A program made the position numbers and the translations under genes. A model generated the notes under the pieces. The model had not been told where the DNA came from. It saw only the letters and a list, made by a program, of their open reading frames with translations, and did not search any database. A stretch of 64,000 bases of DNA from Amoebophrya sp. A120 (Eukaryota; Protista; Dinoflagellata): contig CAJINV010000002.1 of the NCBI GenBank assembly GCA_905178155.1, positions 6,056,476-6,120,475 of the forward strand, in the 5' to 3' direction. This document shows positions 1 to 64,000 of this stretch, piece by piece (positions within the stretch are counted from its first letter, which is position 1; every line of letters begins with the position of its first letter).

Positions 1-116
1 CGCAAATGCCATGCAAAAAATATTTCGGAGTTTTTTATTTCTTTATTTATTTTTCATGATTTTTTTGCATTGAAAAAATGGCAAAATGGATGGGGATGGG
101 TGTTTTTTTCTGGATA
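1..116. mobile_element. Right end of an F-family introner, truncated by the window edge
   Basis: gatgggtgtttttttctggata (95-116) closely matches the TIRs of the element at 29449-29557 (reverse complement of its left end: gatgggtgtttcttcctggata). Confidence 0.6.
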
Positions 117-132
117 TGCACAGGTTCCATGC

Positions 133-449
133 TATGAATGATCTCGCGTGGGTTGGCTCGTTAAAAAAATCATATACAGAGTTGTTTTTCATACACGTGA
201 TTGCAATTGAAATGCGTTGCTTCCGTCTTGATATTTACGCTACCATGATCCCATCCTGCATTCAATATGTATATGTATATGCGCTGCACACACAGGAGCT
301 CCAGACACAGTCATCTACAAGCCTGCGTGTGCTTGCTCGTGCAGCACATAACGCTTGTATCACATGGCTCGATGGTGCCAAGGAGATTTTCGCAGAAATA
401 CTTTCTCCCTAGCAGTGCGTGGTCACCAATACGAATACCAGCCAAAATA
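133..449. mobile_element. Possible degenerate TAT..ATA introner in an unannotated gene at the window edge
   Basis: Perfect 5-bp direct repeat catgc at 128-132 and 450-454 flanking TAT..ATA, but the TIRs are weak. Confidence 0.3.
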
Positions 450-688
450 CATGCAGCATTGATGGTACAAACGAGATATGACATGACTCCATGAATAGTT
501 TTTGCTTTAGAGCCGTTAGGTACTATCCGTCGTTTTGAAAAGTAAGAGTTGCATTTGAATCATTTTTCCAGAGTTGAGCCGAGGTGGCTTTGATCAACAT
601 AAATATCGAAGAACTTCTAGAGAGGTTGCAGTACACAGCCGGCTTATGAAGTGGGAACTTTCTTCTACCGCCAATCGCGTTCCGATAT

Positions 689-2702
689 TTAAGCGCCCAT
701 CTTGAGTTCCTTGAGCTTGTCGACGGTTTCTTGGAAAAATTTCTCGTCGGACTGCACGTACATCATGCCCAACAAAGCCAGGCACTGCGCGGCGTCGGTA
801 TCCTCGACAGAGTCGAAGACGGACTTTTTGATGCTGACCGGCCCGTAGGTAACCTGTGCGTCGCGGCCCCACTCGACCAAGGTCTTCGTGTCCAGGATCT
901 TCAGGAGGGCTTTACCTGTGAATAGAAGGAAGCGGTGCAATGATAGATAGGCGCTGTTGATGGAGGGGTAAAACCTTACTTCTCGTGTGCTCACGTCAGC
1001 CGTCGAAGTTGGTCTGTTCTAAATGAGAACAATTTGCACTGAATCGAGGCGACCGGCCCCTTTGCAGCTATTCGCCCAAAAAAGATGTTGACCGTAGAGA
1101 GAGTCACTTCTGAACAAAAAGAAATGAAAAACGCAATATATTAATTTCGCTTGAAAAATAAACAAAGCTCTTCACGTAATTATACCGAAGTCATCCTCCT
1201 CCGGCTTCATGCCGAGCCAGTTCATCTTTTCGGCGAGGGCCTCGAAGGGGGAGGCGGAGGCGTGCACCGCGTTGTCGCCGACATTCGGGACGGACTCCAG
1301 GCCGTATTCCTTATGGATGTGTCAGGATCGAAATCGGCACAATTGAAAAATTTGTGATGCATAAAATGTAGAGCACTGAAGGCCTGTATTGGGGAGCAGG
1401 CATCTGAGACCGATTGCGATCCTGTTTAGGGGTATGCAGCGCGCTGCCAGAGTAGCATGACAGGAGCAGTCTTCTTTGCCCAAACAGCATGACAGACTGG
1501 ATTTTGGGGCTCCCGAAATTTGTCATGCGCCACTTGGAAACTGAGGCTCCAACTGTCATCGATTTTGTGCATCACAAATTTTTCGACTTTGTCAATTTCG
1601 ATCCTGACATTCCCATATTCCTTCCAGTTCTTGTAGAACATGCCGCGCAGAGAGTCCTCCGGAGCGGTCACCGGATCGGTCGGCCCGAGGGCTTGGCCTG
1701 ATGAATTAGTATAATTTGCGTTGATATTGGGTGGCGTCTACTTCTACAACAAACTGTTGGCAGACTACATTTCTCGTACTTACTAGGTAGTCTCAAGTAT
1801 CTTTCGGGTCATGCTGGTCACTAACGTATGAAACTCCTTTAGCAATTACAGCAACACAAATTCTACTCCCTCAAACATCAAAGTGAGAAAGGTAGCCTTA
1901 AATACCACGGAATTCTTCCCAGCTGAGGTTCTTGGAGTCCCATTCGACGACGAAGTAGTACAGGGAAGCGGATTCAACGACGTAATTGCTGCGCATGCTC
2001 ATGAAAAATCCGTTCATCACGTAGATGGGCTCTTGACCTGAAATGGAATTGGAATTGGAGGCGATAACGTGGCTAAAGGGATTAGAAATTCCACTATTCA
2101 CGTGAAACAGTAGGAGCAGCTTCTCTCAGCAGTGCAAAATTGAATGTGAAGTACCGGCCTTCGGTCGAGACAAAAGGAAACGGCTACGACACAGAAGAAA
2201 AAGATGGTCGAAAGTATAGAAGAAGTACCCTACGAATACCAAACCCTGAGCACAAGCAAGCTACTCAGAAGTAAAAAATACCTTCAACCGTGTCGATGAG
2301 TCCGCAGTAGAAGCCTCCGCCGAATTTCACCAACTTGCCGGCCTTTTTCGCCTTGGCCCACTCGGTATTCAGCTGTTCGCTGTCCATGCCGAGCTTCGTG
2401 CAGGCATCCTTGGCGTTGAAGATCTTTCCCTCGGCGAGTGTGGCGTCCCAGTCCCCACCAAACTTGTCGGTGAACATCTTTTTCGGCACGTTCAGCTCGG
2501 ACGGCTTCAGGATGGTGGCTTTGGAGGCGATGGCATAGTAGTGGTTGTCGATGAGCTGCTTCTCGTCGATTTCCTTGCCGGTAATGAGGCCTTCCTTCAA
2601 AACCTTCAGGCCCTTAGCCTCCAAACCTTCCTTGACCACCACGCGCGCCTTCTCGGTGTTGGCGTGGGGCTTGACAAAAACGAAAGCGCTGTTCTTCACC
2701 AT
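689..2702 (-). CDS. Nucleoside diphosphate kinase-like protein (5 exons)
   Basis: Exons approx 2702-2282, 2037-1906, 1697-1618, 1306-1186, 915-689. N-terminal AFVFVKPHA, LGPTDPVTAPEDSLRG and active-site-like DNAVHASAS motifs. Three GT-AG introns plus one introner. Confidence 0.85.
1312..1617. mobile_element. Introner with ~55-bp imperfect TIR, DR ttcct
   Basis: tatggatgtgtcaggatcgaaat... / ...atttcgatcctgacattcccata. Removing 311 nt restores NWKEYGLESVPN. Confidence 0.9.
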
Positions 2703-3856
2703 GTTGGGCAGATGTCGTGTCGTTGGGGGAAAAAGTAAAACGTACAACTACGTACGGTAAGTACCGAAGAGAGAATATCAGAAGAGAAGAGGGAAAAAAG
2801 TCGTTGTAGCTGAAGAGCCTAAAAAACTTGCCTGCTGATTTTGTTTTTGACAAGAGAAGATCAGAGTATATCAGTGCAAATAAAATGGAGAATCGAGATG
2901 CAATGCTACCTACGTGAAGTAATCTTAGTGCGTAAAAATGATTCTCGGATCTTTTTGTATAGCTCTTTGGTCGTGCTAGCGCTACTGCTACGGCGTTGTT
3001 TTTGCAGGAGCAGGAGCAAATCCGGGATCGTCGGAAAATAATTTTCGGGGATCGCTATGATCCAGAAGATCTTTTCACAAACCTCGCAACTGATCTTGCT
3101 TCAATTTAACATTCACACGTTGCTGCCACAGCGTGCTAGAGACGCGGATCTTCATTTCATCATTCTATCATAATCAATTTTTTTTTACTTCAGCTTCACA
3201 ATAAATCTTCTTCGAAACAACACGAGAAAACAGCTTGGCTAGACCGAGGTGCGTTCGAGTTCGAGTTAAGATGCGCTAGAAGTCTTATTAATATGGTGCA
3301 AATGCAATAGTCTCCCAGGAAACAGTCACTTCCAGCATCCTGATCATTCGAAAACGGCTTCCCCCTCGCTATCATGTGCTTTTCGTAGCGCGCCTGTAAT
3401 TCGTGCGAGGACTGTCGCGAGACTGCGCACGTTTCTTCTTTCACATTTGCGTCGTCCAGCCAGCTTCGCCGTCCTGAGTTACACTCGGGACGCCTTGCAG
3501 GTACTCCGAGTACGAAAGACAGGCGCCCGCGTTTCCTTCCTGTATTCCCGAGCGAAACTTCTACATTTCACAAAGAGCAGCATCTGAATTGTGGTGAAAT
3601 TCTGACTGTCAAAAATAAATCTTGATCTCGAAAAGTCCGCTGCGTACACGACAAGGCCTGGAATATGTTACCAAAAGAGAGCTCTCCGAGCTGGCCTCTT
3701 CTCCAAAGACCGGCGGTCTGAACAAGCAGGATGAAAAACTGGCACATAACATAATTGCGGGTACTATGCAGCTACTAGCGCAGAAGCTCCTGACAAACCA
3801 ACTCCTGGACGACGGCAATGGTCCTCATGTTGTGCCACGACATAGCAACCACCCGC

Positions 3857-6800
3857 TCACTTCTTCCCCTTGTGAAAGTTTATGACATCCTCCACGACCC
3901 GTTCAAAATCCCCCTTGCCGTTGAAAATCCGAGCCAAATACGCGAGTTGGTGCGGCGACTGCTTCGGCCGCTTGAACACGCGGTTTTTCACGCGCGGTTT
4001 GTCGACTTCCTGTTTGAAAATCTGCTCGAACTCGCTCCTCGAAAACCTGACGCGGTTGTTGATTCGCAGAAAATCTACCGCCTCCGCGAAGTAATCGCCG
4101 AGTTCTGGGAGCCCCGAAAGCCGAAACTGCTCGGTTTCCGTGATGTTGAAGGGGTAGGGGTGGCCCAGGATGACGCCTTTCAGCCCGCCCAGTTCCTTCC
4201 TGGATGGGTGAAGGACCAGGGAGGACAGCTGCTGTTGGCTGTTTTGTAGACTGTGTTGACTCGTCCGCTGTAGTGTTTGTTGTGGTGCAAAAGTGGAGCC
4301 ACTAGTAGTCGTCCCGCAACTCTGCGCAATGGCTTCACTCAGCCGCTGCTGGTCGTCATCCAAGTGGTCTTCGCCATGGTCGTTCCTCGGCGCTGTGAAG
4401 GAGGTTGTCGGCCGGCTGCCGTACGCACCACCCGTCTCGATCATATCGGCAATGAGCTCTGCGTGTTTTCGGGCCTCACTGCTCTGCTTCGAGGAGCCTT
4501 TGGACGTTGTTTGCCCACCTGAGGTGGATCCACCGCCCGTAGTCGTTGCGCCTACCGCTTCTGGCGTCATCTCTTCCTGAGCAGCACCTCCGCCGCCGCC
4601 CCCGAGCAGTCCGATTGCCTCCCGACAACTCGCACTTAGGAAACTGCTCAAGGCCCGGCCTTGGCGTCCGGTGACGGCGACCCCGTAGTGCGTGATTAGT
4701 CGATGGGGTAGTTGCTTGTAGAGCCGGTCGAACTGGAACACCCGTTCCGTTCTGTCCTCGCCCGTGAGCCAGGGGGCGATCAGTCCGGCGTACCTCGGGG
4801 AAAAGAGAAAATCCGCGGGGGCGAGAGGATCGTACCCAATGAAAATGTCGGTTTGCAGGGATTTTGTCACAGTTTGGAGGAGGTACTCCCGTCCGGAGAG
4901 GCTTTCCGTCTCCTCCAGCATCTGCATCGGGTCCAGAATCTCGATGTCGAAAGGTGCGACTGGTGGAAGCACGGGGACATCATGTCCTGCAGATGAGGAT
5001 AAGCCGGTCTTCGTGAACCGTTTCTGCAAATACTCCGCCACCTCTTCCGCGTTTGAAAGGTCACCGATGGTGGCGGCGAAGTCCTTGTTGTAGTTTTTAC
5101 CGCTTTGAGGACGTTGTCCTCCGGATGAAATAAGGTCTTGCTCGCCTGGTGTCGATTGTGTTCTTGACGCCGCGGCTGCGACAAGGATTGGTGAAACGGC
5201 ACGAACTGCTCGCCTGTGGTTTCGGAAAATGATAACCTTGGGCTTCCGCTTGTCGATTTTTTCAATGGCGATGACTGGCCGCTTGCCCTTCTTCTGTGCC
5301 TTTGGTAATTCAAGAGCTTCAGCAGAAGTACTAGCACCATTAATTTCTTCTCGCACGATCTCCACTGCCCGCGCGTTTCTTATCAGTTCCTTCCCGTCGA
5401 TGCCGAGTCGGAGGAACAGGTAATTCCGGAATCCGTCCAGCATCACCGGGTCCACTCCGTTCCCGGTTTTGTGCTTCAAGATCGTGTTTTGCTCGTATTT
5501 CCACACCAAATCCGGGTCAAACCACGGCCAGTGCCGCCAACCAAGGATGACGTGCTGAAAACACCTGCCCCGGGGCATTTCCCGGAAGGGCGTGACGGTG
5601 CTGGCGATGGTGGCTATCAAAGTGAAAAAAGCCCCCACCCCATAACGAAAACGGAAGATGCGCGAATTCGTGATGCTGTATTTGAGTACACAAATCGACT
5701 TGTATTGCTAGAAGGCCAAGAGACGAAGCTGCGGCCTACATTGCAGGTAATCTGTCATGCTGTTTCCCACTTCCAGTTGCCTCCTGCCATCCTGGAGCTG
5801 CAAGGCTTTCCCACGCTAGACAGCACTACAGTCCGCATCTTTTGCCTTGTAGCATCACAAAGCTGATTTGTGAGCACAAATCTGCATCACAGATTTCCGT
5901 TTTGATATGGGGAGGGGGCATTTTTCATTGTAATAGTGGCGAGGAGAACTTCTTCCAGGAAATTGGATTGGTCGCGAGGCTTTTTGTTCTTTTGCATGAT
6001 TGGAACAAATTTGCTGGCGTGAACAGCAGGGGAAGACGAGGCCGCGGCTTGTGTAGTTGCACTAGAGTCAGTACCACCAGAATTCGTATGTAGTTCTCCA
6101 CCATTGCTTCCGAACGGAGGAGACCTTATCGTGCTGTTCCTCTTTTGCATCCTTAAAACATGTCCCGGCCTTGCGTTCGTCCGCTTCTTCTTCCGCTTCG
6201 TAAAAAACTCGTCTGCGACAGTATCAAAAGGAAAAATCCCCCCTCCCCATATCGAAACGAAGTTTCTGATGCTGGATTTCCATACACAAATCAGATTTGT
6301 CTTGCAGTAGAGGAGTGCAGGCATATGGCAAGCCTCAGTCGAGAAGTTTTGGCGTAGGCACCTAGCATGACAAAGGTGTATGCTCTAAGCCAAGCAGCAT
6401 GACAAACCGCCTGCGAAATGCGGAAGGCTTTCTGGACTTGCCTTCTTGCAAGACAGACAGGATTTGAGGTCACAAATGCGCATCACAAATTTTCAGACGG
6501 ATACTTTTTCGATACGGGGTGGGGGGATTTTTCCTTTTGATAGACAGTGTGATCCATTTCGTCCACGAGATAAACATGAACTTTCGGGTGGGCGCGGAGA
6601 ATTTTCTGGATCTCGTCCTTCACTGTCTTTACTGCCACTGAAGATGGTGATGAAGCGGTATCTGCTGTAGCGGGCCGCGTTGTTCCTGTAGGTGTTCTTT
6701 CGTTTGCTGAAAAGGCCCGGCGCATTTTGTCCCCGACTTTCTGGTAGTCCGCCTTCAGAAACCCCCAGCGGGACAGCGCAACGAAGATCTGCCACGCCAC

Positions 6801-8543
6801 ATCCAGAGCTGTTTGCAGTGTGTGTTTCCGCGTGGTGAAAGCGCTCAAGTTGCTCACCAGAACATCGTCGGGCGGGGGCTTGCCGATGACGATGTGGACT
6901 TCTTTTTGATGCGACTTTAATACCGCTTCATTTGTCGACGTCCCTCTGGTTTCCGTTTTTTCTGCTTGTTCTGGCGTAGATGAGGAAACATACGGGTAAG
7001 GAAGATGAGAACTCGACCGCTTCGAATCTTTGTCTTCCGTACCCTGCCACACTTGCATCTCCCTTAAGGGCGCGAACATTTCGTTGCTCCTGGGCGAAAT
7101 GCTCATTCCCATCAGCTCCAAAATCCGGCTCTCCGGCCAATACGGGTGGACCTGCTTCCACGGGTTTTGGAACAGAAACCGGAAGGCCCGCGGGGATTTG
7201 CGGAAGCGTTTGAAGTCCATCTGGGTGTAGGGGTAGATCACCCCCTCGGATCTTCTTGAAGTCGTTTTGTGGATCAAATCGTAGTAGATACTATGCTTGT
7301 TTTTCGTGTAGATGAACTGCTTCCCGTTCGGGGACAGGCAAAGGTTCCGCACGTGGCAGTTGGTCTGCTGAATGCAGTCGTGGAACGAGTAGGGGGACCG
7401 GGACGACGACCGCGCTTTCCTTTCATATTTTTGCGGTAGCGGAAGAGGCTGCGCTTTTCTCTTTTCGAACGCGGCAACCATGTTAGCTTGTACCTGCTGG
7501 GAAGCCGTTGCTGCGGAGATTTTTTGGGTCGATGATTGCCCACCAGACACTACAGTTTCGGGCGCGGCCTTTTGTCCAGCTGGATAATTTTGGCCTTCTC
7601 TAGTTGATAATGCGCTCGCAGTCTCGACTACACCAGAGGAAGTCGAAGGCCATTCCGTCGCTCCGACACCAGTCTTGGCGTCAGAGGTTTTATTTGTTCT
7701 TGCAAGAACATCATACTGTTTTAATTTTTCTTCCATCTTCCTGACCAGTTTCAAATTCTTGTGTCCCCCAACGGTGTGCAAGACCTTCATGTACAGCTCT
7801 TGCAGTCTCGTCGTTCCCAACGAGTCCCACAACTGCCACACCCCGTCAAACAAAATCGCGTCGCTGGGCTCGGGTGCCACGGAGCGGGCGGGCGGTAGTT
7901 CCTGCAGCTGCTCCTCGATGCCGGGGAAATACGTGATCTCCGGGTTCACCAGCTCTTCTCCCTCGTCCAAACGCAGCAATCGCTCGATCATCGCATGATC
8001 GGCAGCGGTCCGGCTGCCACACCAAGACGCAGTAGTACTAGAGCTGGTCTCATTATACTGCTGGAAAAAAACACTCGTCGCGGGGTTCACTGCGATAAAG
8101 TTCTTCGTGGTACTTGGAGCAGGAGACGGGTTTGTTCCAACATCATCTACTTCCGCACTTCGCGTTCCTTTTGTATTTGTACTAGTACTACCTGATGAGG
8201 AGCAAATAATGCGGCTCGATGTGCTGCCGGTTGTACTTCTAGCAGGTCTCCTCGCGGTGCCCGCACCTGCAGGGCGGACTTTTTGTTCTATCGGCCCGTG
8301 ATAAATCTCCGTTTCGTTCGTTCCGGGCCAGAAGCCCTGCCGTATGCCATCCAGCTCTCGGGTCGCTTCCTTGGTCAGCGTCACGCCCAAACCCTCCGTG
8401 TCGAGCGCCGAACCCTCCACCATGAACGAAGAAAGCTCCACGTCGGACTGGGCGTGAACGAAGACCACCGTCGTGGGCCGGCATGACTGGAAGATACTGG
8501 TGAAAACACGCAGAGCGACGAGGACAATGAGGACCATCGCCAT
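3857..8543 (-). CDS. Type II membrane glycosyltransferase-like protein (GT61/DUF563-like), with long low-complexity insertions
   Basis: Three ORFs join in frame after removing two introners. N-terminal signal anchor MAMVLIVLVALRVF; motifs CHVRNLC, CFQHVILG, KPKVIIFRNHRR. Family call is by motif resemblance only. Confidence 0.55.
5615..5935. mobile_element. Introner family A (321 bp), DR gtggc
   Basis: TIR tatcaaagtgaaaaaagcccccacccc / ggggagggggcatttttcattgtaata. Excision gives EVLLATIASTV. Confidence 0.9.
6222..6542. mobile_element. Introner family A (321 bp), DR gacag
   Basis: Near-perfect TIR tatcaaaaggaaaaatccccc / gggggatttttccttttgata. Excision gives EMDHTVADEFF. Confidence 0.92.
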
Positions 8544-9129
8544 CTTGAAGAACGTACGTGTTTCTACAAATAGGCAAGCCACTGCTTCATATGTTGGTGT
8601 CCGGGGGGGAGAACAGGAGGACTGCACAGTACACGTCGCAAACAAAGAAGTTTAAAAAATACTCTACGCCCACTTGTGAAGAAACAGGGGCGAGATTGAT
8701 AATAAAGCGAGATCGAGAACAGGCCAGAACTTCGCTTCAGGTTTTGTTGCAGCCGCGACGAAAAAGGAATAGGGTGAGCCGGACTCAGGTTGCAAACACT
8801 GCATCGGTTCCACGTATTTAGATGCTGCATTCGTAAGTACTAGTTCCTTTACGTACTTAGACTATTACTCTGCCATCGGCAAAGCGTCGAACAACGTGGC
8901 TAGAGAATACGGAGCTCGCCCTGCGTCGGGGCTAACCCAATCCCAGCCCATCTCCATCTTTTGACAAATCGATGTCAGCCGCGCAACCTCACAACCCGAC
9001 CAAACATCTTGAGTAAGAACTTGCACGCCGCTGAATGCAGGAGAACGAACACCGACAGAAGGGAGGGCGCCACAACGATTCCAATGTCAGAGAAGAGAAA
9101 TCCAATTGCAGTTTCGGCCACCCATGCAT

Positions 9130-10870
9130 GCCCCAACGCTGCCCGTGGGTGTCCACCGAGCCGGCGCCGGGCGGGCCCACGCCCCAACAGGCGCGCGCAC
9201 AAACAGCCCCAGAAGCCGTATGAAAAGAAAAGCGGAGCGCGCGGCCGCCCCCGGCTGGCCGGGCGGGCCGGGCGACTGACCCACAGGGGCGGAGGCCGGT
9301 CAGGGCCACCACCCGGGGGGGGGGGGGGCGCAGTGAGTTGCGCAGGCGCCGGGCGGGCTCACTGACTGCAAAGCGCTTCCGGTTCTGCATGCCGGGCCCG
9401 GGCCAGGCCGCGCGCGAAACGCGCCACGGGCCAAAGAAGTAAAAAAAATGGCCGGGGCCCGGCTAAGCACCCCGGGGCGGCCGTCCCCGCTCCGCAGGAC
9501 GGAGGGCGGAGCAGTCGGCGCGGGGCGCGAAAGATCAGGACCGACCGACGGAAAGAAGCGCGCAAGGCCGCCCCCTCATCGCACTCGCCGCGAGTTTTGC
9601 CAGCTTGTTCGCACGCAGCTGGCCCCATTGTTCCCTAGGTTCTGCGGATTTTCAGCGATCTTCTTCAGTTCTAGCATGCTGGTCGGTCGGCGCTTTTTCC
9701 TATCGGCCAACTTCTTGGCCGCGGTAATGGACCAAACCTGTTCCTTTATTTGCGCCGCGATGAATAGGATCTCATCGATCAGAGCCACTGCGGGGCTCTC
9801 GGTTTTTTCGGGAATGTCGCCCGCCTGCCGGCCATCCGCGCGACACAGCCGCGCGCGTGGCCCGAGCGGCAGCTACATCCTCTATCTCCTCCTGCGGCTC
9901 TTCGCCGATTCGTCGACCGTGCAAAGCGTATCCACCACCGAAAGGAAAGAGCTAAGGATAGCTGATCGCGTCCGCGCGTGTCGATTTTCGCGCGGGTCAT
10001 CTTTTTAGCCCGCACGTCGGTCCTTCCCGTGAAGTGTTCGCGCGGCCGCTCTTCCCCAGGCGGTCCCCCCGCCGGGGCCCGGCGGCGCGGGCGGGCGCTG
10101 CTCCGGCGCCCCCCCTCGTTGTTTGCTGTTAATTGTTTGAAACCGGGGGACAGGCCCAAACCGCGCGCGTGCTCGCATGTTCCCGGCCATTTGCTAGCCG
10201 GGTTTGTAGTGGCGCTGCCAAGCTTCCCGCTACCCCGCCGGCGCACAGGCGCGGCTGGGCTCGCCTGCTGGCGCGGCGAATCAATGCACACAGCCGCGGC
10301 CCGCCTTCGGCTTCGCGCGGGGTGTGTGCGGGCGGTACAGTTGCAGCCGGCTTCTGGCCCGGGCCGCTTGTCTCGTGAGGGGGTCCACAGGCCCCAACTT
10401 CTCCGCTCGCTGGGCGCTGCAATACTCCCCGCCCATCGTTTGCCATGTTTGTCTGGCGCTGCGTCCCGACATGCACAAAAGCGGCGGGCGAAGGGAAACA
10501 AAACGCGCAGCGCCACGACTGGCGTAGGGAGGCGGCGCAACCCCCAACCCAGCCAATCCGGGGGCGCCTCAGAGCCCGCGGCGCCCCCATAATTCACCCG
10601 CCCGCAGCGGGCGCCACTCAAAGGCCCCCCGCCCGCCCCTCTTCTGGATCGGCACGAGCCCGGCCGTCGCGCCCGCGTTTGCCACCTTAAAGGTCACAGC
10701 TGCGACGCTGGTGGCCGCCCCACAACGTCGCGCCGCTCGTTTGGTTTTTGCTGTTGCTCCGCACGCGCTTGCTGCTGGTTTGGCAAAAACGCGCCGCAAG
10801 CAGCACGCTGCTGGGGCAGTCGCGGTTGTGATGCTGTTTGTCTGTGATGTTGAGCCGGGCCAAGCGCCTT
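9130..10870. other. GC-rich island 1, probably degenerate coding or TE sequence
   Basis: Abrupt rise in GC, G/C homopolymer runs, and fragmentary protein-like text on the minus strand (ALIDEILFIAAQIKEQVWSITAAKKLADRKK). Boundaries approximate. Confidence 0.55.
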
Positions 10871-11202
10871 AGCAACCAAGATGTGCTAAAGACGACGAGA
10901 CGCAAACCCGTGAGCGAGGATAGAAGTAGATCGGTGAACATCGAGCGCACTGACAAAATCAGAGGCGTGCACTTCAATTTGCGCCTCGCTACGACTAGGA
11001 GGAAGGCTGTCACAGTGAGGCTACCTCACGAGTAAACTCCAGTCCGATATTGACGGAAGGTTGCTTATGCAGCAAAAGTTCAGTCGACGTTGTCGCAATT
11101 TCAGATTGATTCAGGATTTTTCAGCCTACAAAAAACACCCAAAAGATGAATCGCATCCACAGCATCCACCGAGGAACAGCTAGAGCAGTAAGTATACTTC
11201 TT

Positions 11203-12681
11203 TCACCGAATCAGCTGCAAGCTTCGCCTCCTCGGTTGTCCGCCCAAGTTCCCGGAACTGGATCCCCTTCTCAACATCGTTGCCCCCGCGCTCCCTCGCC
11301 TCCCCAACAACTTCGACGACAAACTTTTCGGAATCGCTGGAACTCCCGTGATTCCAGCCCTCTCATTGCTGTTTTCGTCGCTGTCGCCCTCTCCACCTCC
11401 CGACACGATGATCCTCGGGCCGCCCCGCTCCCCCATCCGGGCCTGCAACAGGGCGTGCTGGTTCTGCAGTGGCGGAAGTTTTTGGTTCAACATCGTTTTC
11501 GCCGAAGACGCTAAATTCATCGTCTTGGACGAGCTGCTGACCTTCGAGACGCTCGCCCGACCACCAACGGAAGTGCGCTCCTCGTCGCAAATTGCCCTTA
11601 GGCTGTTGCGGTTGATGTTGAAGTCGTTGGAGCTGCCGAAGGGCAGCGCGGAGACGCGGGCGGACGGGTAAGATTTTTTCCCGGAGTTCGGTTCGTTCTT
11701 GTTAGGGGATTGGGAGTTGCGGCTCTTCCTCTTAGACGAGCCATTGTTTGTTCCCTCTACTTCGTCCTCGTCCTCATCGGTGTCGGAAGAGTCGCCATTT
11801 TCGTTCTCGGAACCATTCATGTTGTTGCCCTTGGTCCTCTTCCCTTCCGTTTTCTTCCCGCACCGCTTCATGTCCTTCCTCAAACCCTCGACGTCTTTCT
11901 GCCAAGATTTCATCTCAGTGTATGGTGCACAAAATCGCAGTTGGGTCGCGATGAAACAGAGTTCCGTCTCATTTTTCCTTGCCACGGCTCTTCATCGCTC
12001 CTACGATAGAACTCATCTAGTATGTTGACAGCTGAGGACCTACAAATGGAGATGACTACGAGGACCGAGTTGTAAAGTACTTACTAGTGACAAAGTAACT
12101 TTTCCACGCAGGACCAACAAGCACTGCAATTTTCCCTGAGATATCGACATGCGATTGTCGAGCTTTTTGCGCGTCCGGAAGACCATGCGCTTCAGCTGCT
12201 CCAGTTCGTCCACTGGTTGGATCGCCGTGTTTTGGTTCGCGGGAACCAAGGACCGACTGTAGGAATCGAACTCGTCATCCTCCTCCCGAGAATGACGATT
12301 TAGGTGGATAGCGCCGTTGTAGTTGAAGTTCAAGTATACACTGCAAAAGTAGAACTCGTTGTAATGTGCAGCTTGTAGTACTGCCAATTTTTTTCTAGAA
12401 CAAATACAAATGTGAACAAGCTCCCAATGCGGAGTCAGCTACGAGTTTAGCCTTAGCCTTAGGTCTGTTAGTATCGTATGCAAGATTGCAACTACAACAA
12501 TGAATTAGCACAACGAGGACTACGAGACCTTTGCACAGGATATTAAGGGCTGGACCGGAACGATGGCATCGTTTTCGGTCAGATCGGTGCCGGTGATGAA
12601 AGTGGAAGACGATGGGTTGTGGTGCGTGGAGCGGGACCCGCCGCCCCGGGGGTTGGTGGAGCGCGTGGCGGTGGAAGGCAT
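11203..12681 (-). CDS. Hypothetical protein with short coiled-coil region (3 exons)
   Basis: ATG at 12681 (MPSTATRSTNPRGGGS). Frame restored by removing 12330-12542 (VQPLNFNY) and 11916-12143 (NRMSKMKSW). Confidence 0.7.
11921..12143. mobile_element. Degenerate introner, DRs diverged
   Basis: Ends tatggtgcacaaaatcgcagt and (reverse complement) tatctcagggaaaattgcagt align without gaps. Element+5 = 228 nt keeps the frame. Confidence 0.65.
12335..12542. mobile_element. Introner family B, DR tcaag/ttaag
   Basis: tatacactgcaaaagta / cctttgcacaggata. Excision restores the frame. Confidence 0.8.
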
Positions 12682-13329
12682 GAGATCGGTTTAGAATTTC
12701 AAAACGAACATGAAATGGAATCGATTTTCAAAAAAGCACCACCTCGTCAGAGGAGTTGTAAGCAGGAAAGCTTGCTGCTAACCGTTCAAGCTTAACACGC
12801 GAGTCATGGTCGTCAACATCCGACTCGGATACACAATGATAAACCTTCCGTGACGTAACTCGTTACTCTTTTTGCAATTGTGTTTTGCTTCACTCCTTCC
12901 TTCTCCTTCTCACTCTGGCACGCTCTAGTTTGGTCATGATTCTTTGTGGAACGCTCTTCGAGGTAACAACGAAAAACTACACGCGCGACAAGCTAAAGCT
13001 TGCACGCTCAAAACAATTCACCCGCGTAATCCAACTCTCCGCCCGAAGACTGGTGGCGACGAAAATACGACAACAAGCGCAGAGCTGCGCCTCCTCTCAC
13101 TGCGTTCAGACTGGGGTGGACAAGCACAAGGAGCGCGGTGCTATCTTGTCACAATGTTCTGGCGACCTTCTTGTCATGCCTATCCTTCCCCTTCGTTACT
13201 TGTCTTGCACGCATGCGCGATCTATGTTTGCGAAACGAATACCCTCCGGCCACATTTTGACTCATACGAGAGACAACAGGCAAGATTCCGTAAGCGACAG
13301 GGCGTAAGCGACAAAGGATACGTGGGAGG

Positions 13330-14670
13330 GATCGCCTCAAGTAGGGGCTGCCTGGCCTGCTGTTTCCTAGGTAGCAGTGCCGAGCGACCCACTGGCGCCG
13401 ATGGAGGCGCCCGATTTAGCAGAGGACATCAGCGGGCCCAGCCATGCGCCAGGCCTCGGCCATGTGCTGGGCCTGGGCCTGCGGCCAGGGCTTGCCAGGC
13501 CTGGCTACTCGCTGGCCCCGGGCGAGCCACGCGCCGCGCGCGGGCGCGCTAATGGCCTGCCACCCCCTTGCAGCATGGCAATCGGAGAGCAGGCTCGGGG
13601 GGGCACAAGATCGCAAGCTCGGCGCCAAGTCTGCGCGCCGGCCGCTGCGTGCGCCCGCCCCCCCCCCCCGGCGTAGATACACACACAGCGCCCGGCGTGT
13701 GTGTTTCACACACTCACACCCCGGCCGGGCGGCGGCCCGGAAAACCAACGGCCAGCAGCTCGATCACACCTCGCTGCCCGATATCGCTGTCGGGTTCGTG
13801 TTCTGCCTCTTCGCGGGCGGGCTCGGCGAGCACTTTGCGGGCGGGCTTCCTTGCGAGCGCCGCGCCGCGTAGCCGGCCGGCCCTGCCCTTGGGGACAATG
13901 AGCAAAATCGGCCAGGCTTCTTCTTCCCATCTTTGTCATCACCAACTCCGGGCCAGGCTACCCGCGGCGGGCGTGCTCGTCGCTCGCCGACTCCAATGCT
14001 GCCCATGCTTGCATGCACCTTAAGCCCGCGGCGCTGATGTCCCCCCCATCGGAATCCATCGGGGGAGCGACACCTCTTCCCAATCCCATGCCGCCGCGCG
14101 CCCCCTGTAGTTCGCTCAAAATACTGCCCAGATGCCGGGCCGGCCCCCCCCCGCGCTTTTCCTTGCGGGTTTCCGCGGGCTTTTGTTTGCCCGCCTTGGG
14201 GCGAGGTGCTTGCCGCTGGCCCGCCCTTGTTCGTTGCCCGGCCTGCCCGCCGGCTGCGGCGCGGCCAATCGGGGGGCCCCTGCGCACACATTCAGCAGCC
14301 CGAGGGCCTCGCTTCTACGCCGCGGCCTTGGGCAGGCCCCCCGCCGGCTGCCTCAGCTTCTGGACGAAGACACGCGCCGCCTGCCCGGCAGCGGCAAGCT
14401 GCGCCATGTTCGCCAAGTCCCGGAGCCGAGGCAGGGCCTCCAGACCTTTCTGCGCGGCCTGCCTAGCCACCGACCAAACCAGCGCCCCCGATCTTCTCCG
14501 CCGCTTGCTTGCTGAACGTGGGCGACGTCGCGGAGCACTGCAACGCCTTGGCGGCGGGCGCGCCTCGGTCGATCGAAGACGCCGGCCGCAGCGGGCGCCA
14601 TGATGTTGGCCAAGTGAACGCGAGGCGCGCACCTGCGGGGCGCGTCAATCAGCACGGAGTCGCCGCGTCC
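13330..14670. other. GC-rich island 2, probably degenerate coding or TE sequence
   Basis: Abrupt rise in GC, poly-C run near 13660, frameshifted protein-like fragments. Boundaries approximate. Confidence 0.55.
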
Positions 14671-14826
14671 TTCATCATTCCCCCAAATCGCAACGCAGTC
14701 GCTTCTTTCATATATTTGCTGCTCCTTCTCGTCCGTAGATGCGAACACTTGAAGTCGTATTGCGCATAAAATGAAAATGAAAAATATGCGTTCGGACAAA
14801 AATAAAAAGTCGCTCTCTTGTTCAAT

Positions 14827-17800
14827 CTATGTTCCGCCGTAATTCCTTGCGACCTTACTGCTGCGAACATTTGCGCTGGAAAAACGCTGAGCCCCAGAAC
14901 TACTTCTGGCCTCCATCTCACCACCAAACGACGAGCTTCTCGCTCCATCGCTTTCAAGCGTAGCAGAACTACTCTCTGTCCCACCTACCAAAGATACTAT
15001 CCTGTTTCGCGGTAGTCCTCGCTGCTCATCGTCTGTTCGTCGCACAGCGGGCCCGCCACCCCCTTTTATTTGTGGTCTACGGTTATAATTTTCAAAACGT
15101 CTAAAACTGCTTTTCGCATCCAGAAATTCCACCACCGTATTGCGTGCCTCGTCATCTTCTACTTCGTTCACAGACGCCTGCCAAACCGTTCTCCCGCTTC
15201 CCTCGGCTGTGGTCCGTAATATCTTCTTTCCTTTATTAACGTTCCTCCCCTCCAGACTCCCCGGCTTTAATCTTCCAAACTGCTCAACATCCGACATTAC
15301 GCTGCTGCTACTGGAGCGCTGGTCCACCAACACAGCTCCGGTCTCGCTACCTTCGCTGAGACTGCTGGTTGAAGAACTTCCCTCGGTTTCGTCCTCCCCC
15401 TCCTCCTCACTGGAACTAGAAGATGTTTGGTCCGCACTTTCCTTCACCTTCACCAAGTTCGTGTTGCGCTGTCGCACCATGACGGCCGCCGTCGCTGCGC
15501 ACATGCTCAGAATCGTGAAAAAAATCGCCACGGGGATGCTGCGCGCCGTCTTCGAGCAGCGCACGCTGTCGTTGGGACCGGACAGCTTCCCGTCGTCGCA
15601 CGTGACGCGCAGGCTGACCGCCGCAAACCAGTTGTTCGGGTCCTCGGCCTCGCGCGGGTACAGACACCGCAGCGAGCACGAGTCCTCATGCCGCAGAATG
15701 CTGGTTTTTTGTTTCGAAGTGTAGTTGTAGCCGCACGTCCCCGCGTGCAGCGATTCCACGTCCGCGCCGGTCCTCCGCGACAGGAATTCCCCAATGTTGC
15801 AGTCGTTCGGGAGCCTGCACCGCAGCAAATTTTGACTCCCGTCGTACTCGGGGAGATACCCCACCTTGCAGACGCAGTGGAGCCGGTTGAAGGACTCAAA
15901 CGTGTAGTGGTTCGAGCCGTACACCGAACTCCGGATCTCGGCGTTTTCGGGACACGGGGTGCACTCGTAATAGTTAGTTGATGTTCCGCTGGCAGTACTT
16001 GAGGACCTTGTCACATAGCTGCGCGGAGAAAACGGAGAGGTGGACCTCATACGGGCTGTGTTCGATGCTGTTCCTGGTATGTTGTGCCTCTGCTGTTCGA
16101 GATGTTGAAGTGTTGCCAGCGTGTTTGCATCCGTGATCTGCTTTAAGTAATGGCTGGTGGAAGCCAAGCACCGGCAGCTTCTCTCGTCTTGCCCCTTCGT
16201 CGCCCGTATGGTTTACTTATCAAAGTGCACAACTCGATGTCGGTCCCCCGTCGTTGTTGCGAGGCGTGGTGCAATCGAAGCCGTAAAAACTTCAGCAGAA
16301 CAAGCACAAGTGTTGCCTCTCCATAAAAAATCAAATCCACACACAACGCTGCTGATTGGTCCACGAGGAAGCTGCCAACTTGCCAAGACCAAAAAGGAAA
16401 ATGAGTAAATTTTCGAAAATTAGCGATACTTTCGCGCTAAGAAATGACGGGAAAAAAATGAAAAAGCTCCCTCTCGCGTTTGAGCCCGGTATCCGCAGCT
16501 TGACCAGTTGCCAAGATCAAAAAGAAAATTTGGCGCATTTTGAAAAATTTGCGATACTTTCGCGCTGCAAAATGACACGAAAAAAACGAAAAAGCTGCTT
16601 TTCGCGTTTGTGGGCCGGTTCGTACGCTGACCTGTGGCAAAAATATTGGCCGGAATAAATGCAAGGCAGTGCTGAAGAGTGAGAGGAGGCAACACGATCT
16701 GAGGGTAGCGCAGCAATATTTGCTTCTGGTGCTGCAGTTGGACTACTTTCGCATCAAAAACTACACTATGTGGGGACCTCGACCTCCACAGGAGTTGTGC
16801 ACTCTCATATCGCAGCGCAGCATCGAAGAGGTAGGGCGCGGTCGTGACGTACGGAGGCATTTCCATAGTGTGGTACCGTAGAGGGCCGTTCTGTGCCGCC
16901 CACACGTTCAAGTTCAGCCAAGTCACGGTGTTGTTCGGACACGCATAACAGAGATTCGTGTCCTCCCCGGATGTAGGTGATGCCGTGGTAGTTACTGCTA
17001 TCCCTGTAGCAGCTCTGACGGCAGCAGGAGATGGCGAGTAAAACGTGTTTTTACACACGCACGATGTGAAATATGACGCTCTCAGGCGTTCTCACACTCT
17101 CAACTGTTAAATGCAATAATACTAATGGCAAAAGTAAAAACAAAGGGGAAGAAGATTGCGCCTTTTGCATATACAGGTTTGACGCAGATTCTAATGCTAT
17201 CCATCGCGTCGAGATGCACTTGTCATGCGAAGTAGCAGCTTGCGCTTGGTAATGTAGAAGTGACAACTTTGCATCTCATGTAACTGTAGTTGAGAATGTA
17301 AAGTTTAACAATCCCATATGAAACTCGTCAAGGGGTCAGACCAGGAACCGTACGCGCACGGGAGGCAGAGGTCGACGGAGGGGGTGGAGGAGCTGTTGGC
17401 TGTTGAATCGACGACGGACGAGGAAGTTGCAGTTGCAGGAGCACCAGATCCTGCTGTCATGTTCGTTGTGTTGATATCGTGCGGTAGAAGCAGGTCTTTC
17501 GCCGAGTAGGAATAGGGATAAGCAGAACTGTTTTTCCCGTTCGTCGCTAGTACCGCTGTAGTTCCAGTCGCTGTACCTGTTGTACCTCCTCCGACAAAAG
17601 TGTAGTCTTGCGGCAACTCCGCTAGAGAATTCACGTACTCGTGATATACCCCCCTCGCCAGATTTTCTTGGATTTGCCGCAGAAACGGGTTTGTCGTGCC
17701 CGGGACTTTGTTTGGTCCAGAAGCAACACCAGCAACAACGCTACTTTTCGCCCCGTTTAAACGCACGGTGAAAGTTGTTGCCGAAGTGGAGGTATTGTTG

Positions 17801-20800
17801 GAAGTTGCGTTATTTGATGCAGAAGAAGTTGAGTTGGTTATGGTTTCATTCGTTGTCACATTCAACGCTGCAATTTCTGCCTGCAGCAACTTCTGCACCA
17901 CAGAGGAGACCGAGCTATCCGCCCAGGTCCAGCCAAAAACGTCATCGTCACTGGCCGCGTCAACGGCTTCTGAGACAGCGTAAGCCTGTGAGCTGTTCGC
18001 GAGACTCTGCTCGGCGATTGTGGCGAGAAGTTGGACCAGCTTACTGCTGGCGTTGGAATTAATATTAACGCCAGACGTCGAGCTTGCGGATAGAGTAGTT
18101 GTACTAGGGATCACGCCTTGGCTACTGGGTGCGTTCTCCACGACCAACGAGCCCGTCGCATTGTAAAACCCCTCAGGACAGCGGCAAGCACTCTTGACGA
18201 CGTTTTTTGTCGCCGCTGCGATGTCTGCTGTTGTGTCAAGAGCAGATGCGCCGGGGTGTGATGTTAGAACCCTTTGTGTTATTGAAACTGTGCTCCCTGC
18301 TGTCGTGTCTGTTGTGGTTCCGGTCGTCATTCCACTGGCGAGCGCAACGAAAGGACTCGCTGCGGCAGCTTCGGAGGTTTTCGCGTCCGTTAAGTACTGC
18401 TGCCTGGCGTAGTCCTCGCAATTCCAATACCCATTTGCAAAGGCGCTGTCTGATCCGTCACGCAGTTGATGCTCTAGTACGTTAGATGAGGTGGAATCGG
18501 TTGCGTTCTGATTCGTCTTTATCTCCAAGTCTAGCAACCGCAGGGAGTCATTCTGCAGTTGAAAAAGCGTCTTCAACGGTTCGGTCCCACGAAGATAGGT
18601 CACCCCCACCCCGGCGCTTGTAGTTCCTGGATTCGTACCAGAGGTACTAGAAGTAGCTGGCACAACCGGGTCGTTGAGAGTTGTGTAAACGCAACCTGGC
18701 TGGACTAGCGGCACGACGAAGGGCAGGAGAACCAGTTCTGTTGCAGAAGTGGTTGCCCCTCCTGAGGTGGAATCTTCGGAAGCAGAAGCAGTCTGCGCTC
18801 CCGTGCTCGTCGGTAGCCGGACGCCGCCTGTGGTTTGATACACATAGTCGGCAAACGCCAACTCCTGCCCCGGCAGTCCGTACACGGGTTGGAGAATTTG
18901 CATCGAAGAATTTGTGCTATTGTTGCTCGAAGACGACGATGACCCCGTTGCACCACCTTCTTGCAACTGCTGTGAGCTATGAAAAAATTCAACGGTCCTC
19001 AGCATGACCCAGGAAAGCGCGAACCCGCACGGTCGGACCTGCCTGCCTTGTGTTGTCGATAGTTCATCGGCATCGTAGATTGCGGTCGCCTTCGTCAGGC
19101 CGCAGGGCCCGGCGTCGAAAGTGGCAAGCCTTGGAGCCGGGCTGGTTGTGGTTGTAGTTGTTTCATCGCCCGCTGAAGTCGTGCTGGTCTGATTCGACGA
19201 CGGAGTAGATTGCTGTTGGGCACTGGTCGTGGTGACGGCTGATTGAATACCACTACTAGCAGTACTACCACTGCCATCCGTGCCACTGGTTCCGTTCCAT
19301 GTCCAGACGACTACGCGTATGAAATGCGAAAGTATCCTATCGCACTCGTATAAATGCATTACAAATTTTCCCAGCATGAGAAATAAAATTTGTAATGCCG
19401 TTTTACCTTGAGAAAGATATTTGTAATGCATGACTGCAATACGAGTACGATACTTTTGCACAGGATAACGCGATCGGGATTACAGAAGCAACCACTGCTG
19501 GTCTTGTACAATGCGTGCGCCGGAAATGAGAGTACACAACTCCCCCTGCCCCTCCCCCTTCATTTGTGTTGCATGAACAGCAACACAAGCGCTGGCAAAG
19601 ATGCAGCTTTTGCATGACAAATTTCTACAAGATTGTAGTGCTGTTTTGGATCATTCCGGAATCTGTCATGAAAACAATGCTAACAGGCAAAGGGTGGATT
19701 TGGAATTTTGCATGACAAATGTTGAGGGGGAGGGGGTGGAGTTGTGCATTGTCATACCGGAGCCCAGATTCGAGGCCCGACGTTGTTGGGATGGACCGCG
19801 AGTGCAATCGGATCGGTTGTTGAGTTTAATATGCCTCGTTCAGCGATCATGTGACAATGACAAGAAGCAATCTTCAATCATGCGAATTACAATGTAAAAA
19901 AAGCACAAGCTTACAACCTGTGGCACCGAAAGGAAACTGAGCTTGGCGTTTGCATCAAAAAGCGTTTTGCACTAGATCAGGTCAGCTAACTTGTCTGAGT
20001 TTGATATTTGACCAGCCTCGGCACGCACACTAGTACTTACCGTCTCAGCAGATGCGCCATACAGGTCACATTTAGGAGAAGCTTTTTCTTGCAAATGAAT
20101 AGTATATCAACACTTCTAGTACCTTTTCCCAAACGTAGGACTTCTTTAAGATTGTCACTTCCGCACACAGGTCGTGGATACCAAACTGTGTGAAGTTCTG
20201 CACCCCGCTGCAGGGAAAGCAGCTGGGCAAGATCTTCTGGGCGACCGCTCCGGGCGGCGCTTTGCTAATAAAGGTGCCCGCCGTCCCCTCCGACGCAGTA
20301 GCTGCCTTCAGATAAAACGCCACGCCACTGAAGACGGCCGGCTGGTCGAGGACATCTCTGCCCAACTGGGGCGCCAGTACGGCATTCGCGTCGTCCTCGT
20401 AAATCAAGCTTGTTTCATAAAAACCGTGGCCATTCTCTCCCGAAAAATCCGGGAGACCGTCGCAAACACAGGAGTTGGTCGGCGGGTAGTAGAAATCCGG
20501 GCGGTTTTCGAACTTCGTCAAGTCGGTCCGCAAAACGCCGGGCTCCGGACTGAACCAGCGACTATCCGTCGTCACTGCCGCGTAGAACCCGGTATCGGTC
20601 AAGTTCAGAAACCCCAGTGCCAAATCATCCGCGGCTGAGGTTCTACCGCGGTCGTTCGGTGCTGGGTTCAAGGATGAAAGCACTTCTTCTCCGGATGAAG
20701 ATGCGGCGGTTGGCTCCATGACATCAACTACCGTGGCGCTGCGCACACCCCCAGGGGTTGCAGTACGTCTATTTTGCTGTCGCAAAGGATTCCGGTAGGG

Positions 20801-21928
20801 CAAAACCGTTTGTTCGGCGATACTGTTCTTCTCCCTGTCCGAGTCGGAAATGTAGATATGGAGTTCTCAGTCGTTACATTCTCAACTGTTACATGAATTT
20901 GTCGCGCAAAAGTACTTTAAGCCGGCAGATGATCGAGCTGCTTCGCATGACAAATTTCCGGAGGACTAGACAGCATCTAAATCTGCGCCAAACTTGTAAT
21001 GCAAAAGGCGCAATCTCCCTCCTTTCACTTTTGCCAGTCTTGCATTACAAATTCATGTAACAGTTGAGAACGTAACATTTGAGAACTCCATAGTAGACTC
21101 TCTGCGCTTTCAACGGAGGAAACCGGATTGTGCCCTGGAGAATTTCGAACATGACTTATCAGAGTGCACAACTACTTACTCTCCCTCCCCCCAACATTCG
21201 CGATGTAAAATCCCAGATCTTCCAGCTGTTGAGCTGTTGTGTCTAGTCTCTTGCCACTGTCTTTGCGTGACATCAAATTCCAGAAACCAGAACGATACTT
21301 ACTACAGTCGGCTCATAGCATCAACTTCTCATACGCGCGTTCTTCTACGTGTTGTGGCGATCTTTGTATTGCTCCTGCTCATGCCAACTACAAAAAAATG
21401 ATGGGGACGTGGGGGAGCTCTTGTGCACGACTCGCATATGGCTTCACCGTTGTACAGCACCTGGTCAAAGACGCTCGTGACTGCGCAAGACTGCGGCTCG
21501 GAGGAGGAAAAACTACCGGAGGCTCCTGCTGGGGTTGATGATGCGGTCTGGTTTATTGGAGTTGTTGTTGAATTTAGTGTGTCATTGGTGGAGGAGGAGG
21601 TCTGTTGAGCAGCCACGAAGAGTTTTGCTGCTCTTCTACCAAAAAAAGAGCTGCGCAAGGACAACTGTGAAGTAGAGGTGCGAGAATCATATGATCGCTC
21701 CAAAAGCCGCTGGTGCCCGTCCTCGTCACAGCATATGTGAAAGAGGACTATGACAATGCAGTCGATAACTTTCTTCATCCTCCACAACGGCAACGGACTG
21801 TTGGGGCGTCGGTAGTACATACGCTCAGCCGCCACTGTGTTACCGCCGTTCCTTCTTTTTACCCGCTTGATGCACGACTTGCAGACAGAAGCGACGCCTG
21901 TCACCGACGACTTAAACGGGAAGACCAT
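14827..21928 (-). CDS. Large Cys-rich type I membrane/surface protein (GCC2/GCC3- or ephrin-receptor-like CxxC/CxC repeats), 8 exons
   Basis: Repeated CxPC...SCxC..GY/FY motifs, S/T-rich linkers, C-terminal TM IPVAIFFTILSMCAATAAVMV. Seven junctions join in frame. Start uncertain (ATGs at 21928, 21820, 21778). Confidence 0.75.
16218..16809. mobile_element. Introner family C, enlarged by an internal tandem repeat; DRs diverged
   Basis: tatcaaagtgcacaactc / gagttgtgcactctcata. Removing 597 nt gives AALRTIRATKGQDERSCRC. Confidence 0.8.
16380..16644. repeat. Tandem repeat, 128-bp period, about 2 copies
   Basis: ttgccaagaYcaaaaag at 16380 and 16508, with shared gcgatactttcgcgct and gaaaaagct blocks. 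Confidence 0.85.
17072..17318. mobile_element. Introner family D, DR tgaaa
   Basis: Subterminal tctcaactgtta / taactgtagttgaga. Excision gives LTSFTSCVCKN. Confidence 0.85.
19318..19467. mobile_element. Introner family B (150 bp), DR acgcg
   Basis: Right end acgagtacgatacttttgcacaggata. Excision gives CFCNPDRVVVW. Confidence 0.9.
19525..19756. mobile_element. Introner family C, DR ccgga
   Basis: aatgagagtacacaactcc / ggagttgtgcattgtcata (left end AAT instead of TAT). Excision gives RIWAPAHALY. Confidence 0.88.
19830..20180. other. Intron readable either as a degenerate TAT..ATA+5 introner or as GT-AG (19835-20181)
   Basis: Both excisions (356 nt or 347 nt) keep the same frame. Confidence 0.6.
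20857..21092. mobile_element. Introner family D with ~45-bp TIR, DR gtaga
   Basis: tatggagttctcagtcgttacattctcaactgttacatgaattt and its near-perfect inverse. Excision gives AQRVYISDSD. Confidence 0.93.
21157..21438. mobile_element. Introner family C, DR tgact/tggct
   Basis: tatcagagtgcacaa / ttgtgcacgactcgcata. Excision gives YNGEAMFEIL. Confidence 0.8.
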
Positions 21929-23123
21929 CGCGCCTGTCAGAGCCAAAAGAAACGTATTCAAATCAACAACGATGCATATTTATGTCATACGCATGATTTC
22001 GATGTAGAAAAAAGACATACTGTTCTGAAGCAGTCGTTTCAGGAAGTAAAAATTATGAGACAAAAAAGAATCCTACACTTGTTCCGTCACCAGAAACTGA
22101 ATCCAAAACTTTCGAAACGCTATGTATGTATCCGTAAAGACAACTACTTCTAAAACTGCATGTGTGTGTTGTTGTCGTCGAGTGGGTGAAGCAAGATGAT
22201 GTGTTGAAAAGTGCATACAAGTGATGTGGTCTTCGTCTTGCACAGAGTCATAGATACATTATCGTTATCCTAAAATTCCAGCAGCATTGGCAGAACAACC
22301 AGACGCCGGTATCTAAAGAACATCATGGATCCGATTCTCTTTTCTATTCGATGACTGAGTGCGAGCATCAGATATCACAAGTAGCAAAATCACAATACAA
22401 AGTGGGGACACGATCAACAATAGATCGATCAAAGGGGAGCAAAACGTAAATCACAAGAACTTTCCACCAGAAACAAACGCACCATTTTCCGCTGAGCTTT
22501 TTACCTTATCATGAGTTGGGAGACAATGACAAGCTACGCCACAAAAAAAACACATCAGAGGGCACAAGAAACTTCTCTTTGCGACGAAAATACGAGCGAA
22601 GCAACTCCTGTACTGGTACAAACGACGAGGATCTTGTTTTGCTTGGGAAAGAAGTGGGTTGTGCACCCAAAAGAGCTTGATCTAGAAAAGAAGTAAAACC
22701 AGATCGACTTGGAGGTTGTGTTTTGGATTTTGCCGGGCGTCGTAGACTGGACAATACGCAATACGTTTACAACAGGAAGCCACGTCGACCATTTCGTGTC
22801 TTTCCCATAAGGAACGTCGACGCGGCCGGTCTGATTGTGTTCAATGTAAACACTTTCTTCTTTCCGATAAGGATAGAAATTCCCTGTCTGTTTCTGTACT
22901 AGGTACTCGCATTCTTCACGAGTCATCGACAAAGCCTATTGATTCTATGCCTGACATCGAAGAATCTCAAAATCCAAGATCACCCACAGCTCAGATGTGA
23001 GACAACAAAGACTTAACAAAAAACTTCCATAAGCGATGATTTTCTTTTCGTGCAATCACGATCATGATCCACCTCCACCCCCGATAGCTGTAGCCCTGCT
23101 GATTAATATCCGCTAGAACGGCT

Positions 23124-26100
23124 TTATGATAAATCCTGCTGCGCCTCCCGCTCTTCCTCCGGGTAGAAATACGCAAATGCCAAGAACAGCAGCGCCGCAC
23201 AGAACACGAGCTTGGCAGCGTCAGACAGGTTTTTCAAGTCCCCCTATCAAGTGTAAAAGTGTTTGGGTCTGGAAGAATGCAACCTGTCGCGCTAAATCTG
23301 AAGCATGCAAAAATCTGCGCTGCATGATTACCAGAAGTCGCCCAGTTTTGACCAAGTCGGGAGGGAGTTTCTCATGCAGGATAGGCATGAGAGAGATCGC
23401 GCAGAGTCTGTCATGCTAGGTCCTGCATTCCAGACCTCATGGGTCATGGAAAAGCTGCATGACAAGTCGCGCACTCTTCCAGACCCAGACATTTTTACAT
23501 TTGATACCCCCATCCGGGCCTCCATACCAGTGTCCGTAATGTACCATTTGTGATTCGCCATGGCAATGCGCGTTAGCCACGCGTACAACATCCCCGTGCT
23601 CTGCGCCTCCTGCCGCGCGTTCTGCGCGGCCTCACTGGCAACGTCGCGGTCCTGGCGGAAGTTCCCCGCAACGGGCAGGACTTGCGGGGACCCGGGGAGA
23701 TTTTCCATCAGAATCAGGTCGCCCGGCTGGAAATGGGCCGTGTCCTCCTGCTCGCTGTTGTAATGCTCGAAGGGATCTCTACCGATGTAGAAATCAAAAT
23801 CGGCCTCGTGGTTCTTCACACTAGAAGTACGAAAAGAAGAAGAAGAACTGCTTGCTGTGGAAACTACAGCTTCGTCTCTGCTCGTCTTCGTTTGCGGCTC
23901 AAGAACCTTTCCTGACGACTTCTGGTTGAGCGCCGGCGGGTCTCGTACTCCCACCTTTGCGGTGACTTTTCCCTCATCCTCGTTAATTTGATTCACCGCT
24001 TGCTTGACTGCAGCGACATCAAGGGACTCTTTCTTCGTAGCAGCTCGGCCAGCCCGAGCATTCTTGCTCTTGTTCTTCTTCTTCCTTTTTTCGGCTGCGG
24101 CGGCGAAGGGATTTCTGACAACAGCTTTCTGCTTCTTGGCTGGCTTACTGTTATGCTGTGCAAAACGTCTTGCAGCGCACACGTCTGAACAAGTTCTTGA
24201 CGATGGCAAAACAAATGACAGGATGAATTATTTCTTTGTTCACTTTCGATATCGAATAGTACAAATTTTGATTCATCGGAAAAGTCGCATAGCATTTTTT
24301 TGACGGTGCGATAGTACTTTTGCAACTCATACTTGTCGTACCCCCGGTCTTGTTCGGGAGCTCTGGCCGGCACCCTCGCGTCTTTATCTATATCATTTCC
24401 AAGTGGCGCATTGCAAATACTGTCTCGGTATTTATTGTCTTGCTCCGCCCGCTGTTTTTCCTTCTCAGACAGGGGCGCTGCGACCTGTTTACTGCCTTTG
24501 TCCTTGTTGTTCTGTCGCGCTGCTGGGGAGTTGTGTTTTGTTCCTTGCTGGCCGTTCTGTGGACTGCCTGCGCCGGATGCAGTTGTACTACTGGATCCAG
24601 CGGTACTGGATGTTTCCTTGTGATTCGTACGCCTTGTTGTACCCCTAGCCTTTCTTTGTTTCCGGTCATATGACGCGATTAGCTCATCCCGGTCAAAGAA
24701 ATCCAAAAACCAGGAAGCCAGCCAGCCATACTTCTTGAGGTTTTCCGCTCTCCTTTTCTCCCGGTCTTCCTTCACCCAGGTCCGGCGCTCTTCCTCCTTT
24801 TCCGCATGCAGCTCCTCGGCCATGCTCGCCATTGGACTGACGCGGAGACAGTACCGCGTGTACAGGCCGTCGTGGTAGTAGTACACCGGAGCGATTTCCG
24901 GACCAACGGTGGCATTTTTCTCCGCCACGCGCTCCAGGTATTCGTGAATCCGCATGCCATTCCGTTTCCGCACCCCTTCCCTCCGCATCATTTCGCTTCG
25001 TTTCTGCGAATTCCCTTCTTCGCGAAGTAGTTCCGGGCGGCTGTATAGGTCGAACGCGTTATGAAATGTGGGAGCAGACGCGGTAGCAGCCATAGTCGCC
25101 GCTCGCATAGGAGAACTCGTGTTGTCTACTTTCTCATCCTCTATGCTCTTCGTCAAAGTTTCCTCATCGGCCTCGAACACCAGAGGCTTCACGGGCATCA
25201 CCTGTTGGCAGTATCTCAGCACCTGCATCTGCAAAAAAATCCGCCGGTTGCTCGGCGGCGGAAATGCGTAGGGAGGTTTGATCAGGTGCGCTTGTTCTTG
25301 CGGACCGCCGTTGGTGGAGGTGGTGGACGATTCAGTACTAGTAGTACTTTTCATCTTCTTCCACATAGCCCATTCGCTTTCCGCAACCTCTTCGTCGGAT
25401 TCGTAATAGCCCCAGGTCCACTGCAGGCTGTACTCTTGGAGAATGTTCGGCCTGGTATACTGCGATCCGGTGATTTGCCCCGGGTGCGGGTACTGCAGGG
25501 TGGGGAACACCAGCGATTCGTAGTCTGCCCAGCGGAACTTTTGCTTCACGAAGTTTGCAAAGGCGTCGAAAAACTTCTGACTGATGACATCCATCTTCAA
25601 GTTTTTCCGTTTGAATGTCTTTTCCCGGCGGTCCGGCGCCGTCTTCCGGTGCCCGCGCAGCCGGCTTGTCATGTTTTTTTCGTCCAGCACCAAACTGGGC
25701 GGGCTGCGCACGTGGTACAGCTGAAGGAGGGAAGGCGGGATAGTACTAGTACCTTCATCGTTCTTCTTTTGCTCGTCAGCTGCTGCGCTCTTCTTTTGTG
25801 CCTTCTTGTTTTCATCCGGTTTTCCGGAGGGAGAGGGCGTTTCAGGTGGGAACAGCGCACTGTCGTCTTCCAGCAAGTAGGGGTCGCAATCCTGGTTGGT
25901 CGTCCGCATCTGCCACCGAGCTAGATCGTCGTGGTGCTTGCTGACATGATTAATTTCCTGTCGCTGCATCGCATTGGTCAACGCCATCAAATGCCGAAAT
26001 TTGTCGTTTATCATCCCGTTATCATGGACTTTTCCCTGGTAGAAGACGGTGCTTGCCGGGATGGCCTCCGCCGTCCAGTTCGCGCGCTGCAGGTTTTTAC

Positions 26101-29100
26101 TCAGCAACACGTGGTCCGTAGTGGAATCTTCATCATCTTGTTCTTCCGGTCGAACATAGTTGTTGTAAGCTGGTTGCTCCTGCTCCTCTTCATCATCGTA
26201 CTCATCTGGCTCGCGCGTGAACACGTTCCGCAGGCGCCTCGCCTCCATTCGGGAGATGTTTCGGGCAACGTCCCGGGCAATCTTTTTCACGCGGGCCAGC
26301 TCGGTGGCCGGCAGTCCGGTCATGTCGATCAGTTCCGCTGTAGTATACGCTTCCATCTTCGTGGCCAGGTCGTCCCCAATGTTCCGCACATACGTCAGAT
26401 TTGACATTCGCAGTTGCGCCGCGATGAAGTATCAAATGTAAAAATGTCTGGGTCTGGAAGAATACAAACTTGTGATGCGCATTTCAAGACACAGAAAAAT
26501 CTCTCATGCATAGTTAGCAAAAGCTGCCCAGTTTCTGCCACCATAATGGGGGATTTGTCATGCGGATTCGGCATTGCGAAAGTTTCTCGAAGCCTGTGAT
26601 GCTAGAGCTCCCATGCCAGACCTTCTGTGTCATGCAAAAACAGCATGACTCTTCCAGATTCAGACATTTTTGCATTTCATATGAAGTTCTTCCGGGCGAT
26701 TTCCTGTGCGGTCACGTTGTATTCCGGGTACTGAATGGTTCCATTGACTTTCTTATCCTGTGCAAAAGTATCGCACTCGTACTAATTGCAGATATGCATG
26801 ACAAATCCAACTTTCTACCTGAAATAGCATGACAAATTGCATTTTTGTTCTTGGGAAAATTTGTAATGCAGTTTATACTTGTACGATAGTTTTGCAATGC
26901 ATATTTCTTTAAGCCCCGGGATGAAAGCGATTGCGATAACTCAATGTCGTCAGCGACGATAAGTTCATCTTCGCGAGTAGTTTCGTTGTGGAACAAATTA
27001 GTTGTCGCCACATTCATTTTCTGCGACACGGCGATATCAAGTTGATGACCCGTCTCGTTGTTGTTCAAAGCAGGACTAGAAGTTGCACTCACGTGCTTTT
27101 TCTGCTGGGACCACATATTCAGCAGGGAAGGTCTTGCGCTTTCGACCGCCTCTCGCACCGCAGCCTTTCTGTTTCGCGAAGTGTTATTGGCAATGTTTGA
27201 CAGCGCCAAAATCCATTCTGTGGTGCTAAGAGGCTGGGCGTCTTTCGGAGTTCCATCGGCTTCCGAGTATCGCCCCCAGCGATCCTCTATGGATTGCAAA
27301 AATGTCTGGGTCTGGAAGATTGCGAGATTTGTCATGCTTGCCTGGCATGACAAAAAAGTTTGCGATGCGTGTTCGAGAAGAGACCCTCTTGCCTGTCATG
27401 CAAAAACGCAGTTTCTCATGCGAACACAGCAACACAAAATAGCGCAGATATTTGTATTTCTTATGCTTGGCTGTGCATTACAGAGCAGTCACTATTCCCA
27501 ACATAGCATTACAAGTTTCCAGACCCAGACACTTTTACATTTCATATCCTCATCCTGCTCGTCCTCATCGAGCTTACCGGAAAGGTCCAGCAGAGAGGAG
27601 TATGCTCGCACCAGACTGCTGTCCAGTCCTTTCATTAAATTTTCCTCTTCCCCCGGCATGCTTCTCGGCAGAAACAAAAACTGCTCGGGCATGTGCCTGC
27701 GCATCTCCTCACTGCTTTCCCAGAAGTCAAAGGGCAGCCCCAGAACGGTCGAAGCTTCCTGGCGCCACAGCATGTACTGGGTGTGATTCACGTGCACGCC
27801 CTTGATGGTGAAAGGCGGGGTGCGAATCCAGGTGCTTGACCTTTTATTTCTCACCGTGGTCGAGGGAGTTGTTCGGGGGCCAGATGAATTTGTGATCTTG
27901 TTCCTTGCGGCTGACGACGTAATTTCATTTACAGGAGCTGCGGTTCGTCCGCTTGAAGCTGGAACCACGAGGGGTCCTCGGGACATCACGGTCGGACCGT
28001 CAGCAGCTCCATCCGCTACTTCATCCACGGGTACTGGCAGTTGCGGCTGCAGCTCAGCATTACCCTCCTGGTCCTTCGTTTGGTTCATCTTTGGTACTAG
28101 TGCGTCGTGCGCGCCAGGACGAACATCATGATCTTCAGCACTGTGGCCACCGGATGAAAACTGTTGAGCATTTTCCTGAGGTGTCGTCGTGGCCGCGCCC
28201 GGAGACATAGCAGCGCGAATGTGTGCCCTGAGTTCCTCGGTATACGAGGTATCGTTCAATGAAGGAGCAGGAAGTGACGTTCGCAAGAATGCGCCCCCTT
28301 CGACTACATTCGGTTGAGATAAATGCTCGTCGCTGTTGTTCTCCGGTACAGCTACTGCCGGCGCTGGCAACAGTCGCGGATCATGTTGATCCTTTACAAC
28401 TTCCCCGCTCTTGTCAAAAATCTTCGTGTTCCGCAGAATTTCGCCCCCACCGTCGCTCGTCCCGGAGGTTCTTTTCGTCCTAGTTGTAGTCCCCGATGTA
28501 GTTGAAAGTGATTTGTTCTTCACCGGATAAATGGGCACAATTTTCACACCGTACAAGTTCCGCCCATATTTCTTCACGGCGAGCGGCGTGTGGTAGTAGA
28601 TCAGCACCTGGGACAGCAAGAATTGGTGCTTCCGCTGCAATTCCTTCTCTTGCAGCTCGCGCGTGACCAACTTCGTGTTGTTCAGAAGATTGAGCGCGAT
28701 GCGTTTCTCGATTTGCCTTTTGTTCTTATCAAATGCAAAAGTGTCTGGGTCTGGAAGTAAGAGTCATGCTGTTTTTGCATGACACAGAAGGTCTGGGATG
28801 GAAGCTCTAGCATCACAGGTTTCGAGAAGCGTTCGTAATGCCGAATCCGCATGACAAATCCCTGACTTTGGTGACAGAAAGTGGGCAACTTTTGCTGCCT
28901 ATGCATGGGAGATTTTTCTGTGTTCTGAAATGCGCATCACAAGTTTGTATTCTTCCAGACCCAGACATTTTTGCACTTGATAGTTCTGCTTTTTCTGCAA
29001 GTCGAGCTCGAAGTAAATCATGTTTTTCCCTTGCTGCTTTTCCAGTGCGGAGGCTTTTTTGTGTCTCTGGTTCTTCACGGTCAGTTTCGGGAAATCCTTG

Positions 29101-32100
29101 ACCTGAAAGTCGTTAAGCGGCACCAAAACGTACTTGTCGAGCGTTTTTCCCTTGTGCTCAATCATCGTGCGAATCACCTGCGTATCCTCATGCGTTTCGT
29201 GGAAGGCGGGAAAGAGAATCTCCACGTCCAGGGTGGTGTTGCGGAGGAACTCCGCGTTCGGTTTCAATAATTTGTTTTTGTTTCTACTAGTAGAAGTACC
29301 CGCATGTTGACGCTTTTTGTTGTTGCCGCTCAACACCTGGTCGCTCTTGTGCCTGCCAGAGCTCGTCGGTGAAGCTGAAGCACCATCCAGATGGTCCATC
29401 CCAGGAAGCGTGGACGTGCCGTTACTCCACGTTTGGTTTCTGTACGCCTATCCAGGAAGAAACACCCATCAACATCCGATTTGTCATGCGAAACACGTAT
29501 CAACTCATGTGTTTGTCATGCAAAAAATGGATGTGGATGGGTTTTTTTCTGCGGATAACTCCACAAACACACCGATGACCGACTCAATCACCGTGCCTTG
29601 CAGGAGAACAACTTCCCTATTCAGCCGGTCCACGATCTCCAGGTCAAGTGCGGGCGTCGTTTTGTTCGTGTAGGGGACCGGAAACGCGGCCTCCATTTCC
29701 CGGGTGGAAGGGTCATTTTTGTATATTATGACCTGCTTAACAAGCGACGTTACAATCTCAAAACGTTACGAATAGAGTTTGAAAATCTGTGATGCAAGAA
29801 GTGCACGATCTAGTCAAGGCACACAGGACTGCGCATGAGAAGCTCCGAAGTTGTCCCGCACCGCTCTGCAATCTGCCGAAATTTGTGTTGAAGAAAGTGG
29901 AATGGTCTGCGAGTCTGTCATGCTCATTATGCAAGACAAATCCCAGATTCTATTGCAACGTGTGAGATTGTAACGTTTGAGCAGGTCATATATACGTCTC
30001 GTTCCTTCTTCTGTTCCTGCTTGGACCGAAACTTCCGCAGCTTGCCCCCAATGTTTGCAGATGGAGTTGTTGTCCCGCCCGGCGATGATTTTTTTGACTG
30101 GTGTCGCTGCTCCCTTTTTTGCTGAATAAGTTCGTGACGACCTTGCTCTCCTTCTTCACTAGTGCCACCAGTCGTAGAAGTAGAAACAGCACTTCTACCA
30201 GAAGATGCATCCGCTTGACCCGCTTGTTCCTGTGCTGTTGCACGTAATAGAGTTGCGCGACCAACACCTGGTGCTCCAGCACCTCCAGCGAAAACATTTT
30301 TTCCTACTTGGTTCAGGTTCGAGAAAAAGTTGAAATTGCCGTTCGTAACGTACTATCAAATGTAAAAATGTCTGGGTCTGGAAACTTGTGATGCTGGGTG
30401 GCGTCTCATGATGAGGCCACACATCCACATGCTGGCTCAGCATGACAAGTTTCTGAGCTTCTAGGTGTTGCCTATTCTGCATGACAAACTGCGTTTCTGC
30501 ATCACAGAAAAGTGGAGCCCTTGGGTAACGTGCATGACAGATTTAAGAGTCATGCCAGACAAGCATGACAAACATGAATTCTTCCAGACCCAGACACTTT
30601 TACAGTTGATACGTACAGCAGCTTCCGCATCACGGGCACGCGGTCCAGTTTCGGACGGTAGCCCAGCTGGATGTGCGCGTTGAGGTGGGAGACTTGCTTC
30701 TTGTCGAACGACGTCTGCCGGAGGTCGCCGTTAAGGTAAAATTCGATACCGTTTTGGGCCATAACTGCTTCTGCTGAATGAGGTGTTTGCTGTTCTTCTG
30801 GTGAAGTAGATGCACCAGTATTTTTCTTTCCCACCTCCGCGCCGGGTGGACCTCCACTTTTGGTCGCTTTATTTCCACCTGGTTCTTGTGGTTGTTGAAC
30901 TGGTAGTACAACTTCATGCTCCTTCACATCGGAGAGGTGGTTCTTTGCTGACGTGGGGGTAGGACTCGTGGTAATGGTCGGACTTGTTCTTGTTTCTGGC
31001 GAGTTACTATGTTCGCCAGCCCCGCGAGCGGAAGTCGTTACTGTAGTGACGTTTTGGTCTTTGTCCTGCAGATGATCATGCTCCTTTTTGTTTTCCGCCG
31101 TGTCCTCCTGAGGCTTGGGAGCAGCTGCTGGCATCACTTCATTTTCTACCAGAGTGATGTTGGGTTGTTGCGTGCTATCGGAAAAATCACCAAAGCTTTC
31201 CTCTTGTTGAACAGCTTGAGGAGCTAATCCGACCTCGGAATCAGTCGCAGCGGACGCTGGAGTAGATGAAGTAGAAGTACTCGTCGACGTGGCACTACCT
31301 CCAACATTCTCCTGCATAATCCTGCCTTCCTTCCCCGCTGGATCCTTGCCACTCGACGCCATAGAAGTACTGGCACCAAGCGGCAGAATCGAGGTGGTTG
31401 TGGTTGTTGTCTTGAAGTTAGAGTGGAGAGGCGGCTCGGAATCTATGTCAGCTCCGGCGTCAAGGGAAGGACGAGCCTCTACTTTGTGGTCGTCTCCTGT
31501 TCTTCCCCGTCTCTCGGCTTGTTTGTCTGGCTGAATATTATTTCCCCCGGGTGCAACCTGTGCACGGCCACCCGTGCGAGCGTCTGTCTCTAGTACCTCA
31601 TCAGGATCGACACGTTTTATTTCTTTTTCAGGACTAGGATGATCGGTTGTCAGATTATAGCTGATAAACAGCTGCCGGGAAAATTTCTTCTCCGGTAAAA
31701 ACAAGTCTTGATTGACTTCTCTGTCAAACGACAAACCGCGACGGCGAGGACCATTTCGAAGGCGTTTAATAGCTCCTCCAGCTGTAAGAACCTCTCTACT
31801 AGTACTACCTCCGGCCGAAGTTCTAGTCTTGGTGATCATCGACGTCCTGTGATTTTTGCTTACGTCACCACCGTGGTCCTCGTCGTGGCTCGCCCCTCCT
31901 CTGTTTTGATATTCATCAAGCGCCGCCGATGGAAGATGAAGAAGAGGCTCTACGAGTACTTCCTGGTGGTCCGCTAGACTTTGATGATCTTCTTCGTGAG
32001 AATTTTCAACTACATCCGGCACGAGTTCCCGCGCCTCGAGTATTCTCATATTTCGGCTCAAGGTTTCGAAGCAGGCGTTTTCCCGGGTTATTTTCTGGTA

Positions 32101-33513
32101 GTACTTCTGCTCTTCGGGCGTCATCTCGGTGATCTTTGACTTCAAGTGCCGTGCCCACGTCACCTGCAGCGTGTCGTTCAGCCGGTACTCAAAGGTGCGC
32201 CAACTCCACTGAAAATTGTATTCCAGCAAAATTCCGTTCTGCATCACTTGCGACCCAACGATCTTGTTCGCATACGGGAACTGCACTTTTGGGAACAGCA
32301 GCTGCGTCTTGTCCACCCAGGCCCCGCCGGAGTCCGCGAGCTGCTCGGAAAACGCGTTGAAGAACAAATCGTCCACGTAGTCTTGCGGTTCGTCACTCTC
32401 CCAGGTGAAAGAACCATCCTCCGCGACGGTGCTTTTCAAGTCCAAGGGTGGGAAGGCGTTTCGGGAGTGCGACGGGTGGTCCGGGGGGTAGCTCCGCGTG
32501 ATGTTAAACACGCTCCCTTTCTTGTCCGTCACCATGTATCGCCGCGACTCGAGGAGGGGAAATGTGCGTCGTGCTGTGTTTATTTTCGTGTTCTTGTGCC
32601 GCATAGTATCTGCTGCTTCGCCAACATCGAGATGATCCTCTTGCGTGTCGAATGACTCAAACTCATAATCCTCGCCGTGGTCCGTGTGGCTCCTGCTATG
32701 ATCCAACATCTGCAAGTTGCGACGTCCTGTCTTGGATGCTGACTTCATGGGGCTCATGGTTGGAACCAGTCCCGGCCGGCCAAACAGAAATTTTCGGTCC
32801 TCGTTGTACACGCTGAAAAACCCCAAGTCGTCGAAGTCCGGGCCGGAATGCAGCCACCCAAAGGTGGACAGAGACAGAATGACGGACACAACCGCCAGGC
32901 CAATGAAAAATTGCATAATCTTCCGGTACCTCTTGCAAAACTCGTTCAGAAGCAGCCGTTTCTGGGCTGCCGGATTTTTATAGTGCTGCCCGCCAAGAGT
33001 AGAGCCGTGGCTCGAATTATTATGATCACACGAAAAGGTGTAAATCCACCCGAAGAAAAAGTTCCAATAGCCTCGCCAAACCCGCATTCGGCGCTCCCGC
33101 TCTTGCTGCTTCTGTCCTGCGAGAATGAGTTTTAGCGTCTGCGCGGACTTCAACGACCGAGCTTGCTGCGAAGTTGTGTGGTTCTGCTGATCGTCTTGGT
33201 GCTCGGATTCGAACGGTCCTCCAGTCGTAGTTCCAGATGAATTTGTGTGGCTGCCCCTCGAAGAGCCCGGGGCCCATCCCGATCCATTATCTTGATTACT
33301 GGAGCTGCCCGACGAGGTGTGGTGCGGGTTCTGTGCCTGTGGCGCTGCGTTCTTGGATGATGTCGAAACCCCCTTAGACGTCGAGGAGCCCCCTCCATGT
33401 CCGCCAGCTCTGCCTGCGGACGAAGCGCCTGGTGGCGCCTTGCTTTTTTTCTTGGCCGGTTTTGCAGCCTTGGACGCAGAGCGACCAGGGAGAATCCACG
33501 AAAACGCAAACAT
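23124..33513 (-). CDS. Very large hypothetical membrane protein (~2780 aa, 10 exons)
   Basis: Removing nine introners (+5 nt each, 2035 nt total) from ATG 33513 to TAA 23124 leaves 8355 nt, a multiple of 3, and each junction joins in frame. TM-like segments FFIGLAVVSVILSLSTFGW and LVFCAALLFLAFAYFY. Confidence 0.8.
23245..23506. mobile_element. Introner family E, DR ccccc
   Basis: tatcaagtgtaaaagtgtttgggtctggaag / cttccagacccagacatttttacatttgata. Excision gives ARMGDLKNL. Confidence 0.93.
24152..24331. mobile_element. Introner family B (older copy), DR actgt/cttgt
   Basis: tatgctgtgcaaaa / ttttgcaactcata. Removing 185 nt links the two ORF frames (GYDKKPAKK). Confidence 0.75.
26430..26681. 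mobile_element. Introner family E, DR tgaag
   Basis: 31-bp TIR. Excision gives ARKNFIAAQL. Confidence 0.93.
26754..26903. mobile_element. Introner family B (150 bp), DR tttct, orientation opposite to the 19318 and 36483 copies
   Basis: Left end tatcctgtgcaaaagtatcgcactcgta. Excision gives GLKKVNGT. Confidence 0.9.
27288..27546. mobile_element. Introner family E, DR tcctc
   Basis: aaaaatgtctgggtctggaa TIR core. Excision gives EQDEDRWGR. Confidence 0.92.
28727..28982. mobile_element. Introner family E, DR gttct; inverted near-copy of 26430-26681
   Basis: Its reverse complement aligns along the full length of 26430-26681. Excision gives KKQNKRQIE. Confidence 0.93.
29449..29557. mobile_element. 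Introner family F (109 bp), DR acgcc/actcc
   Basis: tatccaggaagaaacacccatc / gatgggtttttttctgcggata. Excision gives VFVEYRNQ. Confidence 0.85.
29727..29990. mobile_element. Introner, D-like, DR tatat/tatac
   Basis: tatgacctgctt..cgttacaatctca / tgagattgtaacg..agcaggtcata. Excision gives ERDVYKND. Confidence 0.88.
30354..30611. mobile_element. Introner family E, DR cgtac
   Basis: tatcaaatgtaaaaatgtctgggtctggaa / ttccagacccagacacttttacagttgata. Excision gives KLLYVTNGNF. Confidence 0.93.
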
Positions 33514-35011
33514 TATACCAGCAACCCAGTTATTTTTACTAGGCTTCGAGACGAACTTTCGAAGTTGGAAAACCAAGTAGGCAAAACAACTTCTTCTCTC
33601 CCGTATAGGTAGATATTACCGATCCGAAAAGATGCTTGTAAGAGGCGACTTTGAACAGAATCAAAATCTAGTGGTCTATTAACGCCTTACTTGTAACACA
33701 TTCACTTTCACATACCTTCCCAGACGACGCAAAACGCAACGAGCAATGCGGAATGGCTGTGAGTATGATCTGCTCGTCCACTTTTTTGAAGGATAAAAAA
33801 CAACAACCAGCAATGTACAGATCGGTGCATCGGTCTAGATTTCTACACAAACAAACAACAAAACGAAGACAAAAAAAAAGCACAGAGATCATGGGTACGA
33901 GCCAACAAAAATGATCGTTTATTACGACCATTGAGTCAAGAATAGATACAAAGCTGCAAATTGCAAATCAGCACAAAAAATTGATCTAGAGTCGGATCTT
34001 TTGGAGTGGCCAGAGCAGTAGCCTGCGAGAGCAGCCACACTATTCCACTGCATCGAGGAAGAGTGATGTGGGCACTGCGTGCATCGCATATGTTGATCTT
34101 TAAAAAAAAATTTTGCTTCATCTTGTTTCTGCTTCCGTTCTTCCACGACACACGGTCTGCTGACCGCCGTCTGCAACTAGATGCACCTTTGTGATGGCGC
34201 GTCAGTAGAGATACTAGCCTTCACATGACTTCGTGATCACAGCCGTCTTATCCGGGTTTTTCTGCGTTTGCGTTGTCAGTCCCGGTATCAATCTGTCCGG
34301 GTCAAAATTCAAAAAGTGATGATTCAAGATAGAAGCGGCACTGGTGACCTGTATCGTGCCATAGAAGGAGAAGTTTAGAACGGTTGCTACTATGATTCGC
34401 TTCATTCTGAAGTTCTTGCTCTTGGTTGTCGAGCGCGACACGACAAGCAAGATTCTTCTAACTACTTACCTCATCAGGTGTTTTAAAGAAGAACGCGAAC
34501 AAATTACAATATTGGCAAAATCTGCCCGAAAGACTAGGTCGTACGGTGGTGCTGTGCCACTGCGTCCCGTTCCCCACGGCGTGGAAGTGGATGTGCTCGA
34601 GCTAGAAACACCGGTCCCTTATTTTCAATAAGTATGACACTGAGAAGAGAGCATCGTCCACATGTTTAATTACACGAAGTAGATGAGATGGGATACTAGG
34701 CGCCGAGGCATCGTATCATGCTCACAGTAATCAACATTCCGTGATTATTTAGCCTGCAGATGGAAGAAGTAAACGGAATCCGGCCACATACGAGCAGCTG
34801 CAGTACGCATCTAGCAATTAGATGATGACGATGATGATGTTACCCAGTAAAGGGTTGACAAGAGGAACAGTGCAGGTGAGCTCCTACTACTGTCCGAGAA
34901 TCACGTTTAGGTGTCGTGAGAGAAGTAAAAAAATTCTTCAAAAAGTTGTTATATATTTACACAGTAAACTCCTAAGTAGACGAATATCCAAGATACTAAC
35001 TACCCTCGCCC

Positions 35012-36981
35012 TCACTTCCGATACATCGTTGCCTGTCCCAAGGCACTGAGCACCAACTCCGTTCCCAGCCGCACGGTCGGCGACACGTGCTTGCCGATCA
35101 GGACGTCCAGGTCCCCGTGCATTTTCAGTTTCTTGGAGTAGTCCGACAGGGTGTCGATGACCGGATTGATTTCGACCAAGTCCATGGACACGAGGCGCCG
35201 GGTCAGTGCCAGCTCCTCGCAAATGTAGTGGGCCTCCCGATACGTGAGCCCCCCGCGCGCACAGGTCCCGGTGCCGGGCGCGATGCTCGGGTCGCACCCA
35301 TCAATGTCGAAGGACAAATGAATAGGCCGGCGGGCGTTCGGGTCGATGCGCCGCAGCGCTTCCTTGATCACGTTCGCGATGCCCAACTCGTCCACGTCCC
35401 GCATCGTATGCATTGCAAAAGTGATTTTTATCGCGCTCGTAGTAATGGCTGTCATGTTGCACCACAAATTTGTCTCAAGGCAAAGTTCGCCTTCGTCGAA
35501 GTCGCATTTTTAATGCTGAGCTAATTTGTTTTTGGTACCACCAGTATTAATCGGAAGATTATACTTTTGCGATTCATACATCGTGAAGAAGTGCAGATCG
35601 GAATTGCGCATCAACTCCGCCTCCCCGGGGTCGATGTCGCGCAGGCCGATGAAGCAGAAGTTGTGCGCATTGACCACGGGCTTGCAGTTCTCCGGCATCC
35701 AGGTTTCGAACCCTTTTGGGTGGGAGTCGAACCAGCCCATGACGTGCGCCGCTGGCATTCCGTGGTAGTGCCCGGAGGGGGAGGTCTTGGGTGTGTTGCA
35801 GTCCCCGTGCGCGTCCACCCAAATGACACAGAGGTCGGGGTAGATCTGCTGCATAGCGGTAATTGTGGATACCGCGACAGCGTGATCGCCTCCGACCGTA
35901 AGTTGAAAGGGCCGAGGGATTTTCAGCTTGCTGGTAAGTGCTGTTGCATGTGGACCGGGAATATTTGAGATTTGCTGCTCCCCCGCCTGCTGCTGGAACA
36001 GTGACGCCGTTGGCATTGGTGCCGCTCCTACCGTGCCCCCGTTCCCGCTATTCATGTTATCTGCGCTCATCATGCTAGTCGTGGTTTTCCTGTGAATCCG
36101 GAGGATTTCCTGGTACAGGTGCTCGCAAGCCGGCCCGATTAAATCCAGGTTCTTGATGGGTTTTTCTACCCCATTGCTTCCTGCGGGAGACGGATTCCGG
36201 TGACCACAACTCGCTGCGAGGACGGTGGGGTGATTCTGATTCGCTGCGCCGGTGGGTGTCACGCCCGGGTTGGTCGAAATTGGGCTCTGCATCGTGGATT
36301 TTGTCGTGGTCGGTGTGATGTCCTCTGCCTCCGAGGCGGTCCCGCTGGAGGTGTGGGCCGCGTCGAGCAGCCCTTGTTCCAGCAACCAATCGCCAAAGGA
36401 AATTTTCGCTCGGATCCCGGGGGTGTTGCGCCACGTGTCGAAGTTCTCGCGGGTGATCGTGTTTTTCTTCTGAAAGAGTTCGTATGAACCGCAAAAGTGT
36501 AGTATCGCACTCGTATAAATGCATTACCTCAGCATGAGAAATAAAACTTGTAATGCAGATTTGCCTTGGGAACAAGATTTGTAATGCAAGGCCTGCATTT
36601 ATACGAGTACGATACTTTTGCACACGATAGTTCGTCCTCCTCCGCCATTTTCTGCGCGAGTGCGATCGTGTTTTGCTCACTAGCACTTGTGCCTGCCGCA
36701 AGCCCCTTTTCCCGAAACAAGGCGTCGAAGTCCACATCGCCGTAGTCTTTCCACGTGTACCCCAGCTTTTTCACGAGACTGGCGAGGTGGGCCGCCCGCA
36801 CGGCCTGGGGCGCCACCTCGAGGCCGCGGAGGTTCTGCCCGATGCTCATGCCCGCCCCGAGAAAGGCCACGGAATCGATGGGGAAGATCACCTTCTTCGA
36901 GTCCGCCCGGTGTCCCACGGTGGTCTCGTAGCCCGCCGTAGCGGACGGCAGCTGAGACTTGGGCGTGGCGCCGGACGACAT
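35012..36981 (-). CDS. ARG1: Arginase (ureohydrolase family), 3 exons
   Basis: Motifs GGDHAVA, WVDAHGDCNTPKTSPSGHYHGMP and HLSFDIDGCDPSIAPGTGT..RGGLTYRE. Long low-complexity insert before GGDH. Confidence 0.95.
35407..35578. mobile_element. Introner family B, DR catcg
   Basis: tatgcattgcaaaagt / acttttgcgattcata. Excision restores arginase FFTMRDVDELG. Confidence 0.9.
36483..36629. mobile_element. Introner family B (147 bp), DR gttcg
   Basis: Similar along its length to 19318-19467. Excision gives EEDELFQKK. Confidence 0.92.
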
Positions 36982-38074
36982 GACGTAGTTGAAAAAATCT
37001 TATGGTTCTTCCGTGCCTAATTTGTGATTGTGAAGGGTCGTTGTTCCAATTTTCATATGATACTACACGAGCGTGACTACTTGCTGATCTTCAAAAAAAA
37101 GGCCTTTCAACCGCAACATTACGAAGAAGATGAACTTTCTGAGCATTTGGAAATAACATCGGGTAGTACTAGCACTTCGGGGGGGCGGCAGAACTCTATT
37201 GTTGCAACAGCGACTTTAAACAAAATGAGAAAACGAGGCCACAGTGGAAGCAAGATGATAGTGAGTTACAACCACAAAAGCAAAACAGAATGAAGTAAGG
37301 GGATGTGGTAATCATGGTGCTCTGAAGGCAAAGAAACACGTAGACGACAAGAACTCTACTACGTAAATAAGAATCGCTCGATCTTCTGGTGCTGACACGC
37401 AAATGTTGATTTCCGAATCTCCCAAGGCTACGATCCTGCGAGTCCCACAGTTGGTTGCGATCAACTTCCGGAAAGGTTCAAGTCAATGAAAAAACAGGAC
37501 AGAGTCTTGATGTGTAGTGCTGTAGTCAGCATGTGAAGTTTTAATTTTTTGCTCCACGTCCACCCTCGCCGGAAGAATAAACAAGGATCCAGGACTAGCA
37601 AGCAAAACCGATTTGACTATTAGCAGGAGCTATCGAACACGCTATTTGAAGGAGTACGAGCATAGATGAACGCCTATTTTTTGTTTATCGTGCAACAAGT
37701 GTTGATTTTACATTTATTCATTCAATCCTACATTGTTCGAGGAGGGACGAGAGAACAAAAACTACGTGTACGTACATGCAGAGCCATTTTTCCTATATGT
37801 TATCAGAAGTTGCCACGTCGGGAGCCAGGCCGTAGTTGCAACATTTTTCTACATAGCGCCTCAACAATGAGTCGCCAGGACAAAGTAAGTAGTAAGTTCC
37901 GCCTACGTCATCATCAAATCAAAGGCAGACCTGTTGTAAATGAGAAGCCTTAGCAGGCTCGGTCCAAATGCAGATAATAACAGTGCGCGAGCAGTACGGC
38001 TGCGGTCTGTATTTGTTTTAAAGATAGTAGCAAGGGTCTACCCTCTATTTTCTCATTTTGAACAAATACGTGCT

Positions 38075-39214
38075 TCAAAAAACCGGCACCTGTCCGGCTT
38101 TCATCTTTTTATCGTAACAGTACGCCGTCCACAAATCCAGGAAGAAATTTTGCATTCTTGCATCATTCCAGATTCTTTCCAGGCTTCGGGTGTGTTGGGT
38201 CTTCGCAGCCTTGTAGGCAGCGATATCGCGTTCCGAATATACTGGACGAAACACCTCATCCGAAGAAATCACGTCTTCACGCCGTCGACGACCCATCAAC
38301 GTCTCATAATTTTCTCGCAGCTCGAGTTTCACCAGCTGGCTCACCACTTCTCTTTTCACTTTTTCCAGGCCGTTTTCCCAGATTTCGCGAGTTTGCTGCT
38401 CCATTGATGTTTTCTGCGCCACAGTACGTTCCTCGCCAGAAGTTCTTCTGGCTGCCGGCTCCTCGTCAGCTGCACGGGGGCGAAATAAAAGCGAAGAGGT
38501 AGACCCGCTTGACGTGCTATTTGTATTTGCAGCGACCACTGGTTTCCCAGACGGAGAACGACGTCGTCCTCCTGTAATACTTGCAGAAGCGCCAGCAGCT
38601 TCCCATTTAACATGATCAACACAAGCAACGCTGCTGCTTCCTTCCAGGGCGGCTACAAGGAGTTTCGCGGGACTCAATATTACAGTGTTTATTCCCGACT
38701 GAAGGGTGTGAAGATTTGATGAGGTGGCGCCATCTTCTAGCGTAGAAGTGGACTCTCCTTCATCTTCTCCTCCACCTTCCCAGGTGGAATCGACACTCAA
38801 CATGGTCATGGGCCGCATCTCGGGGTGCAGCTGCCTCGTGCGCCGCAAGTCCAACGTTCGGCTCAAAGTGCGCGACTGCGCCGCCAAAGCAGCTGATGTA
38901 GTGCGTCTTCTTCTAGAAGGAGTAGTAAGAGCGCCGGCACAAGAACTTCTTGCTAGGGATCTGTCATTGCGTGCCTCGACCATAATTTCCTCCATAATGC
39001 GGCCAAACTCCGCGTCAAATACAGGGGAACTTTGCAGCCGACGTCCTGGAGTACCGGCTCGCTGCTCCTCGCCGGGGCCGAGTAACCCGCTTCCGGTACT
39101 AGAGAAATCCTCCGACAAACCCGTCCATCTGCAAAAGCTGTCGCGAAGGGACCGATAAGGCGCTGCCAGAGGGCGGGCAAAAAGATGGAACGGAAAAAAG
39201 TCCTTACTGCTCAC
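38075..39214 (-). CDS. Hypothetical coding exon, possibly the last exon of the RING gene
   Basis: 379-codon ORF with no ATG at its 5' end. Removing a weak TAT..ATA element (39216-39535) plus 5 nt would join it in frame to the upstream exon. Confidence 0.55.
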   Translation of the reverse strand: MSSKDFFPFHLFARPLAAPYRSLRDSFCRWTGLSEDFSSTGSGLLGPGEEQRAGTPGRRLQSSPVFDAEFGRIMEEIMVEARNDRSLARSSCAGALTTPSRRRRTTSAALAAQSRTLSRTLDLRRTRQLHPEMRPMTMLSVDSTWEGGGEDEGESTSTLEDGATSSNLHTLQSGINTVILSPAKLLVAALEGSSSVACVDHVKWEAAGASASITGGRRRSPSGKPVVAANTNSTSSGSTSSLLFRPRAADEEPAARRTSGEERTVAQKTSMEQQTREIWENGLEKVKREVVSQLVKLELRENYETLMGRRRREDVISSDEVFRPVYSERDIAAYKAAKTQHTRSLERIWNDARMQNFFLDLWTAYCYDKKMKAGQVPVF

Positions 39215-39530
39215 GTATCTGCCGTTGTACTAGGTCGGTACCACAACGACTACCACAACGACTGCATTAAAGACGCCCAAATTATGGCGATGAGTTCGAA
39301 AGTACGAACTCGATCGGCGGTTGAATGTAATCGATTCTGCAGCTCGTGTAGACTTCTAATATCTAAGCTTATTGCTTATGCTTACTGGTGAGATGAGCGC
39401 GATGCTAATTAGTCATTTTATCTCATGATGTTTTAGAAACGACCGCAGTGGTGATGCATAGAGAGTTGGAGTCGCCTCCTCATGGCGATGGCGAAAAGTT
39501 TGTTTACTTTCTTCCCAAAAGCAGAACCAT

Positions 39531-42500
39531 TCATAGCGTTTTGACCGGTCTTGCAGACACATGATCACTAAGTAGAAGATCTCTAAAAGGATAAAAGTAC
39601 GCACTTGCATCACGAATGTTGATGTCTCTTCGCTCGCCAAAGCCATCGACTTCCTCATCCTGCTGAGGTGGGACAACGTCGTTGATAGCGTGGATCCGGG
39701 GTAGTATCCCGCCCCGCCACCCAGAGAAAGTTACTCCCAGCACACAGCAACCACACAGCGCGTTACAGCTGTTGTCAAGGCAGTCTCCGAGAAGCATGCC
39801 TGAGACATCCGTTCCGGGAAGGTGTTTATTGTGGCCAAAAGTGTCGCTAGTACTAGTCGCACAAATCATTCTAACGCGGCCTCTGGCAGATTACTGTCTT
39901 CAGCTTCACAGCTGACGTGATCCTCTTTTTCCAGAAAACTTTCATACAAAAACTGCATTTTTCTGCTTCTTGTAAGTCGTTTGCATAGTAGACACACGGC
40001 AACTCTGTACTCCTAGTACGCTCCTACTTTTGATAGGAACTTGCGTGGTGCGCAGCGGCGGCGAGGGTGGCCGGGTTGCAGGTCTGGTACGCCACGGCCC
40101 CGGCGATGCAGCAGCTCGCGCCGCAACAACACGCGTCACACAGCAGTGGTAGTGCGACGGTGCTACACCTGCAGCAGCCCGGGGCCCTTGGCTCCCCGCC
40201 GGCGTCGCTGGTACAGAGGGCCCAGGAAGAGCTTACCGGGCCGGCGAGACAGCAGCAACATTTCGCATCCGCTACTGAAAAAAAATCGGCCGCGGTGTCG
40301 GGTCGGACGCAAGTACTGGCACAAATAAAGGGGCCGCAATACAAGTAGACAAGCGTGGTTAGGGCGCAGTCGCACGTGCGCAAACACGGGTGGAGGCACC
40401 ATTCCCGAAGGCATGGCGCGACTTTGTCCACCGCGAAACGAGTAGCGCGGCTCAAACTTCGTGCACTTCCCCCAAGAACATCGATCACCAGCAGTTCCAG
40501 TGCCTAGGAACGGAGTGGCTTCTGAAGGCTGGTAATCTGGGTGCGTCTCACTTTCCTCTCCGCCGGACGAGGATCCGCTGCTCTCCGTATTTCGACCTGC
40601 AGGCTGACCAGCCCGATCTCGCACAAGCCTAATGTCCTCTTCGGAGTAGCCGAGCGCTTCCAGAACGCCTGGGTTGCAGCAGGGAACCACACGTCGGGCC
40701 GTATGCTGGTGCCACATAGCGGTCTCCTTCAGCCTACCGTAAAACCGGAGGAGCAAGTATGATAATTCACATCACCAACATGACCTCCCACTCTTGTCCT
40801 TTGCAAAGGTGCGTTGCCGTTCACGCAATGAAGTACAGCATAATATAATGTACGTTGGAATTCATCAAAAAAATGCTGCGTGAACCACTTGTACTGCGCA
40901 TGACAAATAACAACATATTGATGGTGCTAGTGATGCCGATTCTGGCTGGGATAGCAGCGCCTCCACAGTGATTGGCGGGCCGGATGACATCAGAGGGCTG
41001 CGCGTCGCGTCCTCCACATCGTTCTCTTCGTTGGATGATGAGGATGAACTTGATGCAAGTTCATCTCCTTCGCCCGAATCGGACCCTCCGTCATCTTCTG
41101 TCGGTCGCCGCCCGTGTTCCGGTCCAGAGGACGGCTTTTGCAACAAATCACCCTGTAGTCGTGCGGAATCTGTTGATGTTGATGAACTAGAGGCGACCAC
41201 GGCCCCGATACTCGTGGTTTTTTTATGTTTGCTCCTTCTATATTCGCGGTCTAAAAAGTGTCCGCTGATATGCTCACCGGTCTTCTGAAAATGCCTTCGT
41301 CGCCGTTTCTTTTGGCGTTTGATCACTTGGGCAAGACTTTTTTCCTCAGCAGGCGTGCTGGTGCCGGCGCCAGATTTACAGACGGTTTCAAATTCTGGGT
41401 CTTGTCGTTTCATCAGTTCGAGCTCCGTGGTGGCGAGACGTCTCTCTTGCGACGGAGACGAATAGTTCATGGCACGACGAGGATAGTTCCCTCTACACTT
41501 GCGGTGTCTTCGGCCGTTGTAACCTCCGAGTTTCTTCGGCTTGAAAGTGGCCGAACCACGTGAACTCGTGTAGGTGCAGCTCTTCGGGGTTCTTGCGGAA
41601 GAAATCTCGAACAATTCCTCGAAAAAAATCCCCAATGCGTGTTCCAGCCCGTCGCGGGCCCGCACGATGTCCAGTGCTGTGTGGAGGCGCATGTCCACTA
41701 CAGGGGGCACCCGGGCACTAAAACTCTCATGCTGTTGTGTGCGAGCCTGCTCGGGCCCCGGGGCCGCGCTGGTCGCGGATCTTTTCCCGCGCGGCCCGTC
41801 TTTTCGTCGTAGACCAACACCCGAAGTGCTGCTGTCGTGCGGGCGCGCTCCCGCACTTGCACTCCCACTTGCAACGATATTCACAATTTGCGCACGAACA
41901 TCGTGGAGCTCGTAGGAAGCACTTTCGACATAGCTCTTCACGTGATTCCAGAGCTGCTTGCGCTCCGCTGGTGTAAGTATTTCTAGATTCTGTTCTAGCA
42001 TGCGTCTAGGTCTACTTCCACCTGCCGTGCGCCGGGTGCTCTGGGTTGCAGATCGGTCGTGGTCTCCCTTCAAGAACAAAGAAAGCAACTCATCGACAGC
42101 TTCCATCGTGATTCCATCGTAGCACACGTACCGCGGGCAAAGGCTGGTTTGGCAGTAGCACGCCTGTGCGATGGGTTGGCACGCGTCGGCCACGTCGAGA
42201 GGAAAAAAGTGGAGGCCAGGAGCCTCTTGCTGCTGCGGCGGCCCGGAAACCACGTCGTGTTTTTCTTTTGGCATTTTACCGCCTTCTGAGACGAAGCTTC
42301 GGCCGCAGATTCTGCGGTCTACTTTACCATCCTTCTCCTGCCGCCCTTCGACGTGTTCTTCGTCTCCGCGGGAGAACAGAAACCCACCACTGCGTGCTGG
42401 AGGTCTAGTCTGCAAATAATCACCGTGGAGCTTGCGCTTAGGAAGACCCTCACGGTCGTGCTCAACAACCGGGTCTCCAGCCTGTTGCTCGTCTTGCCCC

Positions 42501-43348
42501 TGAACGACCTGGTCCCAGTAGTGCAGCACGATTGGCCACTGGGATTTCTCCTGGCCCTCCGCGCACACCGGGCACGACTTGCGCCTTGCGAGACCGGAAT
42601 TACGCAGCTCGTAGTTCCGCGCACAGGCCGGGCAAACTACGTGCCCACAGGGGTAGACCGACACGGATTTTTTTCGAGCTGTCGGGGCCTCATTCGAGGG
42701 GAACGAGGCGGAGGAAACTGGTGCGACAGCAGGTGTAGTTGGATTTGTTGGTGGGCCGGCTGCACCGAAACGTTGAGGTTGACCATCTAAATCTCCAGCT
42801 TTCCCGTTTGTTGTTTCATCTCCCTTGTAGTTATTAGGGTTACAGCTACACTTCCCATCTACTGTGCCCTCTATTTCATTCGGATTTCCAGGGTCATTGT
42901 GCTCTCCTCCGACGATATTTTCCTTCAAGCAAATGACGCAGGCTTGCTCTTTCAACAGGGTCGGCCCACCATCATATTCTTGGTTCGTGAGCCGAAAACG
43001 TAACAGTCGCCACTCCTTTGCGGTGAAGGGCCGGCGAGGATTGGGCAGGAAAAAGTTCATTCCACCGCTTCGGTCTACTTTTTGACGCTGGTCATCTCTT
43101 CGCGGGTACAGTACTTCAGGCTCCTCATCATCCGGTAACATCATGGTCGTTTTGAGATGCGCTCTCGCCCCCATACGCTGTTGGGTCGGAGGTGCAGCTG
43201 TAGAGGACGAGGAGGAGGCTTGTTCTGCATGAGCAGGAACTGGCGGAGAGTCTCTGAAAATACTGCGCGCTCTGGCAACAACTGATATTGATTGCAGGTA
43301 ATAGAGTACCGCCGGAAAAAGGCAGCACTGCAACAAGTCGCTCCTCAT
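39531..43348 (-). CDS. RING-finger (C3HC4-like) protein with Cys-rich downstream exons; 3' structure unresolved
   Basis: CVIC...YPCGHVVCPAC...CPVC with a long insertion; hydrophobic N-terminus; frame break near 40500. Confidence 0.6.
39827..40035. mobile_element. Degenerate introner, DRs diverged
   Basis: tat..caaaagt..gtactag at both ends. Removing 214 nt links the two ORF frames (HASSLPGTDVSG). Confidence 0.6.
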
Positions 43349-44750
43349 CTTGCACGAACGCTCATGTACGGTCTTTGCGACGTGAATATTTTTTATTCAC
43401 AAAAATAATTTGATGAAACTGAATGAACAAAATCCAAACAGTGGCAGTCATACAGATACAACCACAGCGGCATAGAGCTGGTTGCGCAACTTCTTTCAGC
43501 TTAAGTGCATGACGTAAATTGAAAAAAAATCGATAGGGAGCTGATGGAGCTGCTACTGCTGAAGCCTGAGGCCTGTGAATAGGAAAACCACAACTCTGAT
43601 TGCAAAGAAGCTCTCGCTAAGAAGTTTGGCAAAGCGGAACTCACGTCTCGGAAAGTTGTTTCTAAAATAGCAGGACGAGAGAACAAATCAATTGTTGGAT
43701 ACTGCTCACCTTCTCTTCAAATTTGTCGTTAGGCTTTGTTTTAAGTAGATCTTCTGCGGGTGCGGTAGCGTTGCGAAATAGTTGAATGCGCCCGGGGACC
43801 TTGACACAAGCTTCTGCTTCACGGACGAGTGTACAAATACCATCCAGTAGATGGATCAGGAGGGATGACGTCTTCTTGAAACAGAATATCTTCGGAATTC
43901 GGGATCTTCATGCGAGCGGTCCTTGATCATCTTCCCGGAGAGACAAGGCGACGGCCTCCTTGAACTTCATGATCTGGCTGGAGATATTCTAGCCAATAAA
44001 ACCACTACGCTGACACTTGCAGCTGAACAAGAACAAGGCATGGCACGGAATAGGTGCAGTTCCAAGAACAACAGAGCCAGACGCGATTCATCTGACGGCT
44101 GACGCTTCTTCTCGCAGCGCTGCATCGCAAGGGGTGCGCACTCCTTTTGCTGTTTGTGTTAACCCATGCGCATTCGACATCAGCAAACCCCTTGGGGAAG
44201 ATGCATCGCGTTGACATTCTTCTTCCGGCGCCTGAAGACATACACGCCAAGTGCGTTTTATGTGAGTGCAGTGATTTTATGATTTTCATTTTCTTGGAAA
44301 ATATTATGTGTATGTGGCTTATCGTATTCATTTTTTTTATAGTGGTTCTGCTGCACAGGGACATTTCGACATCACAATTTTCTATGGTGTCATGCTTTAT
44401 CAAGCGAATTTTTCTCCGATCCGTTTTTCATCTGCCTGCTTCTGCTTTTCAGTTCTTCTTCATCCCTACCGTATCATTGATTCATCACCTTCGTCCGTGG
44501 CAAAGAATTGCCGGGCAAAAAAAGTTCCGTAATTAATTTAGTACATCACAATCTTCAACATTCATGTGGTCGTCCTCAACTCTCATTCAAATATCGTTTC
44601 TCACCCTACTGCTACTTTTACATATTTTAATTTAGGCTTACAATTTCATCAACACTCCGCGTCCCCGCTTTCGCATGGTTAGGTCACCACCTACTAGAAA
44701 AGCTCATCCCGTTCCCGCACTCACTCGTTCATGATCTATCGTTATTCTTT

Positions 44751-47700
44751 TCACGCCGAATTCGGCGATTCGGTGTCGACGTGCTCCGGTCCCTTGGTCT
44801 TGACCTTCATGTTGTCCCCGTGTCCATCGTTCGTCGCCGTGTTCACGCCACTAGTCCCGGCGGTTTGTTTTCTATCGTGTGCAAAGACGTACCCACCCGA
44901 TACTTGCAAATGCCATGTGTAGATCTGCATGCCTAAGAAAAATGTTTCCTATGCGCAGCCCCATCAGGATGCCCATTTTCCAGTCGTGGTGTTTTGGAAC
45001 TTGACATGATGCTCTGATCAACACGATGTTGAGAGCGTCGATTTTTATCTAATGTGGCTTCACTACCCATGCACGACTACACCGCGAGCGCAAACCTGTC
45101 ATGCGCCCCAAGCAGAACGGCAGCAGATCTACTCGTCCCATCTTGACTATCCTCGTGGGGACGTTTTCACGCACGATATTCTCCAACAGCGTTGGTGCGC
45201 CGGCGGTGGCCAGACACTTCGTTTTCGGCTTGTTCCAGCGGTTCCAGCTCGTTCAGTTGCCGAAAAGTGTTCTTCTCCACCTCGTCCTCTTCTTCTTCTT
45301 CTCTCAGCAAATCGGACTGCGACGTCGTGGTGGACTTCCTCATTTTCCCCGCCATGGGATCTGGTATCGCAAACTCGTCCTCTGGCGGTAGACCACTCGG
45401 TGCCACGTCACGGTCCTCTTTGTGGCCACCACCAGCGAGATGATTGATGTCCTTCTTGTAAGAAGAATCTCGTCCACCGGAAGCTGTTGCAACTACATCA
45501 CGGCCAATGTTCTCATTGGTTCCACCTCCTGCTACCGGCGAAGAAGGTCCTGCTACTGCGTGATGCAATTGATCACCCTCTTGAGCTGGGTCCCCGTTGA
45601 CGACCATCAACTTCGTCGGAGAGATGGGAGGCGGAGTAGCGGAAGAAGATCTCGGTAGTTGTCCATGAAGGCCTTGCTCGATTTCTTCAGAATTCCGAAG
45701 GTGGTCGTGCTGCTTCTCGGTAATAGTGAGCTCGTCGTGCTGGTTGGCCACGGTCGTGCTCCCGGTGGTTCTACTGGTGGTAAAAGTAGTGGCGACTGTA
45801 CTCCTACTGGTTCCTCCGCGCCGATTGTCTGGAATGTTGGATGCTGGCACGGAAACAGGTGCACCAGCATTCAGTTTCTTCATCTGTGCGGTTGACACCG
45901 CGGTCGTGTGGTCCTTTTCTGCTCCAGGTGCAGCGGGCTCTGTTGTTCGTTTTCCCGATGGAGGGACAGCAATCGTTGATGGAGTGCCATCTTGCTCTTC
46001 TCGTTTCCGGAACTCCACCTCGCTCACCACTACCGGAGCGGTTTTTCTGTTTGCTCCATCAAGGAAGTGCTCGTCCGGCCGTGTTGCTGACGAACTACTA
46101 GACTTACTCGGCCGTCCTGGTACAGACACCCGTAGTGCGGTGTGGGTGTCCGATTGTACTGCGGTTGCAGCGGTGCGCCCTTTTTCCTCCACCTCGTTCC
46201 TGTGCTGCGGACGTGCTGCGCGGAGATCCGGATCCGGACTCGTTACCTTTGTTGTGCCATCGGTTTCAATGTTGGACGTGGGTGCGAGATCATTGCTGGC
46301 AGGTTCAGCATCTCCGTCGGAAGCAGATGTCTTGCAGTCAATCCCGCTCGCTTCCAATTCCAGCAAGGACATTCTGAATTTTCCAGTGATTTTTCCTCCC
46401 TTGCAATAAGTTGGCTTTGTCCTCGTGATTGTGCCGCCGGTCGGCGTCTTCTCTTCCCCGGATTTACTGAGCCAACCTCCCCAGCCCACCAATTTCCCTA
46501 CTGTGGTTAGTAGCGAGTCGCCCATGCCTTGTCTGGTCCAAAACGGTTCCGGAAAATCCTGGAGCAACGGCTGGCGTGTGTTCGCCAAATCCACGTCTAG
46601 CGCGTCGGGCTGCTTCTCGACCTCGAGCCCCTCGGCGCCGTCCAACGGGAACAAGTTGAATAGAAAAAACGCAAGAGACTGACAGTTGAGCTGCGGCTTA
46701 GAAGAAAACATAGAGGGAGTCTCCACGTAGTCGTTTCCGCTTTTGAATGGTCCGTAAAACGCTGCGGCAATAGCAACGAGAACGTCGGACCACGTCGCAG
46801 TTGGAACAAAGTTGCGTATTATATTGTACAGGGTATCTGCTCTTGCTCTAATGAAAATCCCGCCTTCCGGATCGAGCACTTCCTGCGCGTTGTAAGGGGT
46901 GCACCAATCCGGATACTGGAGAGCAGCTCGTAGCTCCGCGGGCGCTTGCCTTAGGGCGCGCGTGCTGGTCTCCCCTGTTTGCGATTTGTCGTCCAGATCC
47001 CGAATTGCAAGGTCGCAGCTGAACCCGCTTGCAGAGTATCCGGCATACAGGATGAGCTCATAGTCTTTTGTTGTTGCTCGTCCCCACAAACCAGTTTGCG
47101 AAGATGACGTCAGCAAAAAGGCGAATCTGATGAAGTGATGCTCTGCTGTATCCGATCCAACCTTGTTCAGTTGCAGTTGATGGGCTTGCACAGCTATATC
47201 GACGCCAGGATTCACTGTCCACGTCGTTGCCGTAGCACTAGTAGCAGGATCGGGCGCACCTTGGACGTAGGGTATCGTTGTCAGTTTAACGCTGAACGGC
47301 TCGACTACGGTCACGGCGCAGGTAGCGGCTGGCCTGAGGGTTACGGCCCCGAGACGTCCGAGGTACGGGCCGTCGGTACACGTAGTCTCTAAACAGGGGA
47401 GCAGTCGGTTAGAATCCGGGGGAAACGCTGGAGTGCTGCGCACGCACATATGTTCCATTTCATCGAGGCTTGTTCTTTGTTGAGGTGAAGATATTTTACT
47501 TCTGGTTGATGCGATGCCGTCCTTGTGCTGCTGCCGCTGGTTGATCGTCATCCGCATCTGCTTTATAGCTCGAAACCACTGTTGTTCTTCGAGATCCTTC
47601 GCCTCGGCATTCCCACCATCCGGAACAATGTGACTCTTCAAAAGGGTTACGCACATAGGAGAGATCTGAGCGAGTTTGTACTGACCCTCGACAAATCCTT

Positions 47701-49834
47701 TTCTATCACTATCGTGTTTTTCCGGGAAGATGTGGGCCAAAAACCGTTTTCGCTTCATTATGTCAGGATCCGCGGTAGGATTGACCTTGCATTCATTAGC
47801 GTCTCTGTTTTCCACTTTTCCTTTTGCTACTGTGTCCGACAACCAGCTCAAACTGTTCGCCCAGACCGTGCCGGCGTCGGGCTCGGTCACGGTACAGAGG
47901 TACAATTGCCGGGGAAGACCTGCATCTACCAAGTTGTTGTAACTAGTATATTTTTTGATCTCTTCAGGACCCGGCCCAGCATAACCACCAATGCCGCCGA
48001 CGTTCACCTTGACATGATCGGGTTCCACAGGTTCCGCTGCATGGCCACCGAAAACGGGAGCAAGGGCACCGAAAATCATCTGCAAGAAACTCGATTCCAG
48101 AGAGTCGACCAAGCCGAGCAACATCTTCCCAACCAGAGTAGTGGGAGCAGGTGGGTGAACCTGGCGGCGCAACATCGGCTATGGAAACCTCAGTTGGAAG
48201 CTATTCAGGGTAGAAGAGATTTGTCATAACACATCGAGTCAAAAAACCGTTGCCTCGTCCTGCTCTTGTCTGCGCCTTCCCATGACGAATTCGCTTACAC
48301 AATTGGTCCACCGCTCGCGTGAATCCCTGAAGCTACGTGCTGGCGTTGAGCCTGACACATTTTTCACGTTCCCAGAAGGCTGCAGCAGCAGCACTGGGTC
48401 AGAAGTAGAAAACGCCTTAGAATACAAAAGCCAAAGCCTCAAGTTGCTGCGCGCCCTCCATAAGGGAGGCTGTCACAGTCTAAGCTGTGCTCTTCTTGGA
48501 TGTACAGGCGAATAAATTTCTTCCACATTGAAAGTTTTTCTTGGTTTCTTGAGGTTGCCATACGGACGACTTCTTCTTGTAGAGTACCAGAGCGGTGGAA
48601 GACGAAGAACTAGAGGTGCTGGTGGTGGTCGTTGTAGTCGTGCTGTCGTATGCATTGCAAACACGAATATATATGCCTGGGTTCTGAAGGACGAATTACA
48701 TTTGCATGTACATTGGCGCTGTGCCATGTATGAGGAGGAGCCCCCAGTGATGGGCCCTGTTTTTGTCCTCCGACAGTAAAGCCAGAAAGAAACCACGTAC
48801 GTTAGTACTTCTCGACCTTGACCACGGGTCATGGGAAAACCTCCTTTTTAAAGCGTAAAGGCAATCGAAAGCACCCCTATAATGACGCCCGCGTATTCTT
48901 TTGAGATTCAGACCCAGCCACATCCATTTGCAATGAATACGCTGCCAGTTACTACTGCGTCCAAAGCGGGAGCTGAGATGATGAGTGCTCTTGATGAAGA
49001 TTCCGAGTCGTCCACAACTACCGGTAGAGTACTCCGTTTCTCGCCCGAAGTTGCAACGCCATGTTGTACAGGGGTTCGACTAGTACCATCGTTCCTTGCA
49101 GTAGTTCTCGAGTGATCGTTCTCCATGCTGCTGGAGTCCTTCCCTTCGTTCTCGAGTGTTGTAGTAGCTTCTGTCCTCGGATCATTCTGGTGAAGACCGG
49201 AATCATGTGTAGTTGTAGTTCCCACTGGCTGTAGTGAACCATCATTCCTTCCTCCTGCATTCTTTGCCGCAACGGCAACAGCTGCACTGGCATCAACCTC
49301 GTCCGCCTCGACGTAACTTTCGCGTTCCCGGCCGCCCCCTGGCGCGTGATTTTTCTGTTGCAGCGGTTCATGAGATGAAGTCGCAGTCGCAGTAGAACGA
49401 GTTACATGTTGATGCTCATCTACATCTGGAGCTTGATGATCGTGGTCTGCGACAGCAGAAGACGCTGACACCGAATCGTCCGCTTCTGCGCCGATCGTCC
49501 TCCTGGAAGAAGAGGAGGAAAGGCTACTGCTGCCGGACGCCGAGTCTTGGTGAATCGCACGAACCATGAGTAGCTGCGGTAAGTAGTTGTGATAGCCCAA
49601 GTCGTCGCTCATCCCTCCTCGTGAAGCGAAAAACCAGCTGGCGGTCACCGGGTACCCAGGCGTCGCCCTCCACCACAATGTTGATGAAAAGTCTGTCACT
49701 ATCAAGAAGCCGCATTGAAGAGCGAGGAGGACGATGAAGCAACAACGACTGATCGATGAAAGCGGAAGAATTATAAACAGCGTGTGCTTTTTCACCATGA
49801 AGCGATGCATCGGGAGAGGACTTTTCACCGACAT
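44751..49834 (-). CDS. Hypothetical secreted or membrane-anchored protein (4 exons)
   Basis: ORFs 48908-49915 and 45167-48175, an 81-nt exon and a terminal exon all join in frame through three introners. N-terminal hydrophobic segment. No family recognised. Confidence 0.7.
44873..45178. mobile_element. Introner, DR ttttc/ttctc
   Basis: tatcgtgtgcaaagacgtacccac / gtggggacgttttcacgcacgata. Excision gives AVGEQTAG. Confidence 0.85.
48180..48562. mobile_element. Older introner, DRs diverged
   Basis: tatggaaacctca / tgaggttgccata. Removing 388 nt gives YKKKSSVLRRQ. Confidence 0.75.
48649..48939. mobile_element. Older introner with B-like ends, DRs diverged
   Basis: tatgcattgcaaa / tttgcaatgaata. 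Removing 296 nt gives VTGSGTTTT. Confidence 0.75.
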
Positions 49835-51201
49835 TGTGCTTGTCTGTTCGTGGTCCGGGAGCAAATGGAGTGGTTTTTGTATACGGTGATTTCTCTTGTC
49901 TGCGTCCTGCTGCAAGTGTTCCTTTCTGCAAAAGGGCGAATACTTGTTCCACCAAACAGGGGGGCTAGTGCTTGATGCTGGTCAATTCGTCCCCCGGGGC
50001 AATATTGTGTCGGTTGTTCAGTGTTTTTCCCGAGCACGAAACAGCTCTGTTGAAAGCCGCGAAACGGGAGTTGTCGATGAAAGTAAACAAATACTCAACA
50101 AGAGAAGCGGAAAGGGAAACGATAATGCACGGAACCGGTGATGAGAATCAAGTTGAAGTGAAAACCATGGTGATTTGTATGGGAAGCTTTGGTCTTAGAA
50201 GTGATGAACGAACAACAGGAGATGAAGCAGCAAGATGAATTCGCAGTCTTACAAGTCTAATTCTTACCTTGGTATATTCGCTACTAATTATGGAGCATTT
50301 GCAATTTTATGCAATTTTCACCTCTACACAAAATTTGCGTCTTTGTGATACCACAAGTAATATTGTATGAAATTCTGTAATTCTATACAACACGCTTGCG
50401 TACCTTATTATGTGCGATGTAATTCTTGGGCTGAGTCACTAGGTAAAGCATCTATCCGTATCGGTTATCTAGGTCATTTGGGCCTGAGACGAAAGCCGGG
50501 GGTGAGTATCGTGTGAAGATTGCTTGCATCATGCTAAGGAATATCAATTCCGGGAAAAATTACCCAAGACGGAATTTTTTTCGACATTGTTGCACATTAA
50601 AAGACGACTCAGCGCAAAAATGGATGAACAGGTCCCTTTAAGACACTTTAATTACTTTCCTCGAAAACATATGAAGAAAAGAACCGTACACATCATGTCC
50701 TCACATCAGCGCCTCAACTCACTCTCATGTTCGCTCGGCCTGCCCTGTGAAACTGATACTGAAATGAAAACAAAATAACACGACCGGCAACAAGATTTCG
50801 AAAGACCAAGCCTACACCGTCGCGCCGTTGGTTCCTCCTGTCCTAGTCCTAACCTCGTCTAACAGCGCAAAATTAAGAAAAACAAAAACTGTACTCTCAA
50901 CAATAACTTATTGGTAACTCTCGACGCTTTTTCCCTTGCAGGGCCAAAAAAAACCCTCTGCATAATTGAATCGTCGCTACAAATGCAATGGAGGAGCGGC
51001 ATGATCTCGCTGTGCTGTCGATGTATTTATGTGAAGATGAAGGTTGGCAGTGCAGAAGTACAAAACACGACAGAACATTCACCGTTCTGCAGCTGGGGGA
51101 GTTAAGATCGCCAGGCGATGTGAATCGCCGCCGTGCTGTTGTTCGTTTTTCATTCTTTTCGGTGCTTCGACGGGCGACAAGATTTTATCAAGGACTGACG
51201 A

Positions 51202-54200
51202 TCAGCTGCAAGAAGATGTTGACTGCGCATTGAGCTCCTTCACATATGTGTCCAGGAACGCATCAAAATCGACCGTCCTTGTTGCCGTGTCATTTTCTCT
51301 TCTACCGTCTTCTCCTGCTCGATTCAGCGTAGAAGCTTCGTTTCCGTCCAAAAGTCGCAAAATGCTGTCCATCTTCCCATGCACCGACCCGGTTTCCATG
51401 AATTTCTTCAACCGCTCGCCGTTTTCCAAGCGTGCGAACCCACTGTTGCGCCAAACGTGACAGGCAAGCACCTTGTTCAACAGATAGCAGTAGTAGCTGC
51501 CGCCGTAGTGTACCAAGTGCTCAAATTTGGACAACGGCATGGGCGTCAGAAGGTTTCGCAGGGTTCGCGGTGCTTGCAGTGTGTTGTCGTTCTCCAATGC
51601 CTCGTCGGTCAAGACTAACTCGAATTTCGGAGCTCTACAGGAATTCTCGTCTGCTTGTTCACTTCCATTACTCGTCCTTCCCGCACCTGCACCTCCGATA
51701 ATTCTTCGCAGCGCCACGTGCTTTCCCAGATCCGGGAGGGAATCCAAAAGTCCAGCGGAAAGTTTTTCCCGCATGTCTTCCACGCTCGAAATCTCGGTGC
51801 CGCAGTCGTAAAATTTCTGGTCTACCAACGCAAAAAGCAGCTGCTGACACGCTTCGAGGAAGGGAAAAGCGGTCTCTGTACTGATCTCGGAAATGTGAAT
51901 GTCCTGTGCGTCACGCGGGATAGTAGTTTGACCAGGCTGTGGTCCACCTCCAGCACCTTCTCCCTGTCCGCTCCACTTTCGCATGACCGCTTCGTCCAGC
52001 ACAAAGTACTCAAATAGGTGGCTCGGGAACTCGACAAAGTCCACCGCGCCGCGCGTTCCCGACAGCGATTGCAGCTGCGTCTTACTCAGCAGCGAGTGCA
52101 CGCAGTGGCCCACCTCGTGGAAAAACGTGATCGCGGCGAGTCTGCTGATGTTTTTCTCCGGGATGCTGCACACGAGGGCGGTTTTCGGAATCACATACGC
52201 GGTTTTAGAAGTAGTATTCGCCGCGGCAGTCTGCTCTTCTTGATGCTGCACGACATGCGGGGAAGTTGTGCTGGCGTCCTCTTCGGACAAAGTCAAAGCT
52301 ACTTCTCTGGACCCTTGCAAGGTAAACTGTGCGGATTGGACGCGTTTCTCGGGCCTCGGTAATGCGTCGATGTACAGAATGCCGATAAGGGACGACGACC
52401 CCTCCTCGTCTGTTTCGCTTTTAGTCGCCTCCCTTGCAACTGTCGTCCCCTCGCGTCGCAGTTCGAATTTTCGCACACTGGCGTGCCACGTCTCGTTTTT
52501 GTGCGGTGTGACCTCGGTGAAGTTGACGTGCAGAAATTTCTGCAAAATCAAGTTCACGCCGGAGATCAAAGAGTCGTAGGTCGTGGTCGATGTGATGTTG
52601 TAAGCCGCCTTTTTTTTCTTGTTATCCACGGACGTTTTGCTCTTTTCCACGAAGTACGCAATGTCCCAGGGGTTTAAAGAAACGAAATCTGAATCTGAAT
52701 CTTTGATGTTCTGTGACCTTCCCTGCATTGCCATTTTCTCGGCGTATTTCATCTCCGCCAACTGCCGAAGCTCTTTCTTCAATCCCGGCAAAAGGGCAGC
52801 CCAGGCCTTCTCCAAAAACCGGGTCACGTTTGCGTTCGCGGTTGCGGCGGCGGAAGTTTGCGGACCGTGGTCATGTTCTTGGCGTGTAAGACCACCCTCT
52901 GCAGATTCATTCTTGCTGGATGAAATGGACAAGTCGGCACGAGCAGATGAAGAATTATTTTCCCCTTGTTCTCTGGAAGTCGTAGAATTACTAGCGAAGT
53001 TGAGAATCCCATCCCTCTGCGCGTACACGTTCCAGTTTTCGTAGTCCCGTAGTTGTGCCAGCCGGGTTCGCGTCAGCAGCAGTTCGACTAACGCGCGTTC
53101 GAGCTCCGGGTTCTCTTCTATGTGCACGACCTGAAAAATCTTCTCCCGGGCCTGTTCGATCGGACACGTTTTTAGCACCACATCCGCGAGGGCAGGATTC
53201 TCCCGCATGCGCTCGCCGCCCAGGTTGATTTCTCGGCCACCACCGGCATCTGAATTTTTTGCACTATTTTCTTCAGTAGTATTTCTTCCTCGGGAAAAGA
53301 AGCCGTACCTCTTCCCTGAGCCTGAAGTTGATGAATCCCGCTGCTCTAGGTAGGGTAGCAAGGCCCGGAAGTGGTTTCTGGAATCACGTCCTGGAGTCGC
53401 GCTCGTGGTTGGACGTAGTTGCTCTGCAGACGATGATGGGCTGGCGGCTGCTGCTGCTTGCTCCAGTCGCTTCTCGAGCTCCGCGTACGATATCCAGAAG
53501 TCCGACGAGTTCGAGTATGAAAATGAAAAAGGAAGAAACTACATAAGTATCTGTCCCGCACATCAAATCATCCAAAAAGGAAAAACGCACAACTTGGACT
53601 TACTTCTAATTGCTCCGAAAAACATTTTGATTTTACGGACGCAAACCATCTTGATTTTCATTTTACGGACGCATTCTTATGTAAATTATTCCCTTTTCCT
53701 AACCGCTGGCCATCCTGCGTTGCGGCACTGCTGTTACCGCTCTGCTGGTTTTGATTTGAGATTCCGCCGGCCAAACAGAAGGAAAGCTCCTGCTCCGTTT
53801 GCTGCAGCGCGAGACACTCCTCCTTTTTCTCCGGCGGCATGCCCACGCCCTCGTTGCCCATAGATTCGACCATGTGCCGAAAAACCGTGGCTTCCTCCAG
53901 TGACAGCGCCTCGTCGGAAGGACACGGCGGAGTGGAAGATGTCGGTCGCTCTGAAAGATCAAGATGACCAGCACCAGAATCACACTTGATGATGTCGTTC
54001 CTTTTCAACAAACGTAACTCGTGGTGCTTTTTCAAGATTTCGAACACCTCCTCATCCAAATTCACAACGGACATGTACTGCGCGATCAGGTTCACCGCGT
54101 CGTTCGCTGCGTCGTGCCACTTGCTGTCCGGCGGCGTTACATTCCGCGTCAGCTCCGCCGCCCTATGAGAGTGCATAAGTTCCGCTCCCCCTCCACCTCA

Positions 54201-55625
54201 TTTGGATGTTGGCATCCACAGCAACACAAGCTCTGGCTGGGCAAAGATCAACTCAAGATGCAGCTTGCCTCTGCATGACAAACTGACTACCGATTCTCGT
54301 GGTGTTTGGTATTTTGCATGACAAATGAGGATCAAGGGGGGCTGTGCACTCTCATACGCGTCCGCGATGTTGCACAAACTCGCTGACACGTTGTCCAGAG
54401 TGCGCAGAAGCGTTTTGGTACTCATCATCGGAGGGAGAGGCTGGCTGGCAGAAGATGAAGAGAGCGGAGGAGAATTCCTCTGATCTTGCTCTTGGCCCTG
54501 CCCCCGCGCTTGAATTCTATCCTCTTCTGTCGCTAAGTTTTGCTCTTGTAAAAATTCCGACGATGAAGCACGTTCAAACCAGGCCTGGTTCACGCGTTTC
54601 AATTCCTTCATTTCTTCATCCGCGAAATCCACCACTGCCTGCGCGAGCTTCGGGAAATCTGCCGGCCGCTGCAGCTCGGGAATATCGAGAAAATTGTTGT
54701 AGTTTCTGGTGTGAAGATGATACGGAGTCGTGAAGGTCTTGGCCTTGCTGTTGCTGTGCGCATGAGAACGAAGACCCGAGTGGCTTGCGATCGTCCCGTG
54801 CCTGTCCGCACTGTGCTGTTGCCCTCCGTGTTGACCCGAAGTGGAAGCGAAAAGACTGCGACCACCGGCGACCTCACTAAGCGGCAGACCCGTTTTGGGG
54901 CAAAGGCGAGAAGATCTTGTGCTACTTTCAGGCGCAGTTTCGTCGTTGTTCCCTCTGTTGTTAATTTCAGCCGCCCTTGAGGACGTCGTCCCCAGATTCG
55001 TAGACGTACTGCCGGAAAAAAAGTCCGTCACCCGGGCACGAATGTTACTCGCTATGGAAGCAGAGGAAGAAGAGGATGAGGACGATGAAGAGAAGGGTTA
55101 TCCAAAGCGCAAATGCATACATGTCCGAGTCTACTCCTGAAAGCGAATGCAAACATGTGCTGTAAATGATCCAGCACAATGCGGTTCGCTCTACCGAGGG
55201 CACCATGCCAAAATATCCAAGCACGTCTCTTTCGCAGGTATGTGTGTCATCTCAAGAGAACAGCGCATGCTGTAAGGATATCAGACCCAGATATGCACCA
55301 GCTTTACATTGCATAACGACCGTGGCACAACAACAGCTGCGCTACAGGTGGCAGCACGGACACCGACGCCCATCGACGTTCCCGCGACGCGGAACTGACG
55401 CCCAGAAGTGGTCGCGAAATTTTTTCGATGGCAAGAAACTGGAATAAAGGGGGACTTGGCTTGCGAGTCACCCGGCGTGAGGGCGTAATTACTGTCTCTC
55501 CTTCTTATCCTTCCAACGGCCGCAACCGCATTTTCCCCATCAAAAATTCGCTGGGCTGTTCGCACGCGGGCCGCGCGGTGCAGCAAAGCCGCGGACTTCC
55601 GAACGAGAAAGACTTCGCCACGCAT
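51202..55625 (-). CDS. MIPEP: Mitochondrial intermediate peptidase (peptidase M3A), 4 exons
   Basis: FFHEVGHCVHSLLSKT..SGTRGAVDFVEFPSHLFEYF, HLVHYGGSYYCYL and N-terminal LDNVSASLCNIADAAEL. Arg-rich transit-peptide-like first exon. Confidence 0.9.
53516..53701. mobile_element. Degenerate introner (right end reads TAG rather than TAT on the minus strand)
   Basis: tatgaaaatgaaaaagg versus (reverse complement) taggaaaagggaataa. Removing 191 nt links the frames (GQRYSSDFW). Confidence 0.6.
54164..54356. mobile_element. Introner family C, DR cgccc/cgcgt
   Basis: tatgagagtgca / tgcactctcata. Removing 198 nt gives NIADAAELTRN. Confidence 0.9.
55099..55315. mobile_element. Degenerate introner, DRs diverged
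   Basis: tatccaaag..tgcata versus (reverse complement) tatgcaatg..tgcata. Removing 222 nt gives PRSFSSSS. Confidence 0.65.
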
Positions 55626-56354
55626 GGTTCTGCCGAATTACCGAAGTAGTTGAGGTTGCGGAATCATGTATCAATCTATCTTATGATTTTCCTTTCGAAA
55701 AAGCATTGATCACCGATTTGAATACTTTCTTGCTCACAGTTCTGGTTCTATGACGAGTACGACTTACAAGGACGTGGACGAGGCTGCGGACATAGACTGT
55801 TGTACCTGTAGCCTGCACATAGATCCAAAAATCACTTACTCGCACTTCCACTTAGAGGAAAAAAAAAGTGAATTACGTTCGCGCACAGAGGGATCTGTTG
55901 AAAAAAAAACAGTTCAGCTTCAGCAAGAAGACCTAGTCGGGACAAATTCCCGCCAATGTAGTAGGCTTCCCTAATACCGAGCAGTCGTGGGAGGACTGAT
56001 CCTTCTAGCATTTGATCACTTGTTTCGTACATCGGCAAAGGAGGACCTGAATCAGATCGATAATCGCTGTTCTTGATAGACTGACAATACCGGAAAAAAG
56101 ATCCCGCAGCGATGTGTGCAGCGGGAGTGGCATGTCAGCGCTTTATGGGGACAAGATCCTCATCTGCCTTCTCTGCGATAAAGATCCTGGTCCGGGAATA
56201 ACACTCGCAACGCTGACGCTACTTCTAAGTCAATCGAACACCACTAGCAACGGATGATGAAAAAATGGCGACACTACTCAGTGCCAGAACACTACCACAC
56301 TCAATTCATTTCGTTGTGTTACTCCATTTACCCTTGCTCTGAATTTTGTTCCAA

Positions 56355-59300
56355 TCACAGATATTTTTCGGTCGCCCGAAAGAACGACTCGCGAGTGATT
56401 ACACCAGCGATCTGAACGCCACGAGCATCGCTTGCGCTCCGCACGGGTGCTCTTCTGGTGACAAACAATACCTCCAGCGACAGCATGAGGAACAAGAAAT
56501 GAACCCGCGCCAAGCTCGTCTGTTCGTCAATAAGTAAGGGCGTCGGGTCGAGCAAATTGTCCTGTGGATGGTAAAGACCGAGCAGCGGTGAATCCGAGGT
56601 AGCATTGTCTTTGCTTGCCTCAAAAAAGTCTCCGCTTTTTTCGCCCCTGCCAACAGATCTTCCGTGCTGATTGGAAGAAGGTCCGCTTGATGTGAGGACA
56701 CCTGGTTCATCTGTAGAAATTGCAGTCGTCCCCGCAGCCAACAACATAGAGCTGGTTTTACTGACGGTCCTGCTAGCCCCACAACTCTCGCTGGTCACTA
56801 AACTTATCGAAAGAGGCGACGCAGTGGAAGCACTGCCGCTTGATACCGCGCCAGTCGTACTGGAAGACGATTTCTGTCGAACGGCACCAGGGTCGTGCAG
56901 CTCCTCCAGTAGCACACTGCTCTCAGCGATTTCCGCCACTTCACCTTCTACATCGCCGCACATAGCGTCATCTCTTCCACCCTCCATGTGAGCGACGAAC
57001 ACGGGCAGGGGCAGACACGCGGCCTGGAAACGCACAGCGGTTTCGATTTCGTTCATTTCTTGTCGTGCCAAATCATTCTGTTGTATTGCGATTTCTTCTT
57101 CAGAAGCCATATTGCTCTGTCCCGCCAACAAGTCCTCCTCAGTAGAGCCTCGCAATTGGAGCAGATCGTCGTCCGATGTGGTGTAGTATTTGTCGCTAGA
57201 ATTCATCCCTGCGGAGGTGGAGGACTGAGCAGCTGCATCAATAGAGGACATGAATCCCTGCTGCTGATCACCGCCCTCCTGTTCATCCGCGATGTCGAAG
57301 TACGCGTAGCCCGCCTCCCGTGCGGCCTTCAGTGCTCTCAATAGTTCCGACCGGGAAAACGACTCGCGCAGAAAGCAGCCGGCTGGGATCTCGCGACACA
57401 GATCCCCCGCGGTCAGTCGCTGGTAGCTCTGCTGGTTGCCCTGGAGGTAGGGGAAAAACCGGATCTTCTTCAACTGGATGATCACGTCAAAAATGCTCAT
57501 CAGCCGATTGTTTCCTGCTGAGGTTTCGGACTGGTGTTCTTCATGATCTTCCTCCTCGGCCTGCAGCCGTTGTTCCGTCGAGCGGGAAAGCATCAAACTA
57601 GAAGGAAAAACAGCTTCGTTGCTGGAAAAAAATCCTCCTCTCGACGATGTTGAAGACGACGCCGTGGTCCTTCTCCGCTTTTTACAACGAAACTCAACGG
57701 AGAGCAAGTAGCCGCAGACGAAGTAGCTCATGCAGACCGCGAGGAGCATGGGCAGCAAGTGGTTGATTTGGCCCGTCAGCTCGGACACAATGAGGACTGT
57801 GGACAGCATCTGCGTCACGCCCGCGGTCATGCAGGTGGCGCCCACCACCGCGTACAAGGCGGGAACCTCGAAGTCGGATGGAGGAGGAGGGGATCGGGTG
57901 AAGGAATCTTCAGGTGAGGATGTTTTTCTTGGTTGTTTCACCTCGTTGCTCGTAGCGGGAACTGGATCTTCACCAGTGTCTTGAGTGCCGAACCAGCCCT
58001 GGGCTGCAGCATCCACCGACTCGAAGTAGCTCTGCAAGGTTTTTTGAAAACTGCCATCAGTGCCATCATTCTCCTGATTTTGGCTGCCAGTCGTCGATAG
58101 AGCCGCGCCGTCTTCGTGATCGTGGCCGGAAGGGTTGTTGCTGTTAGTTTCGCCGAATAAGGCCGACGGCCCTAGGTTCAGACTCTGGGGCAGCGCCCAG
58201 AAGAAGTCGCTGTCCTCTTCACTTGTCTTCGGGAAACGAAACACCAGACCGAAAAGACGGCCGAGCGACGCACCGAGGACAAAAACCGGTGTGAAGACCC
58301 CGGCGGGTATGGGGCAAGCCGCGGCAATCGGGAAGAGGATCGATTTTTGAAAAATCAGTGAGGTGAGGACCTTATACTGCGGAAAAGTAGTATGTATGGT
58401 GTGTGTGCGGGTGCGCAACATACAGAATGCACGGAGCAGAAGGCACGATGACAAATCTTTCGTTGCGCATCGCTGTCATGCTTCCTTGGGGCCATCCACA
58501 TAAATTGCGCTTAAACATCACCAGTATTAATTTCTTTTCCGCCGGATAGATCCGCAGGTCAGAGGAGGCGCTGACGCTTGTTGGGCTCGCCGAGCTACGA
58601 CTCGAAATTTTCGCTGATTTCGCTTCGTTTCCGCCTGCTCCTGTTTCTCCCGGCGCCGCACCCCCAGGAGCAATGTCCCCACTTACTTGACCCGGCAACA
58701 GCTTCTCACTCAGACTTTTCTTGGAAAAGAGTGCGTTTATTAGACTTTTATCCTGGTGCGCGATTGCGGGCTCCAAGACGCACAAAGAGGACGAGAAGAG
58801 GGATATGAGCATCAGTGCGAGAAAGATCTTTCCATGCAGCGCGTTTTTTGCTGACAGCAGCCCACGTGATTCTGGTGGTGCTCCGCCCATGCTCGCCGTC
58901 GACGTAGTTTGTTGCTGATTATTTGTCAGCAGTCGGGCGGAAAAGCCAAAGCAAAACTTCGTGAATTTCACGACCAAGGCGCCAACAACGCCATTGCACA
59001 CGCCCAGCAACACAAACCAACCGGTTTCCTCCAAAGGGGGTTCGCCCAAGTCCGTCAGTTCGAACAGCCGGGTTACGTGCAGGTACCCACAGACGCGCAA
59101 AGCGAAAAGACAGCTGACGGAACAGAAGAAAGCCCGCCAAATGTTCTTTATGAAAAAGAACGTCGTCGCCATCTCCATCGCAAACAGGGTCGCTCCAAGC
59201 GGCGCACCAAAGGTAGCGCAAACACCGGCAGCAGTGGCGGCCGTCATCAGGCGGACTTGATTTTGGCTCAATGAACGGGCGAGCTTTTCCACAGTGGAAG

Positions 59301-61563
59301 TATTACTGCTGTTTTTTCTCGTCGTTCCGCGGAGATTGAAAACGTTTACTTGTGTTGGACAGCAAGAAGCCAAGCAGCCACTTACGAGTGCAGTCCTACA
59401 CCTGCCAACAAAAATCCGCAAACACCTCCCGAAGCGACGGACCAAGCTGGAGCTGCCACTGTTCGTTCTTTGCTGTTCGCCTTGGAAGCCTGCGGCCTCA
59501 TGATGTTGTACGCGTCTGTGGTCCTGCGATAGGATGTCACCTTCTCCTCCTGACGGTGAAGTTGTTTCGTGTTCTCTATCAACAAACACATTCCGCGCAG
59601 TTGCGTTCACTCGACCAGGTACAACTTCATTCGTCGCAGCACCTGCTGGTTCTTGCCAAAACCCAGCAGCAGCCACACCAGCAGCCGCCGCCCCTGAGCG
59701 ACTGCGTAGCTCTTCCTCAGCCAAACACCATCTTCTGAGCCAGTCGAGCAATACAAACGTGAAGCAGCAGCTCAGGTGCACGTAGGGCCCAAGCTTTCCG
59801 ATCGGCAGACCGGCGGCAAGCACGCAGATCAAACCCGTCACCTTCGCCAGTAAAGTTCGGAAGGAGAGAAAATTCTGCCACACCGGGTCCTGAAAGGTCC
59901 GCTTCGTACCGGAGGACAGCAGATTCTTCACTTCCGGTAGGCCCGAACCCTTTGCGCAGTTGGCCTGGTTTACTATTTGTGGCGCACCCCCGGTAGAGCT
60001 GCTTGTAGCACCGCTCGTGTCTGCTCTTTTCCCAGACCTGCCACTCCTCCAGTTGAGTATCACGACTGGAAACACATACCCTCCCACAAACGTGAGAAAT
60101 ACGCACGAAAAAAGGTAGTAGCAGGTCGCGGGCTGCAGCGGAAGTGGCGTTAGGTTTGAAGAAAGGGAAAGGAAGTGGAGCGAGTCCTCCTCGCCGTCAT
60201 GGACAGGAGGTACAACTTGCTCAACAGGCGCAGGGGACTTTTTCCCAGTGGATGTACTACTTCCGTTCGCGTTCGCAGCAAAATCAAAATCTTTGATAAA
60301 CTTCTGCCGATAGTGGAACACCATACCCACCACCGAATCGACCACCACGGACAGAAAGGCCATCCAGAAGCCGATCAGAATCAACAGCACCCAGAACGCG
60401 TAGTCGCAGGAAGCAGAAGAGGAGAGGGGCTTGGTGCGCCTGCTTGCGGTGTTCCCCGTCGGATCACCACGGAAGGGGCCGCCATCTTCCTGGTCCGTAG
60501 AAGCTCCTGCGAAATCGTGTGCAAAATGGTCGGGGTGGAAATGTGTTGTAGGTTCTGTGCCGTTGTTCTGAGGCCGGAGGTTCGAATCCGGCGGACCACC
60601 AGTGTCGTCCTCGTGGACTAGGAGTTGCGTGCTTCTATCGTACGTCCTTCGTGGTGTAGTAGAAGAGGCAGTACTCGATAATTGCTTCATAGACAACAAA
60701 TTTCCGCCGGACCGCGATGGATCATCTCTAGCTGGACGAAAAGTTCTAGCTTTACTTGTGTCTGTTTTACTTCCACCTACATAGTCGTACAAATTGTTCT
60801 CGTGGTCATTTCGTTCTTCCTGCTGAAAAACCAGTTGCACGAAGTCGTCGTCGCACTGCAAATCTTCGAAAGTCGTGCAGTAATCCACCAAATGCAATGA
60901 CGAGCTGGATTTCGTCTTTCGCATCGGGCTGCTGCGAAGGTGCATGTCTTGCCGACAGAGACCCGGCGAAAGTGCAGCGGTGTTGGAAAATGATTTCCTA
61001 CCGGAAGAACAACTTGGAGATGAACCGGTTGCTTTTCCCTCTGAGGATGAGCAGTGCTCTCGTGTTTGTTCCTTAGGATCTGTGCTAAGGGTAGGTCTGC
61101 TTCGCACATTTTCGACCGGAACGAGAACCAGGTCGTCCACCGCTGTATCCCTTCCCCTTCCGAGGAGGTCAAAACAGTTTCGTTCCTTGGCTCCTGCTCG
61201 CTCCTCCTCGTCCTCCGCACTGTACCCCTCTAACAGCAGTGTGGAGCCCCGGAAAAACAGATCCTCGCTGCTTTTCCTCAACAGCTGGAATTTCGCGGTA
61301 CTACTAGAGCTGGTTCCAGTTGTGCCACCTCGTCCTTTATGCAGCTGATTGCTAGAACTAGTCCTCGTGCTGAAGAAGGAATCTTGTCGACGGGAAGAGC
61401 GAATGGGCACGGGAGGGGAAGAGGATTTGACTTTGTTGGTCGTCGCTGCAGAGGTGAAGCTGTACATCTTTTTTCCACCAAGTTCAAGGGCTTCCTTGCC
61501 TTCGAGTAAAGGTTGCCGCGCAGTTGAGCTGAAAGACGAAGTTGCAAGTGCTGCTTCGTTCAT
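56355..61563 (-). CDS. CLC: CLC-family chloride channel/transporter with C-terminal CBS-like region (2 exons)
   Basis: GSGLPEVK, GKLGPYVH, FGAPLGATLFAME, PIPAGVFTPVFVLGASLGRLFG, ELTGQINHLLP. Confidence 0.93.
58373..58548. mobile_element. Introner with F-like ends, DR gacct/gatcc
   Basis: tatactgcggaaaag / cttttccgccggata. Removing 181 nt gives DLRILTSLIF. Confidence 0.85.
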
Positions 61564-62315
61564 AGCTTGTCACGCCATACAACCTGCTCTTTATTGTCAC
61601 GCGATCATAATTCATTGCACGGGTAACGCGTGATGCTCCTCCCTGCTTGCTGCACTTGCCGTGGTGCAACATCAATTCTACTAGTCGCGAACGCGCAGAA
61701 CCAGAAAATGGGTGCATCAAGCAAAACAAGGAGAACGATGATCCATTGGAAACGCAAACAGATCAGAATCTTCACAAACCCAATAAAAAATCCGCCAGGA
61801 CAGACTTCAAATCGCCACGAGATGAACATCGCAGAGTTGTAAAACCTCCACACACCGAAAATTCAACAGCTATTGTGCAAGAACCCGCCTTGTAACACTA
61901 GTACGGATTGCCGAGTTACACAAGACGTGCTGGAGTGTGCCATTCCATCGTGTACCGCACTAATTATATGCTTTTTGTTCATTACGTGTCAAAAATTTCT
62001 CTCCACCCTGTTTGGCAGCAACCAGCGAGCCAAAAGGTTTGGTGCCGGCTGCGCTCTACCCGTGCACTAGTAGAACCGTTCCGCGTACTATGGAGTTTTA
62101 CTGTAGTAAATCATGATGCCCAGTGGAAGCAGGCCAGGTTATGTTGCAGTAGGGCACGACATCGGTAGGGCACGAGATATCGTGCCCGAACGTGTGTAGT
62201 CTCGTTGTCGTTCATTTATCTTCCAAAAACATCGTATCTTATCTATCATGCGCGAAGACGACTTTTCTTTGTCTTAGTCAAGCCCTACAACCCATCAGGA
62301 TCAGTACCATTATCC

Positions 62316-63993
62316 CTACTTTTTGAACGCGTCTGCAAGCTTGGAAAGGTGCTGCATAATCTCGTGTAGCTCCTCCTCCTTTGGCAAGTCTGTCTCGTCC
62401 ACTTCGCTAATTTTTGGAATTCTACTTCTATCCCCACTCGTCGCGGCACCCGCTGCTCCATGCCCGCCCGTACTATCCGACAAGTTGCGCAGGAGGTCGC
62501 TCTGAAAATTATTTTTCGCACTCCGACTAAACCTGGTTGCGGGCGCGGAGGCAGTGCTGTAGTGCGTTGCCGCGGTGCGCGAGGAACTACAAGTGGACTC
62601 CATGAAGCAGGCCTCCTGCTCGCGCTCCATCTTTTCCTCGCGGGCGCGCGCCTGTTTTTCAAATTCAATGGGTTCTTTTGTTATGCATAGAGTCAGAGTA
62701 CTTGTTATGCGTCACGCACTGCAGATCCCTCCCCCTGTTGCAAAAAGTATATATTGCAAACTTGTTTTACTAGCACAGTGGCACGACTGCCTCGAAAATC
62801 TTCTATACCCATTCCAGATTGTTCTCGTAGAACTGGCGCATGCGCAGGGTAAGTTCCCTCGGATGCGTAGCCTGTGCCGAATTCGCTCGTCTAATGGACT
62901 CCATTTTCCGTTGTTCTTCGTACATACTCCGCATGGATTTCCTGCGTTTCTTCTCGATCTTATCCTCCACGAATTGCTGCCACAGCTCCTGCCGCTTGAA
63001 AAAGTTACTCTGCTGGTACTGCTCTTGGTCGCCCGTTCGTCTTGCGGAATGTGGCAAAGGCGTCGTCCTTATGAACCGATTTGCTTTGGAGCTGCTTGTC
63101 ATCGCTGCCCGCGCGCTCTGGGGCCGCCGACGGCGCTTGGGTTTGGAATTGTTTTCCTCGCCACCCGCGCCCCGAGGTGCAGATGAACTTTGACCGGCGA
63201 AAAACATCGGACTTTTTGCAGTTTTTGTGGCGGAATTTAACAGTCTGGGGGTGAAAGTGCATTCAGCGAGCTTCTCCCGCTCTTGCTCCTCCTTCTTTTC
63301 GTAGCACCGGCTCTCGATCCGCTTTTTCCACATCGTGTTGCGTTCGTACAAGCCGCAGCCCGCTCGACAAGCGTCCGAGTACGACGGAAGAGATGAAATA
63401 GGATGTGGCTTGCTGATCTTTCTGGCTGCATAGAGGTTGTAATTATGAAGCGCCTCCTGGTCGTCCTCAAAATCCAGCGTTTCGTACTGGTTGAAGTCAA
63501 CATCTTGTCCCGGAGTAGAAGCCTGCTTTCGGTGCAGTTTTCGTGTGGAAATCAAAACCGGGTCGGAGGCAGTAGCAGTAGCTGTATGTTCCTCATGATT
63601 GTAGTCTCCGTACCGCCCTCGACTGCGTGGCGCTCCTGCTGCTGCCGTTCTACTGTTCGGATGAAAGGAGTCGCCAGTAGTTTTGCTTCGTCCGCCAGCG
63701 TACTCTTGTTCTTCATCCTGCAGCAAATTGACTTCCGTGACCGGAATCCTTTTGCTGGAAGATGGTGTTTTCACTGACCCTGGAGGTGGTCGTTTTGATG
63801 AGTACGAGGAAGAAGAGGACGAAGCAGTGACAATTTTCACCTTACCGCTCGCAGTTGCGTCAAAGTCTTCTACTTCCGCTGCCGTTTTCGGCGCAGAGAG
63901 AGGACCACTGGTGTATCTTTTCGCTGTTGACGAGTACGTTGAATACATCGGCGCCGCAGTTCTGTAGCGCATTGGAGTCATCGTCCGGCTCAT
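62316..63993 (-). CDS. Hypothetical coiled-coil protein; 5' end may extend beyond the window
   Basis: 396-codon ORF with LYERNTMW, ECTFTP and FYENNLEW segments, then a short intron near 62680-62808 and a second ORF. Confidence 0.65.
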
Positions 63994-64000
63994 GGGGCGA

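What the first reader, a model, noticed from the sequence alone, without database searches (positions are those of the whole stretch)
1312..58548. About 30 transposon-like introns follow one rule: TAT...ATA plus exactly 5 nt, with no GT-AG
Seen: nearly every break in the coding sequences is a 109-592 bp element with terminal inverted repeats, TAT/ATA ends and a 5-bp flanking duplication. Removing element+5 nt restores the frame at every listed junction, including inside conserved arginase, MIP, NDK and CLC sequence. TIR sequences differ between at least six families, but the terminal trinucleotides and the 5-nt offset do not. Established: non-canonical introners with inverted and direct repeats are reported in Amoebophrya, and I know of no resolved excision mechanism. 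Inference: splice sites are set by a terminal RNA stem plus a fixed 5-nt spacer rather than by U1/U2-type sequence signals, which points to an uncharacterised splicing pathway.
Basis: partly seen in the sequence, partly recalled or inferred. Interest (0 to 1): 0.92.

Follow-up and report, generated by a model that had tools for sequence, protein, structure and literature searches.

The report
Transposon introns with a fixed cut
In the marine parasite Amoebophrya A120, small transposons already described in 2021 are removed from messenger RNA, and wherever the cut can be located it falls one base before their TAT start and four bases after their ATA end, which is likely a relaxed code read by the cell's own spliceosome.

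Summary
The window is Amoebophrya sp. A120. I count 30 TIR elements of 109-592 bp; 28 have TAT...ATA ends, and only 15 keep a perfect 5-bp duplication. RNA contigs skip exactly element+5 at 10 of 10 element joints seen, and a DNA run keeps the one element it fully spans. Farhat 2021 already reports the TAT start, 3-5 bp repeats and hairpins, but left the borders unknown. New here: where the two flank copies differ, the cut is always compatible with 1 nt before TAT and 4 nt after ATA (exact at 3 sites, narrowed at 5). TAT then sits at donor +2 to +4. All 3 ordinary introns in the window begin GTAT, one element is GT-AG in the same register, and five excised elements have little predicted end pairing. 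No excision chemistry was tested. Already known system; the rule is new as far as 8 searches show.

The parts
1312..1617 (-). TAT...ATA element, perfect 5-bp repeat; intron 1308-1618 in the 1+4 register (AT-GA; a GA-AG register also fits)
   Evidence: RNA joint skips 311 nt in 3 of 4 runs
5615..5935 (-). element, perfect repeat (CT-CA)
   Evidence: RNA joint skips 326 nt, 4 of 4 runs
6222..6542 (-). element, perfect repeat (CT-GT)
   Evidence: RNA joint skips 326 nt, 4 of 4 runs
11921..12143 (-). old element, repeat decayed (1 of 5 alike), weak TIR; intron 11917-12144, AT-CT; cut exactly 1+4
   Evidence: RNA joint with zero ambiguity, 4 of 4 runs; TAT:ATA pairing predicted 0.00
12335..12542 (-). 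element, one mismatch in the repeat; cut 0+5 or 1+4
   Evidence: RNA joint, 4 of 4 runs
16218..16809 (-). longest element, repeat decayed; cut 0+5 or 1+4
   Evidence: RNA joint in 2 of 4 runs; protein P0121
17072..17318 (-). element, perfect repeat, little predicted end pairing (0.04)
   Evidence: RNA joint skips 252 nt in 2 of 4 runs
19318..19467 (-). element, perfect repeat
   Evidence: protein P0122 needs +5
19525..19756 (-). element with a changed 3' end (ATT), perfect repeat
   Evidence: protein P0122 needs +5
19830..20180 (-). old element, TIR almost gone; intron GT-AA; cut exactly 1+4
   Evidence: protein P0122 allows only 1+4
20857..21092 (-). element, perfect repeat
   Evidence: sequence and frame
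21157..21438 (-). element, one mismatch
   Evidence: sequence and frame
23245..23506 (-). element of the commonest family
   Evidence: sequence and frame
24152..24331 (-). element whose intron (24148-24332) is GT-AG; cut exactly 1+4
   Evidence: RNA contig X3 record 10, no mismatches
26430..26681 (-). element; 89% alike to 28727 in the opposite orientation
26754..26903 (-). element
27288..27546 (-). element
28727..28982 (-). element
29449..29557 (-). shortest element, one mismatch
29727..29990 (-). element, one mismatch
30354..30611 (-). element
35407..35578 (-). element inside the arginase domain (GT-AT)
   Evidence: skipped (+5) by RNA contigs X1, X3; kept in DNA contig X6 record 19; Pfam positions 177/180 flank it
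36483..36629 (-). element in the arginase gene (CT-AA)
   Evidence: skipped (+5) by RNA contigs X1, X3
40758..40953 (-). old element, weak TIR; boundaries set by me
   Evidence: frame only
44873..45178 (-). element, one mismatch
48649..48939 (-). element, repeat decayed
   Evidence: no protein found
53516..53701 (-). element with a changed 5' end (TAG), repeat decayed; cut 1+4 or 2+3
   Evidence: protein P0001
54164..54356 (-). element inside conserved peptidase M3 sequence
   Evidence: protein P0001 needs +5; relatives are colinear across it
55099..55315 (-). element, repeat decayed
   Evidence: protein P0001 needs +5
58373..58548 (-). element in the CLC gene, two mismatches
916..1185 (-). 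ordinary GT-AG intron, starts GTAT (comparison)
   Evidence: RNA joint
1698..1905 (-). ordinary GT-AG intron, starts GTAT, CTAAT with A at -9 (comparison)
   Evidence: RNA joint
2038..2281 (-). ordinary GT-AG intron, starts GTAT (comparison)
   Evidence: RNA joint

Best explanation
These are MITE-like transposon insertions with 5-bp target duplications that are removed from the mRNA as N-TAT...ATA-NNNN wherever the cut can be located, likely by the host's own U2-type spliceosome, which would read TAT as donor positions +2 to +4 and would place the 3' cut four bases after ATA without needing G at +1 or AG. Shown: elements in DNA, removal of element+5 in RNA, the 1+4 register at the informative sites, opposite orientations within a family. 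Inferred: the transposase (unknown, making 5-bp duplications) fixes the TAT ends; the inverted repeat supplies both signals in either orientation; the cut keeps four bases of the upstream copy and one of the downstream copy, so the original site is restored. Speculative: the A at -7 is the branch nucleotide and the 3' site is counted from it; the stem helps young copies but is dispensable.
For: Register: exact 1+4 at 11921 (RNA, 4 runs), 24152 (RNA) and 19830 (protein); 0+5 or 1+4 at 12335 and 16218 (RNA); 1+4 or 2+3 at 53516; 0-3 upstream bases at 54164 and 55099. Leaving out the site that suggested the idea, chance under a random register is about 5e-4. All 3 ordinary introns start GTAT. 24148-24332 is GT-AG in the same register, and Farhat reports repeat structure in 15% of A120 canonical introns. 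In Farhat Table S4 all nine top A120 non-canonical types have T at +2 and six have GT or AG at one end; all nine A25 types start TT and A25 repeats start TTA, whereas hybrids are rare in Euglena. Excised elements 11921, 12335, 17072, 19830, 24152 have predicted end pairing 0.04-0.27; G-U 28 vs A-C 26. 83 of 89 spliceosomal proteins and U2, U4, U5, U6 are present; snRNP27 was not detected, and donor +4 U pairs with U6 ACAGA and tracks SNRNP27K/METTL16 in fungi. Fritillaria splices TIR-derived non-GT/AG introns with its U2 spliceosome.
Against: No chemistry was tested. +1, -1 and -2 take all four bases, and insertion sites show no enrichment of G at +1 (21 of 66, p=0.68) and only a marginal one of AG (9 of 66, p=0.049; strand calls there are noisy). 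TAT is also the transposon end, so the match to GTAT may be coincidence, and it rests on 3 ordinary introns. At 45 unselected ends TAT is no more conserved than the rest of the TIR. 22 of 29 elements do have predicted end pairing above 0.5, folding predictions are rough, and two of the three exact sites have a GT donor. 53516 is removed with TAG and 19525 with ATT. U1 was not found. In Euglena a similar architecture needs the stem and yields circles. A25 would have a purine at +4 although it also lacks snRNP27. RNA comes from contigs of 2 samples of 1 study.
Confidence: 0.55

Rival explanations
1. A separate, spliceosome-independent (or dedicated) machine recognises the paired TAT:ATA stem and cuts 1 nt before and 4 nt after it, as proposed for Euglena non-conventional introns.
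For: Terminal dinucleotides are free; 22 of 29 elements fold end to end; U1 not found; in Euglena N3-CAG...CTG-N5 introns the motif, the spacer and base-pairing are required in knock-ins and the introns leave as circles.
Against: Fully non-canonical elements 11921 (AT-CT), 17072 and 12335 are excised with little predicted stem; no G-U excess; the register coincides with GT-AG at 24148-24332 and with the host's GTAT donor; half-canonical types are common in Table S4.
Confidence: 0.3
2. The spliceosome does the chemistry, but the stem rather than the trinucleotide sequence positions both sites.
For: Removal persists with TAG at 53516 and ATT at 19525, both of which keep predicted end pairing of about 0.7.
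Against: Old elements with decayed TIRs keep TAT and ATA at the right offsets and are cut exactly (11921, 19830).
Confidence: 0.1
3. The elements are ordinary or near-canonical introns using GT/GC/GA-AG sites slid within or near the duplication.
For: A G[TCA]-AG register exists at 4 of 30; published annotation of large A120 families lists AG at about a quarter to a third of 3' ends.
Against: Only 2 of 10 RNA element joints allow such a register; 5 of 66 in other loci; 11921 is AT-CT with no ambiguity.
Confidence: 0.02
4. The elements are excised from DNA in part of the population, and the 'spliced' RNA comes from empty alleles.
For: Only one element (35407) is fully spanned by a listed DNA contig, and 792 joints were not shown.
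Against: DNA contig X6 record 19 keeps 35407-35578 while RNA contigs skip it; the same RNA contigs also skip ordinary introns; old copies with decayed repeats are removed in a 1+4 mix of both flanks, which simple DNA excision would not be expected to give.
Confidence: 0.03

Closest known systems
Amoebophrya A120 introner elements (Farhat et al. 2021, PMC7789003; Gozashti et al. 2025, PMC12130899)
   Same: Same organism and same elements: inverted repeats starting TAT, 3-5 nt direct repeats (5 bp in the Fig. S19 legend), hairpins, non-canonical ends, about 29,850 copies.
   Different: The paper calls the splice sites variable and the border unknown; the 22 of 58 A120 rows I read in the 2025 dataset give duplication lengths 2-5 and three different mechanisms. 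A single 5-bp duplication and a fixed 1+4 cut with T at +2 are not stated in the text I saw.
Euglena non-conventional introns (PMC12501133; review PMC11282704)
   Same: Inverted trinucleotide at fixed distances from free intron ends, direct repeats, likely MITE origin, 'slidable' junction problem.
   Different: N3-CAG...CTG-N5 with a purine starting the next exon, stem shown essential, circles, few hybrids. Here N1-TAT...ATA-N4, no purine rule (11 of 30 next exons start with a pyrimidine), weak-stem copies still cut, half-canonical ends common.
Fritillaria borealis non-GT/AG introns (PMC13326754, bioRxiv 2025.08.15.670264; Henriet 2019 not read)
   Same: TIR transposon-derived introns with non-canonical ends on a genomic scale.
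   Different: There the ends are mostly AG-AC/AG-AT, U1 is conserved and U2-spliceosome dependence was shown; here +1 and the last four bases are free, U1 was not found and nothing is tested.
Classical introners of Aureococcus, Micromonas and Polarella (via PMC7789003, PMC11282704)
   Same: Non-autonomous TIR transposons that become introns and restore the coding sequence using the duplication.
   Different: They carry or co-opt GT/GC and AG; these need neither.

Membership tests
Amoebophrya A120 introner elements | Located in A120 genes | tested here: met
   P0001, named A120 by its source, is 100% identical to the window's peptidase exons
Amoebophrya A120 introner elements | Inverted repeat starting TAT | tested here: met
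   29 of 30 at each end
Amoebophrya A120 introner elements | 3-5 nt direct repeat at the borders | tested here: met
   5 bp, at most one mismatch in 20 of 30; exact in 71 of 82 in other loci
Amoebophrya A120 introner elements | Repeated in the genome and removed from transcripts | tested here: met
   16 of 29 elements have relatives over 70% of their length in the fetched loci; RNA joints
MITE / TIR DNA transposon | TIRs, fixed-length duplication, no coding capacity, both orientations | tested here: met
   (26430 vs 28727: 89% in opposite orientation)
MITE / TIR DNA transposon | Cognate autonomous element or transposase | tested here: inconclusive
   No coding long copy in the window or 153 loci; no genome was held
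U2-type spliceosomal intron | GT/GC...AG ends | tested here: not met
   1 of 30 in the 1+4 register
U2-type spliceosomal intron | Donor +2 T and U6-read positions like the host's | tested here: met
   T at +2 in 30 of 30, TAT in 29 of 30; host donors GTAT 3 of 3; partly circular
U2-type spliceosomal intron | Lariat with 2'-5' branch; dependence on U2/U6 | not testable with these tools
   needs lariat sequencing or inhibition
Euglena-type non-conventional intron | CAG/CTG at +4/-8 with 3- and 5-nt spacers | tested here: not met
   TAT at +2, ATA at -7; spacers 1 and 4
Euglena-type non-conventional intron | Terminal base-pairing required | tested here: inconclusive
   5 of 16 evidenced junctions have weak predicted pairing; prediction only
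Euglena-type non-conventional intron | Excised as full-length circle | not testable with these tools
   only contigs were available for this strain

The most novel reading that the evidence does not exclude
A120 has evolved a dedicated, spliceosome-independent splicing pathway that removes tens of thousands of transposons by an N-TAT...ATA-N4 code, convergent with Euglena's CAG...CTG code but in an alveolate and with different spacers.
Probability: 0.25. Interest if true: 0.9.

Novelty: already known. Interest (0 to 1): 0.55.

Why it matters
The elements are known; how they are spliced has been open since 2021, partly because the duplication hides the cut. Old copies with mismatched flanks reveal it: 1 nt before TAT, 4 nt after ATA. 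If this holds genome-wide, A120's 'highly variable' splice motifs collapse into one rule, tens of thousands of annotated borders can be corrected, and the mechanism becomes testable with a clear prediction (T at +2, candidate branch A at -7, lariat or circle). Either outcome is notable: a spliceosome that needs neither G+1 nor AG, or a second independent origin of a Euglena-like pathway. It would also explain why these transposons are nearly harmless in exons in either orientation.

Tried and rejected
No whole genome was held. Rfam found nothing in the window. Including the DNA run swamped the joint table. Protein searches for the 2,800-aa gene and the gene at 48.5-50 kb found nothing. The TIR pattern was absent from viral contigs. 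A Markov coding model called frames for only 10 of 253 elements (9 consistent with +5); the looser test gave 86 of 174 open frames for +5 against 49, 35, 50, 34 for +3, +4, +6, +7, so its background is high. Extra conservation of TAT at unselected ends was not seen. No autonomous copy: two pairs near 1 kb had no ORF above 151 aa. The internal GCATNACA motif was rejected as a required splicing signal: it is absent in exact form from 10 of 30 elements, including excised ones. Earlier scan notes held nothing. A bulge-helix-bulge (tRNA-endonuclease) model was considered from recall and set aside because flanks are not complementary to the intron; not computed.
Full report
Identity. A search with the last exon of the peptidase gene returned a 100% identical 1,270-aa protein that its source names Amoebophrya sp. 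A120; its four parts map to the window. All long genes lie on the minus strand, which is therefore the sense strand below. Pfam confirms arginase, peptidase M3 and CLC; the first exon of the supposed NDK gene had no hit. No whole genome was held.

The observation. A scan for terminal inverted repeats flanked by an exact k-bp repeat, with no TAT requirement, gave 11 TAT/ATA pairs among 19 hits at k=5 and none among the commonest pairs at other k; at a looser cut-off 13 of 54, against 0 in 19 of 20 shuffles and 1 in one. Relaxed scans, RNA joints and protein mapping gave 30 elements of 109-592 bp. TAT is present in 29 and ATA in 29. The flank copies are identical in 15 and differ at 1, 2, 3, 4 places in 5, 4, 4, 2. 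With all 30 removed plus 5 nt, frames run through, for example 2,818 codons across nine elements; +5 beats +4 and +6 at 26 of 30 and the other four are near gene ends. In 153 loci fetched with one family's TIR (about a quarter of the collection scanned, flanks for 80), 144 of 153 unbiased k=5 hits are TAT/ATA, and 71 of 82 elements of that family have an exact 5-bp duplication, against 8, 2, 1 and 0 for 2, 3, 4 and 6-9 bp. Family members lie in both orientations to the transcript (26430 and 28727 are 89% alike in opposite orientation; 5 vs 3 in the loci).

RNA. Runs X1-X4 are contigs from 2 samples of 1 study, marked as RNA by guess; they skip three ordinary GT-AG introns and have no depth in several intergenic bins, so they behave as RNA. 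Thirteen joints were seen: 3 ordinary introns and 10 elements, all 10 skipping element+5. DNA run X6 carries 35407-35578 intact in a contig with no differences. Only 2 of the 10 admit any GT/GC/GA-AG reading. The other 20 elements have no RNA joint here; 6 of them are supported by database proteins, which derive from gene models or assemblies and are weaker evidence.

Where the cut falls. A perfect duplication hides the cut, but 15 elements have differing flanks, and 8 of these have RNA or protein evidence. 24148-24332 is skipped with no ambiguity and reads G-TAT...ATA-ACAG. 11917-12144 is skipped in 4 of 4 runs with no ambiguity and reads A-TAT...ATA-CACT. Protein P0122 allows only 1+4 at 19830. 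12335 and 16218 allow 0+5 or 1+4; 53516 allows 1+4 or 2+3; 54164 and 55099 allow 0-3 upstream bases. Only 1+4 fits all eight. Without the site that prompted the idea, a random register would fit with probability about 5e-4. In this register all 30 have T at +2, while +1 (A 11, G 8, C 7, T 4) and the last four bases are free.

Mechanism. TAT occupies +2 to +4. All three ordinary introns start GTAT, and each has an A followed by T at -9, -8 or -7, where the elements have it at -7; this branch reading is speculation. Farhat's Table S4 lists nine predominant A120 types, all with T at +2 and six with GT or AG at one end, and nine A25 types, all starting TT, while A25 repeats start TTA: both strains would place T at +2 and A at +3. 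The spliceosome is nearly complete, U1 was not found and snRNP27 was not detected; in fungi donor +4 U pairs with U6 ACAGA and tracks METTL16 and SNRNP27K. On the stem: 22 of 29 elements fold end to end above 0.5, but 11921, 12335, 17072, 19830 and 24152 give 0.04-0.27 at 37 C and no more at 19 C, and are removed; TIR mismatches show 28 G-U and 26 A-C. Against my reading: no enrichment of G at +1 (21 of 66) and only marginal AG (9 of 66, p=0.049) at insertion sites; TAT no better conserved than the rest of the TIR at 45 unselected ends, 4 of which deviate; two elements are removed with a changed end; TAT is also the transposon terminus; and in Euglena a similar code needs its stem and gives circles. 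I put the relaxed spliceosome at 0.55, a separate stem-guided pathway at 0.3 and a stem-positioned spliceosome at 0.1. Nothing here shows the chemistry.

What is known. PMC7789003 (abstract, passages, sections 11 and 12, supplement parts 2 and 3 and three supplement searches) describes these elements, the TAT start, 3-5 nt repeats, a 5-bp example and hairpins, and says the border is unknown. Its figures (Fig. 3, S19-S25) are not held and may show more than the text. PMC12130899 (passages; supplement file 8 part 1 and 22 of 58 A120 rows; files 13-14 not searched) gives duplication lengths of 2-5 and mixed mechanisms. PMC11282704 (passages, section 6), PMC11453091 (passages) and PMC12005148 (passages; a strain with canonical introns and U1) add no register. 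PMC12501133 (passages, sections 10 and 12) is the closest experimental precedent. PMC13326754 (passages, section 4) and its preprint (passages) cover Fritillaria. PMC10581693, PMC12621601 and bioRxiv 2022.06.08.495308 were seen as passages. Henriet 2019, Roy 2023 and Guminska 2021 were not read and are cited through these papers. Eight searches found no statement of a fixed 1+4 cut; subscription journals are mostly outside the library.

Verdict. The fixed 1+4 register from eight informative junctions is a real refinement that makes the open question testable. Interest 0.55.

Noticed in passing
inside 20 of 30 elements, e.g. window 30354-30611: A motif GCAT[GCT]ACA (either orientation) occurs 55 times in 7,343 nt of elements against 4 times in the other 56,657 nt, across unrelated families; a candidate transposase-binding site. 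I did not find it in the paper text I read.
   Followed up: partly
window 24148-24332: The two flank differences sit exactly at intron +1 (G) and -1 (G), giving GT-AG; possibly an element converted to a canonical intron by selection. One case only.
   Followed up: partly
window 23475-23506 and 26430-26461: Raw RNA reads of run X8, which do not cover the genes at 92% identity, carry this family's TIR with other flanks, so a different strain seems to share the family although it was described as strain-specific.
   Followed up: no
window 9100-10900 and 12900-14700: Two very GC-rich stretches with little or no RNA contig cover and no similarity to each other; nature unknown.
   Followed up: partly
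window 34827-34866: A 40-nt piece in the arginase 3' region matches many reads of X8 and other contigs with two differences and unrelated flanks; probably a chance match to an abundant RNA.
   Followed up: no
window 13143-13210 and 44383-44410: Isolated internal motifs next to TAT outside called genes; possible element remnants.
   Followed up: no
window 23100-33500: One predicted gene of about 2,800 codons carries nine elements; no Pfam hit in two exons and no full-length database protein was found.
   Followed up: partly

Follow-up and report, generated by a model that had tools for sequence, protein, structure and literature searches.

We analysed a window of 64,000 nucleotides of the genome of the marine parasite Amoebophrya sp. 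A120 (contig CAJINV010000002.1, positions 6,056,476 to 6,120,475 of the forward strand), whose elements are the introners published for this strain (Farhat 2021, PMC7789003). Every gene tested lies on the minus strand. A peptidase M3 gene (51202..55625, 1270 aa, PF01432 with an E value of 5.9e-44) contains three introner introns. Its protein is 100% identical to the A120 protein P0001 over a 769-aa query, the spliced translation being equal to P0001, and two of its homologues are named 'intermediate peptidase', so that the gene probably encodes a mitochondrial intermediate peptidase. Protein searches returned no annotated version of the large gene at 22.5-33.7 kb. A frame of 2818 aa requires the removal of the element plus 5 nucleotides at each of nine elements.

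The introners of A120 have been described as elements of about 240 nt with arms composed of TAT, seven variable bases and As, and with direct repeats of 3-5 nt over the exon-intron borders (PMC7789003), and those of the window look alike. TAT is present in 13 of the 14 elements crossed by transcript-like contigs and ATA in all 14, with an A-run at +12 to +15, and position +5 is G in 14 and C in 12 of 28 elements. The 14 crossed junctions include 9 of the 11 that a preliminary description of this DNA had listed for comparison with cDNA. No contig bridges the two others, 29444 and 58368, where candidate introns have predicted borders at 29445..29558 and, in a CLC channel gene, at 58369..58549. 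These 14 joints were retained from a total of 24. Each of the ten dropped had a short side, 20-28 letters long, that lay within a repeated element; five of them came from run X6 (element 54164-54356) and five from runs X1-X4 (elements 26754, 27288 and 30354). The RNA evidence consists of contigs from a single study (runs X1-X4), in which minor registers would be hidden.

The preliminary description had placed the 5' cut directly before TAT and the 3' cut 5 nt past ATA (register 0). Shifting both by one base, to 1 nt upstream of TAT and 4 nt past ATA (register 1), accommodates all 14 joints, compared with nine for register 0 and three for register 5. Register 1 is pinned exactly, with zero microhomology, at three introns: 11917..12144 (element 11921-12143, joint 11916>12145, runs X1-X3 of one sample, ends AT..CT), 24148..24332 (joint 24147>24333, run X4) and 48176..48563 (joint 48175>48564, run X1, ends GT..CG). 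Two others also exclude register 0 and allow 1 or 2, namely 48645..48940 (joint 48644>48941, run X1) and intron 3 of the M3 peptidase gene, 53512..53702 (joint 53511>53703, runs X1 and X4), which starts N-TAG. Register 0 or 1 is allowed at 12331..12543 (element 12335-12542, joint 12329>12543) and at 39823..40036 (element 39827-40035, joint 39821>40036, run X4), and registers 0 to 2 at 44869..45179 (element 44873-45178, joint 44867>45179, runs X1 and X4). The duplications are perfect at 17068..17319 (joint 17066>17319, weak arms), which is uninformative for the register, and at 23241..23507 (joint 23239>23507) and 26426..26682 (joint 26423>26681).

Among the 43 placements allowed by the 14 joints, exactly one per joint puts TA at +2 and +3 together with ATA at -7 to -5. 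In the fitted register T+2 and A+3 occur in 14/14 introns, resembling a GTA donor, and each of exon -1, intron +1 and intron -1 shows all four bases. Only one intron in 14, the pinned one at 24147, has GT..AG ends, and as a set the introns do not have the GT-AG, GC-AG or AT-AC termini of the U2 type. These data support cuts placed at a constant distance from the ends of the element, with no homology needed between the repeats.

The assignment of the upstream repeat copy to the exon and of the downstream copy to the intron had been argued from three sites. At 16213-16217 (intron 16214..16810, element 16218-16809, joint 16212>16810, run X4, register 0 or 1) the downstream copy does create an in-frame TAA, giving DAAQ* instead of DAALR. 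At 54159-54163, in intron 2 of the M3 peptidase gene (54160..54357, joint 54158>54357 in X4, piece lengths in X1, register 0 to 3), it turns IAD into IAG and removes the adjoining Asp of the LCxxAD motif. Of 33 aligned M3 homologues, 25 have D at this position and eight have a gap, so that the argument for the upstream copy is strong here. At 55094, in intron 1 (55095..55316, joint 55092>55315, run X1, register -1 to 1), the upstream copy gives RSFSS and the downstream copy RPFSS, as claimed, but the resemblance to a presequence is a weak argument: the mitochondrial cleavage motif R-x-F-S fits both, and the region is unconserved in the A25 orthologue, which is too diverged here and at 53511 to polarise the changes. 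The fifth base is identical in both copies at all three sites, so that none of them could reveal a shift by one base.

Such a shift is visible at 11916, 24147, 48175, 48644 and 53511, where the fifth base of the downstream copy is retained in the contigs (5 of 14 junctions). The copies are hence not wholly exonic and wholly intronic, and both cut positions had been set one base off. Two outcomes had been named that would speak against the preliminary description: downstream-copy sequence in cDNA, of which one base was found, and offsets varying between elements, whereas a single register fits 14/14. Cuts at 0 and +5 agree with nine joints and with all three showcase sites, and are contradicted at the five junctions above unless those contigs are wrong. 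RNA editing could save this register only through five changes, of four different types, that all hit the downstream base, and a strain difference is unlikely since the exon pieces listed for the joints contain 0 other letters relative to the window. Moreover, in Table S4 of Farhat 2021 (PMC7789003), all nine listed non-canonical classes of A120 begin N-T and none begins TA, although these classes account for no more than about 20% of A120 introns, depend on the aligner and include CT-AC, which could be strand-flipped GT-AG. We regard the register 0 cuts as scarcely credible.

Hairpins with flanking direct repeats are known to give false junctions (PMC13149111), and as the evidence is composed of contigs only, the joints might in principle result from repeat homology, either by template switching of the reverse transcriptase across the hairpin or by homology-guided crossover in the cell. 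However, three joints share no letter at the cut, the repeats at 11916, 39822 and 53511 match at 1/5 positions each, which is chance level taken singly, and random crossover within the repeats yielded any common register in just 6 of 200,000 simulations. With the elements removed, long frames and a conserved motif also reappear, and this origin of the joints is very unlikely. The earlier proposal that distance and not homology is used is thereby upheld, with 14/14 joints in one register. Excision of the elements from DNA, the joined contigs being DNA themselves, appears just as improbable. Runs X1-X4 are marked as RNA by a guess of the tool only; against this, gene coverage by the contigs of X1 and X4 is patchy, these contigs end between genes and vary among samples, the published A120 introns were called from RNA-seq (PMC7789003), and run X6 covers 39500-59400 in one unbroken contig with no element-spanning joint, though it may be the window's own source and would then not be independent.

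The 5-bp repeats are perfect in 3 of the 14 crossed elements and decayed in 11. Over the 11 imperfect repeats 25/55 positions match (p = 0.0008 against random 5-mers), which marks them collectively as decayed duplications. In a second assembly 84 of 97 copies of one family have perfect 5-bp duplications. Repeated members of introner families comprise sister copies in the window and 131 loci elsewhere, in the second assembly. The intron 23241..23507 belongs to a young family of 250-270 nt. Sister copies occur in both orientations within one gene, as illustrated by 26426..26682 and its inverted sister at 28727, a candidate intron with predicted borders at 28723..28983 that no contig crosses and whose frame needs the element plus 5 nucleotides removed. 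The elements thus resemble MITEs in having a target duplication of fixed length that is specific to the locus, terminal inverted repeats (TIRs) and both orientations. The duplications are of free sequence, and identity between the repeats is unnecessary for removal in the 1+4 register. We rejected the idea that elements carry their flanks along by reverse splicing, because the duplications of sister copies differ and are locus-specific. Alignments of at least 300 bases gave no match between the 131 loci and exons of the window, and metagenome contigs gave no locus related to the M3 peptidase, so these sources provide no empty site showing which repeat copy mutated.

Our preferred reading, to which we give a probability of roughly 55%, is that the A120 introners are removed in the 1+4 register by a relaxed U2/U5/U6 spliceosome anchored on TAT and ATA. 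The spliceosome would read N-TAT(G/C) as a donor, TAT(G/C) standing at +2 to +5 and G+1 having become dispensable, and would count the 3' cut as a fixed distance from the end of ATA without searching for AG. One A of ATA (-7 or -5, both invariant) is a candidate branch point, comparable to the fused branch-acceptor of Giardia, and the hairpin would merely bring the ends together. The mirrored ends would provide both signals in either orientation. As 1 + 4 equals the 5-bp duplication, it follows arithmetically that a fresh insertion is removed free of scars whatever its target. The repeat bases left in the intron, five in number, can then drift.

T and A at +2 and +3 form a donor-like core of the kind found in U2-type introns. 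For A120, U2, U4, U5 and U6 have been reported together with 83 of 89 spliceosomal proteins; U1 is undetected. For strain A25, Table S4 lists nine classes that all begin TT, and the arms start with TTA and two purines (PMC7789003); taken with the A120 classes, T+2 and A+3 would hold in both strains. Counting against a spliceosome are the free first and last intron bases, a pair that spliceosomes normally constrain (PMC13326754), and the branch pattern yUnAy, which is present only loosely, with T at -9 in 13 of 28 elements. The conservation of TAT and ATA may instead reflect a role as transposase ends or in pairing.

In the main rival, structure determines the same 1+4 register: a machinery that is non-spliceosomal, or at least separate, would measure from the foot of the terminal hairpin, as proposed for the nonconventional introns of euglenids. 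We hold this rival to be possible but clearly less probable. With arms folded alone, TAT:ATA pairing is predicted at about 0.6 or more in 10 of 14 introns, and the arms keep 12/14 matches where repeats have decayed to 2/5. Free terminal bases and the undetected U1 would also suit such a route, and in euglenids pairing of +4 to +6 with -8 to -6 likewise leaves an asymmetric overhang (PMC4770533). Nevertheless, predicted pairing is below 0.1 in four introns (elements 11921, 17072, 39827 and 53516), two of which have a shifted helix, that of 39827 being out of register with TAT/ATA, and the same register still fits; full-length folds give values below 0.3 in six introns. No compensatory change was found in TAT/ATA, the sole change, TAG at 53516, breaking the pair, and the register coincides with the donor frame T+2 A+3 of both strains. 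The ruler at the stem base advanced in the preliminary description is therefore doubtful. Arm pairing and repeat identity were not significantly correlated (rho 0.37, p 0.20).

Several known systems share parts of this organisation. The TIR/TSD introners of Symbiodinium, Florenciella and Aureococcus (Gozashti et al. 2022, PMC9860276) are also cut inside the duplication, leave mRNA length unchanged and take their splice sites wholly or partly from the target; as described there they use GT/GC and AG, whereas in A120 neither AG nor G+1 is needed. A choice of AG|G targets was rejected, with 2 of 108 copies and 0 in the antisense control. The nonconventional introns of euglenids (PMC4770533, PMC11282704) and diplonemids (PMC12621601) share an end-pairing stem set back asymmetrically, direct repeats, the lack of GT-AG and a likely MITE origin. 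The reported euglenid stem starts at +4/-6 with CAG/CTG, borders are pyrimidine|purine and introns are excised as circles; in A120 the complementary motifs are TAT at +2 to +4 and ATA at -7 to -5, the stem starting at +2/-5, with no border preference. In Giardia (PMC10711314) the donor [G|C]TATGT is close to N-TAT(G/C), and a fused branch-acceptor, CT[A|G]ACACACAG, keeps a constant short spacing between a motif that contains A and the 3' cut. Giardia differs in keeping AG and, in the text available, in having no inverted or direct repeats. The non-canonical introns of Fritillaria borealis (PMC13326754, PMC11282704) are likewise derived from transposons with TIR and TSD and are processed by a modified U2 spliceosome, which keeps U1 and prefers AG-AC and AG-AT ends (PMC13326754), while the ends are free in A120.

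Non-canonical introns exceed 60% in A120 and A25, and their mode of splicing is presented as an open question in the available text of Farhat 2021 (PMC7789003) and in a 2024 review. The borders that Farhat 2021 calls variable, unknown and without a clear dinucleotide signature fall here into one register in 14/14 introns, a rule for which a check across the genome would take a day. No paper in the open-access text searched states this register. It fixes where a branch point or a circle should be sought, can serve as a model for gene finding and accounts for removal that leaves no scar at any target. If a spliceosome acts, this would be an extreme relaxation of splice sites; if not, a second lineage would possess a euglenid-like ruler. 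At slightly less than even odds we place a fuller proposal, in which the Amoebophrya spliceosome is U1-less and has no fixed terminal nucleotide at either end, TAT and ATA serve as donor core and branch signal, and the variety of splice sites goes back to a single rule, T+2 and A+3 in either strain, obscured by ambiguous placement by the aligner. The match between the 1+4 cuts and the duplication length would then be the property that allowed elements to spread into coding exons by the tens of thousands, regardless of site or orientation.

The strand of copies was assigned by a codon model, confidently for 125 of 185 elements. Among 108 oriented copies with perfect repeats, GT-AG ends occur in two and G at +1 in 24, and the compatible end pairs G..G or A..C occur in 21, about as expected from composition. 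Changes to G make up 3/5 at +1 and 3/7 at -1, too few to call a drift towards canonical ends. According to Farhat 2021 (PMC7789003), A120 has no transposase; PMC12130899 describes A120 families that are flanked by TIRs and carry ORFs.

The elements of the window carry arms that begin with TAT, followed by seven variable bases and then an A-run, and are flanked by 5-bp repeats. This corresponds to the A120 introner elements in the available text of Farhat et al. 2021 (PMC7789003), so that the elements themselves were already known. In each of the six gene stretches that contigs cross, translation yielded a long frame on the minus strand, and the long frames across the window all lie on this strand. 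Domain matches, also on the minus strand, indicated a CLC chloride channel gene (56355-61569), an arginase-family gene (35510-36523) and a RING-finger gene (40865-43396). The largest exon of a peptidase gene, 51205-53511 (-), matched Pfam Peptidase_M3 in a profile search. In protein searches its translation showed 100% identity to an Amoebophrya sp. A120 protein of 1270 aa, and the peptidase orthologue of the second strain, A25, showed 37% identity.

Two stretches of the window (11500-31400 and 39500-59400) were compared with transcript-like contigs from four sequencing runs (X1-X4), which represent two samples of one study and whose RNA nature is a guess by the database tool. The contigs crossed 14 elements; ten further listed joints, located inside repeated elements and with short sides, were left out. 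For each joint we determined k, the number of downstream-copy bases retained in the mRNA. Only k = 1 was allowed at 11916, 24147 and 48175, 0 or 1 at 12330, 16213 and 39822, 1 or 2 at 48644 and 53511, 0 to 2 at 44868, 0 to 3 at 54159, -1 to 1 at 55094, and any k at three perfect-repeat elements. A value of 1 fitted 14/14 joints, as against 7/14 for k = 2, 3/14 for k = 5 and 9/14 for k = 0, the value of the preliminary description, whose cuts before TAT and 5 nt past ATA were thus one base off. Random crossover inside the repeats produced a common register in 6 of 200,000 simulated trials. Several joints were marked 'letters between not known'; at 48175, 48644 and 54158 the record lengths exclude room for additional letters, and at 24147 the skipped length is exactly the element plus 5 nt, matching the reading-frame requirement. 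The spliced peptidase is the annotated A120 protein, including an Asn that requires k = 1 or 2, the annotation being derived from assembled transcripts and hence not independent.

In this register the intron reads N-TAT...ATA-NNNN, and at the mRNA joint the two repeat copies are combined as a 4+1 chimera. We put the probability that this register is valid for the window above 0.9. The earlier proposal that distance rather than homology sets the cuts stands, since no letter is shared at the cut in three joints and repeat identity is at chance level in three elements. Its protein arguments were re-evaluated by translating the junctions with either copy. Retention of the downstream copy does create an in-frame TAA at 16213 and does change IAD to IAG at 54159, where the Asp is present in 25 of 33 aligned homologues and falls in a gap in the remaining 8. 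At 55094 RSFSS and RPFSS were found as described, but both readings satisfy the R-x-F-S motif and the site does not discriminate. These three sites are blind to a one-base shift because the fifth bases of both copies agree there.

In the accessible passages of the literature, later papers included, no statement of the register was found; Farhat et al. 2021 describe the borders of these elements as variable. The text of Farhat et al. 2021 (PMC7789003), considered apart from its figures, places the most frequent A120 repeats at four bases upstream from the 5' end and at no more than two bases downstream from the 3' end, which may partly anticipate the geometry. The fixed cut rule is real and apparently not previously stated.

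The sum 1+4 equals the duplication length (5 bp). A sequence scan of JACKZZ01, a second assembly from a metagenome collection, gave at least 131 introner loci; this assembly carries the introner families of the window, with up to 94% identity to its elements. In one family, 84 of the 97 copies among the matches listed are flanked by perfect 5-bp duplications of varied sequence. When 108 elements with perfect repeats were oriented by means of a codon model, only 2 would have GT-AG ends and 24 had G at +1, so that a proto-splice site is not required. In the window, a 2818-aa frame requires removal of the element plus 5 nt at each of nine elements. Two close sister copies, 26430-26681 and 28727-28982, lie in opposite orientations 2.3 kb apart in one gene, the reading frame being the sole evidence for removal of the inverted copy (28727-28982). 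The two copies could pair across exons.

The mechanism that we infer behind the rule is testable. Of the 43 placements that the joints allow, a single one at each joint puts TA at +2,+3 with ATA at -7 to -5, so that the arm occupies the same frame as a GTA donor. The 24147 intron, whose register is pinned, reads GT..AG; no ordinary GT-AG intron without repeats occurred among the 14 contig joints of both stretches, the sole GT-AG case being an introner. In the accessible part of Table S4 of Farhat et al. 2021 (PMC7789003), 9/9 non-canonical A120 classes start with N-T and 0/9 with TA, while 9/9 A25 classes start with TT, A25 arms beginning with TTA and two purines; these rows, about 20% (A120) and 31% (A25) of introns and dependent on aligner placement, support the arm-as-donor frame without proving it. 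Giardia, with a [G|C]TATGT donor and a fused branch-acceptor according to the available text of PMC10711314, offers a model. We consider it somewhat probable that a motif-anchored spliceosome removes the introners, which would anchor on the TAT and ATA motifs and not on the stem base. A route in which structure sets the cuts appears less probable. The register is kept in 4 of 14 introns with predicted TAT:ATA pairing below 0.1, the helix being shifted in two, and this speaks more for anchoring on the motifs than for a ruler starting at the stem base. Features that argue against a normal spliceosome are unconstrained first and last bases (G..G or A..C in 21/108), a U1 undetected in A120 in the accessible literature, a branch pattern only loosely met, and good end pairing predicted in ten introns, a likeness to euglenid introns as far as these are described in the passages available. 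The element at 53512-53702 (-), with TAG replacing TAT at its 5' end, is nevertheless removed in the common register, and +4 is therefore not essential.

Inverted plus direct repeats were reported, in the available text of Farhat et al. 2021 (PMC7789003), for 15% of canonical introns in A120 versus 1% in A25. The direction fits a target-derived G at +1 in A120 only, but the size exceeds the expectation from 2/108 young copies; the excess may come from drift at a later stage or from a preference of the aligner. Introners may be converted to GT-AG introns. At 24148-24332 (-), both differences between the exonic and intronic repeat copies lead to canonical ends, with G at both +1 and -1, and across the window three of five changes at +1 are to G.

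Some elements have internal structure. A 592-nt introner contains a tandem duplication at 16373-16610, with two 110-nt copies that share 79% identity at a spacing of 128. The 147-150 nt family (19318-19467, 26754-26903, 36483-36629) has a second inner inverted repeat, also TAT-initial, about 20 nt inside the ends, and similar inner TAT arms are found at 5615-5935 and 6222-6542.

Follow-up and report, generated by a model that had tools for sequence, protein, structure and literature searches.

The DNA analysed here (the window) is a 64-kb stretch of a contig of the marine parasite Amoebophrya sp. A120. Its central part encodes, on the minus strand, a large gene (23124-33615; the host gene) with a first in-frame ATG at 33513. 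It reads as a 2818-codon frame after nine elements of mixed orientation, flanked by short repeats, have been taken out with 5 nt each. The focal elements of this study are two of them, 26430-26681 and 28727-28982. Both carry stops in all three frames, and the host frame is closed again if either is kept in. No Pfam match was found for the host protein, scanned in three pieces, and no Rfam match anywhere in the window. Excision of an element plus 5 nt fuses minus-strand frames into long ones in other parts of the window as well. An M3 peptidase frame of the window is 100% identical to a database protein named from Amoebophrya sp. A120, and a gene of the arginase family (Pfam PF00491), also on the minus strand, carries the element at 36483. 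A host strand could be called for 17 of 18 window elements, all of them lying in minus-strand frames; the codon model had been trained on the same window and the check is circular. This arrangement is in line with the co-oriented gene blocks of A120. Two tandem 110-nt copies (79% identity, 128 nt apart) are found at 16373-16610.

The elements are listed below with the joints that skip them in contigs of runs X3-X6. These four low-depth runs were guessed to be RNA and counted as one sample; none is on record as RNA. A joint is given by the two window positions that it brings together, and the direct repeat by its matching positions out of five. The introns at 53512, 54159 and 55095 come from mapping the database protein P0001.

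23124-33615, minus strand: host gene, with the nine elements that follow
23245-23506: family C, oriented as 26430; skipped (267 nt) in an X3 contig
24152-24331: element with decayed direct repeat (3 of 5); intron 24148-24332, minus strand, GT..AG; joint 24147/24333 in X4, X5 and X6
26430-26681: family C, first focal copy; direct repeats 26425-26429 and 26682-26686; predicted intron 26426-26682, minus strand
26754-26903: family B, opposite to 19318 and 36483; joint 26748/26904 (155 nt) in X4, X5 and X6
27288-27546: family C, opposite to 30354; its removal is needed by the host frame; no junction seen
28727-28982: family C, second focal copy, opposite to the first; direct repeats 28722-28726 and 28983-28987; predicted intron 28723-28983, minus strand
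29449-29557: short element, direct repeat 4 of 5; joint 29443/29558 in X4 and X5, with no canonical reading
29727-29990: lies within the host frame; its direct repeat matches at 4 of 5 positions; no joint found
30354-30611: family C, opposite to 23245 and 27288; joint 30347/30611 (263 nt) in X4
5615-5935: family A, in minus-strand frame 3857-8651
6222-6542: family A, in the same minus-strand frame 3857-8651
19318-19467: family B, near the 5′ end of minus-strand frame 16420-19559; no junction seen
35407-35578: related element, opposite to 36483 (weak, 39 vs 17); skipped (177 nt) in X3 record 13, the same contig as for 36483
36483-36629: family B, in the arginase-family gene, minus strand; skipped (152 nt) in X3 record 13
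53512-53702, minus strand: M3 peptidase gene, intron from a decayed element whose 5′ repeat opens with TAG; direct repeat 1 of 5
54159-54356, minus strand: M3 peptidase gene, intron formed by the element 54164-54356; the cut lies 0-3 nt ahead of TAT
55095-55316, minus strand: M3 peptidase gene, intron from a decayed element with a direct repeat of 2 of 5; the cut lies between 1 nt inside TAT and 3 nt ahead of it

A window scan for inverted-repeat elements of the form TAT...ATA returned 22 candidates, compared to 0-8 in ten shuffled sequences; 20 were kept and two long, weak ones (22260-22875 and 34714-35578) were dropped. Both focal copies start with TAT, finish with ATA and have inverted ends of ~32 nt. 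The terminal motif met in the window elements is TAT followed, after ~7 nt, by three or more A. Each focal copy is bordered on both sides by an exact 5-bp direct repeat whose sequence differs between the two copies, and such a 5-bp repeat flanks every young copy. Five copies of the focal family (family C) are present in the window. The elements are likely insertions of MITE-type transposons. Duplication of a TA dinucleotide, as in Tc1/mariner-like or ciliate-like elements, was considered first and was set aside given the 5-bp repeat. Separately, a decayed TAT...ATA element (repeat 1 of 5) was noted at 11921-12143; its removal with 1 nt on the 5′ side and 4 nt on the 3′ side leaves a stop-free frame.

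The original prediction described the focal copies as near-identical and inserted in opposite orientation in one gene. Opposite orientation and the common minus-strand frame were confirmed, but “near-identical” overstates their likeness: pairwise alignment of 26430-26681 with the reverse complement of 28727-28982 gives 228 identical columns out of 256 (89%). After trimming of the ends, the opposite orientation has a local score of 254 and the same one a score of 20, the shuffle maximum being 26. Family B also occurs both ways round, as had been proposed. The copy at 26754 is opposite to the one at 19318 (score 64 opposite vs 31 same; 19 of 19 bridging copies opposite) and to the one at 36483, for which all 14 bridging copies are opposite while the direct pair score is weakly contrary (32 same vs 21 opposite). 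The same claim for family A was not confirmed for the copies at 5615 and 6222: over the whole element they are 0.65 identical in opposite and 0.59 in same orientation, the internal scores tie (43 vs 44) and the bridging copies read 7 same and 1 opposite. A further opposite-orientation pair (82 vs 18) lies at 17072-17318 and 20857-21092; this family has an A-run that is weak or absent at one end, and no junction was seen for it.

All nine element junctions seen in the probable-RNA contigs remove exactly the element plus 5 nt. In the region 23600-31200 the contigs of X3-X6 skip six of eight elements (24152, 26430, 26754, 28727, 29449 and 30354), and X3 skips those at 23245, 35407 and 36483 too, the latter two within one contig. 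The first focal copy is bridged by the joint 26423/26681 (257 nt, i.e., 252+5) and the second by 28721/28983 (261 nt, 256+5), each in one X6 contig at a depth of ~3, with 62-63 letters on the short side and an ambiguity of 5-7 nt. Family C is thus removed both ways round (23245 and 26430 vs 28727 and 30354) and so is family B (26754 vs 36483). The claim that one element acts as an intron in either orientation is therefore backed, for the focal copies, by one contig each from a probable-RNA run. No junction was found in the four low-depth runs for 27288 and 29727, which is evidence neither way. TAT and ATA, the ends named in the original prediction, are not where the cuts fall, as element plus 5 nt leaves.

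Several other observations were made on these runs. A joint 27322/27394 in one X6 contig, with only 20 letters on one side, skips 71 nt inside the element at 27288; it probably derives from another copy. The 28727-28982 element has loose ends: contigs of X3-X5 join family C ends to identical foreign flanks, so that certain family copies at other loci appear to be retained in transcripts. The raw-read RNA runs X9 and X10 matched only repeat ends and one 40-nt spot and are uninformative on the host gene. Hundreds of X9 reads match a stretch of ~40 nt at 34826-34866 at ~95% with unrelated flanks; it is either a repeat or a sequence common to another organism.

For each of the nine junctions every equivalent cut on the transcribed strand was enumerated. 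A canonical reading (GT/GC/GA..AG or AT..AC) exists for one only, 24152, which reads GT..AG; none was found at the eight others, both focal ones included. Removal is not explained by cryptic canonical dinucleotides; use of cryptic signals on both strands, which the original prediction had named as refuting it, thus fails as a refutation at the level of dinucleotides. The position of the cut is hidden by perfect 5-bp repeats and becomes visible where the repeat has decayed. At 24152 it is unambiguous, falling 1 nt ahead of TAT and 4 nt beyond ATA (position 1/4). At 29449 it is confined to 0-2 nt before TAT, while the introns mapped with P0001 allow -1 to 3 (55095), 0 to 3 (54159) and 1 or 2 nt (53512) before TA. 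No database protein spanning the host gene or an element at 58373 was found in the search made, and those introns consequently add nothing to the cut position. Position 1/4 is the sole one compatible with all 12 mapped introns (nine junctions and three P0001 introns), but it is pinned by the single junction 24152, itself GT-AG, and 2/3 suits the other four of the five informative introns. All five decayed introns (24152, 29449, 53512, 54159 and 55095) offer a GT 1 or 2 nt ahead of TA, and the cut may shift to a GT where one exists, a post hoc reading; 30 imperfect metagenome copies (see below) show no such GT excess. We infer the rule N↓TAT[C/G]...[C/G]ATA NNNN↓ (arrows, cuts), which places T at intron position +2 as in GT introns. 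According to Table S4 of PMC7789003, in the part of that work available, T is found at +2 in all nine predominant A120 splice-site types, a pattern that placement by the aligner may bias. Exact removal with only 1 or 2 of the 5 repeat bases matching implies that the repeat is not needed, and TAT is not strictly required, the repeat of the 53512-53702 intron beginning with TAG. The intron 24148-24332, in which a decayed repeat yields GT-AG at 1/4, is possibly a snapshot of a non-canonical intron becoming canonical.

A larger sample was drawn from 149 metagenome loci (motif scan of 16 of 64 parts; full flanks in 80; loci overlap). Each focal copy has 89 to 110 long blastn matches in these overlapping loci, the best at ~90% identity; the window genes have no long match there. 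The loci hold 284 distinct elements (2-7 in shuffled loci) with a median length of ~260 nt. For 167 of 181 scorable copies the frame is best when the element is removed with 5 nt, and the direct repeat is exactly 5 nt in 231 of the 284 elements, 4 nt in one and 6 nt in none, by a finder that favours 5-nt repeats. The conserved ends are TAT[C/G] and [C/G]ATA; A occupies positions 11-13 in more than 90% of 568 ends, whereas TAT itself is required by the finder. The mismatch positions of decayed repeats (15, 9, 5, 9 and 6) carry no position information.

Host strand was assigned to 168 of these elements by a codon model trained on the window. The original prediction called for a genome-wide count of orientation relative to the host gene; it was made in these loci, where elements of clear family and orientation divide 49:30 for family C (p 0.04), 9:10 for family B and 6:2 for family A. 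Close kin of the focal pair divide 2:5. Both orientations occur on one host strand in 9 of 14 locus-family groups with at least two copies. A GT/GC/GA..AG reading is possible, in any register, for 16 of 138 copies with perfect repeats. AG at first looked overrepresented at the acceptor (16, with 5 on the opposite strand), but nothing of this remained once the background was matched for codon phase: 12.7 are expected for the 16 seen at the inferred acceptor (p 0.2). G at intron +1 (48 of 138) was likewise discarded as a signal, since its mirroring on the other strand (45) marks it as a target preference.

When folded, the transcribed strand of each focal copy forms a long terminal stem (z -4.7 and -7.3), as must follow from inverted ends. 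Among the metagenome copies no selection on RNA stem pairing was detected: G.U and A.C pairs are balanced (63:77 over 14 nt, 150:170 over 30 nt, also 113:141), the sense strand folds better in 89 of 168 elements (p 0.51), and repeat decay does not differ between the 5′ and 3′ sides (30 and 47 ends, low power). The proposal that only the symmetric features are needed for excision is thus upheld in one part, neither the interior nor the orientation deciding removal, and finds no support in two others: no pairing bias speaks for a need of the stem, and the TAG intron speaks against a strict need of TAT.

These data support the conclusion that the interior and the orientation of the element do not decide its removal; the cut is likely set by mirror-image ends instead of normal splice signals. 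Insertion by a putative transposase would create the 5-bp duplication. Whichever way round the element lies, its 5′ end in the transcript would then read N-TAT[C/G]...A-run and its 3′ end T-run...[C/G]ATA-NNNN, and a terminal stem might hold the two together. With cuts 1 nt ahead of the repeat and 4 nt behind it, exactly one duplication copy would be taken out: as 1 + 4 = 5, this copy would leave with the element and the original coding sequence would be restored whatever the target. The first A of ATA, which would stand at -7, is a candidate branch point. The original prediction had set the strand specificity of donor, branch and acceptor signals against a need for symmetric features only. 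Strand-specific signals do not exclude the spliceosome, since inverted ends of 30 nt present the same 5′ and 3′ sequence both ways. The lopsided cut suggests a machine that reads direction. A120 keeps the U2, U4, U5 and U6 snRNAs and 83 of 89 spliceosomal proteins, and U1 snRNA was not found (PMC7789003, accessible text). Our preferred reading, which we consider probable, is that these likely MITE elements, which likely RNA contigs lack together with 5 nt whichever way the element lies, are removed by a modified spliceosome that reads an end motif shown both ways.

The strongest competitor is a system separate from the spliceosome, with a structure-guided nuclease and a ligase whose cut site would lie a constant number of nucleotides away from the terminal hairpin. 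A mechanism of this type has been proposed for the nonconventional introns of Euglena, and it is the idea of the original prediction in its strong form. We regard it as possible, though less probable than a modified spliceosome. The eight junctions of nine that lack canonical sites, the missing AG excess at the inferred acceptor and the strong terminal stems in both orientations would all suit such an enzyme, as would the U1 snRNA not found in A120 (PMC7789003, text as available) and, in Euglena itself, the requirement of splicing for a self-complementary motif with fixed spacers of 3 nt and 5-6 nt (PMC12501133, in the portion at hand). Yet the transcribed strand shows neither a wobble bias nor a folding advantage. 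Continuity with normal splicing is moreover suggested by T at +2 and by the GT-AG element 24152 being cut at the same position, and the repeat layout is common to 15% of the canonical introns of A120 (available part of PMC7789003).

Excision from DNA, in a somatic or stage-specific copy and in the manner of ciliate internal eliminated sequences, is very unlikely. Runs X3-X6 are not on record as RNA and a rare joined DNA form would be compatible with the X1 joints listed; against this, the published introns of A120 were called from RNA-seq (PMC7789003, as far as its available text goes). Furthermore, in the DNA-like run X1, contigs at single-copy depth span the elements 24152 and 35407 without a break and extend into both focal copies, and loss of the element along with one repeat, in a lopsided manner, agrees with RNA splicing.

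Template-switch artefacts are classically met where a stable hairpin lies between two 5-nt repeats. The junctions could accordingly be jumps of reverse transcriptase across the hairpin between short direct repeats, with nothing removed in the cell; the elements have this very setting, the focal junctions are ambiguous by 5-7 nt, and family copies at other loci are apparently retained in X3-X6 contigs (the loose ends). This is extremely unlikely, as the host gene has no open frame unless the elements are removed, the focal copies stopping all three frames, and removal is exact in spite of decayed repeats (24152, without ambiguity; 29449; the P0001 introns with 1 and 2 of 5). A relaxed ordinary spliceosome that, in the manner of Polarella introners, finds cryptic GT/GC/GA-AG sites in the duplication or at the ends of the element whichever its orientation could point to 24152 (GT..AG), to the GT available in all five decayed cases and to either-orientation introners with such sites (10.1101/2020.10.14.339549, available text), but is also extremely improbable, no equivalent cut at either focal junction yielding such a pair and only 16 of 138 perfect-repeat copies being able to, at any position.

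The elements described here are already known: they are the published introner elements (IEs) of Amoebophrya sp. A120 (Farhat et al. 2021, PMC7789003). They come from the same organism (100% protein match) and share with the IEs the repeat with TAT and an A-run, a direct repeat at both focal copies, non-canonical ends and a repeated family. In its available text, PMC7789003 gives IE repeats starting with TAT followed ~7 nt later by three or more A, and border direct repeats of 3-5 nt (5 bp in Fig. S19); it leaves open how the majority of A120 introns, which are non-canonical, are removed, and describes the border position as variable or unknown (legends of Fig. 3 and S23). The present results differ in that a single cut position, 1 nt beyond the repeat on one side and 4 nt beyond it on the other, accommodates all 12 mapped introns. 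Neither splicing of A120 elements in both orientations nor a single cut rule is stated in the literature searched or in the accessible text of PMC7789003 and its supplement; figures 3, S19 and S23 may show the position, and the text on four upstream nucleotides points toward such a cut. Inverted ends and an integrase-like homology have been ascribed to A120 elements (PMC12130899), and a published method has allowed for opposite-orientation copies (PMC9860276), both as seen in the available parts of these papers.

The literature thus already covers the elements, the organism and the notion that introners can lie either way round. In Polarella glacialis the introner classes 2, 3, 6, 7, 8 and 10 occur in either orientation with GT/GC/GA donors, and Aureococcus (Huff et al. 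2016) is cited there for the same behaviour (10.1101/2020.10.14.339549, from the part available). As in Polarella, a transposon with its target duplication becomes an intron either way with a bias to one side (family C 49:30, p 0.04). In Polarella introners the duplication or the element end supplies the GT/GC/GA donor and the AG acceptor, whereas eight of nine junctions cannot do so here, and no excess of AG was found at the target site. The canonical sites typical of Polarella and Aureococcus introners are available at only one of nine junctions and in 16 of 138 copies. The DNA transposons IS3EU/GingerRoot share TA..TA termini with the A120 elements, which is a lead only; they usually make 6-bp duplications (PMC10045372, available text), while here 231 of 284 repeats are of 5 bp and none is of 6 nt, with the finder's preference for 5.

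The nonconventional introns of Euglena resemble the A120 elements in their MITE-like inverted ends, the lack of GT-AG, a self-complementary motif and unequal fixed distances (PMC12501133 and PMC11282704, in the parts available). Their motif is CDG/CHG at 3 nt and 5-6 nt, demonstrated by knock-in, and the excised RNA is circular (same sources, same parts). In A120, a lineage unrelated to Euglena, the sequence-based motif is TAT/ATA at a predicted 1 nt and 4 nt, and the pattern N3CDG...CHG N5-6 is not the one found. A tentative generalisation, which could well prove right, is that one ruler, N↓TAT[C/G]...[C/G]ATA NNNN↓, matched to the 5-bp duplication, may serve the tens of thousands of introners of A120 and turn an insertion at any coding site and in either orientation into a seamless intron with neither GT nor AG and without selection of the target site; the machine might be a spliceosome that lacks U1 and uses the ATA adenosine as its branch point, or else a novel system guided by the hairpin and parallel to that of Euglena. 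What is added here to these known systems is independence of orientation without canonical sites and one cut position for all 12 mapped introns. Opposite-orientation copies in one transcript provide a natural control, by which the interior is dispensable and the signal confined to the inverted ends. A single cut rule in turn predicts a branch position and spacer lengths, and would let A120-type genes be annotated from DNA alone.
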